From Bacteroidota bacterium (GTDB taxonomy: Bacteria > Bacteroidota > Bacteroidia > 2-12-FULL-35-15), in the NCBI GenBank assembly GCA_040387415.1, contig JAZKDU010000011.1:27499-91498 (forward strand): DNA of 64,000 nt, given 5' to 3'. A program made the translations under genes and the position numbers. The notes beneath the pieces are model-generated. The model ran no database searches and had not been told where the DNA came from. It was given only the letters and a program-made list of their open reading frames with translations. This document shows, one piece after another, positions 1-64,000 of this stretch; positions within the stretch are counted from its first letter, which is position 1, and the number at the start of each line of letters is the position of its first letter.

Positions 1-207
1 TGATTTAACAGCTTTTCCTTTTGTAATTTCTTTTGCATTATTTACACGAAACATTAAATCATCTGCCAGATCAACTGCTTCATCAATAATTGCATTAATT
101 TCTTTGTCTTTTTTGTCAGGATTATTCAACATTTCTGAATAACACTCTTCCAATACATCACCCAATACATGGTTGATATCTCTTTTTATATCTCTGCGAT
201 TAGCCAT
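1..207 (-). CDS. Conserved Bacteroidota-type hypothetical protein, partial (runs off the left window edge)
   Basis: Manually translated from ATG at 207: MANRRDIKRDINHVLGDVLEECYSEMLNNPDKKDKEINAIIDEAVDLADDLMFRVNNAKEITKGKAVKS..., open to position 1; not in the ORF track. Confidence 0.7.
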   Translation of the reverse strand, partial: MANRRDIKRDINHVLGDVLEECYSEMLNNPDKKDKEINAIIDEAVDLADDLMFRVNNAKEITKGKAVKS

Positions 208-263
208 TTTTTTCTGTTTATATTATTTCAACAAAGTTAACGAAAAAATTCAATTTTACCTAT

Positions 264-301
264 AAAAAAAGACCCGTCCGGTTTTTAAAACCTGGCGGGT
301 C
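264..301 (-). terminator. Rho-independent terminator downstream of valS
   Basis: Minus strand GACCCGCCAGG-TTTTAAAAA-CCGGACGGGTC imperfect stem followed by T7. Confidence 0.75.
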
Positions 302-325
302 TAATAATTAAAAAAAATTATTTTA

Positions 326-2965
326 TTAATTCTTCAATCCAATTAATTGTTCTTCAATCGCTTTAATCTTAGCTTCCGCATCCGCCAGCTTCTTCTTTTC
401 GTTAGCGATAAGTTCAGGTTTAGCATTAGCAACAAATTTTTCATTGGAAAGCTTTATTTCCACTGATTTTAAAAAGCCCTTATTGTATTCCAAATCCTTT
501 GCCAGGCGCTCTTTTTCAGCAGCAACGTCAATGTTTTGTAGTAAAGGAACATAAAATTCAGCATGTTTAAGAACAAAGGAGATGGCACCATCCACCTTTT
601 GATTCACATATTCAAAACTGGTTAAATTGCACAGCTTAACAATAATAGAATCGTATGTTTTAATAGCCTCTCCCTGGTTTACTTTTTCAAATACTTGCAA
701 TTTCTCTTTCGGAGAAATATTTTTCTGCTTACGGATGTTTCTAATATTGGTAATCACTTCCATTACAATTTCGAAATCCTTAACAATACCAGTGCTTCCG
801 GCTTTTGCTTTTGGCCATTCAGCAACAATGATGCAGTCTTTCGCTTCGCGTTCTTTTATCAAATGCCATATTTCTTCTGTAATAAAAGGCATAAACGGAT
901 GAAGTACTTTTAATAATCTTTCAAAGAAAACGATGGTAGCATCATAGGTTGCTTTATCAATCGGCAAAGACTTCCCATCAACAAACTCCGGTTTGATCAT
1001 CTCTAAATACCACGCACAGAAATCATCCCAAACCAGTTTGTAAGTGGTCATCAGGGCCTCACTCATTCTGTATTTCGAATAGAGATCATCAATAAGGTTC
1101 AACTGCTCATTAAATTTAGCATCAAACCATTCAACAGAAATTTTATTTGATTCAGATTGTTTTGCATTGGCATCAATTTCCCAACCATTAATCAATCTGA
1201 AGGCATTCCATATTTTATTTGAAAAATTACGTCCCTGCTCACACATACTTTCATCAAAAGGCAGGTCATTACCGGCAGGCGAGCATAATAGCATACCCAC
1301 ACGAACACCGTCCGCACCATATTTTTCAATCAATTCGATAGGGTCGGGTGAATTACCCAATGATTTACTCATTTTTCGGCCTTGCTTGTCACGTACAATC
1401 CCCGTTAAATAAACGTTTGTAAATGGTTTAGCACCACGGTACTCATAACCTGCAATGATCATACGCGCTACCCAGAAAAATAAAATTTCAGGAGCAGTCA
1501 CTAAATCGTTAGTAGGGTAGTAGTACTCTATATCTTTTCCTTTTGGATTTTTAAAACCATCAAAAACACTGATAGGCCATAACCAGGAAGAGAACCAGGT
1601 ATCCAGCACATCCTCATCCTGCTTAATATCTTCAACTTTTAACTCTGAATTTTTAACTCTTAACTTTTCAAATGCCTCTTCCTTTGTTTTACAAACTGCC
1701 GTATTTCCTTTGCTATCGTACCATGCAGGGATTTGTTGTCCCCACCATAACTGGCGGGAAATACACCAGTCGTGTACATTCTCCATCCAGTGTTTATAGG
1801 TGTTTACAAACTTTTCAGGGATTAGTTTTATCTCACCATTTAATACATTTTCTAATGCAGGTTTAGATACCTGGTCCATTTTAAGGAACCATTGCATACT
1901 CAAACGTGGCTCAATAACAGCATCCGTGCGCTCTGAGTAACCTACTTTATTTTTAATATCTTCTATTTTTACAATCTGTCCAAGCTCTTCCAGATCTTTC
2001 GCTATTTTTTTACGAACAGCAAAGCGGTCTTCACCAACGTAAAACTGTGCTGCAGGGCTCATTTTACCATCAGCAGCAATAGTATCAATCACTTCCAGGT
2101 TATGTTTCACACCAAGGTTATAGTCATTAATATCATGAGCAGGAGTAACTTTTAATGCCCCGGTACCAAATTCAATATCAATATAATCATCAAAAATAAC
2201 AGGTACAGCGCGGTTAACCATCGGTATAATTACACGCTTTCCTTTCAGATGTTTGTAGCGCTCATCCTCCGGATGCACACACACTGCGGTATCCCCTAAT
2301 ATCGTTTCCGGACGGGTGGTGGCTATAGTAATGTACTCATCATTATCACCTTCAATCTTATACTTTACATAATATAATTTTGAATTTACTTCTTTATGAA
2401 TAACCTCTTCATCTGATACTGCTGTTAACCCTTGCGGATCCCAGTTTACCATACGTACACCACGGTAAATCTGCCCTTTGGCATGTAAATCAATAAATAC
2501 ATCAATTACTGCTTCGCTTAGGTCATCTTCCATGGTAAAACGGGTGCGGTCCCAATCGCAGGAAGCGCCTAGTTTTTCCAATTGTTTAAGGATAATGCCA
2601 CCGTATTTTTCTTTCCATTCCCAGGCATGTTTTAAGAAATCCTCACGAGATAAATCTGTTTTTTTTATCCCTTTTTCTTTTAATAGAGCTACAACTTTAG
2701 CCTCTGTAGCAATGGAAGCATGATCCGTTCCCGGAACCCAGCAGGCATTGAAGCCCTGCATCCGCTTCATGCGAATCAGTACATCCTGTATCGTATTATT
2801 AAGCATGTGACCCATGTGCAATACCCCTGTAACATTTGGCGGTGGAATTACAATAGTATAAGGTTCACGCTCATCTGGCGTTGATTTAAAGAATTTATGC
2901 TCCAGCCAGTAGGCATACCATTTATCTTCGGTAATTTTCGGATCGTAGTTTTTTGGAATTTCCAT
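326..2965 (-). CDS. valS: Valine--tRNA ligase
   Basis: 879 aa; PPPNVTGVLHMGH (HIGH motif), DWCISRQLWWG, KMSKSLGN, C-terminal coiled coil. Confidence 0.98.
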   Translation of the reverse strand: MEIPKNYDPKITEDKWYAYWLEHKFFKSTPDEREPYTIVIPPPNVTGVLHMGHMLNNTIQDVLIRMKRMQGFNACWVPGTDHASIATEAKVVALLKEKGIKKTDLSREDFLKHAWEWKEKYGGIILKQLEKLGASCDWDRTRFTMEDDLSEAVIDVFIDLHAKGQIYRGVRMVNWDPQGLTAVSDEEVIHKEVNSKLYYVKYKIEGDNDEYITIATTRPETILGDTAVCVHPEDERYKHLKGKRVIIPMVNRAVPVIFDDYIDIEFGTGALKVTPAHDINDYNLGVKHNLEVIDTIAADGKMSPAAQFYVGEDRFAVRKKIAKDLEELGQIVKIEDIKNKVGYSERTDAVIEPRLSMQWFLKMDQVSKPALENVLNGEIKLIPEKFVNTYKHWMENVHDWCISRQLWWGQQIPAWYDSKGNTAVCKTKEEAFEKLRVKNSELKVEDIKQDEDVLDTWFSSWLWPISVFDGFKNPKGKDIEYYYPTNDLVTAPEILFFWVARMIIAGYEYRGAKPFTNVYLTGIVRDKQGRKMSKSLGNSPDPIELIEKYGADGVRVGMLLCSPAGNDLPFDESMCEQGRNFSNKIWNAFRLINGWEIDANAKQSESNKISVEWFDAKFNEQLNLIDDLYSKYRMSEALMTTYKLVWDDFCAWYLEMIKPEFVDGKSLPIDKATYDATIVFFERLLKVLHPFMPFITEEIWHLIKEREAKDCIIVAEWPKAKAGSTGIVKDFEIVMEVITNIRNIRKQKNISPKEKLQVFEKVNQGEAIKTYDSIIVKLCNLTSFEYVNQKVDGAISFVLKHAEFYVPLLQNIDVAAEKERLAKDLEYNKGFLKSVEIKLSNEKFVANAKPELIANEKKKLADAEAKIKAIEEQLIGLKN

Positions 2966-3110
2966 AATAATTTGCGTACTTCGTTTCTTGAAAAAGCAGC
3001 TGCAAAGCTACAAAAAATATTTTTCCTTATTTATTCCATTTTGGCATGATTATAGCTGTGATTGGAAAAGGAAATTTAAATCTTTATTAAAACGATTAAA
3101 ATTGTCTGCC

Positions 3111-3617
3111 ATGAAAAAAGTAATTTTAACATTAAGTACAGTACTTGCAACATCATTATTTGTTCAGGCACAAATAAAGCCTGCAGAAAAATCTACTGAA
3201 AAGCAAGCAACAGCTGTTCAACCGGCTGCAACCAGCTTAGCAGAAATGACGTTTGAAAAAGACGTGCATGATTTTGGAACAATAGAATATGCTGGTAATG
3301 GTACTTATGAATTCAAATTTAAAAATACAGGGTCCGAACCATTAATTATTTCTGATGCGAAAGGTTCCTGCGGATGTACGGTTCCTACTTATCCTAAAAA
3401 TGTACCTATTAAACCAGGTGAATCACAGGTAATTAAAGTAACATATGATACAAAACGTCCTGGGAATTTTACAAAAACCGTTTCTATTAATTCAAATGGC
3501 AAAGTGCCTCAAAAAGTAATCACTATTAAAGGGGTTGTTACTGCAGCACCGCCTGCAGAGGAAGCTTTCCCGGCAAATGGTAAAAAAGACGAAGGAGCAG
3601 TTCCTTTTGCTAAATAA
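3111..3617 (+). CDS. DUF1573 domain secreted protein
   Basis: Signal peptide MKKVILTL from ATG 3111 (ORF-track extension from 2988 unlikely); F.F.NTG.EPLII...GSCGCT.P motif. Confidence 0.85.
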   Translation: MKKVILTLSTVLATSLFVQAQIKPAEKSTEKQATAVQPAATSLAEMTFEKDVHDFGTIEYAGNGTYEFKFKNTGSEPLIISDAKGSCGCTVPTYPKNVPIKPGESQVIKVTYDTKRPGNFTKTVSINSNGKVPQKVITIKGVVTAAPPAEEAFPANGKKDEGAVPFAK

Positions 3618-3669
3618 TAATTAATTAAGAATCACAAACAACAAATAATAATAAATAAAACCTAAAACA

Positions 3670-4122
3670 ATGAAAAAAACAATTTTATCAATCGGCCTAA
3701 TGTTATGTGTTGCAGTAGGTATGCAAGCACAGGAAACAACTACACCAAATGCAGTTAATCCAAATGCTCCTAAATTTAAATTTGAAACTGAAACATTAGA
3801 TTATGGTACTATTGAACATAATGCAGATGGTAACCGTGAATTTAAATTTACTAACACAGGAAAAGAACCATTAATTATTTCCAATGCAGTTGGTTCATGC
3901 GGATGTACTACTCCAAACTGGCCAAAAGAACCAATTAAACCAGGTGCAACTGGCGTTATTAAAGTTAAATATGCTACTGATAGAATAGGTGCTTTTGAAA
4001 AAACAATTACTTTAACTTCAAATGCTGAAACTCCTTCAAAAGTAATTAGAATTAAAGGTGTTGTTAATCCTGATCCAACACCAGCTGGTGGAGCAACAAC
4101 TCCAGTTGAGATTAAAAAATAA
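3670..4122 (+). CDS. DUF1573 domain secreted protein (tandem paralog)
   Basis: Signal peptide; FKFTNTGKEPLIISNAVGSCGCTTPNW. Confidence 0.88.
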   Translation: MKKTILSIGLMLCVAVGMQAQETTTPNAVNPNAPKFKFETETLDYGTIEHNADGNREFKFTNTGKEPLIISNAVGSCGCTTPNWPKEPIKPGATGVIKVKYATDRIGAFEKTITLTSNAETPSKVIRIKGVVNPDPTPAGGATTPVEIKK

Positions 4123-4149
4123 TTTTTTTGTTTGTTTTGTAGTGTCTCT

Positions 4150-4190
4150 CAAATCCCTCTCTGATAATGTCAGAGGGGGATTTGTTGTTT
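4150..4190 (+). terminator. Rho-independent terminator after the DUF1573 pair
   Basis: CAAATCCCTCTCTGA-TAATG-TCAGAGGGGGATTTG stem followed by T-rich tract. Confidence 0.7.
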
Positions 4191-4407
4191 AATCCAAATT
4201 GATTTTATTCTTTTGTCATTAATATTTCTTTTCAATCAGATGAGCTTTATTATTAGGTTCAGGAATTAAAATTCAAATCAATAAAGGAGTACAATGGGCT
4301 AAACTTCAGCTTTCATGAGCTCAAATTAACAACCCGCTTTACACATAAAGGGGCAAAGGGGGAGATGATTTCTGTTAAAAGTATAATCATAACTCACCTT
4401 AAAATAG

Positions 4408-4415
4408 TAACTTTG
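4408..4415 (+). promoter_or_regulatory. Bacteroidota sigma70 -7 box
   Basis: TAACTTTG matches TAnnTTTG, 23 nt upstream of the aminotransferase ATG. Confidence 0.55.
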
Positions 4416-4438
4416 CCCGCAATTTTAAAAACAGAAAA

Positions 4439-5638
4439 ATGCCAAAAATGTCCATTAAAGGCAATAGTATGCCTTCTTCCCCAATACGTAAATTGGTTCC
4501 TTATGCAGATGCTGCAAAAAAATTGGGCCGCAAAATATATCATTTAAATATCGGTCAGCCGGATATTGAAACACCAGCTGTAATGCTTGATGCAATCAAA
4601 AATGCAGATGTTAAAGTATTGGAATATTCACCTTCAGCAGGCTTTGAATCATATCGCAAAAAACTGGCTGATTATTATGGTAATTTCGACATTAAAATTG
4701 ATTCGAATGATATAATCATTACCACTGGAGGCTCTGAAGCTATTGAAATAGCAATGATGGTTTGTTTTAATCCCGGTGATGAAATTATTATTCCGGAACC
4801 ATTCTATGCAAATTATAATGGATTTTCATGTGCTGCTGATGTAGTTGTAAAACCTGTAAAATCGTACATCGAAACAGGTTTTGCCCTTCCACCTATTTCA
4901 GAATTTGAAAAACTGATTACTCCTAAAACAAAAGGGATCATGATCTGTAACCCTGGCAATCCAACAGGGTACTTATATTCACGTGAAGAGCTGGAGATGT
5001 TGAAGCAATTAGTAGTAAAATACGATCTGTTTTTATTGTCGGATGAAGTATATCGTGAGTTCTGCTATGATGGTAAAGAATATGTATCGGTTATGCATCT
5101 TCAGGGAATTGATAATAATGTAATATTACTGGATTCAATTTCAAAACGTTATAGTGCTTGTGGTGCCCGTATCGGAGCATTTATATCCAGAAATAAAGAA
5201 ATTATGACAGGGGCGATGAAATTTGCTCAGGCACGTTTAAGTCCTCCAACATTCGGACAAATAGGAGCAGAGGCTGCTTTAAATACTCCCAAAGAATATT
5301 TTGATAAAGTGCAGAAAGAATATGTGGAGCGCAGAGATTTTGTTATAGAAGCTTTAAATAAAATGGAGGGTGTATTTTGTCCGAAACCAAGTGGTGCCTT
5401 TTATTGTATTGCCCGCTTGCCAATTGATAATTCTGATAAATTTTGTCAGTGGTTGCTCGAATCTTTTGAATTTGAAGGGCAAACCGTTATGTTGGCACCT
5501 GCTACCGGATTTTATTCAACTCCGGGCTCAGGAACAAATGAAGTGAGGTTAGCATATGTGCTAAATAAGGAAGCGTTGAAAAATGCAATGATTTGTTTGG
5601 AAAAAGCCTTGAAAGTGTATCCCGGAAGAACATTATAA
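4439..5638 (+). CDS. PLP-dependent class I/II aminotransferase (aspartate aminotransferase-like)
   Basis: LNIGQPD, CNPGNPTG, SDEVYREF, DSISKRYSACGARIG (PLP lysine). Confidence 0.93.
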   Translation: MPKMSIKGNSMPSSPIRKLVPYADAAKKLGRKIYHLNIGQPDIETPAVMLDAIKNADVKVLEYSPSAGFESYRKKLADYYGNFDIKIDSNDIIITTGGSEAIEIAMMVCFNPGDEIIIPEPFYANYNGFSCAADVVVKPVKSYIETGFALPPISEFEKLITPKTKGIMICNPGNPTGYLYSREELEMLKQLVVKYDLFLLSDEVYREFCYDGKEYVSVMHLQGIDNNVILLDSISKRYSACGARIGAFISRNKEIMTGAMKFAQARLSPPTFGQIGAEAALNTPKEYFDKVQKEYVERRDFVIEALNKMEGVFCPKPSGAFYCIARLPIDNSDKFCQWLLESFEFEGQTVMLAPATGFYSTPGSGTNEVRLAYVLNKEALKNAMICLEKALKVYPGRTL

Positions 5639-5656
5639 ATTAATTGTCAGTTTTTT

Positions 5657-5694
5657 AAAAGCTCCTAATGTTATTAACATTAGGAGCTTTTTTT
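5657..5694. terminator. Bidirectional-type intrinsic terminator
   Basis: AAAAGCTCCTAATGTT-A-TTAACATTAGGAGCTTTTTTT near-perfect stem with flanking A/T tracts. Confidence 0.85.
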
Positions 5695-5743
5695 ATTTGA
5701 CTTAAATATTTAATGTTTATTTTAGTTCTCCAAAAAAATAAAA

Positions 5744-6775
5744 GTGATGGGTGAGTGTGGCGAGTATGTATACAGTGCAAAATGTAAATTTTTTATAATA
5801 GTACTTGTTTTGTTACTGTGTTTTGATTCGCACTTGCAGGCAGGTAATTTACCAGGTGACAGTCTTGTTGCTACCATACGTTTGAACGTTCCTGCTGTAA
5901 AACAGCGCAGTGCAATTCAAAGTATGAACAAAAACCAGTTGATTTTATTAGTTGATTATCTATTTGAACAGGAAAAGGTTCCCATTGATTTAATAAATGA
6001 GATTAATACCGCGATTGCAAAGCTGAAAGATGAAAAATCTGGTGAATCTGTTAATGGGTATTCAAGCTCCTCCTTTCCTTCAGCTGATTTTTATGTGAGT
6101 TGGGAAATTGATAAATTGTTTCCTCCGGAAGATATGTTAAATATGCAGGGGGATACATCCTTAACATTAGCCTTGCAATGTGGAGAACATAAAAATTATT
6201 CTCACCCTTTTAATGGGCCCATAACCAGCAATTTTGGCTGGCGTGATAACAGAGAACATAAAGGGATTGATATCGACCTGAATAAAGGAGATCAGGTTTC
6301 GGCAGCATTTGATGGAATGGTGAGAGTAGCACGCCAATATGGTGGATTCGGTAATGTGGTCATTATCAGACACTACAATGGTTTAGAAACCGTTTATGCA
6401 CACTTATCAAAAATTAAAGTGCAGCCAGGACAATTGATCTCTGCAGGAGATGTTGTAGGATTAGGTGGTAATACAGGGCATTCAACTGGTACGCATTTAC
6501 ATTTTGAAATACGCTTCAAAGGAGTACCTGTTAACCCTAAATTTTTAATTTCATTGTCTGAGCAAAAATTACTTTGCGGTAAAATCACAATAAAACAAAC
6601 AAGATGGGGTATAGCAGCCTATCCTAAGGACACAAAATTCTATACAGTTGAAAAGGGGGATACATTACAGGAAATAGCGAAACATTTTGGAACCACCACC
6701 ACATCAATCAAACAATTAAATCACCTGACAGGTAAAAAACTCACTGCTGGGCAATCGATTAATGTGGTGCAGTAA
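5744..6775 (+). CDS. M23 family metallopeptidase with C-terminal LysM domain
   Basis: HKGID, YAHL, STGTHLHFE zinc motifs; YTVEKGDTLQEIAKHFGTT LysM; exact start uncertain. Confidence 0.9.
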   Translation: MMGECGEYVYSAKCKFFIIVLVLLLCFDSHLQAGNLPGDSLVATIRLNVPAVKQRSAIQSMNKNQLILLVDYLFEQEKVPIDLINEINTAIAKLKDEKSGESVNGYSSSSFPSADFYVSWEIDKLFPPEDMLNMQGDTSLTLALQCGEHKNYSHPFNGPITSNFGWRDNREHKGIDIDLNKGDQVSAAFDGMVRVARQYGGFGNVVIIRHYNGLETVYAHLSKIKVQPGQLISAGDVVGLGGNTGHSTGTHLHFEIRFKGVPVNPKFLISLSEQKLLCGKITIKQTRWGIAAYPKDTKFYTVEKGDTLQEIAKHFGTTTTSIKQLNHLTGKKLTAGQSINVVQ

Positions 6776-6777
6776 AA

Positions 6778-6948
6778 TTATATGTTATTCAGCTTGTTTA
6801 AACATCTCATAAAGGCATCACGCATACCTTCACATTGTGTTTCTTTTCCGTAATTGTTGGTTGAGTGTGCTTCGTTCATGGATTCATTGGAATGCATGAT
6901 TTGCTGGTTTAACCATTTAACCATTTGCTGGTATTGTTCTGGATTCAT
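6778..6948 (-). CDS. 56-aa hypothetical protein, tandem paralog of 6960..7172
   Basis: Manual translation MNPEQYQQMVKWLNQQIMHSNESMNEAHSTNNYGKETQCEGMRDAFMRCLNKLNNI*; 36/56 identical to its neighbour; below the ORF-track cutoff. Confidence 0.8.
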   Translation of the reverse strand: MNPEQYQQMVKWLNQQIMHSNESMNEAHSTNNYGKETQCEGMRDAFMRCLNKLNNI

Positions 6949-6959
6949 GGGCGTAAGTT

Positions 6960-7172
6960 TTAGTCATTTGTAACAGTTGGTTTATTAACAATTTTCTCCT
7001 TCTTTGTATTTTTAAGTTTACCTAAACATTTTGTAAAAGCGTCACGCATACCTTCGTATTGAATTTTTCTTCCGTAGTTGTTTGCCTTTTGGGCTTCAAT
7101 GATGGAATCATCCAAATGCATGATTTGTTGATCTATCCATTTAACCATTTGTTGTAATTGCTCGGGATTCAT
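6960..7172 (-). CDS. 70-aa hypothetical helical protein
   Basis: ORF track; paralogy with the adjacent 56-aa ORF, with the frame conserved in both, supports coding status. Confidence 0.8.
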   Translation of the reverse strand: MNPEQLQQMVKWIDQQIMHLDDSIIEAQKANNYGRKIQYEGMRDAFTKCLGKLKNTKKEKIVNKPTVTND

Positions 7173-7456
7173 GAGTTTTATATTTAAATAGTTATCTTTT
7201 TAGATTTGGCAAATTTAAGTCTTTTTTACAAACAACCGACATTTTTATACCATTTACCGATTTTTTAACCTCTAATGCCGATTCTTTTACGCTACCTGTT
7301 TTAAATAAGTTTCATTTTATTTTAAATTACTTCTATTTTAGAGATATTTGTTAACGTTTTTATTAACAAAATAACGTATATTGTTGACAGTTAGGTAGTT
7401 GTATTTTAATTGAAAATAAATAAAAATATAGTCATATTGTATTATTCCTTTGAAAA

Positions 7457-8095
7457 ATGTATATTAAATTCATAAAAAACTTAAAAAACAGGTTACAAAA
7501 GCCATTGCCGGGGGAAAATGCGCAGTTTTTGATGGCTCCGGTTTCCAGGCAGCGTATTCAGCACATTGATCCCGAAAAATATAACCCACGTAAGAGTGCT
7601 GTTTTAATTTTATTATTTCCTGAAGGAGAAAACATTCACACATTGCTTATTCAACGGCCGGTATATGATGGTGTACATAGCGGACAGGTGGCTTTTCCCG
7701 GTGGTAAGTTTGAAGAAACGGATATTGATTTGCAATACACAGCACTTCGGGAAACATTTGAAGAAGTAGGTGTGCCTCCTGAAAGCGTTGAAATTATTGG
7801 AAGATTGACAGATTTATATATCCAGCCAAGTAATTTTTTAGTGTCGCCCTTTATAGGCTTCACAAAGGAGAAACCTGAATTTATTTTAGATGCCTACGAG
7901 GTGCAAAAAATTATAACTATTGATTTATTTAGCTTAAGCGAAGAAGGAATAGTTTTTGAAAAAACAATTACACACAGTAGTGGTTTCAAAATAAAAACTC
8001 CTTGCTATGAAATTGATGAATTAGCTGTATGGGGCGCTACAGCAATGATTATAAGTGAATTGAATCAAGTAGTTAGGGAGTCAAAGGACATTTAG
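7457..8095 (+). CDS. Nudix hydrolase, CoA pyrophosphatase family
   Basis: HSGQVAFPGGK..E.D......ALRETFEEVG Nudix box; VWGATAMI. Confidence 0.92.
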   Translation: MYIKFIKNLKNRLQKPLPGENAQFLMAPVSRQRIQHIDPEKYNPRKSAVLILLFPEGENIHTLLIQRPVYDGVHSGQVAFPGGKFEETDIDLQYTALRETFEEVGVPPESVEIIGRLTDLYIQPSNFLVSPFIGFTKEKPEFILDAYEVQKIITIDLFSLSEEGIVFEKTITHSSGFKIKTPCYEIDELAVWGATAMIISELNQVVRESKDI

Positions 8096-8131
8096 TAATG
8101 TTTTGACAGGATTATAATTAATTAATTAAAT

Positions 8132-8160
8132 AAGATCTCTCACAAAAAGTTCGGGATGAC
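8132..8160. repeat. Degenerate REP-like palindrome (GTCATCCCG type)
   Basis: AAGATCTCTCACAAAAAGTTCGGGATGAC; reverse strand begins GTCATCCCGAAC; lies between convergent genes. Confidence 0.45.
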
Positions 8161-8200
8161 AAAAGGTAGGTTAGTAATCATAACACGACTTCAACATACA

Positions 8201-9688
8201 CTATACTTGCTTTTCAAGAATTTCAAAAATTTTAACCATACTAAGCGTATCCAATTTACAATATTCTAATAGTTCATCTCTGATTTCTAAAATCTTGAAC
8301 ATATCTGTTTCTGTTTGTAAATGTTCATAAGCAATCATAGCAATGCTTCCGCTCGATATTTTTAAATCTGTATAACTAAGATCTGGGACTAAAGCATGCA
8401 ATAAATTTTTTATTGAGTATGAATTTTTCATTGCAGGATGATAGAAGCTTCGTTCCTGAAACGGTATCATTAAATCGAGAAAACGCTTTAACCGTATATC
8501 AATCTTTGCAGCATACTCTGGGAAATCTTTTTTTAATCCATTCAATATATTGCGCTCCATAAGCGCATCATAGACTAATACTGTTCCGTTGATTTCAGTG
8601 TGCTTTAACAAACTTTCTAAAAATGATTTTCGGGGATCAGTGCCATGTTCAGCCAAAAAATAAAAATGTTCGAGTGGAGCGTTCTTATCTTTTTTATAAT
8701 GCAATGAATATTGAAATGGAATATGCTGATAAGGCTTGGTATTGTTGTATATTGGAACAGCCGGCATAAAACTTTCGAAATCCATAAAGTACAATGGATA
8801 TACTGCTTTTTCCAAAAAGGTTTTAATTGCAGGGATATTAACTTTCGTTTCTCCTGTTTTAAATGATTGAATATGAATATTTGCGTTTTTATCCAATGCA
8901 TTAATTTCAGGGATTTCGCCAATTGTTTTAAATCCGGAATTATAGAGATTAAACTGTTCCGCTTTTTGAAGACCTGTAATTTCGAACACCGAATTTTTTG
9001 GTACATTTTTCCAGCAAGTGCCCATAAAATCACAGCCATAAGGTGAAAAGCAATGTTCACCAATTTCTTTGTCGGGCATCCGAGGGTCCGCAACCACTGC
9101 TTTCGAAAGATTTATTTTTTCATCTACCAAAGGCTGATTCAGCAGAGCTTCTTTTTTTACTGATGTAATATTAAATAATTCGTTTAATTTTAATTCACTT
9201 CGCCTGATGTATTGATTATTAATCGTTACCAGCGATATGTCAGCAAGAGGCAACCCTGAATTAATAATTACCCAATACTGGAGGGATGCATCTAATAAAT
9301 AGGTATGTGAAATTTTAGTTGAACTTTTAACTTCATACGCGTACCATTGATCATCTTTTTTTACTAAAATATCAAGTATTGCAAGCACTTGCTGATGCTG
9401 AAAGGCAGCTTCATAAATTATCTCTGCTCCGCTATTAATTAATTGCTGTGTTTTTTCAACAGCAGCCATATTATCGGAACGTTTAGGAGGAGTGGCATCC
9501 ATCCCGCCAGGAAATAAGCGTTGTGCAAGTATCCCTACATTATTTCCCCTGCTAAAAATAGCTTTTTGCTCGGGTGAGGAAGCATCGCGCAATTGTATAT
9601 GATTTTTATACAAATACAGCGATTTGGCGCATTGCAGTCCTCTTAAAAATGTTGATTTGCTTAAAATGTGTTTTTCCAAAATAGACAA
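8201..9688 (-). CDS. DUF2779-type protein: PD-(D/E)XK-like N-terminal nuclease plus RNase H/DEDD-like C-terminal domain
   Basis: LSKS.F..GLQC.K.L.L start; ILDIL...YEVKSST; MDFES; YQHIPFQYSLH; YCKLDT; TTG start. Confidence 0.8.
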   Translation of the reverse strand: MSILEKHILSKSTFLRGLQCAKSLYLYKNHIQLRDASSPEQKAIFSRGNNVGILAQRLFPGGMDATPPKRSDNMAAVEKTQQLINSGAEIIYEAAFQHQQVLAILDILVKKDDQWYAYEVKSSTKISHTYLLDASLQYWVIINSGLPLADISLVTINNQYIRRSELKLNELFNITSVKKEALLNQPLVDEKINLSKAVVADPRMPDKEIGEHCFSPYGCDFMGTCWKNVPKNSVFEITGLQKAEQFNLYNSGFKTIGEIPEINALDKNANIHIQSFKTGETKVNIPAIKTFLEKAVYPLYFMDFESFMPAVPIYNNTKPYQHIPFQYSLHYKKDKNAPLEHFYFLAEHGTDPRKSFLESLLKHTEINGTVLVYDALMERNILNGLKKDFPEYAAKIDIRLKRFLDLMIPFQERSFYHPAMKNSYSIKNLLHALVPDLSYTDLKISSGSIAMIAYEHLQTETDMFKILEIRDELLEYCKLDTLSMVKIFEILEKQV

Positions 9689-9716
9689 GAGTATTGAGAT
9701 GCGAGTATAGAGATTT
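9689..9716. repeat. Four degenerate 7-bp tandem repeats
   Basis: GAGTATT GAGATGC GAGTATA GAGATTT directly upstream of the DUF2779 start codon. Confidence 0.55.
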
Positions 9717-9733
9717 ATCCCGATACTATTGAT

Positions 9734-9774
9734 AAAAAAAACTACAACTATGAAATCACAATTGTAGTTTTTTT
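9734..9774. terminator. Intrinsic terminator downstream of the E2 gene
   Basis: AAAAAAAACTACAA...TTGTAGTTTTTTT inverted repeat. Confidence 0.75.
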
Positions 9775-9847
9775 AATTTGGGTTAATGTTATTAAGGTTA
9801 TTGAATCTCACATCTCCATACTAAGATATAAGATCAAATACCTCCTT

Positions 9848-11185
9848 TTAAAATTCACGTTTAGTATCCCATTGTTCAAGGTAATCAGCTACTCTGCGAA
9901 CAAATTGGCCTCCTAATGAACCATCAACCACTCTATGATCATAGGAGTGTGACAGGTACATGAAATGGCGGATACCGATCAGGTCACCGGCTTCTGTTTC
10001 AATAACGGCAGGCTTTTTCTTAATAACGCCTACTGCCATGATAGCTACCTGTGGTTGATTAATAACCGGGGTACCCATTACATTACCAAATGAACCAACG
10101 TTGGAAATAGTATATGTTCCGCCCTGAATATCGTCAGGAGTAAGTTTGCCGTTACGTGCACGATTTGCTAAATCATTTACCTGTTTTGTAATTCCAATCA
10201 GGTTAAGCGTATCAGCATTTTTTATTACCGGTACAATTAAGTTACCAGATGGCAGGGCAGTAGCCATACCTATATTGATATTTTTTCGTTTGATAATTTT
10301 TGTTCCATCAACAGAAATATTGATCATCGGAAAGTCTTTGATTGCTTTTGCCAGCGCTTCAATAAAAATAGGAGTGAAGGTTAATTTTTCGCCTTCGCGT
10401 TTTTCAAAGTTCTTTTTAACTCTTTCGCGCCAAAGTACAACGTTAGTAACATCTGCTTCAACAAATGATGTAACGTGTGCGGAAGTATGCTTGCTCATCA
10501 CCATGTGATCAGAAATAAGCTTACGCATGCGGTCCATTTCAATTACTTCATCACCAGCATTTACACTGATTGCAGGTTTAGCATGTGCGGCACCATTAGT
10601 AGGCGCTACAATTTTAGCTGCCTGTTGTTCAGGTTGTTTCTCCGCAGTGACAGCCGCAGTTGTTGTTTGTTTGCCTTTATTAGGAATATAAGCTAAAATA
10701 TCATTTTTAGTAACTCTGCCATTAGCACCAGTACCTGAAATAGATTCCAATTCCTGCATTGAAATTTTTTCTTCTTTGGCAATATTTCTCACCAATGGCG
10801 AAAAGAATTTACCGGAAGAAGAATTTTTTTCAATATTCGTAGCTTCTGCAACAGCTACCTGCTCTTGTTTCTGCTGTACGGAAGGTGCAGTGTTATTTGA
10901 AGCAGCAGGTGTTTTTACATCAGCTGTTTCAATACTTGCACCGGCATCGGTAGAAATAATTGCAATGGCTTTACCAACTTGCACAATATCGCCTTCATTG
11001 TATAAACGTTTTATAAGTGTTCCGGCAGCAGTAGAGGGTATTTCACTGTCAACCTTATCAGTGGCTATTTCCAAAACTGTTTCATCAGCAGCAATTTGAT
11101 CTCCCTCTTTTTTCAACCATTTGATAATTGTTGCTTCTGCAACACTTTCGCCCATTTTAGGCATAATTAATTCTACTTGTGCCAT
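9848..11185 (-). CDS. 2-oxoacid dehydrogenase complex E2 (dihydrolipoamide acyltransferase), probably branched-chain type
   Basis: Lipoyl domain EIATDKVDSE, E3-binding SPLVRNIAKE...GTGANGRVTK, catalytic SYDHRVVDG. Confidence 0.93.
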   Translation of the reverse strand: MAQVELIMPKMGESVAEATIIKWLKKEGDQIAADETVLEIATDKVDSEIPSTAAGTLIKRLYNEGDIVQVGKAIAIISTDAGASIETADVKTPAASNNTAPSVQQKQEQVAVAEATNIEKNSSSGKFFSPLVRNIAKEEKISMQELESISGTGANGRVTKNDILAYIPNKGKQTTTAAVTAEKQPEQQAAKIVAPTNGAAHAKPAISVNAGDEVIEMDRMRKLISDHMVMSKHTSAHVTSFVEADVTNVVLWRERVKKNFEKREGEKLTFTPIFIEALAKAIKDFPMINISVDGTKIIKRKNINIGMATALPSGNLIVPVIKNADTLNLIGITKQVNDLANRARNGKLTPDDIQGGTYTISNVGSFGNVMGTPVINQPQVAIMAVGVIKKKPAVIETEAGDLIGIRHFMYLSHSYDHRVVDGSLGGQFVRRVADYLEQWDTKREF

Positions 11186-11361
11186 TCTTTATTTAAAAGG
11201 ATTAAGAATTCTAAAATTTACCGGATACAAAAATAACCTAATATTTCAGATAAACAAAGCCATCCGGATCTCTCTGAAAGGGAGTATATTACATTATTAT
11301 AAAGTTGAAAAATCACAAAAAATGTGCCTTTTGAACTTTCATCGATTAAGTAGCGAAAAAA

Positions 11362-11714
11362 AGCAGGCCTGTAAGCCGGGTTCTGTCGAGTTCTATCATT
11401 TATCTAGCCCTTTCGTCACCGAAAGGATCAAGCAACCTACCCTCCGGAATTGAGCGAGCAGCTCTAAAGCTCCGGTTTATTTGGTCTTTCAACTCCCAAG
11501 GTTTACCCGAAATAGCTGTTGCCAGCCATTTCCGTGAGCTCTTACCTCACATTTTCACCATCACCACGCATTGCTGCGGAGGCTGTATTTTTCTGTGGCA
11601 CTTGCTGTTCCTGCATTTCTACAAGACCTTCCAGTTAGGAAGTGGGATGCTCTGTGTTGCCCGGACTTTCCTCTCCCTTTCATTAGTAGAAAGGCAGCGA
11701 TAGAACGGCCTGCT
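11362..11714 (-). ncRNA. rnpB: RNase P RNA (bacterial type A)
   Basis: Minus strand has GAGGAAAGTCCGGGC, AGTGCCACAGAAAA and ACAGAACCCGGCTTAC; the ends AGCAGGCC...GGCCTGCT form P1. Confidence 0.96.
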
Positions 11715-11848
11715 GTTGTAAAGGTACGCAAAATTGTAGGATTTAGCTGATTTAGAATTATAATGGGTCTTAAGAATGAAATTCTTTTTTAGAATAAAAA
11801 CGTTATGGTTTTAAGGAGTAATCTCTGACCAATAGTGAATGGGGGCTT

Positions 11849-11890
11849 GAGATTGCCACGCCCTTTCTGCGAAGAGGGCTCGCAATGACG
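11849..11890. repeat. CGTC-tagged REP-like hairpin
   Basis: Minus strand CGTCATTGCGAGCCCTCTTCGCAGAAAGGGCGTGGCAATCTC with ATTGC/GCAAT and GCCCT/AGGGC stems. Confidence 0.65.
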
Positions 11891-12000
11891 GTGGAATGTT
11901 TTTGAAAGTGAATAAATAACAGTTTTTAGCTTGAAGCGGATAGATGGTTCGTAAAAGCACAGGTCACACACATAGTATAATTGTCAACAGTCCTTATTCT

Positions 12001-12588
12001 TTATTTTTTTGCATAATATTCTCTATTTACTAATAACATTTCGAGTTCTTCCTTCCAAAATCCTTCTTCTATTAATGCGATACTGTCAACATTTACAATT
12101 TTTTGTTTTAAATTCTCAAAATGTGAGTCTGAGAAGTTTGCATCCATATATGCATCTTCTCCATTTTCTAATAAAATTTGCGTTATAAAGTTTTTATAAA
12201 TAATTAGTATTTCGGCTAACTGATTAATAGAGTTATTTAAATATCTAGATGAAAATAAATCTTCGTGGTCAAGCCATTCGATCCGATCATTCATAGACGT
12301 ATTTATTGCAATAGGATTACCACTCCCATCAGAACCAATTACAACAAATTTCTCATATTCACTTTCAAGAAAATCATATTGCTTGGTCAGCCTATTAATC
12401 CCAAAATATTTGTCATCTGTGTCCTTTATAAATGATAAATATGGTGCAACATTGTCTGGAAGTCCAGCAACAGTTAGAAAGTCAATTGTTGCTTGTTTTA
12501 GATTTAAATCGTTAAGTCTGTCTATTGATATTGGACAAAGTGAATTGTCATCTTGTGTCCAAATAACCTTGAATTCTGATGGAGTCAT
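12001..12588 (-). CDS. SUKH-superfamily (SUKH-4-like) immunity protein
   Basis: FL..AGLP..VAPYL.F and VVIGSDGSGNPIAIN...RIEWLDHE...YLNNSINQL motifs. Confidence 0.7.
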   Translation of the reverse strand: MTPSEFKVIWTQDDNSLCPISIDRLNDLNLKQATIDFLTVAGLPDNVAPYLSFIKDTDDKYFGINRLTKQYDFLESEYEKFVVIGSDGSGNPIAINTSMNDRIEWLDHEDLFSSRYLNNSINQLAEILIIYKNFITQILLENGEDAYMDANFSDSHFENLKQKIVNVDSIALIEEGFWKEELEMLLVNREYYAKK

Positions 12589-12625
12589 ATCTTATTTATA
12601 CACATCTAAACATTACAAGTAACTA

Positions 12626-13654
12626 TCAGCTAATTGAGATTTCAGTTGCTCCAAAGCCATATTTACTGTAGGATGCATCGTAGTATTGAAGGTTGTTATA
12701 GGATGAAAGTATTGCACGTACTTCCTGTTTCAACCTGCCATTTCCAACTCCGTGAATTACAATTAACTTTCTGTAATGTTCATTAATGGCGGTATCCAAG
12801 GTATTTTGAAAATGTTTTAACTGTACTATCACAATTTCGGCATTGCTCATTCCTTTGTAATTGTCTATTAACTCTTCAATATGAAGGTTAATTTCCATTT
12901 CTAAGGCTGGATTATTTATGGCATTTGGCTTTGACTTTTTTTGAATATTGGAATGGCTTTGTTTTTGAAATAAAATTTTTGAAAGATCCAGTTTTGATTC
13001 AAATTGAATTTCTTCATTGGCACTGTCCATATTATAAACACGCATTACCAGGGCTTTTTCAGAAATAAAGTCGTTGCTTAAAAATGCATTTTCCTTATAT
13101 AATTTTATGGGTTTTAATTTTACCAATTCACTTATGGGCGACTGGTGCTCATGAACCTTTGTATCAAAAAATAAAGCTTCAATTTTAAATGTTGAAAAAT
13201 CGCTTAATTCTTTTCGATCAATGGTTTCTATTAATAAAGATTCAAAGGCTTTAGCGGTGCCAGTTTCAAGAGTGGTGAAATTTCCGTTTTGAAATAATGA
13301 GTAGCTGTATACAATTTGATAGACTGAATTATTGATTAGCCATACATTGATATCAGAGTGCTGAATATCATTTATTTTTTCGGGAGAAAAGGCTACGTAA
13401 ATACCTTCGGGCTCTTTTTTCTTAAGTGATGTTTCTTTTTTAACTTTAATTGGTTCTGATTCAGCTATTCTCCTTACAGGAGCAGCTTCTGATGAAGTTT
13501 CTCTTGATATTAAAACAAGTTCCGAAACCGTATATGGTATTTCAAACCCATCTTCAATAGTAATTCCTACAGTAGTTTTATTAATAATTTTACTAACCGC
13601 ACCTTCACCTTTTTCGTTTAAAAAACGGACTTTATCACCAATTTTGAGATTCAT
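12626..13654 (-). CDS. DUF2027/Smr domain protein
   Basis: N-terminal KIGDKVRFLNE.GEG; C-terminal EINLHIEEL...VIHGVGNGRLK...YGFGAT Smr domain. Confidence 0.88.
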   Translation of the reverse strand: MNLKIGDKVRFLNEKGEGAVSKIINKTTVGITIEDGFEIPYTVSELVLISRETSSEAAPVRRIAESEPIKVKKETSLKKKEPEGIYVAFSPEKINDIQHSDINVWLINNSVYQIVYSYSLFQNGNFTTLETGTAKAFESLLIETIDRKELSDFSTFKIEALFFDTKVHEHQSPISELVKLKPIKLYKENAFLSNDFISEKALVMRVYNMDSANEEIQFESKLDLSKILFQKQSHSNIQKKSKPNAINNPALEMEINLHIEELIDNYKGMSNAEIVIVQLKHFQNTLDTAINEHYRKLIVIHGVGNGRLKQEVRAILSSYNNLQYYDASYSKYGFGATEISIS

Positions 13655-13730
13655 AATGCAAATTTAAAACATTAAATCGGTTTTTGTGAATCTTAAAAGA
13701 GCAGTGAAGAAATTATCGGATGAATTACGT

Positions 13731-15827
13731 TTATAAATCGGCAATTAATGCGCCTGAATCAATGACAGAATAATAGGCCTGGTTAAGGGCAATACATTCA
13801 GATTTCCAACTCTGTATACGATATTCTGAATTGGAGGAATCGAACACAATCATTTTAGGATGGTAGTGTTTTAATAATTCTGCTATACGGATATGTGGTG
13901 TTTTGGAAATAACAAGGTATTCGATAGATAGCGGAATAATGGGTTTTTCATAGTTTTGGTTGGTATCAATTATAATCACTTTTTTATTGAAAAATTGAAT
14001 GTAATTATTGTCTATTTTAAGATTATTTGTGGTTAAATTACCAGAAATGATTTGATTGTTATTTATCCCTAAGTCCCACCAATTGTGTTTAATACGGAAT
14101 AATAACCCACTTTCATTATGAGCAAAAGCCGTATCCGTAAGTAATACATTACTTTTAGAACTTATAAAATCGATTGCACTTGTTTTTGGAACATTATATA
14201 CCACTATTTTTCTTTGCTGATACTGTTGTTGCTGTTCTATAACTTGTGAGCACATAATTATAACCACCAAAACCAGTGCAAAAACAAGGTGCATAAATTT
14301 GCGCTTCATAAAATAGTAAAAAAACAGGATGATTAATCCGTAAAATAGCCATGTTTCAAAAACAGTTATTGAAATTCCTCTTAATAATGAGTAGGGCCAT
14401 TTTTCAATAATAATTACCGATTGGTTCAGCACCCATACGCACCAGCCAAAGCCTATTGCAAGGTAGCTTGCAATAAATGAGATTTTCGCGAAAGCGAATA
14501 GTGCAATACCAATGTAAATAATAGCAGTGGAAATAGGAATGACAATTAAATTGGATAGCAAAAAATAGTTGGGGAATTGGTGGAAATAATGCAATCCTAA
14601 AGGGAATGTTGCTATTTGAGCAGCAATGGAAACTGAAGTGATAGTCCAGATCTGATTCAATAACCAATTATCCACTTCAAACCAATTGTATATTTTGGGT
14701 TGAATATAAACGATGCCGATTACAGCGAGATACGAAAGCTGGAATCCCACTTTCATAATTAAATAGGGATTAATCAACAGTAACAAAAAAGCAGATGCTG
14801 CCAAGGTATTGTAAATATTGGTGTATCGGTTATATGCTTTTGCTATAATAATAAAGCTAAACATGGTGGCCGCGCGTAATACTGATGGGGAAAGGCCTGT
14901 GAGAGATGCATAAAACCAAAGCAACAGAATCAGCAAAATGGCTTTGATTATATTCCCATATTTTACTTTATTAAAAAAGAAAAGCAGCCAGTTAAAAACT
15001 ACATATACAATAGCTACGTGCAAGCCTGAAACGGATAAAACATGCAGTGCACCTGTACTTGAATAGGCTGAAATAATATCAGCGTCAAGTTTATCAACAC
15101 AGCCTAATAATAGAGCCGAACCTACAGCGTACTCGTCACCGTACAAATTATTTTTGGAAAGGACATTTAACAAGCCATTTCGTAAATTTATGGAATGACG
15201 GAATATTGCGTATCCGGTGTTCTTTCCACTATACACCCAATCTTCACTCTTTATGTAAGCCTGATGATATACATTGTGAAAGGATAAAAAACGTTTGTAA
15301 TTAAATTCTCCTGGGTTTTGAGGCTGAGGAACTTCATTAAAATGGATTTTCATTACTTGTTCATCACCATAACTCAACTTTAAGGCTTGGGAATCTTTTT
15401 TAAAATATACCATAGCCTTTCCGCATGTTTTTTTCCAGGCGTCACCCTGTTTTACTGCAAGAACCTCTACCACTGCTTTTAATGATTTTTCCTTTTCCAA
15501 ATATGGATCTGTAAGTCTTGTATAAACAAATTGAGTACTATCTGTATAATTAGAAAAATGATTGGCAGAGAATTTCTCGGTTTTTAAAATAGTTAGATGG
15601 TAAGCCAGCAAAAACAAAATACTATTGACAATTAATCCGAACCAGGCAGATTTTTTATAAGAGAAGTTGAGTTTTGGAAAAAGTATTAATAACGTGATAA
15701 TAGTTAACAGTGTAACTAGACAATAAATAATTAACTGGGTTTGGAAAGGAAAATAAACAGCGCAAATGATGCCTGTCAAAAATGGAAGCATTAAACGTAT
15801 AAACGGTGCCTGGTTCCAGAGGTTCAT
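13731..15827 (-). CDS. comEC: ComEC/Rec2 family competence membrane protein
   Basis: TGALHVLSVSGLHV, SPSVLRAATM, GFQLSYLAV; many TM segments. Confidence 0.92.
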   Translation of the reverse strand: MNLWNQAPFIRLMLPFLTGIICAVYFPFQTQLIIYCLVTLLTIITLLILFPKLNFSYKKSAWFGLIVNSILFLLAYHLTILKTEKFSANHFSNYTDSTQFVYTRLTDPYLEKEKSLKAVVEVLAVKQGDAWKKTCGKAMVYFKKDSQALKLSYGDEQVMKIHFNEVPQPQNPGEFNYKRFLSFHNVYHQAYIKSEDWVYSGKNTGYAIFRHSINLRNGLLNVLSKNNLYGDEYAVGSALLLGCVDKLDADIISAYSSTGALHVLSVSGLHVAIVYVVFNWLLFFFNKVKYGNIIKAILLILLLWFYASLTGLSPSVLRAATMFSFIIIAKAYNRYTNIYNTLAASAFLLLLINPYLIMKVGFQLSYLAVIGIVYIQPKIYNWFEVDNWLLNQIWTITSVSIAAQIATFPLGLHYFHQFPNYFLLSNLIVIPISTAIIYIGIALFAFAKISFIASYLAIGFGWCVWVLNQSVIIIEKWPYSLLRGISITVFETWLFYGLIILFFYYFMKRKFMHLVFALVLVVIIMCSQVIEQQQQYQQRKIVVYNVPKTSAIDFISSKSNVLLTDTAFAHNESGLLFRIKHNWWDLGINNNQIISGNLTTNNLKIDNNYIQFFNKKVIIIDTNQNYEKPIIPLSIEYLVISKTPHIRIAELLKHYHPKMIVFDSSNSEYRIQSWKSECIALNQAYYSVIDSGALIADL

Positions 15828-15837
15828 AGTTTTTTTT

Positions 15838-15904
15838 AGTATTAAGTACTTAGTATTAAGTATTAAGTATCAGGTACTAGGTATTAGGTATTAGAGAAGT
15901 ATTA
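15838..15904. repeat. Heptamer tandem repeat tract (RGTATTA-like, ~9 units)
   Basis: AGTATTA AGTACTT AGTATTA AGTATTA AGTATCA GGTACTA GGTATTA GGTATTA ... immediately upstream of comEC. Confidence 0.85.
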
Positions 15905-15989
15905 AATCAATATCATTAATGATTTGTACCGATATTTCAGAATTAAGGTTGTCGTGTTAAGTGTTTTATAATCAGTTCTTTGAAATTTA

Positions 15990-16706
15990 TTACCTCCAGC
16001 GATACTTGAAGCTTTCATATTTGCCTTTGATGGCCATTGTAAGTTCCAATTGTGTAGAATTCTGCATAAATTCATCACTTAGATGAAGATATTTTATGAA
16101 AGCGTCAAATTCATCTTCACTTAAATCAATAATATCGTGTTTAATATATAATCTAAAAAGATCTTTTAATATATCACGCTTAAGATCAGCATTTTCCCAT
16201 TCGGCAACCTTTCGTTTTGATTCTCCAAACTTACTAAAACGTTCGTATAAATAGGTAATCGGACTTTCTAATGCATCAATGCCTTCTACACTGTATGTTT
16301 TTCTAATACCCAGTTTATCTATATCCTCTTGAATTTCATTTAAATTACGGGTTGCAAATACGCTCACTTCCTTTAATGTAAAATATAATTTGTCGAGGGG
16401 GATGTAGAGGTTATATTGCTTTTTAGCAATGGAATCCTTTAAACAGATTCTTTTTTGTCTAAAGCCAAGCGCTGATAATAAAATAGTATCGGTTTGGAGG
16501 GCTGAAATTGAAAATTTACCTTCGGAATCCGCAAAAATACCATTATTGGTACGTTTGTTAATGATCATCAATTTTGGTAATGGTAATTTACTTTCCTTGT
16601 CGTATGCCTGCCCTTGAATTGTAATTATTTGAGCTTTAGAGTAATAGGTGCATGATATTAATAGGAATACAATTATTGTTTTTGGTATGGAAGTATAATT
16701 GCTCAA
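15990..16706 (-). CDS. Secreted protein with carboxypeptidase-regulatory-like N-terminal domain
   Basis: Signal peptide; ITIQGQAYD...GIFADSEGKFSI....DTILLSALGF. Confidence 0.75.
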   Translation of the reverse strand: MSNYTSIPKTIIVFLLISCTYYSKAQIITIQGQAYDKESKLPLPKLMIINKRTNNGIFADSEGKFSISALQTDTILLSALGFRQKRICLKDSIAKKQYNLYIPLDKLYFTLKEVSVFATRNLNEIQEDIDKLGIRKTYSVEGIDALESPITYLYERFSKFGESKRKVAEWENADLKRDILKDLFRLYIKHDIIDLSEDEFDAFIKYLHLSDEFMQNSTQLELTMAIKGKYESFKYRWR

Positions 16707-16737
16707 ATTGAATTTTTAATGATTTAGTTTCATTATG

Positions 16738-17403
16738 CTATTCGGTTTCCATTTGGCCTTCAGTAGATTTTACCTTCTTTTTTTTGATCAGGTTAGCTTT
16801 TGATTCTTCTCTTTTCAGCAGACGTTCAATGTTTTTTTGATGTGTTATCAAAACCATTATTGCTATTAATATTGAAAAGATAATCAATGATGGAGTGGTA
16901 GTTTTAAAAATAACAATTACAATGATAGGAAACGATACAGCTGCTGTCATGGAGCTTAATGAGACATAGCTTGAAATAAGCAAAACGATAATAAAAATCC
17001 CGATAGAAATAAAAGCGGCATAAGGCAGAATTGCCAGAATTATCCCTAAAAGGGTTGCTATACCTTTTCCGCCCCTAAAGGAAGCAAAAATTGGAAATAT
17101 ATGCCCTACAAGAGAAGCAATACCAAGCACTAACTGTAAATTAATAAACTGATAGGTATTTGGAATGTTGACACTGAAATAGGCCAGACCGACTGCTAAA
17201 AAACCTTTTAAAACATCAATTATTAATACCGGAATGCCGGCTTTTTTGCCCAATACCCGGAAAACATTTGTTGCACCAGCATTTCCACTGCCATACTCCC
17301 GAACGTCAATATTATAAAAATATTTCCCGATCCAAACAGCAGTAGGAATGGAGCCTAAAAGGTAAGCGCCTAGTAAAAGTAATATGTTATTTGTTGTCAG
17401 CAC
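16738..17403 (-). CDS. plsY: Glycerol-3-phosphate acyltransferase PlsY
   Basis: YLLGSIP, GSGNAGATN, GHIFPIF..FRGGKGIAT, HQKNIERL. Confidence 0.96.
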   Translation of the reverse strand: MLTTNNILLLLGAYLLGSIPTAVWIGKYFYNIDVREYGSGNAGATNVFRVLGKKAGIPVLIIDVLKGFLAVGLAYFSVNIPNTYQFINLQLVLGIASLVGHIFPIFASFRGGKGIATLLGIILAILPYAAFISIGIFIIVLLISSYVSLSSMTAAVSFPIIVIVIFKTTTPSLIIFSILIAIMVLITHQKNIERLLKREESKANLIKKKKVKSTEGQMETE

Positions 17404-20400
17404 TATTCTTCTGGTTCTTTTGGATCCTTAGTTTTTCGTAAAAATAACGTCTTTTTGCTTGGAGGACAAATATTATAGTAATAATCCTGCTCTCCCTTTT
17501 CTCCTGCTTTCTTGCGTTTATCCGGTTTCAATTCTTTTAAAATGGTGTTGAAAGCTTCATTAGAAGACACCGCAAGCATTGTTCCACGGGTATAATTGAA
17601 ATAATACCAATTATTAGGATCAATTTCCAAATATATATTTAAAATATCACCCCCACGCTTTTTTATCAGTTCAACTTTTCCTTCAACCAATTTATTAATT
17701 TGGTTCTTGTTAATATTACCAATCCCGATTTGACCGGTGGAAGTATAAGAGCGGGTCTCCTTATTCCATTTCATTTTCACATCATTGAGGAATAAAGTTT
17801 TCTTTAATTCATCAGGGAATTTTTTATAAGAACCGTACAAATTCAATTGTGAAATTAACTTGTCGGCCTGTTCTTTACCTAACATTTCACGTAATCCTTT
17901 TTCAAATACGGGACGTGCCATATCTGTTCCTGTTAAGCCTGTAGCAGCAACAACGGCCTCGCCCATTTTATTGATAGCCCCGTCATCAAAGAAAAAGTCG
18001 AGAGACATTAACATATCAAATGAGGTTGAATCTTTTATTAGGGTATGAGTGGCACTTCCATAAGACTCTATTTTAACCTGACCTAATTCTCCGCCCAAAT
18101 TAATTTTTCCTTCACCATACACTTTGCAATCGGAAGTGCTTAAACTCAGGTAATTTCCAGTCAAGGAACGTTCAACCAATTTTTCTTTATTAGATATGCG
18201 GTACTCTCGCGAAGCTTTATCGAAAAACAAAAAGCCATCAGCAGGTAGCACATAGGGGTCGTTGGTAGACTTTTTTGGTGATAAAAATGCCGAATAAAAA
18301 TGGGTGGAATCCGTTGTAACCATTAAGGATGCAGCAATTGGTTTACCACCAGCATCAACAGGTTCTTTTGCAATAGGAATATAGATTAGGTTAGGATCAA
18401 TTTCAGATTCAAATTTAAACCAGGATTTTGATATTCCAGCACATTCGTGCGTTATACGGGCTGCACCATCAAATACCAAGAAATTTTTGGCGGCCTTTAA
18501 TTTAACTTTTCCTTTGTATTCAAAATTAGGACTCAAACCAAATTTGGAAGTATCACTAATATCTGTTTCCGCATACGTTTGAAAGGTTGTATCTACTCCA
18601 ATATCGCTGAAATAAAATGTCCGTTTTGCTTTCGTTTCGTCAATATAATCATAGTAACCTGAGCCTGAATAACTTTTACGGGTATGTGCTGTAATGGTAC
18701 AATTATACAAATTATGGTATTTAGTAACCGAATTGGCAATGATTTTTGACTCGGTTAGCGGGCGCATTACTGCATTTTTATCAACAAATACATCACCTTT
18801 ATCAGGATAAACACGAGCATCAGCCAGATTGATATAGGTTACACCTTTTGCAGAAATTTCGAGTTTTCTCAAATCATATTTACCCGAAGATGCATGAAAA
18901 CGCAATGAATCCTGTTTTGGATGTACGGATATAAATTCGGGGCCTTCCAAATCTAAGTCATTTTTATTTGCAGCCGCTGCCGTATTTTGTTTTTCACTTC
19001 CGCCAATTTCAATATTGCTGTCATCCATAAACCATTTGAAACTTTCCATAAAACAGATGTACTGGTTGGAAGGAAATTCCACAATTGATCCTTTACCATT
19101 GGATTTAAATTCACCCATCCGTTTTGAAAAGTCCACTTTTGCTTTTACATTATATGTTGCAAAGGCTACAGTTCCGGTGGCTATATCTTTAAGAGCAAAA
19201 TTCGCAGTATCCGAATCGAAAGAGATGGACTTAAAAGAAATTAATTTAGAATCTAACTTCGCACTGTTAAAATCAGCCGTTCCATTACCTGTTAACTCTT
19301 GCGGGGTAAGAGATAACTGTCCATAGAATTCGGACAATCCATTATACGCGGAGAATTTTTTATCCTTGCTATTCCATGCCCTTAAAATATCTTTTGCAGG
19401 TGACCAATGTATTCTTACATCTTCGCCATGCACTTTAGGGAATTCTGGAGGAGTTTTTTGTTCCTTAATATCAAAATTCTGAGCAATTGCTTTAGTAGAA
19501 TCGGGATAAAAGGTAAAATCACTTGAGGCGGAAACAGAGGTAACGTAATTAAGGATACCGGCACCCTTTAAGCCCTGGTGACTTAATTTGATAGCACTAT
19601 TGTAGGTTCCTTTGTCTCCATACACAGGATACCCTGCAGCTGGAGTTTGACTTATAAATCCTAATGAATAATCAGGTTGCAACCTCAGGGATTCTCTGAA
19701 TACCGGAAAAATATCAGCGGTAACCATTTCTCCCTTAAAAACTAACCCTTCGTTAGAGAAATTGTCCAAACTATCAATAGTAAAAGGATCTAAATGGAAA
19801 TAGAACTTTTCTTTTGGATATTTGCCATTTTGGATTTGTTTTTTGTTGTAATAGGCATAAGAATCTTTGAAGCTGTTGAATATAGGATATTTAGCGAGCT
19901 TTTTAATTCCAGATTTATTTTCGGGACCATCAATTTCCAGGTTTCCATTGATATGCTCAATAACCGTTTTTACCCGTACCAAAGGAAATTCACCATAAGC
20001 ATTTGCTTCAATAGATTTTACCGTTAAACGGAGTGAATCAACGTTTTTTAAATCAATTATAAATTTATTATAATCAAACGAAAATTCTTTACCAAAAAAA
20101 TCAAAGCGGCCTGCACGAATAACACCAGCAAAAACAAAGTCGCGGTTTTTCTTTAAAATAATTTTTTGCTCGGCAGGGTAGATTGTAACACTTTGAGAAT
20201 CACTCATGAATATCTGTTTAACACCGAATATGGTCATGTCATAATTCAATAAATTTATACTTGCGTTATTGGTTCCGCGTGCTACTGATGGGAATTGAAT
20301 AACATCATAATCCAGTTTTCCTGTTCGATAAGCAATGTAATCAAATAACTTATCATTTACATGAACTTCATCGTCTTCCGTGTCGTAGGTAATTAGGCCC

Positions 20401-21890
20401 AAAGCGGCTAAACTAACCAGATTGGGACGTACTTCATTAGGAGAAAATTTTAAGTATTGCGCATATTCAGTACCATAAAAATCGCGTGAATTTCCATTTT
20501 TCTTTACATAATCGCGCATCTGAATTAAGGGATTGACTGCGTCCAATCCCTGCAAACGCGAATACCGATCAGCACGGAAATAGGTTGATGATTCGAATGT
20601 AGCATCCTCCTGTGAATTACCTACAAGCATTTTTAGATCAATTTTAGGATCATCAATTTTCCATAATAACTCTTCAAAATACATATCTATTTCATGATAA
20701 GAATTACTAAAAGGAGATTTTGAAATACCATTATTGCTACGGATTAAGGACAACATACGGGTTTCAACCATAAATTTCATATTAACGCTTGGATGAGTTA
20801 TTGTATCCTTATCAAAGCGGAATTTAATATTAGCATTTTCTGCGGTGAGCTTATCTTTTGTTATACCAATTGACTTAGCACCAACGGTCAAAAATTGTTT
20901 TCCTTCGCGCTTAAAAATTAAGTTTGCATCCTCTTCCTTGCTTCCCGACCCCAAAAATTTAGCACCGCGCATACTAAATCCACCATCATAATCAACGTCC
21001 TTCGCAATTTCAGGGATTTTCATCCTTTTGCTGTAAGAATCAAATCGCGGATAAGAAATATTAGCCCCTTTTTCAGAAACTACTTTTTCTGTTAGGCGGC
21101 CTTTCAACGGTTTTTGGAAGTAATTGGTATTATAAAACATAACAGAATCTGCAGTAAAGCCGCTTGTTTTAAGTGTTATCTGATACTTTTTTAATTCGGC
21201 ATACACCGCATTTTCTTCCAAACCAGCACGTTTCCAGTTCACTTTTCCATTTTGTCCAATAAATATACCGGTGTATGGATAATAGGTACCTTTTGTATTA
21301 TAAACTATTCCACTATCATTCTGATTATTGAAACAACGCAAATTCAAACCGGGGAAAATAACAATAGGCACGCTGTCATATTCAAATTTATAATTATTAT
21401 TACTGGAGGAATATTCTACTACAGCTGATTTATAGAACGTATTGGAAGCAAATAAGTTTTCACTCATTTCAAGATATTCCGAATAGTATTTAATGATTTT
21501 ACCGCTTAATATTTTATTGATACATTCCTGCCATGCAATAAAATTATCCTCGCTTTGATTTGAATTTACAAAGTTCATTACCGAGGTAAGATAACTTTTG
21601 TACTCCGGTAAAATTCGTAACTTTTTCTTAATCATTAAGTTACATGAATTGTAAGTGGCTTTTTTTAACTTTTCATTATATTTAGGTGAATTCCAGGCTA
21701 ATGTAAACTGCTCCATAAAATCCTTAATTTCTTTTTTACCCATGTTTGTAGCTTCAAACATGAATTTAATTTCTTCAAGAAATTTTATTGGGTCCTCTGA
21801 ATATTGTTTAACAGGGTTAAGCTGCGCAAATCCTTTTGTTGTATACGACAAGGCAATAAAAAGGAATAAAAGGTATTTGAAATTTTTCAT
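17403..21890 (-). CDS. Large (1495 aa) exported hypothetical protein, beta-rich
   Basis: Signal peptide ending FAQ; long ORF; its stop overlaps the plsY start by 1 nt; no family recognised. Confidence 0.85.
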   Translation of the reverse strand: MKNFKYLLFLFIALSYTTKGFAQLNPVKQYSEDPIKFLEEIKFMFEATNMGKKEIKDFMEQFTLAWNSPKYNEKLKKATYNSCNLMIKKKLRILPEYKSYLTSVMNFVNSNQSEDNFIAWQECINKILSGKIIKYYSEYLEMSENLFASNTFYKSAVVEYSSSNNNYKFEYDSVPIVIFPGLNLRCFNNQNDSGIVYNTKGTYYPYTGIFIGQNGKVNWKRAGLEENAVYAELKKYQITLKTSGFTADSVMFYNTNYFQKPLKGRLTEKVVSEKGANISYPRFDSYSKRMKIPEIAKDVDYDGGFSMRGAKFLGSGSKEEDANLIFKREGKQFLTVGAKSIGITKDKLTAENANIKFRFDKDTITHPSVNMKFMVETRMLSLIRSNNGISKSPFSNSYHEIDMYFEELLWKIDDPKIDLKMLVGNSQEDATFESSTYFRADRYSRLQGLDAVNPLIQMRDYVKKNGNSRDFYGTEYAQYLKFSPNEVRPNLVSLAALGLITYDTEDDEVHVNDKLFDYIAYRTGKLDYDVIQFPSVARGTNNASINLLNYDMTIFGVKQIFMSDSQSVTIYPAEQKIILKKNRDFVFAGVIRAGRFDFFGKEFSFDYNKFIIDLKNVDSLRLTVKSIEANAYGEFPLVRVKTVIEHINGNLEIDGPENKSGIKKLAKYPIFNSFKDSYAYYNKKQIQNGKYPKEKFYFHLDPFTIDSLDNFSNEGLVFKGEMVTADIFPVFRESLRLQPDYSLGFISQTPAAGYPVYGDKGTYNSAIKLSHQGLKGAGILNYVTSVSASSDFTFYPDSTKAIAQNFDIKEQKTPPEFPKVHGEDVRIHWSPAKDILRAWNSKDKKFSAYNGLSEFYGQLSLTPQELTGNGTADFNSAKLDSKLISFKSISFDSDTANFALKDIATGTVAFATYNVKAKVDFSKRMGEFKSNGKGSIVEFPSNQYICFMESFKWFMDDSNIEIGGSEKQNTAAAANKNDLDLEGPEFISVHPKQDSLRFHASSGKYDLRKLEISAKGVTYINLADARVYPDKGDVFVDKNAVMRPLTESKIIANSVTKYHNLYNCTITAHTRKSYSGSGYYDYIDETKAKRTFYFSDIGVDTTFQTYAETDISDTSKFGLSPNFEYKGKVKLKAAKNFLVFDGAARITHECAGISKSWFKFESEIDPNLIYIPIAKEPVDAGGKPIAASLMVTTDSTHFYSAFLSPKKSTNDPYVLPADGFLFFDKASREYRISNKEKLVERSLTGNYLSLSTSDCKVYGEGKINLGGELGQVKIESYGSATHTLIKDSTSFDMLMSLDFFFDDGAINKMGEAVVAATGLTGTDMARPVFEKGLREMLGKEQADKLISQLNLYGSYKKFPDELKKTLFLNDVKMKWNKETRSYTSTGQIGIGNINKNQINKLVEGKVELIKKRGGDILNIYLEIDPNNWYYFNYTRGTMLAVSSNEAFNTILKELKPDKRKKAGEKGEQDYYYNICPPSKKTLFLRKTKDPKEPEE

Positions 21891-21927
21891 CTGTAAATTA
21901 TCTTCGGTTCTTATCTAACTATTCAAA

Positions 21928-22764
21928 TTACTCACTTTTAATAAAGTGCAACATTGTCCACTGGCTATTCACAACTTTTTCTTCCAATTGCAAACCCAAA
22001 CTCATGGCTTTTTGGTGGAGTTCATCCACATCCGTTTCAAAAAAACCGCTTAATACAAGGTTTCCATTTTTTTGAAGTGATTTGTTATACACCGCCATAT
22101 CAGCTAACAATACGTTTTTATTGATGTTTGCTAAAATAGTATGAAATACTTTATCATCCAACATTTCTGCATTCCCTTTATAAACAACTACATTGTCAAT
22201 GGCGTTTTTTTGTAAATTTTCGATACTGTTTTCATAGCTCCACTGATCCGTATCTATAGCAGTAATTGGCTTGGCGTTCATCATCGATGCGAGTATAGCT
22301 AAAACACCAGTACCGCATCCCATGTCTAATAATGATTTCCCTGAAATGTCTAATTTCATTAACTTTTGAATCATTAACTGAGTGGTGTTATGGTGTCCTG
22401 TTCCAAATGACATTTTAGGCTCAATTATTATATCATATTGGTAACTCTTTTCCGCTTTGTGAAAAGGAGCTCTTATCAAACATTTCCCGTCAACATCAAT
22501 GGGTTGAAAATTGCTTTCCCATTCTTTGTTCCAGTTTTGTTGAGCAATGGTTTTTATAGTGTGATTGATTTTAAAGAAATCAGAATAATTTGAAAACAGA
22601 GAAGTAATTTCAGTTTCCTGATATTGCTCCTCATTTATATAAGCGGAAAATCCGTTGTCGGTATCAACAAAACTTTCAAATCCAATTTCGGATAGTTCGG
22701 CAATTAATACATCGCTTCCTTGTTCCTTTGGATTAACCTGGACATTTAGTTCAATATAGCTCAT
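21928..22764 (-). CDS. prmA: Ribosomal protein L11 methyltransferase
   Basis: QNWNKEWE, IEPKMSFGTGHHNTT, LDMGCGTGVLAI, ILANIN. Confidence 0.96.
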   Translation of the reverse strand: MSYIELNVQVNPKEQGSDVLIAELSEIGFESFVDTDNGFSAYINEEQYQETEITSLFSNYSDFFKINHTIKTIAQQNWNKEWESNFQPIDVDGKCLIRAPFHKAEKSYQYDIIIEPKMSFGTGHHNTTQLMIQKLMKLDISGKSLLDMGCGTGVLAILASMMNAKPITAIDTDQWSYENSIENLQKNAIDNVVVYKGNAEMLDDKVFHTILANINKNVLLADMAVYNKSLQKNGNLVLSGFFETDVDELHQKAMSLGLQLEEKVVNSQWTMLHFIKSE

Positions 22765-22837
22765 CTTTCAAATATTTTCAGGAATCTCCCTAGAAACGTT
22801 AGTTTTTATAATTTTAAGCAATAATGCCGAAGTAGTT

Positions 22838-23593
22838 TTAAATAGAATTAACTACAGCAACAAAATCGGCAGCAATAAGTGAAGCTCCACCTATAAGTCC
22901 ACCATCAACATCGATACAGGCAAAGAGCTCTTTTGCATTTTTAGGATTACAGCTACCTCCATAAAGTATAGGCATTTCTCCCGATATATCTTTACCGTAT
23001 TTTTTATTGATTTCGGAACGGATGTGATTGTGCATTCCCTGTGCCTGATGAACAGAAGCGGTAACGCCAGTTCCAATAGCCCAAACAGGTTCATAAGCAA
23101 TTATCAGTTTACTGAAATCATTAGGTGATAAATGAAATAAGCTTTCTTTCAATTGTTTTTTTACCGCCTCAAGGTGCTGATTTGCATTACGTTCCGTGAG
23201 ATTTTCGCCAATGCAGAAAATGGGTGTTAGGTTATTTAACAAGGCGATATTCACTTTTTGGGCAAGTATCTCATTGTTTTCTCCAAAATGCTGCCTGCGC
23301 TCAGAATGACCTATAATCACATACTTTGCACCTGAGGAAGCCACCATTTCGGCTGATACTTCTCCAGTATAGGCACCATTGGAAATATGATGACAGTTTT
23401 GGGCCGCTACTTCAAATCCCTCCACAGCTTTTAGTTTATCAGCCAAAGCAGCCAAATGGATATGAGAAGGAGCAATTATTTTTAACACATCGGAAGATGA
23501 ACCTAATTCATTACTTATTTCCTGAACCAGCTGAATGCCTTCAGCCAGCGTTTTATTCATTTTCCAGTTAGCTACAATTATTTTTTTTCTCAT
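22838..23593 (-). CDS. tpiA: Triosephosphate isomerase
   Basis: ANWKMN, IIGHSERR, AYEPVWAIGTG, YGGS, GGLIGGASL. Confidence 0.98.
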   Translation of the reverse strand: MRKKIIVANWKMNKTLAEGIQLVQEISNELGSSSDVLKIIAPSHIHLAALADKLKAVEGFEVAAQNCHHISNGAYTGEVSAEMVASSGAKYVIIGHSERRQHFGENNEILAQKVNIALLNNLTPIFCIGENLTERNANQHLEAVKKQLKESLFHLSPNDFSKLIIAYEPVWAIGTGVTASVHQAQGMHNHIRSEINKKYGKDISGEMPILYGGSCNPKNAKELFACIDVDGGLIGGASLIAADFVAVVNSI

Positions 23594-23719
23594 ACAATGC
23601 TATCTTATTATCTTACCTAGTAGGAAGATAATGTGAGTTAATTAATTGCTATTTTCTTATTTAGCCCTCTATAAAAGAAGAAGGAGGAACAAATTTTTTC
23701 TTCGGGACGATCGATGGAT

Positions 23720-24799
23720 TTATTGTACTCTTACCCGAGGGTCTAAAATACCATAAATAATATCAACCCCAATGTTAATTATTACAAAAATTACAGCAAA
23801 TACAAGTGTCGCACCCATTACAACAGGCAAATCATTTTTGTTAAGCGCATCAACTACCTCATAGCCAATACCTTTCCAGTTAAAAATGATTTCTACAAAC
23901 ACTGCACCAGCCATTAAGCCGGCAAACCATCCTGAAATGGCTGTAATAACAGGGTTAAGAGCGTTTTTTAATGCATGTTTAAAAACTACTTTATAAAAAC
24001 TCAATCCTTTTGCTGTTGCTGTTCGGATATAATCCTGCGAAAGTATATCCAGCAATGAGCTGCGGGTAAGCTGAATAATAATAGCCAATGGCCTTAGCCC
24101 CAGCGTAATAGTGGGTAAAATCAGGTTTTTTAAGGAAATATGTTCTTCTCCGAAATCATCGGTTGTAAATAAGGAGCCTACATTGTTTAAGCCGGTATAA
24201 TCACGAAGGATAAAGCCAAACAACCAGGCAATGATTAATCCAACAAAGAAGGAGGGAAGGGCCATTCCGAAAATGGCGAAAATTAAGGATGATTTATCAA
24301 ACCATGAATTCCTCTTCAATGCAGAGAATACACCTATTAAAATACCAAGAATAGAACCAAAAGTAATGGATGATAGAGCCAATACCGTTGTTTCCGGCAG
24401 CGTTTCAATAATGATATCTGATACTTTACGTTTGGTGATGTAAGACCTTCGTAAGTAAGGAAATTTCACCACTAAAATTTTTGTATTGGATACGGATACT
24501 AATTTTTGCCAGGAAGTATATTTATCCGGGTTTAAATAAAGATGATGTGCTTTATTAACAGGATCATGCACCGAAATAGGCGATAAATCATTCAGGTACA
24601 TTAAAAACTGGGTAGACATGGGCTGATCACGGCCCAGATCCTTATTGATAGCATCAATGGAAGCCTGGTCGGCACGCTGGCCCAGCATCAACCTGGCTGG
24701 ATCACCGGGTAATACATTAAACAATAGAAACACTACAGTAATAACGCCCAGTAATACAAGAAAGCCGTAGAATAAGCGTTTCAGTATAAATTTTATCAC
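23720..24799 (-). CDS. Peptide ABC transporter permease (DppB/OppB-like)
   Basis: LPGDPARLMLG; TRSSLLDILSQDYIRTATAKGL (EAA-like loop); GTG start. Confidence 0.9.
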   Translation of the reverse strand: MIKFILKRLFYGFLVLLGVITVVFLLFNVLPGDPARLMLGQRADQASIDAINKDLGRDQPMSTQFLMYLNDLSPISVHDPVNKAHHLYLNPDKYTSWQKLVSVSNTKILVVKFPYLRRSYITKRKVSDIIIETLPETTVLALSSITFGSILGILIGVFSALKRNSWFDKSSLIFAIFGMALPSFFVGLIIAWLFGFILRDYTGLNNVGSLFTTDDFGEEHISLKNLILPTITLGLRPLAIIIQLTRSSLLDILSQDYIRTATAKGLSFYKVVFKHALKNALNPVITAISGWFAGLMAGAVFVEIIFNWKGIGYEVVDALNKNDLPVVMGATLVFAVIFVIINIGVDIIYGILDPRVRVQ

Positions 24800-24802
24800 A
24801 AT

Positions 24803-25915
24803 CTACTTCTTAAAGTATTTTTCTTTCACATCATTGTAGGATGGGAATGAATGGTAATGCCACATATCAATCACAGTTCCTCCCTTTAATAGCATTAACC
24901 CCGGATTGGAGCGGATCATTGTTTTTAAAACAGTTCCGTCTGTATTATAAAAGTCGATATTTGTTTTAGCCTCTTGCTTAAATTTATCAATGGTTCCAGC
25001 TGTTGAGGCAGTAAGCGTGATAAAGGCAATGCTATCCTGTTTACAAAGTGCAGAGAAGTCGTTCACTTTACCAAAAACATCTTTTTCGGCTTTGTCAAGA
25101 TCATAACAGATCAATAAAAAGTTATAATTCGGATTCTCAATAATATCCTGTGTGTAATCGCTGCCTTCCAGGTTGGAAATAGCAAAATCTTTTATTTTAG
25201 GATCAATTCCTTTTTTAGTTACTTCGGTTCTGTTACTTACGTAATCATATTTTTGGTCCCAGTTTTCAGGCCATTTAGTTACTTCAGTTGTTTCCCCTGT
25301 TTTTTTGTCTTTTAAAAGGTAATAGAACTGAACCTCATCGGGTATTCCTTTGGTTTGCTCTGGAATATTTTTACCAATCGCATAGGGACGGAAGTCGATA
25401 ACAGGTAAATAATTATACGTGTATATTGGGAAGGCTGTAGAAGCAATTACTACAATTACCAATAACGCATTTTCAAACCGTTGGCCGAAAAGAGGCTGAA
25501 TAAACTGACGGCCAATGAATAGTATAATAATTAAAACCAGCAATATCAAATCTTTTGTAAAAGACTCCCAAGGAGTTAGGGGAATGGCATCGCCAAAACA
25601 ACCGCAGCTCAATACTTTTTGAAAATAGGCCGAATAGAAGGTAAGAAATGTGAAAAATACAATCATCAATAACAACAGCCAAAGCGTTAATTTAACTCTT
25701 GCTCCCATCAATAAAGTGAATCCCAATATTATTTCGAATACGCAGATGAAAATAGCTAGTGGCAAGGCAACTGGAATTAAAAAGTGAGTCCCGAAAACTT
25801 CGAAATACTCCACTAATTTATACGCAAAGCCAACCGCATCATTTGCTTTTATAAAGCCAGAGAAGATGAACAGGAGTCCTACTAAAAGACGGGCAATATT
25901 GGTAACTATTTTCAT
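24803..25915 (-). CDS. DoxX/MauE-like membrane protein with C-terminal thioredoxin-like region (BT_3928-like)
   Basis: FIFSGFIKAND, SCGCFGDAIPL, TMIRSNPGLMLLK. Confidence 0.85.
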   Translation of the reverse strand: MKIVTNIARLLVGLLFIFSGFIKANDAVGFAYKLVEYFEVFGTHFLIPVALPLAIFICVFEIILGFTLLMGARVKLTLWLLLLMIVFFTFLTFYSAYFQKVLSCGCFGDAIPLTPWESFTKDLILLVLIIILFIGRQFIQPLFGQRFENALLVIVVIASTAFPIYTYNYLPVIDFRPYAIGKNIPEQTKGIPDEVQFYYLLKDKKTGETTEVTKWPENWDQKYDYVSNRTEVTKKGIDPKIKDFAISNLEGSDYTQDIIENPNYNFLLICYDLDKAEKDVFGKVNDFSALCKQDSIAFITLTASTAGTIDKFKQEAKTNIDFYNTDGTVLKTMIRSNPGLMLLKGGTVIDMWHYHSFPSYNDVKEKYFKK

Positions 25916-25991
25916 AATTTATAATGTTTATTTAAGATTGTTTTTTGCAACAAATTTCAGGAATTAACTAAAACTACTGGCTTTTATGTTT

Positions 25992-26528
25992 TTACTCACT
26001 CAGTTTAATTAATGCAAAAATCGCATAATTGATCATATCGTGAAAATTTGCATCAATTCCTTCTGATATAATAGTTTCGCCTTTATTGTCCTCTATCTGC
26101 TTGATACGCAGCAGTTTCATTAAAATTAAATCAGTTAACGAGCTCACACGCATATCTCTCCAGGCTTCACCATAATCATGATTTTTGTTTTCCATCAAAT
26201 TCCTTGCCTCATTTGCAAAGGATTCATATAATTTACCAACTTCGTCAGCAGGGAGATCCATCCGGCTGTCGTTTTTTAAACCCAGCTGAATTAATCCAAT
26301 GATGGAATAGTTAATAATACCAACATATTCAGAACGGATATTTTCGCTTATTTTTTGAGTGCCTTTATCCTCGATATTACGGATGCGTTGGGCTTTGATA
26401 AAGATCTGATCGGTAATGGAGCTGGTACGCAGAATTCGCCAGGCGGTACCATAATCTTTCATTTTTTTAATGAAAATATCTTTGCATAAAGCAATTTCGG
26501 TATCGTATTGAGTGGCGGTTTTATTCAT
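25992..26528 (-). CDS. DUF1599 domain protein (two internal repeats)
   Basis: KKMKDYG.AW and NKNHDYG.AW repeats, each followed by S.TD.I..K..RI. Confidence 0.85.
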   Translation of the reverse strand: MNKTATQYDTEIALCKDIFIKKMKDYGTAWRILRTSSITDQIFIKAQRIRNIEDKGTQKISENIRSEYVGIINYSIIGLIQLGLKNDSRMDLPADEVGKLYESFANEARNLMENKNHDYGEAWRDMRVSSLTDLILMKLLRIKQIEDNKGETIISEGIDANFHDMINYAIFALIKLSE

Positions 26529-26653
26529 ATTATAAAAATTATTTTTTTTAGATTAGAGAATTATTAAATAGATATTGATGAATTTGGCAGCTAATAGTAT
26601 TAAAATTCCTACTTTCACAAATTCAGCAAATCTCTAACTCAATAAATCTTTAA

Positions 26654-27505
26654 ATGCGCCCGCAAGATACAGTTTTTTATCAAAAAATAGAACAGATTTT
26701 CAACAGGAATTCCACACCCTTGGTCATGGGAATTTTGAATGTAACACCTGATTCATTTTTTGATGGTGGCAAGTATAACTCTGAAAGTGAATGGCTTGAA
26801 CATACCCGGCAAATGGTTGAGGAAGGTGCCGATATTATTGATGTTGGAGCTTATTCCACCCGGCCGGGAGCAAAAGACATATCAGAAACAGAAGAACTGG
26901 AACGTTTGATCAAAGTCATAGAATCCTTAAGAAAAAATTTCCCGGAAATTATGATTTCAGCGGATACATTCAGAGCCCTGGTGGCAGAGCAAGCAGTTGA
27001 AGCTGGTGCTGATATTATCAATGACATTTCTGGTGGAACAATGGATGATAAAATGTTTCACACCATTGCAAAATTGCAGGTACCGTATGTACTGATGCAC
27101 ATACAGGGAACACCTCAAACCATGCAGCAAAATCCTGATTATGAAGATGTAAGCAAAGATGTTTATGACTTTTTTAGTAAACAGTTGAGCAAATTAAGTG
27201 CATTGGGTGTTTCGAAAGTGATTTTAGACCCAGGGTTTGGGTTTGGTAAAACAGTAGAGCATAACTATCAGTTAATTAACAGATTAGAGAAGTTGGATGC
27301 GCTCGGCAAGCCTTTGTTAGTTGGTTTTTCCCGAAAATCAATGGTGAATAAAGTATTAAATATCAAAGCGGCAGATGCTTTAAATGGGACTACCGTGCTG
27401 AATACCATTGCATTAGAGAAGGGAGCCAAAATTTTAAGGGTGCATGATGTAAAACAAGCAAAAGAGGCAGTAACCATTGTGAATTATTTGAAGAGTAGTA
27501 TATAA
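26654..27505 (+). CDS. folP: Dihydropteroate synthase
   Basis: MGILNVTPDSFFDGG, STRPGA, DPGFGFGK, SRKS, LRVHDV. Confidence 0.97.
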   Translation: MRPQDTVFYQKIEQIFNRNSTPLVMGILNVTPDSFFDGGKYNSESEWLEHTRQMVEEGADIIDVGAYSTRPGAKDISETEELERLIKVIESLRKNFPEIMISADTFRALVAEQAVEAGADIINDISGGTMDDKMFHTIAKLQVPYVLMHIQGTPQTMQQNPDYEDVSKDVYDFFSKQLSKLSALGVSKVILDPGFGFGKTVEHNYQLINRLEKLDALGKPLLVGFSRKSMVNKVLNIKAADALNGTTVLNTIALEKGAKILRVHDVKQAKEAVTIVNYLKSSI

Positions 27506-27533
27506 AGGATTTTAACAACCGATTTTTTGAATA

Positions 27534-29444
27534 ATGAATAAAAAACTATTCCTACTTAGTTTATTTGCCCTTCTTGTTTGGAACAGTGTTCAGGCTCGTG
27601 AAAACGTTCCAACTAAAACAATTGATTCGCTTCAAATTGTTTTAAAAACAGCAAAACAGGATACTCTTAGAGTAAATGCCCTCATTGCTATTGCTGGTGA
27701 ATTTGCTGTTTCAAATCCAGATACAGTAAACGTACTTTATGAAATGGGCTTAGCCATTATAGAAAATAATTTATCCACTGCAACCGGTATTTCCCGAAAC
27801 GTTTTTATTGGCTATAAAGCCTTGATATTCGGTAATATAGGTGACGGTTATGAAACGCAAGGGAATCTTTCCAAAGCATTAGAATACCATTATAAAAGTT
27901 TAAAATTACAGGAAGAAATTCAAGATGAGCAGGGGATAGCCACCTCCTTAAATAGCATCGGAATGATCTATTCCAATCAGGGAGATGCGCCCAAAGCATT
28001 GGAATATTGTCAAAAAAGTTTAAAAATAGTGGAAAGGCTTAATGATAAATTGGCAATTGCCAATGCGCTTAATAATATTGGAAGTATATATACAAACTCG
28101 TTGCAGACCAGCGAAGCACTCGAATACTATCAGAAAAGTTTAAAAATTCTGGAAGAAGTGCAGGACAAGGAGGGGATGACTTATTTACTAAATAATATAG
28201 GTACCTTATATGTAAATTTAAATAATTACGAAAAGGCACTCGAATATTATCAAAAAAGTCTGGAAGCAGGGAAGGAGATTGATGATAAAATAATATACAG
28301 CAGCTCATTAATTGGGCTTGCAACCACTTATTTTAAACAAAAAAATTATACGCTTGCCCAAAAACACAGCATAGCCGCACTTGAAACCGCGCAGGCATCC
28401 GGATTATCAATAAATATAAGACAAGCAAGCGAATTGCTAAGTAAAATATACGCAGCGGAGGGAAAGTATAAGGAAGCGTACGAAATGCATTATTTGTTCA
28501 AACAAACCGCAGATAATATTAGCAATGAAAAAACTCAAAAAGAAGCTTTAAAAAAACAATTGCAGTATGAGTTCGAAAAAAAGGAAGTGCTCGCAAAGGC
28601 TGAACAGGAAATAAAAGAGCAGAAAGCCAAAGACGAGAAAAGAATTGTATACGGGGTACTGGTAGTGCTGATAATAGGCTGCGTTGCTATTGTTTTGTTT
28701 TTTATTCAAAGGCGCAAAATTGATCGGATAAAAGCGATCCAGGAAAAAGAAGCTTTAGAGAAAAATAAATTTGAGCTGGAATTAAAATGGTTTAATTCGG
28801 AGCTGAAGGCGCTTCGTTCACAAATGAATCCTCATTTTATATTTAATTGCATGGCTTCCATCCAGCGTTTTATGATACAAAATGATCCGACTTCAGCAGC
28901 AAAATTTCTATCGAAATTTGCCAGGTTGATCCGTTCCATCCTGGAAAATTCGGAGCATGCATTTATTTCACTCGATTCGGAATTAAAAATGCTGGAAGAC
29001 TACTTAGACCTCGAAAAATTACGCTTCGGAAAAAAGTTCAACTATTTTATTTCTGTTGATGAATCAATTTATCCCGAATTAATTGAAATCCCTTCTATGC
29101 TGATACAGCCCTATATTGAAAATTCCATCATTCATGGAATCGGGCCAAGGAAGGATGAGAATGGGCGCATAGATGTTAATTTCAAAATAGAAGGCAATAT
29201 TTTACATTGTGAAATTATTGATAACGGAGTAGGTAGAAAAAAAGCAGCTGAGATCAAATCACAAATGGAATTGGCGCATAAATCTTTAGGAATTTCAATT
29301 TTAAAGGAACGTTTAGAATTAATAAATGCCAAAGAAAATATTGATGTATATTCGCGGATGATTGATTTAGAGGATGAAAATCACCATCCTCTAGGAACCA
29401 AAGTAGAATTAAATATCCCTTTGCGGAACAGAAAACTCCAATGA
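27534..29444 (+). CDS. TPR-repeat sensor histidine kinase (LytS/YehU-type kinase core)
   Basis: Signal peptide, TPR repeats, one TM, LRSQMNPHFIFN, IQPYIENSIIHG, IIDNGVG. Confidence 0.92.
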   Translation: MNKKLFLLSLFALLVWNSVQARENVPTKTIDSLQIVLKTAKQDTLRVNALIAIAGEFAVSNPDTVNVLYEMGLAIIENNLSTATGISRNVFIGYKALIFGNIGDGYETQGNLSKALEYHYKSLKLQEEIQDEQGIATSLNSIGMIYSNQGDAPKALEYCQKSLKIVERLNDKLAIANALNNIGSIYTNSLQTSEALEYYQKSLKILEEVQDKEGMTYLLNNIGTLYVNLNNYEKALEYYQKSLEAGKEIDDKIIYSSSLIGLATTYFKQKNYTLAQKHSIAALETAQASGLSINIRQASELLSKIYAAEGKYKEAYEMHYLFKQTADNISNEKTQKEALKKQLQYEFEKKEVLAKAEQEIKEQKAKDEKRIVYGVLVVLIIGCVAIVLFFIQRRKIDRIKAIQEKEALEKNKFELELKWFNSELKALRSQMNPHFIFNCMASIQRFMIQNDPTSAAKFLSKFARLIRSILENSEHAFISLDSELKMLEDYLDLEKLRFGKKFNYFISVDESIYPELIEIPSMLIQPYIENSIIHGIGPRKDENGRIDVNFKIEGNILHCEIIDNGVGRKKAAEIKSQMELAHKSLGISILKERLELINAKENIDVYSRMIDLEDENHHPLGTKVELNIPLRNRKLQ

Positions 29445-30202
29445 TAAGAGCTTTAGTTATTGATGATGAAGGAAATGCAAGGTTTACGTTGTCAAATTAC
29501 CTTACTACCTATTGTCCGGAAGTAACCATACTTGGAGAGGCAGACAGCGTTGAATCAGGTTTTCTGGCCATTAATAAATACCAGCCGGACGTGGTTTTTC
29601 TGGATATTATGCTTTCTGATGGAAGCGGTTTTAATCTGCTTAACCGTTTCGAAAACATCAATTTTAAGGTTGTTTTTGTTACTTCCTTTAGCCAGTATGC
29701 GATTAAAGCACTTAAATACAGCGCATTCGATTATATTCTTAAGCCGATAGATATTGATGAATTACTTACTGTAGTGAACAGGTTAAAATCAATAATTGAA
29801 ACTTCTTCAGACACGGGCACCAAGCTTGATTTCCTTGAAAAGTCGATGACTAAAGAGGAAAACAAATTCACGAAAATTGTACTAGCCACCAATAACAGCT
29901 TATATGTTGTTGAAATTGCTGATATTATTCATTGCGAAGCCCAGGAAAGCTATACCATGTTCCATCTGGCCAACGATACAAGGCTGATGGTTAGTAAGAC
30001 CCTAAAAGAATATGAGGAATTGTTGCAGGAACACCTGTTTGTAAGGATTCACAAATCCCACCTTGTTAATTTTAACTTTATAACGCGTTTCCTCAATCAG
30101 GATGGGGGTTCTGTGGTTTTAAAAAATGGTGCAACAGTCCCTGTTTCCTTCCGAAAAAAAGACATTGTTGTTAAATTAATAACCGATATGGGCTTAAAAT
30201 GA
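29441..30202 (+). CDS. LytTR family response regulator
   Basis: REC domain (IDDE, FLDI, LKP) plus LytTR (FVRIHKSHLVN); ATGA overlap with the kinase. Confidence 0.95.
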   Translation: MIRALVIDDEGNARFTLSNYLTTYCPEVTILGEADSVESGFLAINKYQPDVVFLDIMLSDGSGFNLLNRFENINFKVVFVTSFSQYAIKALKYSAFDYILKPIDIDELLTVVNRLKSIIETSSDTGTKLDFLEKSMTKEENKFTKIVLATNNSLYVVEIADIIHCEAQESYTMFHLANDTRLMVSKTLKEYEELLQEHLFVRIHKSHLVNFNFITRFLNQDGGSVVLKNGATVPVSFRKKDIVVKLITDMGLK

Positions 30203-30224
30203 CCATTTTTCCGGATTTCGCAAA

Positions 30225-30275
30225 AACGTTAAATTGTTGAAGTCTTACGTTTACTATTTCATTATCAACGTTCCT
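30225..30275 (+). promoter_or_regulatory. Three LytTR-type direct repeats at 21-bp period
   Basis: AACGTTAAA (30225), TACGTTTAC (30246), AACGTTCCT (30267); 9-bp boxes with 12-bp spacers. Confidence 0.7.
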
Positions 30276-30307
30276 TGTTTTCCTAAATTCATCCGATTTT
30301 TCTGGTT

Positions 30308-30315
30308 TACTTTTG
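30308..30315 (+). promoter_or_regulatory. -7 box of the LRR gene promoter
   Basis: TACTTTTG matches TAnnTTTG; no TTTG at the canonical -33 spacing. Confidence 0.55.
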
Positions 30316-30434
30316 AATTGTAGAATTTAAACATCTAAATTTAAGACTATGGAAAACGAAAAGTTAAATAAAATTAATTGATCATTAATACATAAGGTAT
30401 AAAAATTAATACATTTAACCCCAAATCTAAAATT

Positions 30435-32909
30435 ATGAAAAAAACAGCTACTTTCCTCAAAAAACAACAAAGCAAAATTATGCTTTTGTTAATTGCCAGT
30501 ATCTGGCTTCAAGGCGCTTCAATGGTTTCAGCGCAAAATAATTATGCTATTCCGGATGCAAATTTTGCAGCCTGGTTAACTGCTAATATCCCAGCTGCCA
30601 TGAGCAGCGGAAATATGCTGGATACTACTCATGCTGATGTTTTAACTAGAACACGTATCGATGTGGAAAATTTAGGAATTGTAAGTTTAGATGGGATTCA
30701 ATTTTTTGATTCCCTTAAAACGTTGGATTGCGGTAATGGCGCTCCATCCTTAAATCCGAACACATTAACAAGCCTTCCTGCATTGCCTGTTACTTTGGAT
30801 ACTTTAATTTGTGGGCGTAATCAATTAACAAGCCTTCCTGCATTACCGGATTCACTTGTGTATTTGGCTTGCTATCAAAACATGTTGACCGCTTTGCCTT
30901 CATTTTCAACTGTTCTTCACTTTGTGGACTGCAGTCATAATCAGATAACAGCTCTTCCTGTTTTACCTGTTACCTTAACCGATTTAATATGCGATGTTAA
31001 TCAGTTAATCAGCTTACCAACTTTGCCAAGTGGACTTGCTAATTTATCTTGCAGCGGAAATCAGTTAACTGCTCTTCCCGCTTTGCCTGCCGGAATTTAT
31101 AATTTTTATTGTGGTGCAAATCAGTTAACAGCAATTCCTACGTTACCAGCAGCACTTTTATATTTTGATTGCACAAATAACTTGTTAGTAAGTTTACCTG
31201 CATTGCCAGCTTCACTTAATAGATTGGGTTGCGGTACTAATCAACTAACAACCCTTCCTACTTTGCCAAATGTATTAAGCTTTTTAACCTGTAGTTATAA
31301 TCAGTTAACAAGCCTGCCATTGCTGCCTTCAGGATTAGATCAATTAGTGTGCGATAACAATAATATTACCTGCTTTCCTGTTTTTCCTCAGATTGTAGAT
31401 ACCTCGTATTTTGTTATTAGTAACAATCCGTTTACTTGTTTACCAAATTATATTCCTGCAATGAATTCAGGTACCTTGGCTTATCCTCTATGTTTACCGG
31501 GTAACGCTAATGGATGCCCTCCAGCACAAGGTATTGCCGGATATGTATTTAAAGATGTGAATAGTGATTGCATGAAGAATACTGGTGATGAAAATTTAAA
31601 AAATATTCCTGTAAAGATATATGACAGCTCTAATAATTTAGTAAGTCAAACTGTTACTGCGCTTAATGGTGTTTACCAGTCTTTCGATTCTGCCGGAACC
31701 TATATTGTTGAGGTAGATACAGCTGGTTTACCTTTTGATATCCAATGTCCTTATCCTGGTTTGGATACAACAGTTGTATTAACAAGCCTTGATACGAATG
31801 TTAATTTCGCGCTTACCTGCAGATCAGGATTTGATGTAGGTGTTCGATCTGTTTTACCTATTGGGCTTGTGTTTCCAGGTCAGCTGCATAATTTAAGCAT
31901 TGTTGCAGGAGATATGACACAATGGTATAATCTAAATTGTGCTGCTGGCATGAGTGGTACTGTATCAGTAACTGTTAATGGACCGGTGACCTATGTTGGG
32001 CCTGGTGTAGGAGCTTTAACGCCTTCCGTTACAGGTACGGTGTACACCTACAATATTTCTGATTTGGCATCCATCAACAATAATACAGCATTTAATTTAA
32101 TTTTTTCTACAGATACCACAGCCCAAGGCGGAGATATGGTTTGCGTATTTGTAGCAACTACACCTGTTACTGATAATAATATGAGCAATAATAACTATCA
32201 GTTCTGCTACCCGGTTGTAAACTCTCATGATCCAAACATTAAAGAAGTTTATCCAACAAATGTAGAACCGGGTTACGAAGATTGGTTAACCTATACCATT
32301 CATTTTCAAAATACAGGGTCGGCACCGGCTATCAATATCCGTTTAACAGATACGTTGGATGCTAACTTAAACCTGGAAACATTCGAAGTATTAAATTACA
32401 GCCATTTAAACACTGTATCCTTAGTAGGAAATAGAATTACGGTTCGCTATCCAAATATATTTTTACCAGATAGCACTACCAATTTAGCTGGTTCTCAAGG
32501 TTTTATCCAATACCGTATAAAACCAAAAGCAAATTTGCCAATTGGTACAACAATTCACAATACAGCTCATATTTACTTTGATTATAATGCGGCTGTTGTT
32601 ACCAATACAACTGAAAATATGTTTATGACTACAGTATCTGTAGCCGAACAGATGAATACTGCTGCAAATGTTAATGTATTCCCAAATCCATTCAGTGATA
32701 ATACAACTTTTGTAATTAAATCTGAAAAAATGAATGAGATCTATTCGTTTGAAATGATAGATGTATTGGGTAAAACAGTAAAATCAATAAGCGGTATTTC
32801 CACTAAACAATTTGAGGTTTCACGCAATGGTTTGGAGTCAGGTATCTATTTTTATAAAATATATACTTCCGGACATGGTGTTGCCAATGGTAAAGTGGTA
32901 ATCAAATAA
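30435..32909 (+). CDS. T9SS type A CTD protein with ten 20-aa Leu/Pro-rich LRRs and Ig-like/DUF11-type domains
   Basis: LTSLPALPxxLxxLxCxxNQ repeats; NSHDPNIK...YTIHFQNTG; FPNPF...GIYFYKI...KVVIK C-terminus. Confidence 0.88.
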   Translation: MKKTATFLKKQQSKIMLLLIASIWLQGASMVSAQNNYAIPDANFAAWLTANIPAAMSSGNMLDTTHADVLTRTRIDVENLGIVSLDGIQFFDSLKTLDCGNGAPSLNPNTLTSLPALPVTLDTLICGRNQLTSLPALPDSLVYLACYQNMLTALPSFSTVLHFVDCSHNQITALPVLPVTLTDLICDVNQLISLPTLPSGLANLSCSGNQLTALPALPAGIYNFYCGANQLTAIPTLPAALLYFDCTNNLLVSLPALPASLNRLGCGTNQLTTLPTLPNVLSFLTCSYNQLTSLPLLPSGLDQLVCDNNNITCFPVFPQIVDTSYFVISNNPFTCLPNYIPAMNSGTLAYPLCLPGNANGCPPAQGIAGYVFKDVNSDCMKNTGDENLKNIPVKIYDSSNNLVSQTVTALNGVYQSFDSAGTYIVEVDTAGLPFDIQCPYPGLDTTVVLTSLDTNVNFALTCRSGFDVGVRSVLPIGLVFPGQLHNLSIVAGDMTQWYNLNCAAGMSGTVSVTVNGPVTYVGPGVGALTPSVTGTVYTYNISDLASINNNTAFNLIFSTDTTAQGGDMVCVFVATTPVTDNNMSNNNYQFCYPVVNSHDPNIKEVYPTNVEPGYEDWLTYTIHFQNTGSAPAINIRLTDTLDANLNLETFEVLNYSHLNTVSLVGNRITVRYPNIFLPDSTTNLAGSQGFIQYRIKPKANLPIGTTIHNTAHIYFDYNAAVVTNTTENMFMTTVSVAEQMNTAANVNVFPNPFSDNTTFVIKSEKMNEIYSFEMIDVLGKTVKSISGISTKQFEVSRNGLESGIYFYKIYTSGHGVANGKVVIK

Positions 32910-32929
32910 CTTCTTAAACTTACAATCAT

Positions 32930-32964
32930 AAAGCCTCACCAATAGTATGGTGGGGCTTTTTTTT
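32930..32964 (+). terminator. Rho-independent terminator
   Basis: AAAGCCTCACCA-ATAGTA-TGGTGGGGCTTTTTTTT. Confidence 0.85.
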
Positions 32965-33047
32965 GCTGTTCCAATTCTAGTATAAGACCAGGTTTACATA
33001 TCATTTGGTTTTGTAACTTGCTTATTCGGGTTCTACCTGATAATAAA

Positions 33048-33079
33048 TTTGCTTTCGCTGCCGAAAGGTATTACTTTTG
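33048..33079 (+). promoter_or_regulatory. Bacteroidota sigma70 promoter (-33/-7)
   Basis: TTTG at 33048-33051, 20-nt spacer, TACTTTTG at 33072-33079. Confidence 0.65.
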
Positions 33080-33302
33080 CAAGGCAATTAAATTTAGTGA
33101 ACACCCTATAAGAATAAATGGTTCGCCCTTTATTCCTAAACCGCTAGAATGAAAAAAGAATTACTTCTTTTAATCAGCCATTTCGGCTCTCTTTATCATC
33201 CAACTTCTTTAGCGGATAATTCACCGGACTTTCAGGCAGCTGAAGGTTTGAAGGCACTTTCACAATTTCTAAAAATCGAATTCTTAATTCAAATTTGAAA
33301 AA

Positions 33303-35648
33303 ATGAAGAAACAGCTACTTTCGGCATTCACAATCTTTTCTACACTTTTTGCTACCGCGCAGGAAGTCCTGATTCAGGAAGCACCATTAAATCCTGCTTT
33401 TATTGAATACCAGGCGAAGAGAAAGAGTAACGCTCTTGTTAGAGAAGTAAGTCGCGAAGGCTTTGTGCTTGGAATAATACCAGGCACGGTTGTTCCTGAT
33501 TTCACGGCCTATTCGGAAAATAACAATCAAAAAAGTATGCAAACCTTGCCAGCGGTTTACGATATGCGTACCAATGGCAAAATTACTCCGGTTAAAGATC
33601 AGGGGAATTGCGGTTCCTGCTGGCTTTTCCCTACAATGGGTGCTGTAGAATCAAGTTGGAAAGTGCTTGGGTTAAGTAATTTCGATCTTTCGGAGGATAA
33701 TTTAAAAAATTGTCATGGCTTTGATTATTTACCCTGCGATGGTGGTAACCACGAAATGGCTACCTCTTATTTCAGCAGAAGCACCGGGCCTTATTTAGAA
33801 ACACAGGATCCATATTCTGCCACATCAACAGCTTGTCCTACGGGCCTTACTCCAACTGCGTATGTATCAGATGCGCGTTTTTTACCCAGGAATAAAAATG
33901 CAATCAAACAGGCATTATTTGATTTCGGTGCCGTATATAACACCTTCCATTGGGATGATGATAGCTATAACGAATCTGATTATACGTATTATTACAGTGG
34001 ATCGAGCTCTGATTATAATCACGCAGTGCTTATTGTTGGCTGGGATGATACAAAAGTAACCGCAGGCGGTACCGGTGCCTGGATTATTAAAAACAGCTGG
34101 GGGGCTTCCTGGGGGCAAAACGGATTCTTTTACCTATCCTACAATGATACCAAAGCAATGACGGATGCCACGTATTACCCTGCCAGGGTGGATTATAATG
34201 CAGATGCTAAAATTTCCTATTACGATCATCTGGGAATGACTACTTCCATTGGTTTTGGTACTAAAACAGGTTATGGTCTTGTTAAATTTATACCTGCTGC
34301 CAACGAACAAATTACAAAAGTGGGGACCTGGGTTGCAGGAAGTAATGCGAAAGTGACAATAGAAATTTATAATACGCTCAGCGGAACCTTATCCTCATTA
34401 ATGGGTTCCATCCCAATGAAAACCTGCCCACTGCCAGGTTATTACACCTTTGATCTGCCAAGTCCAATAAGTGTTACTGCTGGTAATGATTATTATGTTA
34501 AAGTGAAATACAATACCCCGGGCACAAATTACCCTGTACCTGTAGAAAGTAAAATAGCAGACTACACATCCAATGCAGTAATAGAAACTGGTAAATGCTG
34601 GATAAGCGGCAATGGTACTTCCTGGTCGGCTGTTGGCAGTACAAGTTCCAAAAAATATGATGTTTGTGTTAAAGTATACACTAAAACAGCACTATGTGCC
34701 CCAATTACCAGTGCTGCAGCCACTCCATTAACTTCTAATGCTTGTATAGGCGGTACCACTACATTTAGTGTAAGTCCCGTAGGAAGCGGTAATACTTATC
34801 AATGGAAAGTAAGTACAAATGGAGGAACTACCTGGCTCAACTTGTCCAATTCCGGAAATTATTCAAACGTGAGCACAAGTACATTAACCGTAAATGGAAT
34901 TACTTCCGCTTTTAATAACAGAAAATTCCGCTGTATCGTTAGCAATCCTTGTTCCACTGTTAATTCCAATATGGTGACGTTAACTACTAACAATACTCCT
35001 GTAGTAACAACGCAGCCGGTTAATAAGTCCATTGGTGCTGGTGGAAATACTTCTTTTACCTTTTCTGCAACAGGTACAGGCAAAACGTATCAATGGAAAG
35101 TGAGTACCAATGGCAGCACCTGGACAAACCTCACCAATTCGGGGCCTTACACTAACGTTACCTCTTTAACATTAAATATTACAGGCGCAACTGCAGTATT
35201 AAGCGGTAAAAAGTACCGTTGTGTTGTTACCAATAGCTGCGGAACCGTGAATACAAATGTGGCAACGTTAACGGTTTCGTCAACATCACAAGCACCGCAA
35301 AATGATGATGATACGGAACATGATAATCTCCGCATTATGGATGAAAATATAGTAGATATAGAGGATGGAGCGGTTTATAAATTAGGATTTAATTATCCGA
35401 ATCCGTTTTCTTATTATACGAATGTGGAATATACCCTGCCGGAAGATGCCACAGTAACTTTAGAGATTTCTAACGTGCTTGGAACACAAATAGCGCTATT
35501 GGTAAATTCTAAAAAAGAAGCCGGTAATTACCAGATAGAATTTGATGGTAGCACCTTACCTGCAGGTTATTATACCTATACATTAAGAGCCAATGGTAAA
35601 ACACAGGCTTTTTCTCAGACAAGGATGATGGTAATTGTAAGGGAATAA
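33303..35648 (+). CDS. Papain-family (C1A) cysteine peptidase with lectin-like region, two Ig-like domains and T9SS type A CTD
   Basis: QGNCGSCW (Gln/Cys), NHAVLIVGW (His), KNSWG (Asn); YQWKVSTNG Ig repeats; NYPNPF...GYYTYTL CTD. Confidence 0.92.
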   Translation: MKKQLLSAFTIFSTLFATAQEVLIQEAPLNPAFIEYQAKRKSNALVREVSREGFVLGIIPGTVVPDFTAYSENNNQKSMQTLPAVYDMRTNGKITPVKDQGNCGSCWLFPTMGAVESSWKVLGLSNFDLSEDNLKNCHGFDYLPCDGGNHEMATSYFSRSTGPYLETQDPYSATSTACPTGLTPTAYVSDARFLPRNKNAIKQALFDFGAVYNTFHWDDDSYNESDYTYYYSGSSSDYNHAVLIVGWDDTKVTAGGTGAWIIKNSWGASWGQNGFFYLSYNDTKAMTDATYYPARVDYNADAKISYYDHLGMTTSIGFGTKTGYGLVKFIPAANEQITKVGTWVAGSNAKVTIEIYNTLSGTLSSLMGSIPMKTCPLPGYYTFDLPSPISVTAGNDYYVKVKYNTPGTNYPVPVESKIADYTSNAVIETGKCWISGNGTSWSAVGSTSSKKYDVCVKVYTKTALCAPITSAAATPLTSNACIGGTTTFSVSPVGSGNTYQWKVSTNGGTTWLNLSNSGNYSNVSTSTLTVNGITSAFNNRKFRCIVSNPCSTVNSNMVTLTTNNTPVVTTQPVNKSIGAGGNTSFTFSATGTGKTYQWKVSTNGSTWTNLTNSGPYTNVTSLTLNITGATAVLSGKKYRCVVTNSCGTVNTNVATLTVSSTSQAPQNDDDTEHDNLRIMDENIVDIEDGAVYKLGFNYPNPFSYYTNVEYTLPEDATVTLEISNVLGTQIALLVNSKKEAGNYQIEFDGSTLPAGYYTYTLRANGKTQAFSQTRMMVIVRE

Positions 35649-35800
35649 TTGCCAAGTGCTTGGTTTAATAAGTTTGCATTTGATTAATAATCCTTAACAT
35701 TGTAAGAGGGTATAACTAAGTTAGCGGTCAGGCTAAGACAACCGAAATAATTAGCAGACGAATACGAAAATATTAACTTTGATAATAAATTAACAACTAA

Positions 35801-36181
35801 TTGAGCTGGACAAAAATTTTAGAACAGGTTAGTAAAATCCAAATAAAGAGCATAACAGATTCTTTATTTAAATATGGACTTTACATCTTCGTGTTAGCGA
35901 CTATATCTGGTATTTTCAAGACCGAACCTTGGATAACTATATTGCTTTTTGCAGTTGGCGGTCTTTTCGAATTTATTGGACTTGGTTTCTATTTTTATTT
36001 CGCAAAAAAAAATCCCGACTATTTACGTTCAGAAAGTTTTCAATTAAAAAAGCAATCAATCGAAATGTTGGGAGACAAGGACAATAATCTAAATCCCCAT
36101 GTAAAAAATATTGTATTCATCGCCAGCCCTTTTTCCAAAGAACTTGGACAAGAGGACGACAAAATGAAATTTGGAGAATAA
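35801..36181 (+). CDS. Two-TM hypothetical protein
   Basis: TTG start after a TAACTTTG box (35774-35781); two hydrophobic helices, then KKNPDYLRSESFQLKKQSIEMLG; TAATG overlap with the next ORF. Confidence 0.7.
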   Translation: MSWTKILEQVSKIQIKSITDSLFKYGLYIFVLATISGIFKTEPWITILLFAVGGLFEFIGLGFYFYFAKKNPDYLRSESFQLKKQSIEMLGDKDNNLNPHVKNIVFIASPFSKELGQEDDKMKFGE

Positions 36182-36477
36182 TGTTTAATAAAGCATACAT
36201 AATAAATTTTGACAAAGGCGGACTGCATGATACCTTCGATTACAAGAAGTTTCATGAAAGTTTAATCAACGCTAACGGACTTGTTAGTTGGTCGCACTAC
36301 CTTGCAAGTTCATATATAATTATTGTTGAATATCATATTACAGCAACGAGCATTAGCAATTTTGTACAGGCAAGAATGCCGGACAAACATTTCATTGTTG
36401 TTGAACTTAACTTGAATGATCATAATGGTTGGCTTCCTAAGGAAGCTTGGGACTGGATAAATAAATATAAAAATTAA
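36181..36477 (+). CDS. Small alpha/beta hypothetical protein (possible ferredoxin-like fold)
   Basis: 98 aa; YIINFD...WSHYLASSYII...FIVVEL...GWLPKEAWDWI; coupled to the upstream ORF. Confidence 0.75.
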   Translation: MFNKAYIINFDKGGLHDTFDYKKFHESLINANGLVSWSHYLASSYIIIVEYHITATSISNFVQARMPDKHFIVVELNLNDHNGWLPKEAWDWINKYKN

Positions 36478-36481
36478 AAAA

Positions 36482-36718
36482 ATGCAAGAATTAAAATCTA
36501 CAGATGTGGTACAATTAAATGCTGGTGGACCTAAAATGTCTATACTTCGCATCATTGGTGCTGACAAGACTAATTTTCAACTAAAAACAGCTGACGAATT
36601 ATTGAAGATGCAGGGTTTTGGAGAAGGTGATGTGATTTGTCAATGGTTTGAAGGAAACAAACTTACATCAGGGACATTTAAACGCGACACATTGATTATT
36701 ATCACCCCCGAAAAATAA
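36482..36718 (+). CDS. YodC/DUF2158 family protein
   Basis: DVVQLNAGGPKMSI...VICQWFEGNKL.SGTF. Confidence 0.8.
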   Translation: MQELKSTDVVQLNAGGPKMSILRIIGADKTNFQLKTADELLKMQGFGEGDVICQWFEGNKLTSGTFKRDTLIIITPEK

Positions 36719-36778
36719 GCCCGAACCGCTAACAGCAGTGCAAGCTGCAAATGCTTTTTTTATTTGTGCGCTTCGCGC

Positions 36779-36838
36779 GAAATATTTTGCATCCGCAATT
36801 CAGTTCAGTACATTTAATAAATTTTATTCGTGAAGACA
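36779..36838 (+). repeat. Degenerate direct repeat, copy A (attC-interior-like)
   Basis: About 47/60 identical to 37910..37968 by hand alignment. Confidence 0.75.
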
Positions 36839-36915
36839 GATTTGTGAGATAACCGCACAATTTTGTAGCCGAAAAGCGGTAGTGAAAATTGCCTTATAAA
36901 TCATATTAGTCAATT

Positions 36916-37893
36916 ATGATAGAAAGAATTGTTAAAGATCCGCGTACAGAAACCTTTGAACAAATTGAAGATATTGTTGCTAAATTCAATCATTACAGAG
37001 AATTAAGCGCTAAAGGATTACATAACCTTTCAGATAATGAAATTGAGGGTTTGAAAAAAAATTTTAGCAAATTCCTAAACTTAAATCTCACTTTTTTTGC
37101 CGACACTTATCCTGTTAAATTATTTAGGGTAACAAATAACAAACTCATATACGACCAACCTCATTACAAACTTCAAAAGATTTCTGACCTTATTGGTCCA
37201 CCAACTGAAAAAGCACATATCGGCAGATGTAATTTAAAAGATGAAAGTGTTTTTTATGCAGCCCTCGATTTTAAGACTGCTCTATGGGAGACACAACCTC
37301 AGAAAGGTGATGTTATTACAGTAAGCGAATGGACCATAAAGAAGGGCGAAAAATTGAACAATCATTTTATTTTTCATCCGGAAGCTGAAAACTTAAATAG
37401 GGATAGTAAAGATGCATTTATAGCACATATTAGAGCTCAAGGAAATCTAAATCCGAAAATAGGGCCAATTTTTAAAGAAATAATGAAGTTCTTTGCAGAA
37501 GAATTTATGAAGCCAGTAAATAATGATAAAAAAAACAATTATTTATTTTCAAGTATTATTTCTTCACAACTTTTACAAACGAGCCCTGACGAAAATGGAT
37601 TTAAAGTTGAATCAATAAGCTATCCAAGTACTAAAATAGACCATGAAATTTCAAATATTGCAATTCTTAACTCTTTAGTTCTAAAAAAATTAGATTTACA
37701 AGCTGTAACTATTTTCACTGTTGTCGAAACTAATTATGATTTGTCTAATAAAAAAAGAGAAGACCTTATCATGGTTTCAGCGTTAAAAACATATCATAAA
37801 AATTTCGACTTTGAAAAAGACCAAATATATTATGATCTTGAGAGAGAATTTAAAGATGCAATTGAGTTAGACACAGGAAAAAAAGTCGAATAA
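36916..37893 (+). CDS. RES-domain protein (putative NAD+ phosphorylase-like)
   Basis: LFRV, GRCN, FYAA...LWE, ISYPS..., NIAI motif order typical of RES domains. Confidence 0.72.
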   Translation: MIERIVKDPRTETFEQIEDIVAKFNHYRELSAKGLHNLSDNEIEGLKKNFSKFLNLNLTFFADTYPVKLFRVTNNKLIYDQPHYKLQKISDLIGPPTEKAHIGRCNLKDESVFYAALDFKTALWETQPQKGDVITVSEWTIKKGEKLNNHFIFHPEAENLNRDSKDAFIAHIRAQGNLNPKIGPIFKEIMKFFAEEFMKPVNNDKKNNYLFSSIISSQLLQTSPDENGFKVESISYPSTKIDHEISNIAILNSLVLKKLDLQAVTIFTVVETNYDLSNKKREDLIMVSALKTYHKNFDFEKDQIYYDLEREFKDAIELDTGKKVE

Positions 37894-37909
37894 AGGTAAT
37901 TAGTCAATC

Positions 37910-37968
37910 GAAATATTTTGCATTTACAATTTACTTCAATACATTAATTAAGTTTTTCGGTTAAGACA
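37910..37968 (+). repeat. Degenerate direct repeat, copy B
   Basis: GAAATATTTTGCAT...AAGACA, matches 36779..36838. Confidence 0.75.
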
Positions 37969-37986
37969 AGTTACTGTAATTCAATT

Positions 37987-40900
37987 TTACCTCGTTAACA
38001 CAATCCGTTTACTTTCCTTCTTGTTTTCTTTAATTATATTCAGAACATATATTCCTGAGGGCAGGTTTTGTTCCAGTTCAATCACTTCTTTAACACAGCC
38101 ATTAACAATGGAGAGTTGTTTCTGAAATACGGTCTGCCCAAGCGAATTAAGGATTTCAACTGAAAAGGTATTTTCCTTTAGTTCATCAACACAATATTCC
38201 ATTGTAAATCGCCCGGTAGTGGGGTTTGGATAAAGTATAAAATCATAGGGAACAAAATCATCTTTTGTTTCAAGGGTTTCCAAGGCAATATCCTCCATTC
38301 TTTGTCCTCCGGATATGCCTTTTAATTTAAGGTTAAAGCTGATGTCAGAACTGCTTCGCGAGTTCTGGTGAATTTCCACTGCAATAACGTTGTTGCCATT
38401 TACAAGGCTCGCTTTGCTGATGTTGGCTATTACATACGTTGATTCACTAGCTCCATCCACATAATTGGGTGCCAGCGTATTGTAATAGATAGTTCCGGCA
38501 GGCATATTATTTCTGTAAACTTCAACACCATTTAAATATACAACAGCACCGTCATCACGTATCAGGCTTAATTCCAAACTTGAAAAGGCGGATACATCAC
38601 TTACATTAAATGATTTTCTGAAATAGGTGGTAATGTATTTATTTGTTGATGAAGTACCATAGCCCACCACGGTGGCTTCGCCTCCATCACCATATCCCAA
38701 CTCAGTATTTCCGGTTTTCCAGCCAGTTTCATTGTAACTTACAGCTTTCCAGGTAGTTCCCTGATTTGTTCCGTTGTCCAGGTATTTCCAGCTGCCACCG
38801 GCTAAAATCAGGTCGGTATTGGGGCTTGGCGTAGTTGAAGTTGCCGGAGATAGGCGAATTCCGGGAATAGGACGCTCCATTGTCCCTTCGGGTGTCTGCC
38901 AGCCTACGGCAAGGTTATCGCCTCCTACAGCTTCTTTATGAAGTGCTTCTATGTAATATTTACTGCCGGCTGTTAAATAAATAAGAGCCGATTGCTGGGA
39001 AGGGTATTTAGTCCATTCACGGGAGTTGGTCCATCCGGTAACCGAGGCTATTTTTACTTTGCTGGATGGACTATCGTTTGTACTTAACCAAAGTTCCGCA
39101 TCATCATCGGCAGCTATCCAAAAGCGGTAATTACCGGTAGTTGGAGCACAAATAAATCCTTTTATCCTGTCGGCATAATTATCACCTGTATTTGTAGGAC
39201 CTTCAAAACTGCTCAGTTGGCTGGTACTTGTAGGTGCTGTAGTAACAGGGATCTGGTTCACATGATCACCTGTAACGTTTGCCCAGTATTCTCTTAAAAT
39301 AGTACCGGTTGCAGAACAGCTGCTAGGTGGTGCAGCAGATAATAATCCTTTCAGTTTCATATTAAAACTTAAATCAGAACTGTTTCCGCTTGATTGATGG
39401 ATCTCCACCGCTATGGTGTTGTTTCCATTAATAAATTTGGAAGAGCTTATCGTGTGTTTGGTAAAAGTAGCTTCAGCTGGTTCACTTAATGCGCTGGATG
39501 CCAGAGTGGAAGATGTAATTGTTCCCGATGGCATGTTTGAACGCAAAACTTCAACCCCATTAATGTAAACCACAGCACCATCATCTTTTAACAATTGTAA
39601 TTCGAAAGAGGAGTATTGTGAAGGGTTTGAAATTGAAACGGTTTTCCTGAAATAAGTAGTAATGTACTTTGCAGAAGAGTTGGATCCAAAGGAAACTACC
39701 GTATTTTCATCGCTATCACCATAACCGAGCTCGGCAAGTCCTGTTTTCCAGCCGGAGTCGTTATAGGATGATGCTCTCCAGCCGGTTCCCTGGTTAGTTC
39801 CGTTATCAAGGTATTTCCATTGTGATCGTTCAGATATAAACGGCTCCTGAGTTTTTGTGAAAGAGTATTCTGCAAAATAATAAGTTCCATCCCGTTCAGG
39901 GCCAATTACAGTATAATCACCAGCTCCGGGATCAAGATCCGCCACTCTGCTATTGGAAACATTACCCGATAAAAAAACTTCATTGCTTCCCCCAAGGGTA
40001 ATTTCCGGTTGAGGCATTTCTAAAGTTTGGTTCCAGAAAGTACTGCCTGTATTTGAATATTTGGTAAGAGTAGTTGTAGTTTCACCGCTTACAAGGTACA
40101 TATTCCCTTGATTATCAGCAGTTCCGCCACCTTGCCCAACAATGCGGTTGCTGAATGTATAATTACCTGAAGACGAATACTTTGCAGCAAAAAGATCTCC
40201 GTATTCTGAAGAAGTATAAGTGGTAGCGCCAGCTCCAGGATCAAAATCAACCGTTCCTCTGAAAATACCAATCGCATACATATTACCTGATTCGTCAGTC
40301 GATAAATTAGAAAAGTAAATTTCTCCGTTATCGTCTAAATTATTTACCCATAAAAAGTTTCCATTCAAATCGTATTGAGCAATAAATGCGTCTGAATATC
40401 CAACGGAAGTTTTGCTGGCAGTACCTGAACTTGGGTCAAAGTCAGCAGTTCCTTTAAAATTGCCGGCCAGGCTTAATCTGTTTGAATTATCAACAGAAAT
40501 TCCAGCTACTGAAACGCCTTCTACCTCGTTATTATCAATTTTTTTAGCCCACAAAAAGTTCCCTGCCGCATCATATTTAGAAAAGTACCCCGTATTATTA
40601 GTTGAAAAAAGATTAAACACTCCCGGACCCGGATTAAAATCAACGGTTCCTCTGAATATACCAGCAGCATAAATATTGCCTGCATTATCTGTACTGGCTT
40701 TTACAAACAAAAAATCATTATAGCTGGTATTCGCTGCCGTAAGCTTTTTGGCAAATATGAGGTTACCATCTAAGGTATATTTGGCAATGAACGCACTGTG
40801 TCTGACATCTGCCTTTAAATAAGCTTTCCCGGCTCCCGGATCAAAATCCGCGGAATCAGTACCGGAGGTGGTGACATAAATTGCACCGGTGATTAAAATG

Positions 40901-41163
40901 CCGGTTTGTAAAACATGAATATTCTCAATGGAAACGGTGGTAGTAAATTGGGTTGGCATCACTGTCTTTTTCCAGATCAGATCGCCAGATGTAGTGTATT
41001 TAGAGAAGGTATTAAACTTTGTTTGATAAATATTACCGGATGCATCCGAATTGAAATCTCCGAATGTACCTAGTTCGCTGTTTACTTTAGCCCAGTCAAA
41101 ATTTAACTGCCCGAATATAATCCCACTGTTCAACAATAAGAAAATTAATATGTTTGCTTTCAT
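37987..41163 (-). CDS. T9SS type A CTD protein: SBBP-like beta-propeller repeats, two jelly-roll domains flanking a PA14 domain
   Basis: Likely ATG at 41163 (MKANILIFLL); DFDPGAG repeats; duplicated WKYLDNGTNQGT..ITTYFRK..DDGAVVY.NG..AVEIHQ; PA14 AADDDAELWLS...HKEAVGGD; YPNPT...GIYVLNI. Confidence 0.88.
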   Translation of the reverse strand: MKANILIFLLLNSGIIFGQLNFDWAKVNSELGTFGDFNSDASGNIYQTKFNTFSKYTTSGDLIWKKTVMPTQFTTTVSIENIHVLQTGILITGAIYVTTSGTDSADFDPGAGKAYLKADVRHSAFIAKYTLDGNLIFAKKLTAANTSYNDFLFVKASTDNAGNIYAAGIFRGTVDFNPGPGVFNLFSTNNTGYFSKYDAAGNFLWAKKIDNNEVEGVSVAGISVDNSNRLSLAGNFKGTADFDPSSGTASKTSVGYSDAFIAQYDLNGNFLWVNNLDDNGEIYFSNLSTDESGNMYAIGIFRGTVDFDPGAGATTYTSSEYGDLFAAKYSSSGNYTFSNRIVGQGGGTADNQGNMYLVSGETTTTLTKYSNTGSTFWNQTLEMPQPEITLGGSNEVFLSGNVSNSRVADLDPGAGDYTVIGPERDGTYYFAEYSFTKTQEPFISERSQWKYLDNGTNQGTGWRASSYNDSGWKTGLAELGYGDSDENTVVSFGSNSSAKYITTYFRKTVSISNPSQYSSFELQLLKDDGAVVYINGVEVLRSNMPSGTITSSTLASSALSEPAEATFTKHTISSSKFINGNNTIAVEIHQSSGNSSDLSFNMKLKGLLSAAPPSSCSATGTILREYWANVTGDHVNQIPVTTAPTSTSQLSSFEGPTNTGDNYADRIKGFICAPTTGNYRFWIAADDDAELWLSTNDSPSSKVKIASVTGWTNSREWTKYPSQQSALIYLTAGSKYYIEALHKEAVGGDNLAVGWQTPEGTMERPIPGIRLSPATSTTPSPNTDLILAGGSWKYLDNGTNQGTTWKAVSYNETGWKTGNTELGYGDGGEATVVGYGTSSTNKYITTYFRKSFNVSDVSAFSSLELSLIRDDGAVVYLNGVEVYRNNMPAGTIYYNTLAPNYVDGASESTYVIANISKASLVNGNNVIAVEIHQNSRSSSDISFNLKLKGISGGQRMEDIALETLETKDDFVPYDFILYPNPTTGRFTMEYCVDELKENTFSVEILNSLGQTVFQKQLSIVNGCVKEVIELEQNLPSGIYVLNIIKENKKESKRIVLTR

Positions 41164-41286
41164 GTTACCGGTTTTCGTTTGCAATAATTCTATTACGAAC
41201 TTAGTCCAGTATTAGGCTGATTTGCAGCATTTTTCGACTGCGATAAATATAGAATAGTTAAAAAAACGTTTGCGTAGGGTAAAAAG

Positions 41287-41315
41287 AAAGCCAGTTGATA
41301 GGTTCAACTGGCTTT
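41287..41315 (-). terminator. Intrinsic terminator
   Basis: AAAGCCAGTTGA-TAGGT-TCAACTGGCTTT stem; T-tract on the minus strand. Confidence 0.8.
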
Positions 41316-41341
41316 TAAACAAAATAAATAATTAATTATTC

Positions 41342-42499
41342 TTAAGCTTTAACAGATTCATTTGTAATCACTGTTTCTTCTTTACGATAATGAACACCGC
41401 GTTCTTTTAAATAATTCATAAAGTGATTAAAGCATTTTTCGTGTTTACCTACTAATTCCGGTGGAAAAACACCTTTTTCAGTGAATAGATTTTCTGAAAT
41501 CAGACTTACTGCTGCAGTAGCTGTATAACCTGTAGTACGCGCCATAGAAGAAGTCTGCGTGTCTTTATTATATTCATCATGTAAATGGTATGCAACTTTT
41601 TTAGTAACACCATTTTCTTCACCAACCACCGTCACCCGCATTACGGTAATCTCTTCTTCGGTTTCTCCTAATTTCCATTCATTAAACAAAATTTTGGAAG
41701 TAAAATCCAATGGAACCACATCAACACCATTTATTTGTATCGGCTCCTTACTTAGGAAACCAGAATCGCGTAAAGCAAGCACTTTTTCAATATGCCCAGG
41801 ATAACGCATGGTTTTTTCCTTCATGTTAGGGATGTGCGGCATAGTGAAAATAATAGAACGTAAGCCATCAGAATTAAATGTTTCTAACGTACCAACGCCA
41901 GCCATTTCAATATGTTCTATGTCCGACATGGCTGGTTTAACAACAATCTGGCTATTTTCAACATAACGTGCAGGACGCGTATATTCTTCAATAACATCAA
42001 TAGGGGAGAAAGGAGCTTTGTAGTTAAACGGCCACTTTTTTACTTTCGGTAAACCGCCCACCAGGCACTCAAAATCGGTCAGCTTCATTTTTTCATTGTA
42101 GTACCCTAAAATCACATTGTCCATGCCCGGTGCAACACCGCAATCAACAATAGCGGTTACTCCTTTTTGTTTGGCAAGTGTATCCAGGTCAAGAGAATTT
42201 TCCGGGAAGAAAGAAATATCCACTACATTTTTACCCGCTTCTATAATAGTTTTTAGTGTTTCAAATCCCATAAAGCCCGGTACTGCACATACTACAATAT
42301 CAAAAGGCGCTATTGCAGCAGTTAAAAGTGCCTTGTCCTTTGCATTTAACTGGAGTGTTTGAATAGTTGAATTTTTTTGTTTTAATCTATCCAATGCTTT
42401 GTCGCTGAGATCAGCAACTGTTACATTGTTTTTTTTTGCAAGGTCAATAGCCATAGCGCTGCCAACCATTCCTGCACCTAGTACAATAATTTTTTTCAT
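41342..42499 (-). CDS. Saccharopine dehydrogenase family oxidoreductase
   Basis: VLGAGMVG Rossmann motif, DCGVAPG, FNSDGLRS, KTMRYPGH, MARTTGY. Confidence 0.9.
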   Translation of the reverse strand: MKKIIVLGAGMVGSAMAIDLAKKNNVTVADLSDKALDRLKQKNSTIQTLQLNAKDKALLTAAIAPFDIVVCAVPGFMGFETLKTIIEAGKNVVDISFFPENSLDLDTLAKQKGVTAIVDCGVAPGMDNVILGYYNEKMKLTDFECLVGGLPKVKKWPFNYKAPFSPIDVIEEYTRPARYVENSQIVVKPAMSDIEHIEMAGVGTLETFNSDGLRSIIFTMPHIPNMKEKTMRYPGHIEKVLALRDSGFLSKEPIQINGVDVVPLDFTSKILFNEWKLGETEEEITVMRVTVVGEENGVTKKVAYHLHDEYNKDTQTSSMARTTGYTATAAVSLISENLFTEKGVFPPELVGKHEKCFNHFMNYLKERGVHYRKEETVITNESVKA

Positions 42500-42715
42500 G
42501 AAATTTTTTTATGAGGTATAATTAATTTACGGAAAATATATAAGAACACAAAAAGCAGATCACAAACCGGGTAGGGCTACCCAAGGCAGAAATTTGAATA
42601 CTATTTTTGCGAAATTTTTTCTCATTTGAATGATTCAAATATACTTAAATTTTATAAATAACATTGTGAGAGCGAAGCATTTATCCTAATCTGTTTCCGT
42701 ACCCTCTTATCAAAA

Positions 42716-42940
42716 TTAAATACTTCTGGTAATAATTTCCTGCACTCGTCCAACCTGCCGGGTATCCAATGTAACTTTTATGCCTCTTGAATGAAAAGGC
42801 TTGCTGGTAAGTATCCACTGGACTTTACCACGGGTACGTTTTCCGGTACGCTGATCTTTTTTTAGTACAATCTCCACCTCCATACCGAGCGCGATATTGG
42901 CACGGAACATATTAGGAGTGTGAGGGGCAGTTAAATTCAT
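42716..42940 (-). CDS. YwbE/DUF2196 family protein
   Basis: VEIVLKKDQRTGKRTRGKV..ILT....HSRGIKV.L....VGRVQ. Confidence 0.9.
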   Translation of the reverse strand: MNLTAPHTPNMFRANIALGMEVEIVLKKDQRTGKRTRGKVQWILTSKPFHSRGIKVTLDTRQVGRVQEIITRSI

Positions 42941-43019
42941 TTGATTATAAAAACATCAATAAAAATGTGGGTTGTAAAATATCCTAAAACAGTATGTGAT
43001 CTATCGGATAAAATATGAT

Positions 43020-44432
43020 TTATGAGTTACAACCCGCATAAACACTTACTTTAATTTCAGGATCAGCTGTAGTTATTGTTTTAAAACCCCCTTCTACATT
43101 GATCAGGTTATCATACCCTCTGGATTTTAAAATGGAGGCATATATCATTGAACGGTAGCCACCAGCGCAGTGCACATAATATGTTTTGTTTTTATCAACA
43201 GCGGGCATACTGTCATTTATATTATCCAATGGCAAATTTTCCGCATCAACAATGTGTCCCGTTTGGTACTCCGCTGTTTTACGAACATCCAAAATATTGA
43301 TTTTCGGATCTGTTTTGTAAGTATCAACAAATGTTTGAACAGAGATAGATTTTATTTCATCTCTTTCTTTTCCTGCATTTTTCCAGGCAGTAAAACCGCC
43401 TTTTATATATCCAAGGGTGTTGTCATATCCAACCCTGGCAAGGCGAATAACGGTTTCTTCTTCTCTGCCTTCCTCTGTTACCAATAAAATAGGTTGATTA
43501 ATATCCGTAATTAAGGCACCTACCCATGGAGCAAATCCTCCATCAATACCGATATTGATTGAATTAGGAATAAAACCTTTTGCAAATACAGCCTGGCTGC
43601 GAACATCCAATATTATTGCATTTGTTTCATTGGCAATATTTTCAAACTCTTCAGGATTCAATATTTTTGTTCCTGTTTTTATCACGTCAGCAATATTGGG
43701 ATACCCTTCTTTGTTCATTTTTACATTTAACGGAAAGTAGAGTGGGGGAGGCAATAAGCCGGATGTCACTTCTTTTATGAATTCAGCTTTGGTCATATCA
43801 GCACGTAAAGCGTAATTTATCTTTTTTTGACTTCCAAGCGTGTCGAATGTTTCTTTGCTCATGTGTTTGCCACAGGCAGAACCTGCGCCATGTGCAGGAT
43901 AAACTATTACATGATCAGGAAGCGGCATAATTTTATTACGAAGCGAATCATATAAAGTGCCTGCCAAATCTTCTATTGTAAGGCTTGATTTTGCTGCAAG
44001 ATCAGGACGGCCAACATCACCGATAAAAAGAGTGTCACCACTGAAAATAGCATGTTCCTTACCATTTTCATCCAATAAAAGATAAGTGGTGGATTCCACG
44101 GTATGCCCAGGGGTATGTAAAACTTTAATAGTTAGTTTTCCAACTTTCAGTTCTTCACCATCTTTTGCATTATGAGCTTTAAACGCGGTGTTTGCTTCAG
44201 GACCGAAAACAATGGTAGCCCCGGTGGCTTCCGCAAGATCAATATGACCGCTTACGAAATCTGCATGGAAATGAGTTTCCAAAACATATTTAATTTTTAC
44301 ATTTTCCTTTTTTGCCTTCTGAATATATGGGTTGATTTCTCTCAAAGGATCAATTACTATGGCCTCGTTCTCTGATTGAATAAAATAGGCACCCTGTGCC
44401 AAACATCCTGTATAAATCTGTTCTATTTTCAT
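43020..44432 (-). CDS. MBL-fold hydrolase (persulfide dioxygenase-like) fused to two rhodanese domains
   Basis: Likely ATG 44432 (MKIEQIYTGCLAQ); THFHADF, HTPGHT, GDVGRPDL, YPAHGAGSACG; HCAGGYRS. Confidence 0.92.
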   Translation of the reverse strand: MKIEQIYTGCLAQGAYFIQSENEAIVIDPLREINPYIQKAKKENVKIKYVLETHFHADFVSGHIDLAEATGATIVFGPEANTAFKAHNAKDGEELKVGKLTIKVLHTPGHTVESTTYLLLDENGKEHAIFSGDTLFIGDVGRPDLAAKSSLTIEDLAGTLYDSLRNKIMPLPDHVIVYPAHGAGSACGKHMSKETFDTLGSQKKINYALRADMTKAEFIKEVTSGLLPPPLYFPLNVKMNKEGYPNIADVIKTGTKILNPEEFENIANETNAIILDVRSQAVFAKGFIPNSINIGIDGGFAPWVGALITDINQPILLVTEEGREEETVIRLARVGYDNTLGYIKGGFTAWKNAGKERDEIKSISVQTFVDTYKTDPKINILDVRKTAEYQTGHIVDAENLPLDNINDSMPAVDKNKTYYVHCAGGYRSMIYASILKSRGYDNLINVEGGFKTITTADPEIKVSVYAGCNS

Positions 44433-44592
44433 AATGGATAGGAATAAAAACTGCGAATATTTTAAACGAAAGTTGAATAACAAATATACGAATAATTTTA
44501 CAAAAATGTGGCTAAGAAATGCACATAAACCTGCAATAGATGATCCAATAAAGTCTTAAAAAAAAATAGGTGAGAATTGTTTGGTTACCTGT

Positions 44593-45915
44593 TTAACGAA
44601 TTAATGAAATGTTTCCTTTTTTCATTAATTTTTCACCAGTATTTAGCTCCAAATCAATATAATAGACAAATACAGCAGGATCCAATGTTTTGCCTCTATA
44701 CGTACCATCCCATATTTTAGCAGGATTTTTACTTTCAAATACTTTCTCTCCCCAACGATCGAAAATATACAAAGCGAAGCTTGAAATGCATTTGTTCCAG
44801 CCATTTAGAATAAACTGATCATTGTGTCCATCACCATTTGGTGAAAATGCGTTTGGTACTGTAAAATCTCCGCAGGCTTCGGTTGCAGCTTCTTTTGTTT
44901 TTAAAGTCCATGGAGCAGAATAATTAATATTAGTAACTGTAACTGTATTTGCAGCGGAATTATTTGTGCCCAAAGTTGGATTTTGCCACTGTGTGCCGTT
45001 CCACATCCAGGCAAGTAAACTATCTTCAATAATAGTGTTGGTGCTGCCACTTATTGGATTCCATTCTGTGTCGCGATACGTAAAAGTAATAGTTGCAACA
45101 GGGTTTGAAGAGTAATTATTGGCATCAACATTCCAAAAGCGGTCGGCACAAATTTCTGCGCTTTCGTTGCCGCTTGCATCATTCAAGTCCGTCACCCCTG
45201 CAGGTAAAGGGCGATTGTTAGGACTCGCATTTACGCTGGTTGGATAAGTTGCAACGGATATATTTCCTGCAACGGTCTCAGTTCCGGCAGCAGTAACGTT
45301 ATAAAGAAAAGGAATGTAATTTCCGGATAGGGTTCCAAAAGGGTAAACATAGTTATTTGCTGTATTTCCAATATTCCATTGAACTCTGCCGTAACCTGCA
45401 ATTGCATCTGTTTCGGAAATAATGTATCCGGTTGTTCTTGTTATAGCGGTCGCAGCCGGATTTGTGATTATACAGGTGTTGCTGTTCAGATCGAGCGGGT
45501 TAAAATTCAATGAAAGAACTCCTGTATTACCTCCAACAACGGTATTAATATCAAGCGTTTTGGTGCCTGAGCCTTGTAAATTAAGGTTATTGAATGTAGT
45601 TGTTTGGGTTCCCATAATTGTTTGGGAAGCACCGTTTAAAATAACAGTCCCCACCGTTGGATCAAGACAGCCCAATGCCTCGTTATTGGTCCAATCACCT
45701 GTAATATACACATCACCCTGGTTATGAATAGCGCCAATATTATTAACTAAATGACCATCAACATACAAAATAGCACTTGAATAAAGTGTTACGTCAGTTC
45801 CACCATTAAAAAAGTTGGTTTGAGATAAGGAAGAAAACGGTGTCAAAATCATAGCCATGATTGTTAAAATCAAGGTCTTGCAAACACCATTAAAAATAGA
45901 AAAACTGTTTTTCAT
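44593..45915 (-). CDS. T9SS type B CTD (gliding motility-associated C-terminal domain) protein
   Basis: Signal peptide to SLSQ; C-terminal VPNAFSPNGDGHND...IFDRWGEKVF...WDGTYRG...KGNISLIR. Confidence 0.92.
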   Translation of the reverse strand: MKNSFSIFNGVCKTLILTIMAMILTPFSSLSQTNFFNGGTDVTLYSSAILYVDGHLVNNIGAIHNQGDVYITGDWTNNEALGCLDPTVGTVILNGASQTIMGTQTTTFNNLNLQGSGTKTLDINTVVGGNTGVLSLNFNPLDLNSNTCIITNPAATAITRTTGYIISETDAIAGYGRVQWNIGNTANNYVYPFGTLSGNYIPFLYNVTAAGTETVAGNISVATYPTSVNASPNNRPLPAGVTDLNDASGNESAEICADRFWNVDANNYSSNPVATITFTYRDTEWNPISGSTNTIIEDSLLAWMWNGTQWQNPTLGTNNSAANTVTVTNINYSAPWTLKTKEAATEACGDFTVPNAFSPNGDGHNDQFILNGWNKCISSFALYIFDRWGEKVFESKNPAKIWDGTYRGKTLDPAVFVYYIDLELNTGEKLMKKGNISLIR

Positions 45916-45951
45916 TGTTATGATTACTAGGTACAAAGTTCAAACTGTTTA

Positions 45952-48198
45952 TTATTTCTCAGATTTAGTACTGAGTATTGTTTCAAGTGTTTTAATACGG
46001 GTATCGTACTCCTGTTCCAGTTTTTTGAGTTTGCTTTGCAAACGATCAATTTCCGTTTGTTGATTTTGATTTAACTCTTTATAACTAGTAATTTCCTGCT
46101 GTTGTTCCTGAATGGCTTTAACCATGGGCATAATAAAATCGGTATAACGCAAAGAGTAAACTTCTTTATCATTTTTTGGCATATCAATTCCCGGGAAATT
46201 AAAACCACTCTCCTTAGCGGCTTTCTCTACATCCTGTGCTAAAAAACCGATACGTATTTCTTTTTCAGCTGCACTATGATCTATCTTATTAACCAAAGAG
46301 TCTGGTGTTCCCCAGATCTTGTGAAGTTCTTTCGGACGAACATTATAGGTTACCGGCTTTAATTTTAAAATAAAATCAAGTCCGGAAACATTTTCTTTAA
46401 CATTTGTTTTGTACCGTGCATCAGAATAGGTTGTCCAGGCAATTCCTCCATTGCTGAATTTTGTAACTGCTGTATTACCAAGTATTACTTCATTACTTCC
46501 GGTACATTGAGCATTTGCAATCCCATATCCCAGCATAGTAACATTGGTGCGGGATGTGGCTGGATAGGAAGTGCTGCCAATAAAAGTACATTGGTTAAAA
46601 TCAAAATTTCCACCGCTGCCATAACCTGCTTTATACCCTAGTGCTGTATTGTCACTTCCGTTGACATTGGACTTTAGCGCCTCCGCTCCAACAGCGGTGT
46701 TAAATACCCCGGAGGTATTGTTAACGAGGGCTTCAGAGCCAGTAGCAGTATTTTGGGTTCCGGTCATATTGGTAGAAAGTGCAAAGTAACCATTGGCCGT
46801 ATTATGGTACCCAGTGGTAGTGTTACCAAGTGCCTGAGATCCCATGGCAGTATTGTAGTCGGCAGTAGTACCTTGAAGTGCTCCCGAACCAACAGCAGTA
46901 TTGAATCTGCCTGTAATATTCGATAAAAGTGCATTAAAACCAATGGAGGTATTGCTGGCGCCAGTAGTATTGTTATATAATGCCTGGTATCCAACAGCAG
47001 TATTGCCTATTGCATTGGTGTTGGACCATAATGCCTGGTAACCAATTGCTGTGTTTTTTCTTCCAATATTTTGACTAATTGGTAATTGTCCTTTAAAGGC
47101 TTCATAACCAAGAGCCACATTGTCATTTATATGGGCAGAACCTGATTTTATATAATTAGCCATTGCGTTATAGCCTATGGCAGTAGCAAATGATCCGCCA
47201 GAGTTGTTACAAAGAGCATTGTGCCCCAAAGCAGTATTTTTACTCCCGATAGTATTAGAATATAGGGCGCTGTCTCCCATGGCAGCATTTCCAGTTCCTG
47301 TTGTATTGGAATAAAGTGCCTGGTAACCGTTTGCTGTATTGCTTGTTCCGGTAGTAACCGCATTTCCGGATTGATATCCGTAAAAAGTGTTAAATAATGC
47401 AGGATCAATTCTTCCTGATTTTTGATTGTTCACTTTTATATTAAAAGGGACATTATCAATAGTCCCAATAAAGTTAGTGCCGTCAACCGTGCCGGTATTG
47501 CCGGTAATGGTCCAATGAGTTCCTACATCAGTACCAGTTGCACCTGTTGTGCCTATAGTACCTGTATCTCCCGTTGATCCTATACTGCCAGTGCTTCCTG
47601 TATCACCTGTGGCTCCAGTAGTACCAACATTCCCTGTACTTCCATTGTTACCGGTATTTCCTGTAATTCCTATATCGCCCGTTGAGCCAGTACTTCCAAC
47701 ATTACCAGTTGATCCGTTTAGCCCTGTATTTCCTGTAACTCCTATAAGTCCATCATTTCCGGTAGATCCAGTAACGCCATTTGTACCAGCCCCAGTAGAA
47801 CCTGTAAAACCAATTATACCCGCAACTCCAGCAGAACCAGTTGGTCCTGTATATCCTGTTATTCCGGACCCTCCCGAAGTACCGTCACAAAGGGATTTCC
47901 AGTTATTTGTAATACCCTTCCAATAAAAGAAACAGGCAGAATCAGTATCATAAACCAATAAACTATTCGCAGGAGCCACAATAGCCAATCGCTGCAAGGC
48001 GGTCATTCGGGGAACAAGCATTCCTTTGTTATGAAAAGGGCTGGCATCTATATCAAGCAATGCAGATGGGGCAGGTGTTAACGTACCAATACCTATATTG
48101 CTGTTTTGGGCATAACTTTTTGCAAATGGATTAAAGCAAAACCTAAATAATAAAATGAAAAATAAGTAATGAAACTTCTTTATTATGATTTTTCGCAT
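45952..48198 (-). CDS. Fibre-like protein 1: N-module, collagen-like Gly-X-Thr, 17-aa NTAxGxxAL repeats, peptidase S74 chaperone
   Basis: Signal peptide to SYAQ; SDARYK..V...[21 protein letters not shown]..coiled coil. Confidence 0.88.
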
Positions 48199-48331
48199 AC
48201 TATTAATTTTATTGGGTTATAACCTTATCCTTATATGATGGCTCTAAAGTAATTAATAATTGTAATATTATTTCTATCCCGCTTTTAAATTTATTATCGA
48301 TCTGTTATTTTGTATCGGGTTATCCTCTAGA

Positions 48332-48371
48332 AATAAAAAAGGAAACAGTAATTGCTGTTTCCTTTTTTATT
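48332..48371. terminator. Bidirectional-type intrinsic terminator after the 48403 gene
   Basis: AATAAAAAAGGAAACAG-TAATTG-CTGTTTCCTTTTTTATT perfect stem. Confidence 0.88.
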
Positions 48372-48402
48372 CTTTTATAAATTTATATTTAGTGTTATGA
48401 TC

Positions 48403-49740
48403 TTATCTGATCAATGAAATGTTTCCTTTTCTTTGGATTTTATCACCACCATTAACATTGGCATTCAGGAAATAAACAAATACGTTTGGATCTAATGTTT
48501 TTCCTCTGTAAGTGCCATCCCATGACTTTCCAGGATCACTGCTTTCAAAGACTTTTTCTCCCCAACGGTCAAAAATATTTATAGAGAAATCAGAAACACA
48601 ATTGTTTAACCAACCACGAAGTACAAATAGATCATTATGTCCATCATTATTTGGCGAAAAGGCATTGGGAACGGTATAGTCACCACAAGCTTCAGGAGGT
48701 ACATCTCTTGATTTTAAAGTCCAAGCTGCAGAATAGTCAATCCCCGTCATACTCACCGTATTTCCTGCTAAATCAAGTAATCCAAAAGGAGGGTTCTGCC
48801 ATTGAATTCCATCCCATCTCCAGGCACGAAGACTGTCTTCAACAATATCATTTGTACTGCCGCTTGTTGTATTCCATTCCAAATCACGATAGGTAAGGCT
48901 TATGTTAGCAGTAGGATTTGTGGAGTAATTATTAATATCAGTTATCCAGAATCTGTCAGCGCAGGATTCAGCTCTGTCAGTGCCACTTGCATCATTTAAG
49001 TCTGAAACTCCGGCAGGTAAAGGACGATTATTAGGACTTGACGTAACACTTGTTGGATAGGTTGCAACAGATATATTACCATTGGCTGTTTGTGAGCCAT
49101 TTGCATTAACATTGTATACTACAGGAATATAAGTTCCTGATAAGGTTCCAAAAGGAATAGTATAGTTACCTGTTGAATTTCCAATATTCCATTGAAGTCT
49201 GCCATAGCCGGCAATAGGATCTGTTTCAGAAACGATATAACCGCTTGTACGTGTTATTGCTAAAGAAGAAGGATTTGTTATTTCACATACTTTACTGTTC
49301 AAATTAAAAGGACTAAAATTTAAAGAGAGTATTCCGGTGTTTCCACCAACAATTGTATTGATATTAAGTGTTTTTGTACCTGATCCCTGGCAATCTAAAT
49401 TATTAAATGTTGTGGTTTGTGTTCCCTGGATAAGCTGGGAAGCACCATACAGAATAACAGTTCCGGTTGTAGGGTCCAGACACCCAGATGGTTCGTTGTT
49501 TGTCCAGTCTCCTGTTAAGTAGATGTCACCCTGATTATGAATGAAACCAGTAGGTTCATTTATAACATGCCCGCCCACGTATAAAATAGTACTCGGATTA
49601 ATAGCGATATCAATACCGCCATTATAAAAATTAGTGGGCTGGGAAATGGAGAGAAAAGGCGTTAAAACACTTAATAACACTATAGAAACAAAGCGTGAGT
49701 GTATAAGTGAAATATATGGAAAATGTAATTTTTTTATCAT
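48403..49740 (-). CDS. T9SS type B CTD protein, paralog of 44593..45915
   Basis: Same IHNQGD.Y.TGDWTNN, PNNRPLPAGV.DLNDASG, ADRFW and VPNAFSPN...KGNISLIR motifs; start 49740 or 49749 uncertain. Confidence 0.9.
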   Translation of the reverse strand: MIKKLHFPYISLIHSRFVSIVLLSVLTPFLSISQPTNFYNGGIDIAINPSTILYVGGHVINEPTGFIHNQGDIYLTGDWTNNEPSGCLDPTTGTVILYGASQLIQGTQTTTFNNLDCQGSGTKTLNINTIVGGNTGILSLNFSPFNLNSKVCEITNPSSLAITRTSGYIVSETDPIAGYGRLQWNIGNSTGNYTIPFGTLSGTYIPVVYNVNANGSQTANGNISVATYPTSVTSSPNNRPLPAGVSDLNDASGTDRAESCADRFWITDINNYSTNPTANISLTYRDLEWNTTSGSTNDIVEDSLRAWRWDGIQWQNPPFGLLDLAGNTVSMTGIDYSAAWTLKSRDVPPEACGDYTVPNAFSPNNDGHNDLFVLRGWLNNCVSDFSINIFDRWGEKVFESSDPGKSWDGTYRGKTLDPNVFVYFLNANVNGGDKIQRKGNISLIR

Positions 49741-49997
49741 TTTTTGCATATTTATGTTATAAAGATATATCATTTTAACGGCTTTTCAAAATTAAATTTG
49801 TTATTTTTTTAGTGTTTTTCAATATTCGATGCTTGGTGTTTTTGTATATAAAAAACACGTTATCTATTTTTACCTATTCCTGCTCCGTTTTAGTTGAATG
49901 TCGAAACAATTTTTTTTATAACTTCCCACTGCGATTTGATTCTCAATATACATTTTCCAGTATTTAATATCGAAAGAATAAATTAAAATAGTGAATT

Positions 49998-50936
49998 ATG
50001 AAAAATCTGTTTATGCTGGTTGTAGTAGGTTGGATGCAACTATTTGTAACATTTGCTCAAAAAAGTGAATTAGGTTTAGAACAAGCTCAGATAAAGGGAG
50101 AGGAGTATATAAATAAAATTTTGATGAGCAATATTGGCGGAAAAGTAAAAGTTAAAAGTATTTCGGAAGAGGATTGTCTTTATAAGCTTATTATAGAAAC
50201 CAACGGACAGGAATACATTTCATACATGTCCAAAGATGGAAAAAAATTTTTTCAAACTGGAAGAGATATTGATATGGAGATGAAAAGATATATTGATGAA
50301 CGTACAACAGTGAAATTAGTGAAACCCAAAGTTGAACTTTTTGTAATGAGCTATTGTCCGTATGGTATACAAATGGAAAAAGGTATTTTACCCGTATTGG
50401 AAACTTTAGGAAATAAAATTGATTTCGAATTGAAGTTCTGTTCCTATGCAATGCACGATCAAAAAGAATTAACCGAACAATTAAGAGAGTTTTGCATTCA
50501 AAAGCAGTATCCGGAGTTATTTATAAATTATTTAAGCTGTTTTCTGGAAGAAGGAAATTCAGCAAAATGTTTAGTAAAGTCAGGGATAGATACGATAAAA
50601 CTGAACAGCTATATAGCCGCTACGGATAAGGAGTACCACGTTATGGAACAGTTTAAAGACAACAGCACCTGGTACATGAATAAATACCCGAGCTTCAATA
50701 TTTATAAGGAGGATAATATAAAATATAATTTAAAAGGCTCGCCCAATCTGATAATAAATGGTAAGAAAATGCCTTCAGGAAGAGACCCTCAAAGCCTTAT
50801 GGAATTAATAAGTTCGGCATTTATTGAGCCGCCTGCAGAATGTAAAACCAAATTATCGTCTGCAAACCCATCTCCAGGTTTTGGATCAGCCAACGCAGCA
50901 CCAGGCCCAAATCAGGAGTGTAATGGAAGTAAGTAG
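49998..50936 (+). CDS. Exported thioredoxin-fold (GILT/DsbA-like) protein
   Basis: Signal peptide; PKVELFVMSYCPYG motif, GSPNLIING cis-Pro-like loop, several further Cys. Confidence 0.7.
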   Translation: MKNLFMLVVVGWMQLFVTFAQKSELGLEQAQIKGEEYINKILMSNIGGKVKVKSISEEDCLYKLIIETNGQEYISYMSKDGKKFFQTGRDIDMEMKRYIDERTTVKLVKPKVELFVMSYCPYGIQMEKGILPVLETLGNKIDFELKFCSYAMHDQKELTEQLREFCIQKQYPELFINYLSCFLEEGNSAKCLVKSGIDTIKLNSYIAATDKEYHVMEQFKDNSTWYMNKYPSFNIYKEDNIKYNLKGSPNLIINGKKMPSGRDPQSLMELISSAFIEPPAECKTKLSSANPSPGFGSANAAPGPNQECNGSK

Positions 50937-50997
50937 TACATTAGCCAGAGTAAAGCAGCTTTTTTTCTTTTCTTGTACCTAGTCTTTTAATATAAAA

Positions 50998-52953
50998 CTA
51001 CTGACAAGACCCATTACATTGTGTTATACCAGTCATATCAGGAACGTGCACATAATGCGTACATCCGGTTGTAGGGACTACTTTCGTATAAGAATCTTCT
51101 ATAGCATAACCAGCACCTGATGAATCAAAGCATGAACCATTGGGAGGTTGAGGATAATGAAAAGGATCATAATAAGCGTAACCAATATACGTACAGGTAG
51201 GCCCTGTATACTCAACAAAGGAGTCGGAATTAGCACCATTACAATCTCCCGGTACATTACCGTAGTATATACCCACAAACGAAGCACATCCGTAATTGTC
51301 ATCACATCCTGGTTGTAATTGGGATGTGCCTTTATCACAAGCCGCACCCACGTTAGATACGCAGCAGGATGCAGTTGTTTGCGTTAAGGTTGTGGCTACT
51401 GAATTTTCGCAGCTATTATAGGCCCAAACATATAACGTGTAAGCAGTATTACAGGTGAGACCAGTTTGAGTATAGGTAGGAGTAGCTAACACATTAACAC
51501 CAACTCCTGGATAAGTGCTGGAAGTACTCCATTGATAGCCTGCTGCACCGGAAACTGTGTTCCAATTCCAAACAATTTGTGTTGCAGAAGGTGTATTGGC
51601 GCCTGCTACCGGAGCGGCCAGTGTGGAACTAACAACTACAGATGAAGTACTAACAGGCGCAGCGGAACCGCATGCATTGCTTGCTGTTAATGTATATGCG
51701 CCAGCTTCGGCAGATGTGGTATTGCTTATGGTTGGGCTTTGCGAAGAAGAGGTAAAACCGTTTGGCCCTGTCCACGCCCAGGTTGTGGCACCTGTGGCAC
51801 TTCCGGTTAGCGTTAGTGTTGTTCCCGGACAAATTGGATTTGGCGAAGCAGATGCGGTTACGGTGGAAGGTAATGCTGTAACGGCTAGAGTGACAGTTAC
51901 CGGTGCAGATGAACCACATGAATTACTTGCTGTTAAAGTATATGTCCCCGCGCCTGCTAATGTTATAGCTGTTATGGATGGGTTTTGCTGAGCGGAGGTA
52001 AATCCGTTGGGGCCCGTCCAACTCCAGGTTGCAGCTCCTGTAGCATTCCCGGTAAGATTTGCAGTTGCACTTTCACAAACCGGATTGGCAGTAGCAGCAG
52101 CAACTACAGAGGCTGGAGATGTGGAACATGCCGCTCCGCAGGACATGTTAACCCATGCATTTCCAATACTATCCCACCATTCATAACAATTGGTTGTGGT
52201 GTTAAAAATAAGCAATGAATGAGCTGGAGAAGCAATAGCATTGCGTTGAGTTGTGGTTAAGCGGGGTACAAGCACTCCCATATTTGTGCTCGTGATATCC
52301 AGTTTTGCTGAACCATCAGGCGCTGAATTGGTATTAATTCCAACATTCGATCCATTATCATATATACTGGAATTACACATATCTGTTGGGCTAGTGAATT
52401 TTGTTACATAATTCGCTGCTGCTGTATTACAGATTGTACCAGGCCCCGTTGCGCCTGTTATCCCTGCTGTTCCTGTGGGGCCCATACTGCCCGTGAAACC
52501 ATTGATTCCGGCTGTTCCACTTGCTCCTGTTACACCATTTGTTCCAGCCGTTCCGGTTGCTCCGCTAGCGCCAGTATGTCCTGTAGAACCTATCACTCCA
52601 TTGGTTCCGGCTACGCCTGTGCTACCGGTATTACCTGTTACTCCAGCACCAACACTTTGGTTTAAACCGCATAAAGATTTCCAAGCTGTTGCAGCGGAAC
52701 TCCAGTAAAAAAAACAAGACGAATCCGTATCAAAAACTAATAAACTATTTGCAGGAGAATTTATAGCAATCCGTTGAAGAGCAGTCAATCGAGGAATCAA
52801 TAAACCTTTGTTGTTTGATTGGTTTCCATTAATGTCCAACAATGCAGAAGGATCCGGAGTTAATGTACCAATACCTACACTGTTGGTTTGAGCAAAAGAG
52901 GATATGGAGATTAGTATAAATAATATAGTATAAATGAACAGTAATTTTCTCAT
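50998..52953 (-). CDS. Fibre-like protein 2: N-module, collagen, second module copy, two Ig/PKD-like repeats, FN3, Cys-rich tip
   Basis: Likely ATG 52953 ([12 protein letters not shown]); [10 protein letters not shown] repeats; [29 protein letters not shown]3. Confidence 0.85.
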
Positions 52954-53016
52954 GAAAGAAGAATTCAAATTGTACATTGGATTATGATTTAATAAAAGTA
53001 AACTATAATTTAACAT

Positions 53017-55452
53017 CTAATAAAATGAATTCCATGTAGTTCCATCAAAACCTTCAAATTTATTTAATGTTGTATTAAATCGAATCATCCCTGTAGCAGG
53101 ACTAGCGGGTCTTTGAGCTGTAGTACCAACAGGTACAATAACTGCACCTGTTCCCACCACATCTAATTCACTTCGAGGGGTAGTGGTGCTGATACCAACA
53201 GTACCCGTTGAAAAATCTCCGTAAATTAAAGGAGGATTCGTACTGTTATTTGCAATATAAAGTTTATCAGATCCGGTTTCATTATAACCAGCCCTGTAGC
53301 CGAGAAACACATTGTTGCTGCCTGTGGAATTACTATATCCAGCATTGTGCCCGAGGGCAGTATTGTTTAAACCGCTGGTATTAGTATATAGGGACTGCGT
53401 CCCACTGGCAGTATTTCGGGCTCCAATGGTATTGAAATTAAGTGCACCATATCCCGTGGCAGCATTGAAGTATCCTGTGGTGTTGGTTTGAAGTGCAACA
53501 TAGCCGATAGCCGTGTTTTGATATCCCGTAGTATTAAAACGCATAACATTTGTTCCAATGGCTGTGTTTTCGTATCCTGTAGTATTATTAAACAGTGTAT
53601 GCATTCCTGTAGTTGCATTACCATCTCCAATTGTATTACTCAAAAGAGCTTGATAACCAATAGCCGTATTTCTGTTTCCTGTATTGTTAGCAGCAGTATT
53701 AGAGCCCCGCAATGCCTCATAACCAACCGCAACATTCTGATTATCAAAACCGACAGATGTGCTATTAGCATATTTCATAGCATTCGCTCCAATAGCGGTA
53801 GCGTTGCGTCCTGATACATTATAATAAAGAGCTCCTTCTCCCACAGCAGAATTATATGAACCTGCTGTATTGGAAAGAAGCGCTCCGTTACCAAATGCAG
53901 AATTGAAATTACCGGAAGTATTGGATAAAAGCGGACCATTGCCTACCGCGGTATTGCCAGCACCCGTTGTAACAGGGTTCAATGCACCATAACCAAATGA
54001 GTTATTACCATTTCCCGAACGGTCAATCAAGCCTGATTGAGTATTTGCCACTTTAAAAACTAAATTTTGCGCATCAGTTGTTCCAATAAAATTGGCACCT
54101 GCTGTGGTGCCTGAATTGCCAGTAAGTGCCCAGCCACTTCCACCACTCGATGTTTGCCAACTTCCCTGGCCATTGGCATCAGAAGTCAGCACTTTTCCTG
54201 CTCCCTGATTTCCATCTACAATTTTTATTGTTGTTCCTGAAGCTCCAATTACTTCCAGTTTAGCACCGGGACTCGTAGTATTTATACCAACATTACCATT
54301 TCTGTCAATTCTCATTCTTTCCACTAACGTACCGGAAGCATAAGTAGCAAAATAGATGCCTCCAACACCACTGGGTCCGGCAACTTCTCTTACAGCGCCT
54401 ATAGTTGCTTCGGTATTCGTTAAACCTGCTGCGCTTGAAAGTTGAAATGCGATGCCAGAGCGTGTGCCAATACCTGTATTGTTTTGTGAAAGCATGAGTA
54501 TTCGGCCATCTCCCGGAGAGGTTGCTGCATCATTCACTAATCCATGAATAGGAAATCCGTACGATCCCGGAATAACAGCCGTGGATCCTAAAATTGAATT
54601 GCCCCAAACACGAAGTGTTTCCTCGGGAGTACTAATACCAATACCTACATTTCCTGCAGATGTAACCCTGATTTTTTCCGAATTATTGGTTGCCACTACT
54701 ATATCTGTAGCGTCTGTAGTTCCTATAAAATTTGTTCCCGGTGTAGTACCTGCGTTGCCTGCAAGTGTCCAGTGTGTGCCCACATCTTCACCAGTAGCAC
54801 CTTGTATTCCCGTAGTGCCAGTTGACCCGGTAATACCTGCTCCTGTAGTACCTGTAAATCCTGGTTCTCCTGTTGCACCCGTTGAGCCGGTAACTCCTGA
54901 TCCTGTTGCACCTGTTGTACCTACATCTCCTGTGCTGCCGGTAACTCCTGTATTAGCAGTAACACCTGTTGCCCCTAGAGTTCCTCCTCCGGTAGCGCCA
55001 GTTATACCTATATTCCCAGCAGCACCCGTGAAACCAGTTTTTCCGGTGGTGCCTATAGATCCTGCGGTACCAGTAGCTCCGATGACTCCAGTACCTGTAA
55101 AACCCGTTGCTCCCATTATACCGGCACCGGTAGTTCCTGTGTTACATAATGATTTCCAGCTGGTGGTTAATGAATTCCAGTAAAAGAAGCAGGAAGAATC
55201 AGTATCAAATACCAGCAAACTGTTTGCCGGAGAGGCAATGGCTAAACGTTCTGTAGCATTGAGCCGAGGAATAAGCAAGCCTTTGTTATTTGCAGGTGCA
55301 GCATTAATATCCACCAGGGCAGAAGGATCTGGAGTTAATGTACCTATACCTATATTATTAGTTTGAGCGAAACTTTGGATTACTGCAAACAGAAAATTGA
55401 TGTATAAGAAAAAAATGAAGGTAGATCGAAGTGCATTTCTGATTTGTTTCAT
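53017..55452 (-). CDS. Fibre-like protein 3: N-module, collagen, shaft repeats, 17-aa repeats, C-terminal module-like cap
   Basis: Likely ATG 55452; ends [35 protein letters not shown]; no S74. Confidence 0.85.
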
Positions 55453-55566
55453 TATAAAACTGTTATTTTCCAATACTTAATAACCATGCTAACTATTAAT
55501 TTATGGTTACTGAATTATTTGAAACTGTTTAAATTTACTGTTTATTTTGTTATAGCTTCCCACTCC

Positions 55567-55620
55567 TTCGACTAAGCTCAGGCTGCCAGCGCCCGGTCAT
55601 ATTGAGCTTATCGAAATATG
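55567..55620. repeat. REP-like inverted pair
   Basis: TTCGACTAAGCTCA (55567-55580) and TGAGCTTATCGAA (55603-55615), the second preceded by GTCAT. Confidence 0.65.
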
Positions 55621-55671
55621 TTGGCTGTATTAGTACCTATAGAATTTTTTATAAAAATTTAAACAGACTCT

Positions 55672-58191
55672 TTATTTTTTGGAATTATTCATTAATGTTT
55701 TTAATTCCATTATTTCAAATTTCATGTTTTTAAATTCTAATTCTGAACGGGCTTTTAAATTCAAATTTTCCTGCTGCATTTTTTCAATGATAGTCTTTTG
55801 GTTGGTGATTGTAGTTGATAAACTATCTATCATCTGCTGCTGTTCCTGCACTGCTTTTACCAATGGAACAACAAATTGAGAATAAGCAACACTGTAATTT
55901 TCATTGGTATTTTTTGGTGCATACAATCCGTCAAAGTTAAAGCCAGTGTTTTTAGCAGCCTGTTCCACTTCCTGAGCAATAAAACCCGTACGGATAATTG
56001 CTGTTGATGGCTCATAATCAGTGTTTTTATTACGTTCTCTCCTGATACTATCGGGCATGTTTTGCATCAGGAATTCATCAAATTTTTTGGTGTCGAAATT
56101 ATAAGTAACCGGGCGAAGTTTGGTAATAAATTCTAACCCTTTTACTTCTTCCTTTATGTTGTATTTGAAACGGCCATCGCTAGGGACATAGTTATTTGCC
56201 TGGCTTTCTATTTCGGTAACGGTGGCATTTCCAATTCTTACTTTATCACTTGCGTTAACAATGGCGTTGTAGCCTAATGCTGTTGCATTACTTAAAGCAG
56301 TAGAGCCTACATCAGCACCGCCACCTATAGCTGCATTATTATCACCGGTGGTGTTAATATAAAGAGCAGCGTTTCCAATAGCCGTATTATTATTTCCTAT
56401 GGTATTATCATGCATGGCGTTTTGACCAACGGCTGCATTAAAGTTTCCGGTAGTATTGTATAAAAGACAAAAATAGCCATTGGCTGTATTGTTGGAGCCG
56501 CTTGTATTATAAACCAGGGCATTTGCACCTGAAGCCGTGTTATAGGTACCATTGCTATTAACAAGCAAGGCATTCAGTCCAATGGCAGTATTACCGGTAC
56601 ATATGTTACAAGCATTCAATGCTTTTGCACCCACAGCAGTATTTGCTCCAAACGTTACTGAATAAAGGGCTTTGTAACCAACAGCGGTATTATTACTCCA
56701 TACGGTGTTTGAATACAAAGCCTGATAACCTACTGCAACAGAACCACCATTTGTACCCGCAGTGGTATTTGAATACAATGCCTGGTAACCAAGAGCAGTG
56801 TTTTGATCTCCTGTTGTATTACTGTATAGGGACTGGTAACCATTTGCGGTATTCCCAAAACCTATTGTATTTGAGTATAAGGATTTACTTCCAATTGCCA
56901 AATTGCCAACAGCTTCAGTGGGGGAGGAAGTGCCCGTACCATTGTTGTAAAGTGCAGAGTCACCAATGGCTAAAAGGCTGTTAAGGGTTGTGCTTTTAAA
57001 CATAGCATTACTGCCAATTGCAATATTAGAATATCCTGTTGTATTGTAATGGAGAGCAGCTATTCCATATGCAGTATTATTGCTTCCCGTTGTGTTGGAA
57101 GTTAGCGTTCTGGATCCATTGGCTGTATTTCCATTTCCTGTTGTATTTTCATCCAGAGCGTTGGAGCCGGTTGCAACATTTTCTGATCCTGTGGTATTGG
57201 CACCCAATGCATTCTGACCGGAGGCGGTATTTACCCCACCAGTAGTGTTTGCACTCATCGCACTTCGCCCAATAGCCGTGTTTCCAAGTCCAGAAGTATT
57301 ATAATATAAGGCATAGGCCCCTACGGCAGTATTTACATGACCATCAATATTCGAATAAAGAGCATTCCTGCCAATAGCGGTATTTTGGTAACCTGTAGTG
57401 TTTACTGAGCCAACTTTATCGCCAATAAACGTATTATTATTACCTGTGTTTACTTTTCCGTTCATATATCCAAAAAAGGTATTGGATAATGCAGGATCTA
57501 TTCTGCCGGCCTGTTCATTATTTACTTTTATAGTTAATGGCACATTGTCAATAGTACCAATGAAATTGACACCATCTACAGTTCCTGTATTACCGGTAAT
57601 TGTCCAATGAGTGCCCGAATCAACTCCGGTAGCTCCGGTGCTGCCGGTAATTCCGGCCCCTGCACCTGTTGGTCCCGTGACTCCCATTGTTCCGGCAGCT
57701 CCCGTTTCACCAGTGCTTCCGATTGATCCTGTTCCAGTACCAGTGGCTCCGGTAATTCCAATCAACCCTATAGCGCCTGTTTCACCAGTGCTGCCCGTTA
57801 CTCCTGCACCTGTTGAGCCTGTCGTACCAATTATACCCGGGGCACCAGTACCACCTGTAATTCCAGCAGCTCCTGATCCGGAAGAGCCACTATTACATAA
57901 GGATTTCCAGATTGTAGCATTCCAGTAAAAAAAGCAGGCCGAATCAGTGTCAAATACTAATAAACTATTAGCAGGTGATGGAATAGCCAAACGTTGAGAG
58001 GCTGTCATCCTAGGAATAAGTAATCCTTTATTATTTGCAGGGCTGCCATTTATATCGAGAAGAGCTGAAGGTGCAGGAGTTACTGTTCCAATACCTACAT
58101 TTTGGGATAATGAATATTTTGGTACAAATAGGTTCCAGATGAAAAGAATTATACTAATTGTAAAAAGAGTACTGTTTTTAAAGCTAACCAT
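55672..58191 (-). CDS. Fibre-like protein 4: N-module, collagen, long 17-aa repeat stalk, peptidase S74 chaperone
   Basis: Signal peptide to SLSQ; SDGRFK..I...[21 protein letters not shown]. Confidence 0.88.
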
Positions 58192-58238
58192 GTGTCTTTT
58201 TTTTAGTCTAATGATTTGATAATCATTTAATTGATTTT

Positions 58239-58246
58239 CAAATATA
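58239..58246 (-). promoter_or_regulatory. -7 box upstream of fibre 4
   Basis: Minus strand TATATTTG matches TAnnTTTG, ~48 nt before the ATG. Confidence 0.5.
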
Positions 58247-58310
58247 ATGTTATAATTGATTGCCTCCAGTTATTGGCATAAAAAAAATGAAGCATCCATT
58301 TGATCCGGAT

Positions 58311-60326
58311 TTATTTTTTTTTCAGAATTTCTATTTCATTTTGCATTTCTTTTATCATCCTTTGCTGCTCTATAATCTGCAACTGCATGTTTTCAACAGC
58401 TTCTAAAGTTTGAAATGACATTCGGGTGATATTTATAGTGCCTTTATGTTCTTTTTCCTCCATTTTTGCAGAAGTTAGCCATGGCAGATGCCCTTTTCTT
58501 TTGATAAATTTTTCAACATCCTCAAGCGAATAAAATGTATAATCCGGCTTAAAAACATAATCTGGTTTAGAATAAACTGATCCATCCATTGCACCGCAGG
58601 ATCCATCATAATAAATACTACCTGTAGCACGTATATCACCGCATACATCAAGTGTATAAGCAGGGCTGGAAGTGTTAATTCCCACAAATCCATTTAAATT
58701 TACCCTAAGAAATTGTTCTGTCGGGCCATTAATTCCGCCCCCTCTACCAACTATAAAAAGCGGGTTATTAAGATATGCTCCGCTAAGTGCGGCATTATTT
58801 CCATCCGTAGATACGGCTAATACGGGGGTTGCGCTTACATAATAGGAGGTGTTATTTGTTCCCATTGAACTAAAAATTGCAGCTCCATCATCATATACCG
58901 TTAATCTTCTGGTTGGATTTACAGTTCCAATACCAATTTTGCCGGCAGAAGTTACTCTAAACCTTTCTAAATTGTTAGTAGCAACAACAAAATCTTTTGT
59001 ATCCTTTGTTCCGATAAAATTATTGTTTACAGCACTGCCTAAAAGTGCTGTGGAAGGAGTGGTTCCGGTATCCCCTGTAGTAAGCCATCCTGCATTAGAA
59101 ATGTTGGCCCAGCTTAAATTACCAACGCCATCATTTTGCAAAAAAGAAGATGGAGTGCCCTGTGCTGCTGGAAGTACTAGTGAATAAGATGTGGTGGTAG
59201 TGCCTGATTGTATATTCAGTGTATTTGTATTTGCTGCATTATAAAACAGGATGGACCCATTAGCTGCCGCAGCACCTCCCAAACCTCCAAATGAAATACC
59301 TGAGCTGATTTGCCCTGCAGCGTGTATTAATGAGGCAGGCGCTGTAGTACCTACCCCTACATTTCCATTGTGAGTTATGGTCATTGCATTTATAGGTGTT
59401 GCAGCTGTTGCTGTTCTAAATGAAATTGCAGGTTTTGTAATGATGGGATCATTATAAATATTATCAATATAAGTATCTCCATTATTTGTATAGTTTATTA
59501 GAAAGCCTTCCGTCATTCCAAAATTTTCTCCGGTAAATCTAATGGCAGCATTATTTAAGCCTGAAATTCCAGGGCTTCCGGGACTTAATCTAAATTCAAC
59601 AGGGCCCGGATTGGCAATATGCAGCTTAACAGCGGGGGAGGATGTTCCAATACCCACATTGCCATTAGCTAAAATTCTCATGTTTTCAGAATTATTTGTT
59701 TTAACAACCAGATCTATGGCATCTGTAGTTCCTATAAAATTGGTTGCTGCATCTGTAGATGCATTACCCGTTATTGTCCAATGGGTTCCAAGATCTGCAC
59801 CTGTAGCCCCTATTGCACCTGTGAATCCTGTTAAACCCGTTGTGCCAATATCACCTGTAATGCCGGCAATTCCAGCGGCACCTGTTTGCCCAGTAACACC
59901 TATTGCACCAGTTGTTCCGGTTACACCTGTTAATCCAACGGATCCGGTAATACCGGTGGAACCAGTTTGGCCCGTAATACCTATTGTACCAGTTGTTCCT
60001 GTATTGCCTGTTGTGCCATTATTCCCGACAGTTCCTGCATTACACAGTGATTTCCAGTTTGTGGTAATTGCATTCCAATAAAAAAAACAGGCCGAATCGG
60101 TATCAAATACCAACAAACTATTGGCTGGGGAAGGTATAGCAATGCGCTGAACAGCTGTAAGCCTTGGCACTAAAACACCTTTATTATTACCCGAACTGGC
60201 ATCGACATCCAGCAATGCCGATGGAGCAGGAGTTAGCGTACCAATACCAATGTTATTGTTTTGCGCGAAGGATGGGGAACAAATTAAGATCCACACCAAT
60301 AAACAAGTATAAAAATATGTTTTCAT
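58311..60326 (-). CDS. Fibre-like protein 5: N-module, collagen, GxVGIGT shaft units, PDYVF-type C-terminal coiled-coil domain
   Basis: Signal peptide to SFAQ; [10 protein letters not shown]...LEDVEKFI...HLP..SA; terminal coiled coil. Confidence 0.86.
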
Positions 60327-60343
60327 ATAGTACTATTTTAATG

Positions 60344-61906
60344 TTATCGTATTCCAATTGCAAACCAATTTACAACACCGCTGCCACTCTGTTTCATTTG
60401 AATGTCGTTGCCGCTTACCTGAAAAGTAATTGTACTGTTGCCGTTGGGAACAGCATCCTGGGTAAAAATAACAGAAGAGCCTAAACCATCATCATGACCA
60501 ACCATTGCAGTAGCTACTCCTCCAACTGCTGCAGTTGCATAAATCAAACATGCATGACTTGATGATAATGTCATAATGGTTACATACGTATTGGAAGCTA
60601 AATTAGGTGAACCTGCTTGTGAGCGAAAGCCCGTTGCAGTGGCTGTTCCAGAAACTTCAAGTTTGGAAGAGGGGCTTGTGGTTCCTATACCTACGTTGCC
60701 AGTCACATCATCAATTGCGATTGGAATGAGTCCTGATACAGAGTTATACAATATAAATTTATTTGCAACTGCGCCACTTGCATCGCAACCTAAAAGCCAA
60801 TATTTTGAATTATCTGATGGATAATCATACCTAATATGATTATCGCCTGCATTTGAAGATGTCAGCCTCATTACCGCTACACCATTAACAGTGGGTGTAT
60901 TTAGATGAAGTCCGTGGGTTGGAGTTGCTGTACCAATACCAACATTACCACCACTTGTAATGATCATAGCAGGATCAATTGGCGTTCCGGCAAGTCCAAC
61001 GGCAAAACGTAAATCTCCGTTAATATCATTCAAGGAGCCTGAAGAATAAATTTTTGCTCTGTTTACAGAAGAAGATGCAGCTCCGAAAGTAATCACATTA
61101 TTTTCTGTTGGAAGGTTAGGTTGTAACCTGAAAATGGAATTTCCGTCACTTTTAATTTCCATAGCAGTGCTTGGCGTTAGGGTACCAATACCAATATTAC
61201 CAAGTGAAGTAACTCTTATTTTTTCAGTATTATTTGTGTAAATTGCAAAATCCTGTGCATCCGTGGTCCCCAAAAAGTTTGTTCCTGCATTGGTACCGGC
61301 ATTACCTGTTATTGTCCAATGTGTTCCAATATCGGAGCCTGTAGCCCCGGTAGTTCCTATATTGCCTGTAACACCGATGCTGCCCGTAGTTCCAACCGAA
61401 CCTGTAACACCAGTTGTTCCTGACACTCCGGTAGCGCCAATTCCTCCACTATTTCCAGTTGTTCCTATTAGTCCTATACCTGTGGCACCCGTAGCGCCAA
61501 TTCCGCCATTAATGCCGGTTGCTCCAATTAGTCCTGTGCCTGTTGCACCAGTAGTGCCAATCCCTCCGGTATTACCAGTTGCTCCCGCTATGCCCGTACC
61601 CGAATTACATAACGATTTCCAGCTTGAAGCCACGCTACTCCAGTAAAAAAAACAAGCAGAATCCGTATCAAATACTAATAAACTATTTGCGGGAGAGGGA
61701 ATAGCAAGCCGTTGGAGAGAAGTCATGCGCGGAACAAGCACCCCTTTGTTATTACCGGAGCTGGCATCAATATCCAATATAGCGGATGGGGCAGGAGTGA
61801 GGGTACCGATACCTACATTATTGTTTTGTGAAAACAGTTTACTTTCAGTTTCTATCAGAAAGGAGAAAATAAAAAAGATCGCGAAAACGTAAACTATTTT
61901 TTTCAT
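60344..61906 (-). CDS. Fibre-like protein 6: N-module, collagen, shaft units, small beta-rich tip
   Basis: Signal peptide to LFSQ; three GN(I/V)GIGT.TP/SP units; ends ...[10 protein letters not shown]. Confidence 0.86.
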
Positions 61907-61933
61907 CGGTTTTAAATTAATCTTTAATAAAAA

Positions 61934-64000
61934 TTACCTGTCAGACTTTATTCCTAAGCTTTCTTCCAGTTTTTTTAAACGATCGTTGTACTCTTGTTTT
62001 ATAGTACTGTTTTGTGTATTTAATTCATTAATTTTAAGTTTCAACTCTTCTATCATTTGCTGCTGCTCCTGCACCGCTTTTACAAGAGGAACAACAAATT
62101 CTGAATACCGTAAACCATACAAGCCATTTTCTGATTTTGGTTTATCTACTCCGCTGAAATTGTAACCAATTTGTTTTGCAGTTTGTTCCACTTCCTGTGC
62201 AATAAATCCGGTCATCGTAATCTTTTCAATGTCATATTTGCCTTCCCAGTCTTTGTCATCTTTAATGCCAAGTATTTCGTTTTCACGATGAATATTGAAG
62301 CGATAGGTAACAGGACGTAGTTTTGTTATGAAGATCAGTCCTGGAACATTTTCATTAATGTCGTCTTTGATGCGTTTGTCGCTAAGTCCCGTCAATCCAA
62401 CCTGACAGCGGAGTGTGCCTATACTGGAATTTCCAAGCACAATATCATTGCTTGCAATTACTGTGGCATTATACCCTATTGCTGTGGAGTTTCCATAAAC
62501 AGTGCCAGCATTAAAAGCATTATAACCCAATGCAGTGTTGTAGGATCCGGTAGTATTGTTAAACAGCGCAGTATTTCCGATTGCAGTGTTGTAACTTCCG
62601 GTAGTATTGTAATATAGGGAATTAACACCATCGGCAGTACTGAAACTTCCCGAAGTATTTGCCCTAAGAGTATTTACTCCAGTTGCAGTATTTTGATTTC
62701 CGGAAATATTTAATAACAATGCTGCATTTCCATTAGCTGTATTATAGTCACCAATTGTGTTGTTGGTAAGGGTATTCGCTCCATCAGCTGTATTGTAATT
62801 CCCTGTGGTATTAGCGTAAAGTGCAGCGGAACCGTTAGCATTGTTTTGAAATCCGGTTGTATTGGAAGTGAGTGCGCTGGTTCCGCTTGCGGTATTTTGT
62901 TGGCCCGAGGTATTAGAATGCAAGGTGTGATACCCAAGTGCCGTATTGAAAGTCCCTGTATTGGCTGCAGCTGTTACTGACCCTTGTAACGCTTCATAAC
63001 CCACGGCAACATTGTAATTTGTAAATGGTGTGGCAGTGCTATTCGAATACCTCATGGCGTTAGTTCCGATTGCCGTTGCATTAATACCCGAAGAATTTGA
63101 AGCAAGCGCATTTGCTCCAATAGCGGTATTATTACTTCCATCCGAATTTGAATAAAGTGCTGAAATACCGAATGCCGTATTCGATGATCCTGAAGAGTTT
63201 GTAGTAAGCGCATTACTTCCTGCAGCAGTATTATAATTACCGGAGCTATTTGAAGTAAGTGCAGACCAGCCGTTTGCAGTATTGTTATTTCCGAATGCGT
63301 TAGAATAAAGAGCTCTATATCCACTAGCGGTGTTAAGCCCACCTGTGGAATTCGCCCATAGAGTCTGGTAACCGAGGGCTGTATTCTCATTTCCTGTATT
63401 GCTGAAAGCCCCCCCTGATCCTCTTAATGCTTCGTATCCAACTGCTACGTTGGAATTGGTAAACGGAGTAGATGAATTGTAAGTGTATAACATGGCATAC
63501 ATACCAATTGCAGTGGCATTGTTACCTGCAACATTAGAATAAAGTGCATAAGCGCCATTAGCCGTATTGTTACTACCAGTTGTATTGTATCGCAGGGCTT
63601 CGCGTCCTGTTGCTGTGTTATCATTACTGGTTGTATTATCAGCAAGAGCAAAGTAGCCGTTTGCGGTATTGGCAGAGCCAGTTGTATTTACAAAAAGTGC
63701 TTTACTACCTGTCGCTGTATTATTTTCCCCGGAGGTATTGGCTGTAAGTGCTGACCATCCGCTTCCTGTATTGTTATTTCCGGTTGTGTTAGCATTAAGT
63801 ACAGAAAATCCGCTCGCGGAGTTATTGTAACCGGTTGAATTCGCCCAAATAGTTTGATAACCAAGAGCAGTATTTGCATTGCCGGTTGACCCACCTAAGG
63901 CTCCTTTTAATGCTTCAAACCCTAAAGCTACATTGTAGTTTGTAAACGGAGTGCTTGTACTGTTGGTATTCATCATCGCATTAATACCAATGGCAGTAGC
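61934..64000 (-). CDS. Fibre-like protein 7, partial (start beyond the window): 17-aa repeat stalk and peptidase S74 chaperone
   Basis: Frame open to 64000 (ATAIGINAM precedes the track Met); SDKRIK..I...[13 protein letters not shown]. Confidence 0.88.
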   Translation of the reverse strand, partial: ATAIGINAMMNTNSTSTPFTNYNVALGFEALKGALGGSTGNANTALGYQTIWANSTGYNNSASGFSVLNANTTGNNNTGSGWSALTANTSGENNTATGSKALFVNTTGSANTANGYFALADNTTSNDNTATGREALRYNTTGSNNTANGAYALYSNVAGNNATAIGMYAMLYTYNSSTPFTNSNVAVGYEALRGSGGAFSNTGNENTALGYQTLWANSTGGLNTASGYRALYSNAFGNNNTANGWSALTSNSSGNYNTAAGSNALTTNSSGSSNTAFGISALYSNSDGSNNTAIGANALASNSSGINATAIGTNAMRYSNSTATPFTNYNVAVGYEALQGSVTAAANTGTFNTALGYHTLHSNTSGQQNTASGTSALTSNTTGFQNNANGSAALYANTTGNYNTADGANTLTNNTIGDYNTANGNAALLLNISGNQNTATGVNTLRANTSGSFSTADGVNSLYYNTTGSYNTAIGNTALFNNTTGSYNTALGYNAFNAGTVYGNSTAIGYNATVIASNDIVLGNSSIGTLRCQVGLTGLSDKRIKDDINENVPGLIFITKLRPVTYRFNIHRENEILGIKDDKDWEGKYDIEKITMTGFIAQEVEQTAKQIGYNFSGVDKPKSENGLYGLRYSEFVVPLVKAVQEQQQMIEELKLKINELNTQNSTIKQEYNDRLKKLEESLGIKSDR

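What the first reader, a model, noticed from the sequence alone, without database searches (positions are those of the whole stretch)
35720..36884. Integron-cassette signature without an integrase: a three-ORF cassette
Seen: GTTAGCGGT at the left end and its exact 9-bp inverse ACCGCTAAC starting 7 nt after the YodC-like stop. After it come a collapsed GCAG/CTGC hairpin and, at 36862-36884, TTTGTAGCCGAAAAGCGGTAGTG resembling an attC right end with a mutated GTT. Established: integrated cassettes start at R' (GTT...) and end at a complementary R'' (...AAC) next to the stop codon. Inference: a cassette inserted at a secondary site whose attC has decayed. It is atypical in carrying three ORFs and its own -7 box.
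Basis: partly seen in the sequence, partly recalled or inferred. Interest (0 to 1): 0.68.

Follow-up and report, generated by a model that had tools for sequence, protein, structure and literature searches.

The report
Decayed integron-type gene cassette in Bacteroidota
The three small genes sit in a fossil integron-style gene cassette whose recombination site has decayed; intact copies of that site separate anti-phage defence genes into arrays in related uncultured Bacteroidota.

Summary
GTTAGCGGT (35720-35728) and ACCGCTAAC (36725-36733) are there, as are the GCAG/CTGC hairpin and the 36862-36884 string. Alone the 9-bp inverted repeat is chance-level (P about 0.24), and 36719-36890 has no significant fold or covariance-model hit.

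Comparison with other loci supports the cassette reading. In related Bacteroidota contigs, ORF1 and ORF2 plus a variable third gene form one unit. It is bounded by structured repeats of about 135 nt (100-202): ..TAAC, a roughly 22-bp imperfect stem, CAAAAC, GTTA... These repeats form co-oriented arrays of 2-4 sites separating restriction-modification, GmrSD, TIR and ATPase genes. 21 of 27 stem pairs show compensatory changes.

Each cassette's left end after G|TT is complementary to its own right-end core (permutation P = 1e-4), as integron cassettes require.

Window 36722-36839 is homologous to one intact site (E = 9e-10). It has lost about 21 nt of one stem arm, and its GTT is now GGT. A second remnant (37909-37971) follows the next gene, a RES-domain protein.

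No integrase lies in the 64 kb or in the related loci. So this is a small decayed, CALIN-like cassette pair. The function of ORF1 and ORF2 is unknown; a defence or addiction role is inferred from context only.

The parts
35710..35728 (+). Left junction TATAAC-TAA-GTTAGCGGT. The R'-type core GTTAGCGGT is at 35720-35728. The inferred crossover point lies between G35720 and T35721, so the cassette proper starts at TTAGCGGT.
   Evidence: Searches give the sequence. In L046 the same GTTAGCGGT follows a full 128-bit site directly upstream of ORF1. The whole TATAA(C/G)TAAGTTAGCGG string is shared with L048 and L009. The model's own alignment reads it as an R''/R' pair with nothing between, at 6.1 bits, not significant.
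35774..35781 (+). TAACTTTG, a Bacteroidetes-type -7 promoter box for the three-gene operon.
   Evidence: Read directly from the sequence. TAACTTTG is also seen just upstream of ORF1 in L002, L003, L004, L045, L046 and L047. The promoter consensus itself is from my own knowledge.
35801..36181 (+). ORF1, 126 aa, TTG start. A small protein with two hydrophobic (predicted transmembrane) segments and a conserved C-terminal tail (NPDYLRSESFQ..IEMLGDKDN).
   Evidence: Found directly upstream of ORF2 in every Bacteroidota locus with enough upstream sequence (42-81% identity). The N-terminus (x)NWTKIL is conserved with GTG, TTG or ATG starts. phrog_27377 E 2e-10. No match in Pfam, NCBIfam or PADLOC.
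36181..36477 (+). ORF2, 98 aa. Its ATG overlaps the ORF1 stop by 1 nt. Predicted ferredoxin-like beta-alpha-beta-beta-alpha-beta-alpha fold. Function unknown.
   Evidence: 34 close relatives; invariant H25 W37 H39 H81 G83 W90 W92. AF2 model with pLDDT 90. No Foldseek PDB hit with E below 0.01. 773 representative clusters at E up to 0.001. phrog_1090 E 1.8e-6.
36482..36718 (+). ORF3, 78 aa, DUF2158 (YodC-like). This is the variable third gene of the cassette.
   Evidence: Pfam PF09926, 41.6 bits against a cut-off of 22.3. Only L009 carries the same third gene (76% identity). Other loci have unrelated third genes, including a TIR_2 protein in L046.
36725..36884 (+). Decayed attC-like site. R'' ACCGCTAAC is at 36725-36733. 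The shortened L'' arm and residual hairpin are at 36735-36748. A conserved interior with a GC hairpin and T-run lies at 36763-36790. The L' remnant CCGCAC...TAGCCG follows. The spacer GAAAAGC and mutated R' (GGTA at 36878-36881, in place of GTTA) close the site.
   Evidence: blastn of the intact site L047 780-962 against the whole window gives its best hit at 36746-36839 (73% over 94 nt, E 9e-10), with a collinear 17-nt match at 36722-36738. Alignment A6 shows a gap of about 21 nt in the L'' arm. L004a and L004b also match (E 4e-4 and 1.5e-4 against the intergenic regions). Folding is not significant: z -1.16 and -0.92. Model R1 gives 10.2 bits, E about 1 over the window.
36763..36790 (+). GC-rich hairpin TGCGCTTCGCGCG followed by AAATATTTT. 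It is terminator-like and lies inside the site remnant.
   Evidence: The same hairpin and T-run are conserved in the L047a site.
36916..37893 (+). Neighbouring cassette gene of 325 aa, a RES-domain family protein. A source names relatives 'RES family NAD+ phosphorylase'.
   Evidence: Pfam RES, 22.7 bits, just under the 23.2 cut-off. 95 relatives, many carrying PF08808. In L123 and L124 it sits in a unit [302 aa + 325 aa] that follows a 62-bit site and has complementary ends (G|TTAGGCG and CGCCTAAT). GC content is 0.26-0.33 against 0.40 in the flanks.
37909..37971 (+). Second, partial remnant of the same repeat type (interior only). It lies between the 325-aa gene and the end of the convergent PA14/T9SS gene.
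   Evidence: Direct repeat 36778-36825 / 37909-37956, 81% identical. blastn of L047a gives E 0.003 over the window and 1.7e-5 over the intergenic regions. Alignment A6.

Best explanation
Window 35720-37985 is the fossil of a small integron-type cassette array, CALIN-like, with no integrase nearby.

Cassette 1 runs from T35721 to about G36878. It carries a self-promoted three-gene operon (ORF1 two-transmembrane protein, ORF2 ferredoxin-like protein, ORF3 DUF2158). Its own recombination site lies at its 3' end. Cassette 2 carries a RES-domain gene followed by a site fragment.

In relatives, sites of this family are about 135 nt long (100-202). They read ..TAAC(R''), then AG, an imperfect L stem of about 22 bp, a variable interior, the spacer CAAAAC, and GTTA..(R'). 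The strand complementary to the genes folds best.

Shown here:
- The site family exists and its stem covaries.
- The sites lie in co-oriented arrays between gene modules.
- Each cassette's left end matches its own R''.
- The window's site is homologous to an intact site but has lost its stem and its GTT.

Inferred from established integron biology:
- A tyrosine recombinase of the IntI kind cuts between G and TT.
- Cassettes excise as circles and reinsert.
- The window copy is now immobile because the L'' arm is deleted and GTT has become GGT.

The ORF1-ORF2 core has its own promoter and travels with swappable third genes, one of them a TIR protein. It sits among restriction-modification, GmrSD, Abi, OLD-like and TIR genes. 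I infer from context only that it is a defence or addiction-type module. In that reading the membrane protein would be the effector and the small cytosolic protein its regulator. No step of that was tested.
For: - Ends recur. L046 has a 128-bit site ending ...GCAAAACGTTAGCGGT directly upstream of ORF1. L004 and L046 have ACCGCTAACAGCA and ACCGTTAACAGCA directly after different third genes.
- Site family. RNAalifold on 7 sites gives 27 pairs, 14 of them with compensatory changes. Model R1 recovers non-seed sites at 23-115 bits in L047, L011, L004, L056, L014, L053, L009, L123 and L125. It finds none in 63 loci outside this Bacteroidota group.
- Covariation. On 20 matches, 89.8% of cells pair, against 69% in shuffles and 37-48% when partners are slid. 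21 of 27 pairs show double changes.
- Strand bias. The bottom strand folds better than the top in 7 of 9 intact sites.
- Arrays. L053 has 4 sites, L047 has 3, L004 has 3 and L046 has 2. Genes are co-oriented, with 1-3 genes per unit.
- Cassette rule. Left end against own R'' scores 3.7/5 for self and 2.0/5 for non-self, permutation P = 1.2e-4. Six of 11 cassettes are perfect. Homologous ORF1-ORF2 cassettes carry different but still matching cores: TTAGCGGT/ACCGCTAA, TTATATGC/GCATATAA and TTATGCCT/AGGCATAA.
- The window's site is homologous to the intact L047a site, E 9e-10, with a deletion of about 21 nt in the arm. A second remnant is present.
- The repeat interior is multicopy in the source metagenome. 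Depth is 77-150 against 22.8 for the host contig. Loose ends show intact arms.
- GC content dips over 35600-38000.
- Peptidase orthologues at 60-71% identity are not followed by the module.
- Cassette cargo is EcoRI restriction-modification, GmrSD, AAA_14/DUF4143, Imm11 and TIR. This fits the published view of chromosomal integron cassettes as stores of defence genes (bioRxiv 10.1101/2024.07.02.601686).
Against: - No integron integrase, or any tyrosine recombinase, was found in the 64-kb window or in the Bacteroidota loci. The test was a tblastn with an IntI1 sequence recalled from memory, which is weak. Flanks were at most 10 kb.
- The IntegronFinder attC model could not be run.
- The window's own site fails every structural test. 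A general sequence profile of 16 sites does not find it. Its identification rests mainly on homology to one subtype, L047a, plus short matches to L004a, L004b and L046b.
- The sites are longer than most attC sites. They carry an asymmetric spacer and conserved interior motifs that canonical attC sites lack.
- ORF1-ORF2 also occurs in islands without such sites (L002, L005, L007, L013, L129-L132).
- No clean empty site was found.
- The left junction's 9 nt upstream of GTT are shared by three loci with different flanks. Simple independent insertion does not predict that.
Confidence: 0.74

Rival explanations
Another recombinase might act on them, or they might be REP-like structured intergenic repeats combining a terminator with other functions. 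The resemblance to attC would then be convergent. The window unit would still be a mobile module with decayed ends, but not an integron cassette.
For: - No IntI was found.
- A serine recombinase-like ORF lies next to the module in L011 (10750-11394).
- The sites are long and have conserved interior motifs of the type ..TTTGTGC / ..TTTAGTGC / ..GAAGTGC, plus a terminator-like hairpin.
- RefSeq Bacteroidetes genomes almost lack integrons (PMC9024848).
Against: - The invariant cores are AAC and GTT. Two R' cores are the canonical GTTAGGC (L053a, L123).
- The unit boundary falls at G|TT, with the left end matching the unit's own R''. That is the specific footprint of attC x attC/attI exchange.
- The strand bias of folding and the co-oriented arrays fit attC.
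- Passive REP elements would not produce matched ends.
Confidence: 0.17
2. There is nothing special here. The three ORFs are an ordinary small operon. The 9-bp inverted repeat is a chance match, and the downstream hairpins are just its terminator.
For: - The inverted repeat is chance-level in isolation.
- The folds are not significant.
- Terminator-like hairpins are present.
- Model R1 gives no significant hit in the window.
Against: - The same end motifs bound homologous units next to full sites in other contigs.
- The window's site matches an intact site at E 9e-10.
- A second remnant is present.
- The matched-end rule holds across the family.
- The genes are not kept in place in relatives.
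Confidence: 0.04
3. GTTAGCGGT and ACCGCTAAC are the terminal inverted repeats of a small transposon or MITE-like element that carries the three genes.
For: A perfect 9-bp inverted repeat flanks a unit of about 1 kb that is found in several contexts.
Against: - There is no target-site duplication at 35711-35719 / 36734-36742.
- There is no transposase.
- The right arm is followed by about 150 nt that belong to the unit's site.
- In arrays, the left arm is the 3' end of the preceding site.
Confidence: 0.03

Closest known systems
Integron gene cassettes and attC sites; CALIN (clusters of attC sites lacking an integron integrase; Cury et al. 2016; IntegronFinder 2.0, PMC9024848)
   Same: - Inverse cores ..AAC / GTT...
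- An imperfect palindrome whose pairing is kept through compensatory changes.
- Better folding of the strand opposite the genes.
- The site lies at the 3' end of co-oriented gene units in arrays.
- The unit boundary falls at G|TT, with the left end complementary to the unit's own R''.
- No integrase alongside, which is what defines a CALIN.
   Different: - Typical length is about 135 nt (100-202), at or above the usual upper range.
- There is a 4-6 nt spacer on the L'-R' side only.
- Conserved interior motifs and, in one subtype, a terminator-like hairpin.
- Most cassettes hold 2-3 genes and carry their own promoter.
- No IntI has yet been linked to the sites.
- The window copy is structurally dead.
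Sedentary chromosomal integrons with lineage-specific, highly similar attC sites (for example the Vibrio cholerae repeats of about 120-130 nt)
   Same: Long sites that resemble each other within a lineage. Arrays with many cassettes of unknown function, defence cassettes and toxin-antitoxin cassettes. Toxin-antitoxin cassettes there also have their own promoters (my own knowledge).
   Different: The host phylum is Bacteroidota, from uncultured freshwater, soil and sludge genomes. The arrays seen here are short (2-4 sites within 4-12 kb of contig). No attI or intI end was seen.
Defence systems carried as integron cassettes (bioRxiv 10.1101/2024.07.02.601686)
   Same: The cassettes carry EcoRI restriction-modification, a GmrSD-like type IV restriction enzyme, ATPase and TIR genes. 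These are compact systems packaged between sites.
   Different: That work concerns Vibrio and other Pseudomonadota. ORF1-ORF2 matches no PADLOC model and its activity is untested.
RES-domain toxins of RES-Xre toxin-antitoxin pairs (NAD+ phosphorylases or NADases); concerns the neighbouring 325-aa gene
   Same: RES-domain family membership of relatives (PF08808).
   Different: The protein is long (325 aa) and stands alone in the window, with no Xre partner. The window copy scores just under Pfam's cut-off.

Membership tests
attC site / integron gene cassette | R'' core ending in AAC, close to the stop codon of the last gene | tested here: met
   ACCGCTAAC at 36725-36733 starts 7 nt after the stop. 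All family sites carry ..(T/C)AAC followed by AG.
attC site / integron gene cassette | R' core GTTRRRY at the 3' end of the site | tested here: not met
   The window has GGTAGTG at 36878-36884 where the intact homologue L047a has GTTATGC. Intact family sites do meet the feature: GTTAGCG, GTTATAT, GTTATGC, and the canonical GTTAGGC in L053a and L123.
attC site / integron gene cassette | Imperfect L''/L' palindrome that folds as single-stranded DNA, with structure rather than sequence conserved | tested here: not met
   Window: z -1.16 and -0.92; model R1 gives 10.2 bits, E about 1; about 21 nt of the L'' arm are missing. Family: met. 21 of 27 pairs show compensatory changes, and 89.8% of cells pair against 37-48% for slid controls.
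attC site / integron gene cassette | The cassette's left end (after G|TT) is complementary to its own R'', the footprint of circular excision and reinsertion | tested here: met
   The window scores 8/8 (TTAGCGGT against ACCGCTAA). Across 11 cassettes, self scores 3.7/5 and non-self 2.0/5, P = 1.2e-4.
attC site / integron gene cassette | Extrahelical bases and an unpaired central spacer in the canonical geometry | tested here: inconclusive
   The consensus has a 4-nt unpaired TTTT on one side only, between the R and L boxes, and two 1x1 mismatches. No clear single-sided bulges are seen. I could not compare this with the curated model.
attC site / integron gene cassette | Hit to the curated attC covariance model of IntegronFinder | not testable with these tools
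   The model is not in Rfam. The Rfam scan of the window found only RNase P. My own model R1 stands in for it, but it was built from this family.
Complete integron | intI (a tyrosine recombinase with the IntI-specific insertion) and attI next to the array | tested here: not met
   tblastn with IntI1 (sequence from memory) gives no hit at E up to 10 in the window, L004, L009, L011, L046 or L053, and only chance-level hits (E 0.28 to 7.2) in L047, L048, L123 and L130. The called genes of these loci carry no Phage_integrase Pfam annotation. This is a weak test with limited flanks.
CALIN (cluster of attC sites lacking an integrase) | At least two attC sites clustered in the same orientation, with no intI nearby | tested here: inconclusive
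   The window has two remnants in the same orientation, 1.1 kb apart, but neither is a structurally valid site. Relatives L053, L047, L046 and L004 meet the feature with 2-4 valid sites.
DUF2158 (PF09926), for ORF3 | Score above Pfam's gathering cut-off | tested here: met
   41.6 bits against 22.3.
RES domain (PF08808), for the neighbouring 325-aa gene | Score above Pfam's gathering cut-off | tested here: inconclusive
   The window protein scores 22.7 against 23.2. About 40 of 95 relatives carry a precomputed PF08808 hit. Catalytic residues were not examined.
Known anti-phage defence systems (PADLOC-DB 2.0) | A match of ORF1, ORF2, ORF3 or the 325-aa protein to any model | tested here: not met
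   No families at E up to 1.

The most novel reading that the evidence does not exclude
ORF1 (a two-transmembrane protein) and ORF2 (a ferredoxin-like protein), together with a swappable third gene (TIR, DUF2158 or others), form an undescribed anti-phage or addiction system. It spreads in uncultured Bacteroidota as a self-promoted cassette. The 135-nt sites would be a distinct, so far uncatalogued attC class, served by an integrase that has not been identified and may be atypical.
Probability: 0.25. Interest if true: 0.7.

Novelty: new member of a known kind. Interest (0 to 1): 0.5.

Why it matters
Integrons are well charted in Proteobacteria but barely in Bacteroidota. A survey of RefSeq genomes found only integrases without cassettes and one complete integron in the Bacteroidetes (PMC9024848), although reviews list the phylum among carriers (PMC8618304).

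This window led to a coherent family of long, structured sites with matched ends. These sites package restriction-modification, GmrSD, TIR, ATPase and RES genes in environmental Bacteroidota. If an integrase is tied to them, the idea of integrons as stores of defence genes would extend to another major phylum, and a lineage-specific site model would be available for mining metagenomes.

The work also gives boundaries and context for an uncharacterised two-gene core. ORF2's wider family has 773 representative clusters and no Pfam family.

For the window itself the result is modest. It holds a dead cassette pair, useful as a marker of past horizontal gain.

Tried and rejected
- Significance of the 9-bp inverted repeat by shuffling: chance-level.
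- Rfam scan of the window: only RNase P. No tRNA genes.
- Folding 36719-36890 on both strands, and the RNA of 36715-36800: not better than shuffles.
- Model R1 on the window, with default filters and with filters off: no significant hit.
- nhmmer profile of 16 sites against the window: no hit at the locus. Only the L047a subtype, and short parts of L004a, L004b and L046b, match.
- A third remnant in the upstream intergenic region 35649-35719: only 8-10-nt matches to sites (E 0.08 or higher), so rejected. The one stronger match in that region (L053d, 23 nt, E 0.003) lies downstream at about 35768-35790.
- Empty-site test through orthologues of the flanking peptidase: four contexts were read and the module was absent downstream. 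The PA14 neighbour is not conserved either, so there is no clean empty site.
- Integrase search with tblastn: nothing found.
- PADLOC and NCBIfam on the four proteins: nothing.
- PDB search by sequence and by fold for ORF2: only generic ferredoxin-like resemblance, best E 0.011.
- Phage and plasmid collections: only distant 'hypothetical protein' relatives of ORF2.
- Metagenome contigs laid on the locus: no joint that skips the cassette.
- Transposon reading: no target-site duplication and no transposase.
- The other GTTAGCG copies in the window lie in the middle of long ORFs, not in intergenic DNA, and were dismissed.
Full report
**1. Observation**

- GTTAGCGGT is at 35720-35728.
- ACCGCTAAC is at 36725-36733, starting 7 nt after the ORF3 stop at 36716-36718.
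- The hairpin GCAGTGCAAGCTGC is at 36735-36748.
- TTTGTAGCCGAAAAGCGGTAGTG is at 36862-36884.
- TAACTTTG is at 35774-35781, 20 nt before ORF1.

Three tightly packed ORFs lie between the two motifs:
- ORF1, 35801-36181, 126 aa, TTG start, with two hydrophobic segments.
- ORF2, 36181-36477, 98 aa, overlapping the ORF1 stop by one base.
- ORF3, 36482-36718, 78 aa, DUF2158 (41.6 bits).

The inverted repeat alone is not evidence. Shuffled intergenic regions give a 9-mer inverted match in 23.5% of trials. It ranks 23rd of 61 inverted repeats in the region. The putative site 36719-36890 does not fold better than shuffles on either strand (z -1.16 and -0.92). Rfam finds nothing there.

**2. Surroundings**

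Upstream is a C1 peptidase with a type IX secretion (T9SS) sorting domain, at 33303-35648. Downstream are a 325-aa ORF (36916-37893, weak RES hit) and a convergent PA14/T9SS gene.

GC content falls to 0.26-0.34 over 35600-38000, against about 0.40 in the flanks.

The window has no tRNA gene. A tblastn with IntI1, using a sequence recalled from memory, finds no tyrosine recombinase.

**3. The genes elsewhere**

ORF2 has 34 close relatives, all from uncultured Bacteroidota. Scans of genome and metagenome collections gave more than 100 loci.

In every Bacteroidota locus with enough upstream sequence, an ORF1 homologue sits directly upstream of ORF2. In most of them the two genes abut or overlap.

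The gene after ORF2 varies.
- DUF2158 occurs only in the window and in L009.
- A TIR_2 protein follows in L046.
- Unrelated proteins of 81, 102, 152 or 181 aa follow elsewhere.
- In some loci no third gene follows.

The neighbours are typical of defence islands. They include EcoRI restriction-modification, GmrSD, AAA_15/21 with HNH, OLD-like, Abi_2, AbiEii, LRR with TIR, and Imm11.

**4. The ends elsewhere**

This is the key result. The window's end motifs are not private to the window.
- In L046 the string ...GCAAAACGTTAGCGGTAATGG... lies directly upstream of ORF1 and its TAACTTTG box. It is the 3' end of a 135-nt imperfect palindrome that begins ..GCATAACAGCACC.
- L004 and L046 have ACCGCTAACAGCA and ACCGTTAACAGCA right after different third genes.
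- L048 and L009 share the window's whole left junction, TATAA(C/G)TAAGTTAGCGG.
- The same repeat type recurs at spacings of about 0.2-3.5 kb in L053, L047, L046 and L004.

**5. The site family**

Nine sites were folded as single-stranded DNA. In most of the nine, and most clearly on the strand opposite the genes, a 5-bp R box (TAACG with TGTTA) is followed by four unpaired T and then a stem of about 22 bp. The bottom strand is more stable than the top in 7 of 9 sites.

RNAalifold on seven sites gives 27 pairs, 14 of them with compensatory changes.

A covariance model built from those seven sites (R1) recovers sites it was not built from:
- L047 5628-5762, 115 bits
- L011 6577-6713, 86 bits
- L004 8635-8768, 71 bits
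- L123 6912-7046, 62 bits
- L056, 61 bits
- L014, 45 bits
- L053 6930-7131, 35 bits
- L125, 31 and 27 bits
- L004 8902-9011, 28.5 bits
- L009, 23.5 bits

It finds none among 63 loci from other groups searched.

On the 20 matches, 89.8% of cells pair. Column shuffles give 69% (0 of 500 reach the observed value) and slid partners give 37-48%. 21 of 27 pairs carry changes on both sides. Two caveats apply. That alignment is fitted to the model, and it contains three reverse-strand self-matches.

**6. Arrays and cargo**

The sites lie between co-oriented units of one to three genes.
- L053: [ORF1-ORF2-81 aa] site [Imm11-like 274 aa + 191 aa + 63 aa] site [GmrSD-like 680 aa] site [AAA_14/DUF4143 497 aa] site.
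- L047: [124 aa] site [helix-turn-helix protein + 428 aa + 461 aa] site [ORF1-ORF2-152 aa] site.
- L004: [ORF1-ORF2-102 aa] site [EcoRI endonuclease + methylase] site [56 aa] site.
- L046: [383 aa] site [ORF1-ORF2-TIR] site.

So ORF1-ORF2 plus a third gene is always one unit. Multi-gene units with their own promoter are normal in this family.

**7. The cassette footprint**

Integron cassettes excise as circles and reinsert with the crossover between G and TT (established integron biology, from my own knowledge). The first bases of an integrated cassette must therefore be complementary to its own R''.

For 11 units with both ends known, the five variable positions match 3.7/5 for self pairs and 2.0/5 for non-self pairs. 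The permutation P is 1.2e-4. An earlier version on 10 units and 8 positions gave P = 6e-4, or 1.8e-3 without the window. Six units are perfect.

Homologous ORF1-ORF2 cassettes carry different but still matching cores:
- TTAGCGGT / ACCGCTAA in the window
- TTATATGC / GCATATAA in L047
- TTATGCCT / AGGCATAA in L053

This is covariation of the R box across cassette copies. The unit that holds the RES-family gene in L123 shows the same pattern: G|TTAGGCG on the left and CGCCTAAT on the right.

This is why the window's chance-level 9-mer is meaningful. It is the 8/8 instance of a family rule.

**8. The window's own site**

R1 does not detect it (10.2 bits; E about 1 over the window and 0.04 over 2.7 kb). 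A general profile of 16 sites does not detect it either.

One intact site is clearly homologous to it. This is L047 780-962, which scores 98 bits with R1.
- Its best blastn hit in the whole window is 36746-36839 (73% over 94 nt, E 9e-10).
- A collinear 17-nt match lies at 36722-36738.
- The second-best hit is 37909-37971 (E 0.003).

The alignment shows four things.
- R'' is intact.
- About 21 nt of the L'' arm are missing (AGCGAAAATGCGGAGTTTGTGC in L047a). That loss explains the 'collapsed' hairpin.
- The interior is conserved, including a GC hairpin with a T-run that looks like a terminator.
- The right end reads TAGCCGAAAAGCGGTAGTG where L047a has TAGCTGCAAACCGTTATGC. GTTA has become GGTA at 36878-36881.

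The copy after the 325-aa gene keeps only the interior (direct repeat 36778-36825 / 37909-37956, 81%).

I found no remnant in the upstream intergenic region.

**9. Population data**

In the source watershed metagenomes, several other contigs match only 36737-36846. Depth there is 77-150, against 22.8 for the host contig. Their loose ends show intact arms (...AACAGCACCTAAGCAAAATGCGGAG and ...AAACCCGCACATCTTGTAGCTGCAA). No contig skips the cassette. The repeat is therefore multicopy in the community. The window's copy is a degenerate one.

**10. Place in relatives**

Orthologues of the flanking peptidase at 60-71% identity are followed directly by unrelated genes in two contigs. In two others the contig ends shortly after the gene. 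The module is never there.

The PA14 neighbour is not conserved either, so a clean empty site was not obtained.

**11. Proteins**

ORF2:
- The model is confident (pLDDT 90) and shows a beta-alpha-beta-beta-alpha-beta-alpha fold.
- Foldseek finds only generic ferredoxin-like matches: HMA domains, Lrp/AsnC ligand domains, Cas2 5zyf and BPSL1038. The best E is 0.011.
- The PDB sequence search finds nothing.
- The wider family has 773 representative clusters.
- In other phyla a small two-transmembrane protein often precedes it.
- Some members carry an N-terminal DnaJ domain.
- Distant members lie on a Clostridium phage and on Rhodobacterales plasmids, all annotated as hypothetical.

ORF1, ORF2 and ORF3 match PHROGs of unknown function. 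None of the three, nor the 325-aa protein, matches PADLOC or NCBIfam.

The 325-aa protein belongs to a RES-domain family of 95 relatives, many carrying PF08808.

A defence or addiction role for ORF1-ORF2 is an inference from context only.

**12. Comparison and verdict**

The closest known things are integron attC sites and cassettes, and more precisely a CALIN. The long, lineage-specific attC sites of sedentary chromosomal integrons are also close.

For the family, the defining features I could test are met:
- AAC and GTT cores
- a stem whose pairing covaries
- better folding of the strand opposite the genes
- co-oriented arrays
- matched cassette ends

For the window copy, R'' and the matched ends are met. 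The stem and the GTT core are not.

Three things remain open:
- No integrase is linked to these sites.
- The curated attC model could not be run.
- The spacer geometry and the conserved interior differ from canonical sites.

Integrons are reported in Bacteroidota (PMC8618304, PMC9668308) but were nearly absent from RefSeq Bacteroidetes genomes (PMC9024848). Defence cargo in chromosomal integrons is a recent theme (bioRxiv 10.1101/2024.07.02.601686).

I therefore file this as a new member of a known kind. The 'secondary site' detail is unproven, and 'atypical three ORFs' turns out to be typical for this family.

Noticed in passing
window 36916-37893 and 37909-37971: The next gene encodes a 325-aa RES-domain family protein in very AT-rich DNA. 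A partial copy of the same site type follows it, so it is probably a second decayed cassette. In L123 and L124 its homologue shares a unit with a 302-aa gene, behind a 62-bit site.
   Followed up: partly
window 35710-35728; L048 about 826-843; L009 about 1833-1851: The left junction TATAA(C/G)-TAA-GTTAGCGG is a mini-palindrome (TAAC/GTTA with a 3-nt loop). Three loci with different upstream genes share it. It may be a fully collapsed upstream site or a preferred target. It remains unexplained.
   Followed up: partly
L046 1210-1344, L053 4990-5127, L047 780-962 and other sites: The variable interior of the sites holds 3-4 loosely periodic motifs ending in GTGC (CTTTGTGC, AGTTTGTGC, GTGAAGTGC, AGTTTAGTGC). 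One subtype also has a GC hairpin with a T-run. Canonical attC interiors are not conserved like this. The motifs could be protein-binding or terminator elements.
   Followed up: no
P0262, P0299, P0354: Some members of the ORF2 family carry an N-terminal DnaJ (J) domain. Others (P0278, P0290) carry a C-terminal extension of about 110 aa. These fusions are possible clues to function.
   Followed up: partly
L129-L132, L002, L005, L007: The ORF1-ORF2 pair also sits in defence islands that lack the structured sites, next to OLD-like, AbiEii, AAA_15/21-HNH, Abi_2 and LRR-TIR genes. The pair therefore moves by more than one route.
   Followed up: partly
L011 10750-11394 (- strand): A 214-aa ORF with a serine-recombinase-like N-terminus (MNYIAYYRVSTKKQ...) lies just downstream of the ORF1-ORF2 module. 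One R1 site lies 3 kb upstream.
   Followed up: no
L019-L023, L032, L036 (Alphaproteobacteria): Distant ORF2-like genes stand beside a divergent pair: an XRE-type helix-turn-helix gene and an ImmA/IrrE-like metallopeptidase gene (HELAHIALGHE motif). That arrangement is typical of regulators of mobile elements.
   Followed up: no
window 11356-11716 (- strand): Bacterial RNase P RNA class A, 267 bits. It marks this as ordinary chromosomal DNA.
   Followed up: no
window 36676-36943, runs X1-X3: The repeat interior has 3-6 times the depth of the host contig in the source watershed metagenomes. Many short contigs end inside it, so these sites probably break assemblies of such arrays.
   Followed up: partly

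Follow-up and report, generated by a model that had tools for sequence, protein, structure and literature searches.

An array of paralogous exported fibre genes with a PF26696 head beside T9SS type-B cargo genes in the chromosome of an uncultured Bacteroidota bacterium

Seven paralogous fibre genes, all on the minus strand, run from 45952 to beyond 64000 of the window (the whole 64-kb stretch of DNA that we analysed). We consider it probable that they constitute a domesticated, Bdellovibrio-MAT-like and long-established chromosomal family of exported fibres, most likely homotrimeric, which probably act as adhesins with different binding ends. The proteins share a common order: a signal peptide ending in A/S-Q, a module of about 75 aa, a Gly-X-Y stretch rich in Thr, a THW junction, and then a stalk and tip that diverge between paralogues. 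Surface-protein genes of type IX secretion (T9SS) lie next to the fibre genes and may explain how the fibres reach the surface. The features of the locus are as follows.

44593..45936, minus strand: T9B-447, a gene with a C-terminal domain (CTD) of the T9SS type-B kind, 15 nt downstream of F1; the called start at 45852 gives 419 aa.
45952..48198, minus strand: F1, 748 aa; N-terminal module 47884-48108, 39 Gly-X-Y triplets; distal part a 17-residue-repeat stalk and Peptidase_S74 at 46207-46425.
48332..48371, no strand: hairpin of 18 pairs with A and T runs on its flanks, terminator-like in both directions.
48403..49773, minus strand: T9B-456, a gene with a T9SS type-B CTD (CHU_C / TIGR04131); the called start at 49740 gives 445 aa.
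49998..50936, plus strand: exported ORF inside the array, 312 aa, with a CPYG motif.
50998..53016, minus strand: F2, 672 aa (659 aa from the called start at 52977); N-terminal module 52666-52890, collagen; distal part a second, internal module copy at 52135-52353, Ig_2 and PKD_6, and a Cys-rich end.
53017..55473, minus strand: F3, 818 aa (811 aa from the called start at 55452); N-terminal module 55138-55365, collagen, stalk; C-terminal cap at 53023-53208, a diverged second module copy.
55672..58191, minus strand: F4, 839 aa; N-terminal module 57889-58104, interrupted collagen; distal part a 17-residue-repeat stalk and Peptidase_S74 at 55945-56181.
58311..60326, minus strand: F5, 671 aa; N-terminal module 60036-60263, 27 Gly-X-Y triplets without interruption; distal part a stalk with homology to the MAT fibres of Bdellovibrio, then a PDYVF tail and coiled coil.
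60344..61906, minus strand: F6, 520 aa; signal peptide, N-terminal module 61601-61828, Gly-X-Thr collagen, THW junction; distal part a stalk that carries the motif GNVGIGT..P, then a small beta tip.
61934..64000, minus strand, running past the window edge: F7; 17-residue-repeat stalk and C-terminal Peptidase_S74 at about 62180-62383.

Gene calls and signal peptides agree with an earlier, sequence-only reading of this DNA, which had proposed at least seven co-oriented, modular, Sec-exported fibre genes with the seventh cut by the window edge. An identical Logan contig allowed about 1.6 kb to the right of 64000 to be read. This sequence is more of F7, now at least 1220 aa, with collagen followed by NTHWIITGN; the N-terminus of F7 lies beyond the contig end. 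The interval given for the array, 44593-64000, needs correcting, as it also includes the two genes with a type-B CTD and the plus-strand ORF. The two type-B proteins and the tight linkage to T9SS type-B cargo genes were absent from the earlier reading. The 312-aa ORF has only sub-threshold matches to thiol oxidoreductases (GILT, DsbC_N), and whether it is part of the fibre system is uncertain.

In the six complete fibres, an n/h/c signal peptide ends in SYA, SFA, SLS or LFS and is followed by Q, and across the family A/S-Q is followed by N-N-N-(I/V)GIGT. These ends fit the Bacteroidetes Q-rule, by which signal peptidase I cleaves before Gln (PMC5837995, PMC10653852). The signal peptide and the module were said to be common to all six complete ORFs, and alignment bears this out. 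Over their first 250 residues mean column identity is 55%, with the invariant block GIGT.TP.PSA..D...NKG.L.PR....R.AI..PANSLLV.DTDS.CFFYW...WKSLC. A module profile finds every copy with E values of 1e-41 to 1e-44, far beyond chance.

The module corresponds to Pfam PF26696 (PTL_trimer), for which precomputed matches exist on F2, F3, F5 and F6 (from the identical Logan contig) and on 120 of the 120 homologues listed. PF26696 comprises about 66,000 representative proteins (cluster representatives), and the module cannot be called undescribed; the design principle of the array is known from MAT fibres (PMC10769870). The module is a small fold common to phage tail fibres and tailspikes. Its AF2 model (pLDDT 84) finds its best PDB fold matches in the CBA120 TSP3 C-terminus, TSP4, HylP, Mtd and the trimerisation domains of collagen XV/XVIII. 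Its matches in BFVD, at up to 42% identity, are fibre, collagen and S74 proteins of tailed phages. The module also contains a conserved Cys pair.

Additional copies occur internally in F2 (residues 222-294) and at the C-terminus of F3 (residues 756-817), and proteins of the PF26696 family carry up to 18. Structure comparison presents the module chiefly as a trimerisation unit, one also used inside fibres and at their C-terminal ends. The common base-docking role proposed earlier is supported only indirectly. Pairwise identity is 76% between N-terminal copies and 49% between second copies in the same proteins, indicating that the N-terminal copy is under extra constraint, for example from a shared partner. 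Synonymous sites in the module are saturated (pS 0.58-0.79), confirming the divergence reported earlier, while dN is 0.12-0.25 and dN/dS 0.05-0.17. Judged from these substitution patterns, the paralogues are old and under purifying selection.

Each complete fibre has 23-39 Gly-X-Y triplets in all; position Y is Thr in roughly one half to two thirds of them, and Pro is almost nil. F1, F2, F3 and F5 pass the curated Pfam Collagen cut-off and F6 sits exactly on it at 27.2 bits; the stretch is interrupted in F3, F4 and F6. The Gly-X-Thr collagen of the earlier reading is confirmed as Gly-X-Y repeats. F4 falls below the cut-off, and with so little Pro and such interruptions a true triple helix is not certain. 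THW follows the collagen in F1, F3, F4, F5 and F6; the earlier reading, too, had given five fibres that continue in this way.

Stalk repeats have a period of 17 residues. The stalks had been likened to YadA-like head repeats, and we considered a trimeric autotransporter adhesin. We rejected it: the YadA repeat is 14 residues long, and the fibres have no Pfam match to YadA_head or to an autotransporter C-terminal beta-barrel anchor at E<=0.01. PHROG tail-spike, tail-fibre and virion-structural families match the fibres with E values down to 1e-90. Together with the homology of F5 to MAT fibres, the module fold and an ordinary, syntenic chromosomal setting, these matches support the view that the building blocks are domesticated and tail-fibre-like.

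The tips divide into S74 (F1, F4, F7) and non-S74 (F2, F3, F5, F6) types. Peptidase_S74 scores 39.0, 39.5 and 33.5 bits in F1, F4 and F7 (cut-off 22), and the catalytic motif SDxxxK is intact at the start of each match (SDARYK, SDGRFK and SDKRIK, respectively). In these three proteins S74 is predicted to act as an intramolecular chaperone that folds the stalk and then cleaves itself. The PDYVF tail and coiled coil of F5 match no known family. None of the fibres matches a C-terminal T9SS sorting domain (Por_Secre_tail, CHU_C, TIGR04131), and none has a lipobox or barrel anchor; they therefore fit no known route for passing the outer membrane.

T9B-447 and T9B-456 are paralogues of each other, and the hairpin separates T9B-456 from the F1/T9B-447 unit. 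Each combines a signal peptide with C-terminal matches to CHU_C (69.2 and 63.6 bits; cut-off 27) and TIGR04131 (55.5 and 56.9 bits; cut-off 35), the features of T9SS type-B cargo. The T9SS exports such cargo, and PorP/SprF-like proteins anchor it at the cell surface (PMC9143113, PMC12618676). The AF2 model of T9B-447 shows short strands N-terminally, two beta-sandwiches and then the CTD; fold comparison gave no functional clue.

This family of type-B cargo proteins, about 440 aa long, adjoins fibre genes in many lineages. The distance between its genes and fibre genes is 3-170 nt twice in the window and in the related loci L003, L008, L017, L021, L029, L030, L031 and L036, with gaps of only 3-40 nt in several lineages. 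In the reverse test, fibres adjoined five of the six T9B homologues on long contigs. The linkage is not universal, as T9B is missing from the six-fibre array L006 and L061 has T9B without a fibre. Some of the adjacency could also be background, given how common CHU_C proteins are in these genomes. PorP_SprF and PorE-like genes stand beside fibres in the L031, L014, P0154 and P0137 loci, and thioredoxin-like genes recur near fibre genes in related loci; the window itself contains no cognate PorP/SprF gene. By gene linkage, these recurring neighbours suggest that the fibres are displayed with the help of the T9SS.

A working model can be drawn from these observations. The fibres would cross the inner membrane by Sec, with signal peptidase I cutting before Gln, as the signal peptides predict. 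From its fold matches, the PF26696 module with its Cys pair would trimerise and set the register of the collagen-like part, and the THW junction would open into a beta-helical stalk. The distal end would vary: in F1, F4 and F7 the S74 chaperone would fold the stalk and then self-cleave, and the others would end in Ig/PKD domains plus a knob rich in Cys, in a cap formed by a second module, in a PDYVF tail or in a small beta tip. The N-terminal module, under stronger constraint, probably docks all paralogues to one shared partner. By linkage, the best candidate for this partner, or for the surface route, would be the adjacent type-B cargo protein.

In its fullest form this model would describe an unrecognised Bacteroidota appendage, in which CTD-less, Sec-exported trimeric fibres of collagen and beta-helix depend on a dedicated type-B cargo protein and its PorP/PorE-like anchor for passage through the outer membrane or attachment to it, with the PF26696 head as universal plug and the paralogues as interchangeable tips. 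We put this piggy-back use of the T9SS forward tentatively and regard it as rather unlikely. The papers that we consulted give no example of type-B cargo displaying a partner that lacks a CTD of its own.

The strongest alternative, possible although not probable, is that these are exported trimeric fibres whose N-terminal module serves only as a folding and trimerisation nucleus. The type-B neighbours would then be unrelated surface-protein genes at the same place, and the fibres would either leave the cell or be kept there in another way (matrix, sheath, vesicles, or binding to LPS or peptidoglycan). The fold matches are indeed to trimerisation units, including those of collagen XV/XVIII, and a base dock is impossible for modules that are internal, C-terminal or present in up to 18 copies. 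The exceptions L006 and L061 and the wealth of T9SS cargo genes in these genomes point the same way. Against it stand the much higher conservation of N-terminal copies compared with the second copies that these proteins contain, and adjacency to one passenger family across distant lineages, with its short gaps and five of six reverse look-ups.

Quite improbable, in our view, is that the fibres stay in the envelope as periplasmic or outer-membrane-associated structural elements that are not adhesins. They do carry a Sec signal only, with nothing recognisable as a signal for outer-membrane passage, and periplasmic thioredoxin-like genes recur beside them. However, tips such as Ig_2, PKD_6 and the phage receptor-binding-type ends are typical of extracellular binding proteins, and a constant head with diverse tips is the pattern expected for ligand-binding repertoires. 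Given the rise per residue of collagen and beta-helix, the predicted fibres (tens of nm of collagen plus the stalk) are longer than the periplasm is wide. The homologous fibres of Bdellovibrio are, moreover, located on the surface (PMC10769870).

A last idea is that these are tail fibres of a particle (prophage, tailocin, eCIS or GTA-like), its remaining genes being situated to the right of 64000 or in another part of the genome. The strong PHROG matches, an S74 domain and module fold typical of tailed phages, and the position of the sequence upstream of F7 outside readable contigs would allow this. Within the 64-kb window we found no phage structural, tailocin or eCIS genes (capsid, terminase, sheath, tube, baseplate, spike), in agreement with the earlier reading, and Pfam annotation of the genes at 1-44 kb gives only housekeeping functions and T9SS cargo. 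In the syntenic loci L008 and L017, two fibres and a T9B gene lie between ppk/ppx-type genes and genes for an MBL-rhodanese and a saccharopine dehydrogenase, placing housekeeping genes upstream of the fibres; L062 shares the downstream order of fibre, T9B, MBL-rhodanese and saccharopine dehydrogenase. The canonical N-terminal module is near-absent from phage records (1 weak match in 50,697) and from IMG/VR (2 distant loci). The cytoplasm is where phage and tailocin fibres assemble, and the phage module copy in L060 is internal and without a signal peptide, whereas every complete fibre here has a cleavable Sec signal peptide and the conserved Cys pair. With dS saturated between the paralogues as well, a particle origin is highly improbable.

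A domesticated family of exported fibres is our preferred reading. Many genomes of uncultured Bacteroidota encode exported fibres headed by PF26696, often as tandem arrays; in literature searches we found no experiments on such fibres from this phylum. The puzzle is how a long trimeric protein without a T9SS signal reaches a diderm surface, and an answer that can be tested comes from the conserved neighbour genes. If that answer is true, the range of T9SS display widens and Bacteroidota gain a programmable adhesin set like the MAT fibres of Bdellovibrio, which would matter for attachment to particles, for interactions between cells and possibly for predation or the biology of phage receptors. 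Should the answer be wrong, the locus remains a clear case of domesticated phage receptor-binding modules.

Several known systems resemble the array in part. Tailed-phage fibres and tailspikes share S74 with SDxxxK, the repeat stalks match PHROG tail-spike families, and the C-terminal end of CBA120 TSP3 matches the PF26696 module in both sequence and fold. In contrast to these, the array proteins carry Sec signal peptides, are encoded by chromosomal genes without virion genes, and have the module N-terminally, right after the cleavage site, an arrangement near-absent in phage collections. Bacillus BclA, streptococcal Scl1/Scl2, Legionella Lcl and the collagen-like tail fibres of E. coli prophages likewise have Gly-X-Y flanked by a globular trimerisation domain, Thr-rich as in Bacillus BclA. 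Over the collagen part only, the array fibres match BclA chain 1wck and the SclA, SclB and Lcl models of NCBIfam, with NCBIfam scores far below family cut-offs; the array has other terminal domains and no LPXTG anchor. The host here is a diderm, so its fibres must also cross the outer membrane. The SprB-SprF and PG1035-PorP-PorE modules are matched by the type-B CTDs of both T9B genes, above cut-offs, and by relatives in which the fibre and T9B pair stands beside PorP_SprF and PD40/CarboxypepD_reg/OmpA (PorE-like) genes, a layout published for type-B cargo modules (PMC9143113, PMC12618676). The array fibres differ from type-B cargo in having no CTD themselves.

The closest resemblance is to the mosaic adhesive trimer (MAT) fibres of Bdellovibrio bacteriovorus, which are surface-located and combine a signal peptide, a conserved N-domain, variable S74 and non-S74 tips, many paralogues and a phage tail-fibre origin (PMC10769870). 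Their N-domain is about 130 aa long and beta-rich, and the solved fragments are C-terminal; the paper does not mention collagen (0 occurrences) (PMC10769870). The array belongs to another phylum, its genes are tandem and linked to T9SS type-B cargo genes, and a role in predation is not indicated. Compared by description, its 75-aa PF26696 module and collagen also differ from the MAT N-domain. F4, an S74-type fibre, has no PDB match outside collagen. Both systems proceed from a signal peptide through a conserved N-terminal domain and a beta-helical stalk, predicted to be trimeric here, to interchangeable tips, and both have the S74/non-S74 split and many paralogues per genome. The homology extends to sequence in F5, whose stalk and THW junction match Bd2133 (8ond; residues 313-396, E 3.3e-8) and 8ojn (residues 199-254, E 5.4e-6).

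The seven paralogous fibre genes, F1 to F7, form a real array of modular, exported fibre genes, and the sequence-only reading described it correctly in outline. The range assigned to the array also held two overlooked non-fibre genes, which encode paralogues of 447 and 456 aa with a T9SS type-B CTD (T9B).

Genes of the fibre array (window positions)
61934 to beyond 64000, minus strand: fibre F7, first in transcription order
60344-61906, minus strand: fibre F6, second in transcription order
58311-60326, minus strand: fibre F5, third in transcription order
55672-58191, minus strand: fibre F4, fourth in transcription order
53017-55473, minus strand: fibre F3, fifth in transcription order
50998-53016, minus strand: fibre F2, sixth in transcription order
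49998-50936, plus strand: 312-aa exported ORF, between F2 and the 456-aa gene
48403-49773, minus strand: 456-aa non-fibre gene (T9B), between the 312-aa ORF and F1
45952-48198, minus strand: fibre F1, after the 456-aa gene in transcription order
44593-45936, minus strand: 447-aa non-fibre gene (T9B), last in transcription order

A signal peptide, a head module of about 75 aa rich in invariant positions and a Gly-X-Y stretch are common to all six complete fibres, and a THW junction to five of them. F7 reaches at least 1220 aa on an identical Logan contig, with collagen and then NTHWIITGN. This contig (SRR26324620_8754), the only other one found to carry these genes, stops inside the F7 collagen, short of the N-terminus, and any seventh head module would lie outside the sequence read. 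Between the 456-aa T9B stop and the F1 start, we found an 18-pair hairpin with flanking A and T runs (48332-48371) that is terminator-like in either direction, which implies that the array has at least three transcription units. In a scan for promoters and terminators, sites were no commoner than in shuffled sequence, except for one strong hairpin. Long Pro/Val-rich ORFs on the plus strand over the collagen regions (47549-47926, 54581-55183, 57611-57928, 59542-60081 and 61263-61646) are not genes; they are antisense read-throughs of Gly-X-Thr repeats, produced by the repeat composition.

In the fibre signal peptides, a basic n-region precedes a hydrophobic core of 12 residues (mean Kyte-Doolittle 2.2-3.1), and Gln comes directly after a small-x-small site, clearly marking the fibres as predicted Sec substrates. 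Such a site follows the Q-rule that applies in Bacteroidetes to substrates of signal peptidase I (PMC5837995, PMC10653852), and an A/S-Q three or four residues ahead of (I/V)GIGT is repeated across the fibre family in other genomes. The collagen-like part spans 23-39 triplets, in which Y is mainly Thr and proline is almost absent. Interruptions occur in F3, F4 and F6, and the Pfam Collagen score reaches the cut-off in five of the six complete fibres. Peptidase_S74 exceeds its Pfam cut-off in F1, F4 and F7, where an SDxxxK motif opens each match. The Asn/Thr-rich repeats in the stalks of F1, F3, F4 and F7 had been read as YadA-like head repeats. This reading fails, since they have a period of 17 residues and no YadA_head match in the Pfam scan; instead, their matches are to PHROGs of the phage tail-spike and virion-structural kinds.

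The head module is already catalogued: precomputed annotations name it Pfam PF26696, 'PTL_trimer'. Neither a Pfam scan, in a release without the PF26696 model, nor an NCBIfam scan detected it, and NCBIfam gave only sub-threshold collagen-adhesin matches on the fibres. Literature searches on PTL_trimer or PF26696, and on PTL with tail fibre, turned up neither a paper nor a description. Our module profile scores every N-terminal copy in the six complete fibres at E 1e-41 to 1e-44 and reveals second copies inside F2 (residues 222-294) and at the extreme end of F3 (756-817). As had been proposed, synonymous sites are diverged: among the modules of the six paralogues, synonymous divergence is saturated (pS 0.58-0.79) and dN/dS is 0.05-0.17. 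These data indicate that the module copies are old and kept by selection, and have not been homogenised by recent gene conversion.

A confident AF2 model of the module, built from a 126-sequence alignment (pLDDT 84), consists of a short helix and a three-stranded sheet. Among solved structures, the C-terminal end of the phage CBA120 tailspike TSP3 lies closest by both sequence profile and fold; after it come TSP4, HylP of a streptococcal phage, Mtd of a Bordetella phage and the trimerisation domains of collagen XV/XVIII. All of these structures are trimeric, and the small size of the domain keeps every match weak. Among predicted viral structures, the module matches many tailed-phage proteins with collagen repeats, S74 or tail-fibre character, at up to 42% identity. 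Across 1.84 billion cluster representatives, the profile matched 4,178 proteins at E ≤ 1e-30 and 66,105 at E ≤ 1e-3, the latter, loosest count being inflated because the profile took in some signal peptide and collagen columns. Many copies per protein were often seen among these matches. The matches listed from a profile search of a 5.8-billion-protein set were all fragments of at most 133 aa and give hints of taxonomy, not architectures. The TSP3-type, phage-fibre and multi-copy matches suggest that the module is a general trimerising brick of phage-type fibres, and on sequence grounds the phage ancestry of these parts is well established.

What is particular to the fibres studied here is the placement of the module directly behind a signal peptide. 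In 19 proteins with two copies, pairwise identity is 76% among the N-terminal copies and only 49% among the second copies, indicating that the N-terminal copy is constrained beyond its fold. This conservation is the main indirect support for the view that the head may dock to a shared partner.

The fibres also differ in their ends. Family searches found no family for the F5 PDYVF tail, the F6 tip or the Cys-rich end of F2; matches to Thymidylate_kin, XLF_CC and Tox-REase-5 were below cut-offs, on coiled-coil or tail segments, and were rejected as spurious. The F5 C-terminus (58311-58646), which matched no known family, comprises a PDYVF...HLP tail followed by a coiled coil. The same combination occurs in a 748-aa protein that has no head module (related locus L007, 3681-5927). 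The coiled-coil end of F5 resembles the end of S74 proteins, and the tail and coiled coil together may be an alternative chaperone-like ending.

On the sequence up to 64000 and the related loci, the array is not a prophage. Consistent with the earlier reading, the genes of the 64-kb window include no virion, sheath, tube or baseplate genes. The remainder of the window carries T9SS type-A cargo genes along with ordinary chromosomal genes, for valyl-tRNA synthetase, ComEC, PlsY, PrmA, triose-phosphate isomerase and dihydropteroate synthase. Scanning one genome per species, we found 51 loci, of which almost every one belongs to an uncultured member of the Bacteroidota (Bacteroidia, Chitinophagales and Flavobacteriales MAGs). 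Several loci often occur in one genome and tandem arrays are common, with six genes in L006 and four in L021. L008 and L017 hold just two fibres and one T9B gene, and their upstream border consists of sigma-factor, epimerase and polyphosphate kinase/phosphatase-type genes, identified from sequence without a family search. The downstream neighbours, MBL-rhodanese and saccharopine dehydrogenase, are common to several related genomes. Up to position 64000, the outcome that would have refuted the earlier reading, a prophage, tailocin or eCIS locus in the flanking sequence, did not appear. In its signal-peptide-headed form, the module gave one weak match in 50,697 phage records and is nearly missing from IMG/VR, with two distant loci, one of them a 1129-aa tail fibre with an internal module and no signal peptide. 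The two-fibre syntenic loci L008 and L017 indicate that a conserved chromosomal locus has expanded locally into the seven-gene array.

Elsewhere in the window, the region 30435-41184 is generally rich in surface-protein genes, and three large genes for T9SS type-A cargo cluster there (LRR/SdrD_B; Peptidase_C1 combined with a lectin-like domain; PA14). A 1495-aa ORF between PlsY and PrmA (17403-21890, minus strand) has no Pfam match at E ≤ 1e-4. At 12001-13654 (minus strand), a SUKH-4 immunity-like protein adjoins a DUF2027 and Smr protein; the two may form a small conflict-system pair that has nothing to do with the fibres. A cultured isolate, Polaribacter sp. IC066, encodes a minimal 300-aa relative (L050, 9926-10828, NZ_VORR01000065.1) with a signal peptide ending in AQ, a head module, a short stalk and a C-terminal GMIRYNTTSNKFEGF cap, without collagen and without an adjoining T9B gene. 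This isolate could offer a way into experiments. A Bdellovibrio sp. MAG (L052, 1-3171) encodes a protein of more than 1056 aa with a PF26696-type module near its C-terminus (886-952), indicating that the brick is used in Bdellovibrio fibres too.

The T9B paralogues exceed the cut-offs for the T9SS type-B sorting domain (CHU_C, TIGR04131), and their linkage to fibres is shown at the level of gene neighbourhood. Homologues of the passenger region directly adjoin fibre genes in L003, L008, L017 and L021, and fibre-T9B gaps are 3-170 nt in four distant lineages (L029, L030, L031 and L036). In the reverse direction, five of six T9B homologues on long contigs had a fibre next door and one had none; four of these five fibres carry a PF26696 or module match, and one is collagen-like, read without its N-terminus. 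In several loci, PorP_SprF and PorE-like (PD40/CarboxypepD_reg/OmpA) genes flank the fibre-T9B pairs. Directly beside fibre genes, PorP_SprF is followed by a PorE-like protein with PD40, CarboxypepD_reg and OmpA in L031 (3657-6906), and by one of PorE-like architecture with PD40 and OmpA in L014 (2-2629). Type-B cargo depends on, and stays bound to, cognate PorP/SprF-like proteins, and PorE sits in the same complex (PMC9143113, PMC12618676). The confident AF2 model of T9B (pLDDT 90.6) gave only generic Ig/FN3 tandem (beta-sandwich) matches in Foldseek, with TM below 0.2, and its sequence found no relative in the PDB. In L056 (483-2193), a collagen-like fibre gene is separated from a T9B and PorP_SprF pair by two Fib_succ_major (lectin-like) genes, whose products may be alternative binding subunits.

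A second recurrent fibre neighbour is an exported thioredoxin-like protein of about 425-506 aa. Thioredoxin_8/Redoxin members of about 460-506 aa adjoin fibres in L038 (3095-4615), L042 (3124-4626), L044 (4104-5492) and L006 (17912-19426). The 312-aa exported ORF of the window (49998-50936, plus strand) has a CPYG motif, with sub-threshold matches only to GILT and DsbC_N. Such neighbours would fit both the conserved Cys pair in the module and the tips rich in Cys, a hint that they may be disulfide helpers.

From family knowledge, the head module would nucleate a homotrimer, the collagen-like segment would serve as a spacer, S74 members would fold with chaperone assistance and then cleave themselves, and the variable tips would bind ligands. 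Conservation and linkage suggest that the head may dock to a common partner and that T9B with a PorP-like anchor may provide a route to, or a site on, the cell surface. Pfam and NCBIfam scans found no CTD, lipobox or barrel in the fibres. T9SS-mediated display of these CTD-less proteins is the more novel reading, and we consider it rather unlikely.

Fibres like these did not come up in a literature search combining T9SS, collagen-like and fibre terms. As a system of Bacteroidota that pairs a collagen-bearing PF26696 head with a conserved T9SS type-B partner, the array appears to be uncharacterised. The sequence-only reading had put it forward as a candidate undescribed appendage system; its design principle has already been reported for the mosaic adhesive trimer (MAT) fibres of Bdellovibrio bacteriovorus (PMC10769870). 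These comprise 21 paralogues, all of which carry a signal peptide and a conserved N-terminal domain proposed to bind some element of the surface; their stalks are trimeric and beta-helical, and their tips are S74 or other (PMC10769870). The F5 stalk and THW junction are homologous in sequence to solved MAT fragments (8ond, E 3e-8; 8ojn, E 5e-6). The window fibres are built on the same plan as the MAT paralogues, but they carry another head and an extra collagen segment, and belong to another phylum.

Follow-up and report, generated by a model that had tools for sequence, protein, structure and literature searches.

Recurrent pairing of trimeric fibre genes with a T9SS cargo gene in Bacteroidota suggests a possible surface base for fibres that lack a CTD

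Within the window (the whole 64,000-nt stretch of DNA that was analysed), two genes for proteins with a type B T9SS CTD are interspersed with seven genes for long fibres. The features of this region are as follows:

44593..45915, minus strand: gene for CTD protein 1, with a putative signal peptide, a passenger of ~310 aa and a type B T9SS CTD
44596..44862, minus strand: type B CTD (CHU_C) of CTD protein 1, matched by PF13585 over aa 359-444 of the 447-aa ORF
44893..45825, minus strand: passenger domain of CTD protein 1, with a beta-solenoid-like N-terminal half and a beta-sandwich C-terminal half
45952..48198, minus strand: fibre 1 (748 aa), with a signal peptide, an N-module, collagen-like GXY repeats, YadA-head-like NT-rich repeats, S74 and a coiled-coil tail
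48332..48371, between CTD gene 2 and fibre 1: terminator-like palindromic hairpin with an 18-bp stem
48403..49773, minus strand: gene for CTD protein 2, a 456-aa ORF paralogous to CTD protein 1
about 48418-48675, minus strand: type B CTD of CTD protein 2, matched by PF13585 and TIGR04131
49998..50936, plus strand: intervening ORF (312 aa) with a signal peptide and a CPYG thioredoxin-like motif
50998..64000, minus strand: run of six fibre genes at 50998-53016, 53017-55473, 55672-58191, 58311-60326, 60344-61906 and 61934->64000

The initial annotation of this DNA had described two paralogous proteins with type B CTDs, and this was borne out by family matches above curated thresholds and by 67% identity between the two proteins over their full length. 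At their extreme C-termini, CTD proteins 1 and 2 matched PF13585 (CHU_C; Pfam, curated cut-off 27 bits) with 69.2 and 63.6 bits, respectively, and TIGR04131 (NCBIfam, curated cut-off 35 bits) with 55.5 and 56.9 bits. CTD protein 1 comprises 440 aa from an ATG at 45915, the ORF 44593-45936(-) extending to 447 aa from a TTG, while the likely start of CTD protein 2 is 49749 or 49740. By eye, both proteins have hydrophobic N-termini, ending in ...SSLSQ/TN and ...LSISQ/PT. Both genes probably encode ordinary Sec-plus-T9SS cargo, in which a putative signal peptide is combined with a CTD of type B. Three proteins with type A CTDs are also encoded in the window (30435-32909, 33303-35648 and 37987-41184), and no core T9SS genes (sprA, gldKLMN, porV) were found within its 64 kb.

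The passenger (~310 aa) belongs to an unnamed family of about 190-200 homologous clusters whose members end in either a PF13585 (type B) or a PF18962 (type A) CTD, the family retaining its T9SS signal through this swap of CTD class. It had no match in Pfam, NCBIfam or PHROG, and a profile search against PDB sequences was empty. An AF2 model of the passenger (pLDDT 90.5, pTM 0.90) retrieved nothing below E 1e-3 in fold searches of the PDB and BFVD, where the best match was a weak, ZU5/FIIND-like one (TM 0.25). The passenger is a conserved, undescribed domain family and, judged from this predicted fold, a structurally new one. At three loci in other genomes (L026, L038 and L039) the domain is embedded in giant proteins.

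Fibre 1 matches PF01391 and PF13884 in Pfam, with its S74 intramolecular chaperone domain at about 46207-46425 and its N-module at 47884-48108 (tblastn and HMM). The last fibre gene of the six-gene run, 61934->64000, is cut by the window edge and the other five start with the N-module, which is 65-79% identical among the six window fibres with a visible N-terminus. Fibres also match PHROG tail spike and tail fibre families. A PF13884 S74 domain was found in three of the seven fibres (45952, 39 bits; 55672, 39.5 bits; 61934, 33.5 bits; cut-off 22) and was absent from the other four in the Pfam scan, which qualifies the earlier argument from S74 autocleavage. The statement that the fibres carry no CTD was upheld, as none of the seven matched any type A or type B CTD model. 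No lipobox was noticed in them by eye. Across a wider set of loci, a CTD in cis was present in 0/159 N-module ORFs, against 8% of the genes in the same loci, and the top 25 families of 62 representative N-module proteins included no CTD family.

A word-indexed search with one 76-aa N-module gave just ten fragments, all short, and the breadth of the family was instead taken from an exhaustive profile search, in which the N-module occurred in about 45,000 representative proteins and was present up to 16 times per protein. By its model, the N-module matches the N-terminal trimeric domains of CBA120 TSP3, TSP4-N, HylP and Mtd, and it resembles the knobs for trimerisation and attachment found in phage tailspikes and collagens XV/XVIII. 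Ten homologues with 55-83% identity to the window N-module all carry a precomputed PF26696 (PTL_trimer) match, which is also found on the fibre genes adjoining passenger genes at L121 and L123; the Pfam scan of the window fibres listed no PF26696, and their PTL_trimer membership is by proxy through these homologues. On these sequence matches, trimerisation is the likeliest primary role of the N-module. The N-module, by which the earlier interpretation had the adaptor carry or anchor the fibres, is not a module dedicated to such docking: this generic PTL_trimer knob is present in about 45,000 proteins, against only about 200 passenger clusters. A prophage or tailocin origin of the fibres was rejected because no phage structural, packaging or lysis genes surround them in the window and because the fibres carry signal peptides. 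Their neighbours in the window are housekeeping genes.

As had been reported, CTD gene 1 follows the fibre 1 stop (45952) by 36 nt when read from the ATG at 45915, and no minus-strand terminator-like site lies between the two genes. The idea of a repeated fibre-then-CTD unit holds for this gene but not for CTD gene 2, where an ORF on the opposite strand intervenes. This ORF (49998-50936(+)), which had no family match in Pfam or NCBIfam, is convergent with fibre 50998 and parts CTD gene 2 from the six-fibre run. CTD gene 2 is ended by a strong predicted terminator of its own and reads as transcriptionally separate from any fibre. With the ORF upstream and the hairpin at 48332-48371 downstream of CTD gene 2, a strict fibre-then-CTD unit therefore occurs only once in the window. 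A scan for sigma-70 promoters was uninformative (21 sites versus 26 expected), and the promoter consensus of Bacteroidota is a different one.

Co-occurrence of the two families, which had been put forward as a check on the adaptor interpretation, proved non-random in both directions. In the passenger locus search, for which six closer sequences served as the query, an N-module gene was located immediately upstream and on the same strand for 35 of the 49 evaluable passenger genes, with pairing in 10 of 15 sequence clusters and gaps mostly between -23 and +60 nt. The paired loci differ in their downstream neighbours and in the C-terminal domains of their fibres (S74, tail collar or beta-helix), and pairing persists at 35-50% identity with unrelated flanks, also with type A CTDs. 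Paired taxa include Ohtaekwangia, Chryseolinea and Marinifilum, and in a Flavobacteriales MAG the N-module gene lies two genes upstream of the passenger gene. At L009, L044 and L117, three to five fibre genes are followed by one passenger gene, while L007 and L010 represent unpaired passenger subfamilies. For the reverse test, 80 loci were collected with the N-module alone: a CTD gene followed 14 of 37 N-module runs, compared with 11 of 212 other genes (odds ratio 11, Fisher p = 3e-7, from loci that are not all phylogenetically independent), and ~60% of the runs had no adjacent CTD gene. Neither the passenger homologues (about 200) nor the N-module proteins (150) included a Rosetta-stone fusion of the two domains. 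A functional coupling of fibre and CTD protein is well supported by these gene neighbourhoods and, since the pairing recurs across Bacteroidota, the secreted protein may serve the fibres as an anchor or carrier.

The reported absence of PorP/SprF from the window was confirmed, with no match to the family in NCBIfam or Pfam scans of nearly all ORFs of at least 120 aa. There is no paradox in this, because orphan type B cargo with a shuttle encoded elsewhere is documented (PMC12618676) and porP/sprF genes stand beside the passenger genes of relatives. At L002, L054, L100, L107 and L117, porP/sprF lies directly downstream of the passenger gene (PF11751, 109-254 bits), and at L054 and L107 it is followed by a porE-like gene. 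Operons with porP/sprF and porE-like genes are known from type B cargo that is anchored statically (PMC12618676, PMC9143113). Since the operons of relatives continue into such genes, the window CTD proteins can be regarded as ordinary orphan type B cargo. Of the earlier adaptor interpretation, the conserved tight pairing and the lack of a cis CTD survive, whereas the PorP/SprF paradox and dedicated docking through the N-module do not.

As the most likely working model we propose that the passenger is exported by the T9SS, held at the surface and used there as a base or partner by the fibres whose genes lie upstream, a reading to which we give roughly an even chance. Across Bacteroidota the passenger gene stands last in its operon, or last before porP/sprF and porE-like genes, with the genes for trimeric PTL_trimer fibres upstream. 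Following T9SS export of the passenger, a PorP/SprF-type shuttle, alone or together with PorE, would keep type B versions at the surface, and type A versions would presumably take the PorU sortase/A-LPS route of other type A cargo. The passenger would then act as the surface base or partner, with a single base for all the fibres of a run, whose N-terminal knob is the same throughout. Together, the conserved pairing, the absence of a cis CTD (0/159) and the retention of a T9SS signal through the swap of CTD class are the pattern expected of a CTD provided in trans. An anchor role of the CTD protein for the fibres is plausible, and we infer that fibre and base may be in physical contact. Because N-module proteins outnumber the passenger family more than 100-fold and ~60% of N-module runs are unpaired, most PTL_trimer fibres must travel without a passenger partner, or with a partner encoded elsewhere.

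The same genomic evidence would also fit a strict piggy-back, in which a folded fibre trimer joins the CTD protein while still in the periplasm and the CTD, in effect provided in trans, leads the whole complex through SprA/Sov. This could account for the 0/159 N-module ORFs with a cis CTD at loci where 8% of genes have one, and it draws on passenger/N-module spacing that overlaps or is below 30 nt, which suggests stoichiometric co-production of fibre and passenger. The T9SS is known to export folded and very large cargo (PMC9251779), but co-export of a hetero-oligomer by this system is unreported in full-text literature searches and most PTL_trimer proteins have no CTD-gene neighbour. We consider strict piggy-back a tentative possibility, and are similarly doubtful of T9SS export in trans more generally, whereby a folded PTL_trimer fibre would cross with a small CTD partner that later anchors it on PorP/PorE or A-LPS. 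Piggy-back transport through the translocon is pure conjecture and more speculative than contact between fibre and base.

Fibres and CTD protein might alternatively be co-regulated and physically independent, the fibres leaving by another route common to PTL_trimer proteins and the CTD protein acting as a separate adhesin or enzyme in the same process. An enrichment of 11-fold, a gene order, strand and close spacing that are kept across divergent subfamilies, and conservation of the pairing through a swap of CTD class exceed typical loose co-regulation, and Pfam and NCBIfam scans made no alternative export signal visible on the fibres. Such independence is unlikely on balance, despite being consistent with the disparity between about 45,000 representative PTL_trimer proteins and about 200 passenger clusters, with the ~60% of N-module runs that have no neighbouring CTD gene, with the resemblance of the N-module to a generic trimerisation knob and with CTD gene 2 forming its own transcription unit. 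Chance adjacency, or synteny inherited among close relatives, could be invoked for L001-L009 and L044, which keep the downstream genes of the window (MBL-rhodanese and saccharopine dehydrogenase) and are therefore not independent of it. As a general explanation it is highly improbable, being contradicted by divergent paired subfamilies with unrelated flanks, by pairing with type A CTDs and in several lineages, and by the outcome of the reverse search (p = 3e-7).

T9SS cargo is now predicted from a CTD in cis, and the N-module fibres have a signal peptide and no such domain. Should the fibres prove to be anchored or carried by the partner, the T9SS secretome would need a wider definition, the display of interchangeable sets of fibres on a single base in Bacteroidota would be explained and there would be a tool for displaying CTD-less proteins at the surface; export in trans, if true, would give the type IX system its first hitch-hiker mechanism. 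If the partner does neither, how about 45,000 PTL_trimer proteins are exported becomes a clearly posed question.

Complexes of type B CTD proteins with PorP(SprF) and PorE are known from P. gingivalis (PG1035-PorP-PorE) and F. johnsoniae (Fjoh_3952-3951-3950), and orphan cargo uses Fjoh_1677 (PMC12618676, PMC9143113). The window proteins share the TIGR04131/PF13585 C-terminus of these systems and have a putative signal peptide, and their relatives share the downstream porP/sprF and porE-like genes. The passenger differs in being undescribed and in occurring with type A CTDs too, and the described type B operons have no genes for CTD-less fibres, whereas passenger operons carry one to several in front. 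An arrangement with accessory genes upstream of a type B CTD gene and a shuttle gene after it is also found in sprCDBF of F. johnsoniae. To our knowledge, SprC and SprD have no recognised CTD. The genes sprC and sprD lie upstream of the type B adhesin gene sprB, which is followed by the shuttle gene sprF (Rhodes et al. 2011, as cited in PMC12635249), and SprC travels along the surface track that SprB uses (PMC12635249). The likeness is one of gene order, and the proportions are the reverse of those of SprB: the protein with the CTD is the small one in this case (~440 aa), and the CTD-less proteins encoded upstream are long fibres.

In the exosporium of Bacillus, the collagen-like filament BclA is anchored by its N-terminal domain to BxpB/ExsFA. 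The base model would resemble this in having a collagen-like trimeric fibre whose short N-terminal domain attaches it to a base protein with a gene of its own. This is an analogy and not homology, and there is no relation in organism, envelope or export route. Phage tailspikes and tail fibres such as CBA120 TSP3/TSP4 are comparable in their N-module match, PHROG families and S74 chaperone. Unlike phage fibres, those of the window have Sec signal peptides, and their candidate base is T9SS cargo with no relative in PHROG or BFVD. As in interchangeable phage fibres mounted on a common base, the N-terminus of the window fibres is conserved and their distal domains are variable.

The relevant genes of this region are all on the minus strand with one exception and, in order of transcription, run as follows (CTD, type IX secretion system (T9SS) C-terminal domain):

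61934 to the window edge, minus: fibre gene, open to base 64000
60344-61906, minus: fibre gene
58311-60326, minus: fibre gene
55672-58191, minus: fibre gene
53017-55473, minus: fibre gene
50998-53016, minus: last fibre gene of the run of six
49998-50936, plus: 312-aa ORF, convergent with the last fibre gene and divergent from CTD gene 2
48403-49773, minus: CTD gene 2, next after the plus-strand ORF
48332-48371: terminator-like hairpin with a perfect 18-bp palindromic stem, between CTD gene 2 and fibre 1
45952-48198, minus: fibre 1, after the hairpin
44593-45915, minus: CTD gene 1, starting 36 nt past the fibre 1 stop
following CTD gene 1: an MBL-rhodanese gene and a saccharopine-dehydrogenase-like gene

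Because the reading frame of the first gene listed is still open where the window ends, the N-terminus of that fibre falls beyond it. The remaining genes are housekeeping genes (valS, tpiA, prmA, folP, plsY and comEC), alongside three encoding type A CTD proteins. The region is a Bacteroidota chromosome, and a prophage reading was rejected on this gene content. Fibre 1 and CTD gene 1 constitute the only strict pair in the window and are probably co-transcribed, as the initial annotation had supposed. The repeated fibre-then-CTD unit that it described applies to this pair but not to CTD gene 2, which is isolated by a divergent ORF on one side and a strong terminator on the other. The hairpin is flanked on both sides by A and T runs and looks like a bidirectional terminator that splits CTD gene 2 from fibre 1. 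The product of the 312-aa ORF features a signal peptide and a CPYG thioredoxin-like motif, with no family match; because the fibres and the passenger domain of the CTD proteins contain conserved cysteines, a dedicated oxidoreductase is conceivable.

The very C-terminus of each CTD protein scores above the curated PF13585 and TIGR04131 thresholds, and the two proteins are 67% identical, which bears out their description as paralogues; both are type B CTD cargo proteins. Removal of the CTD leaves a passenger domain of ∼310 aa (44893-45825 in CTD gene 1) that matched no Pfam, NCBIfam or PHROG model, has no sequence relative in the PDB and has homologues in ∼190–200 clusters, nearly all of them unnamed proteins of uncultured Bacteroidota. 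Close relatives (≥50% identity) carry PF13585, more distant ones (40–50% identity) carry the type A signal PF18962, and both CTD classes were confirmed by curated Pfam models on partners derived from the loci described below. The passenger is therefore the conserved unit and is always directed to the T9SS, and the protein qualifies, by sequence criteria, as T9SS cargo. Its AF2 model is confident (pLDDT 90.5, pTM 0.90) and comprises a beta-solenoid-like N-terminal half and a beta-sandwich C-terminal half, for which fold searches returned no hit under E 1e-3 in either PDB or BFVD. The passenger family itself is new. In three loci (L026 2655-14543, L038 6650-11194 and L039 6638-11197), the passenger domain lies inside giant proteins of 1,514–3,962 aa that end in a type A CTD (L038 and L039) or a CTD-like tail (L026), with no adjoining N-module gene.

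The seven window fibres contain collagen-like repeats, three feature a C-terminal S74 domain (PF13884) and, as originally noted, none carries a type A or type B CTD. PHROGs places them in tail fibre and tail spike families, and a conserved Cys immediately precedes the first GXY repeat. In fibre 58311-60326, the S74 position of its paralogues is occupied by ∼110 C-terminal residues forming a domain and a coiled coil, which Pfam did not recognise as S74 and which may be a divergent intramolecular chaperone. The N-module, the N-terminal domain common to the six fibres whose N-terminus lies in the window, gave an AF2 model of moderate overall confidence (pLDDT 73) with a confident C-terminal stretch of 45 residues. 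Matches to this model came from the tailspikes TSP3 and TSP4 of phage CBA120 (trimeric N-terminal domains), from the phage fibre HylP, from the N-domain of Mtd and from the trimerisation domains of collagens XV and XVIII. Precomputed Pfam annotation assigns PF26696 (PTL_trimer) to homologues of the window N-module. An exhaustive profile search found the N-module in 45,236 representative proteins (15,833 at E ≤ 1e-10) of up to 4,687 aa, with up to 16 copies per protein. Additional copies within the window are internal in 50998-53016 (aa 223–291) and C-terminal in 53017-55473 (aa 758–816), so the module is not strictly N-terminal even here. The most fitting interpretation is a general-purpose knob for trimerisation or attachment rather than a tag reserved for adaptor binding.

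The pairing of fibre and passenger genes was assessed across 40 genome loci with a passenger domain (loci are numbered L), to which the passenger genes of later N-module loci were added to give 53 passenger genes, 49 of them with enough upstream sequence. An N-module gene lies immediately upstream on the same strand in 35 of these 49, mostly with gaps of -23 to +60 nt, and the pairing is present in 10 of 15 single-linkage clusters (60% identity). The upstream partners range from collagen plus S74 proteins to proteins with phage tail-collar C-termini (L014 and L017) and beta-helix proteins (L027, L035, from cultured Ohtaekwangia koreensis DSM 25262, and L040), and downstream neighbours vary; inherited synteny is therefore contradicted as the sole cause of the pairing. 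Orthologous pairs lie, for example, at 8078-9871 and 9929-11341 in L035, at 7825-9918 and 9923-12226 in L017, and at 982-2130 and 2300-3547 in L054. Much as in the window, L009, L044 and L117 each have one passenger gene at the end of a series of three to five fibre genes. In a type A subfamily, the passenger gene is followed by a conserved gene of ∼280 aa (L029 11406-12248, L032 11435-12277, L030 2918-3559 and L033 10937-11776) whose product starts with the fibre-start motif QxVGIG…L-V-G, which makes this subfamily a three-gene unit of fibre, passenger and short fibre-like protein. A further subfamily, located after a carboxyltransferase gene, looked unpaired; in L123, a fibre gene (4165-6108, PTL_trimer and collagen) is convergently downstream of the passenger gene, and two unannotated genes of 674–679 aa occupy that position in L122 (7398-11715).

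In the reverse direction, 80 metagenome loci were collected by the N-module alone. A same-strand CTD gene came next after 14 of 37 N-module gene runs and, within these loci, after 11 of 212 other genes, an odds ratio of 11 (Fisher p = 3e-7, an optimistic p-value because some loci are near-duplicates). None of 159 N-module ORFs has a CTD in cis, although 8% of genes in those loci do; across 62 representative N-module proteins, the 25 top-ranking families include no CTD family, and no protein joining N-module and passenger domains was found. The passenger gene shares operons with genes for trimeric, phage-fibre-like proteins that lack a CTD, and the statistically robust coupling of its family to this huge class of fibres lacking a T9SS signal is new.

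Among the window ORFs scanned against NCBIfam or Pfam, none matched PorP/SprF, in agreement with the initial annotation. Inspection and Pfam analysis located a porP/sprF gene (PF11751) as the next gene behind the passenger-type B gene in five relatives' loci (L002, L054, L100, L107 and L117), followed in L054 and L107 by a PorE-like gene (PD40, CarboxypepD_reg and OmpA domains). The operon in these relatives includes shuttle and cell-wall anchor genes. Operons of this kind have been described for type B cargo with a static anchor: uncleaved cargo is held on the surface by PorP-like proteins and PorE links the complex to peptidoglycan (PMC9143113, PMC12618676). Since orphan type B cargo proteins rely on a shuttle gene at another site (PMC12618676), the missing porP/sprF gene is ordinary.

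The initial annotation cast the CTD proteins as T9SS-delivered adaptors that carry or anchor the fibres via the N-module. Its observation is confirmed, strong genetic coupling sustains part of this interpretation, and an anchor role is plausible. The passenger protein would act as a surface base for fibre attachment, one base serving several fibres with a common N-terminal knob. More speculatively, the base could bind the fibre in the periplasm and the two could pass through SprA/Sov as one complex; the T9SS moves folded proteins (PMC9251779), and full-text literature searches found no report of T9SS co-export of a base and a fibre. A general role of the passenger protein in exporting N-module fibres is argued against by the N-module family outnumbering the passenger family by two orders of magnitude and by most N-module runs having no adjoining CTD gene. 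Among known operons, sprCDBF and the Fjoh_3952-3951-3950 type come closest; in function, phage fibre-adaptor pairs and BclA-BxpB do.

Elsewhere in the window, a 1495-aa ORF (17403-21890, minus) had no NCBIfam or Pfam match. Two large type A CTD proteins are encoded at 30435-32909 (plus) and 37987-41184 (minus), one with leucine-rich repeats like the LRR region of SspH2/SlrP-type effectors and the other with two near-duplicate internal modules. A 325-aa ORF (36916-37893, plus) with a sub-threshold RES-domain match (22.7 bits, cut-off 23.2) and a 195-aa ORF (12001-12588, minus) matching the SUKH-4 immunity family may be relics of a toxin/immunity system.
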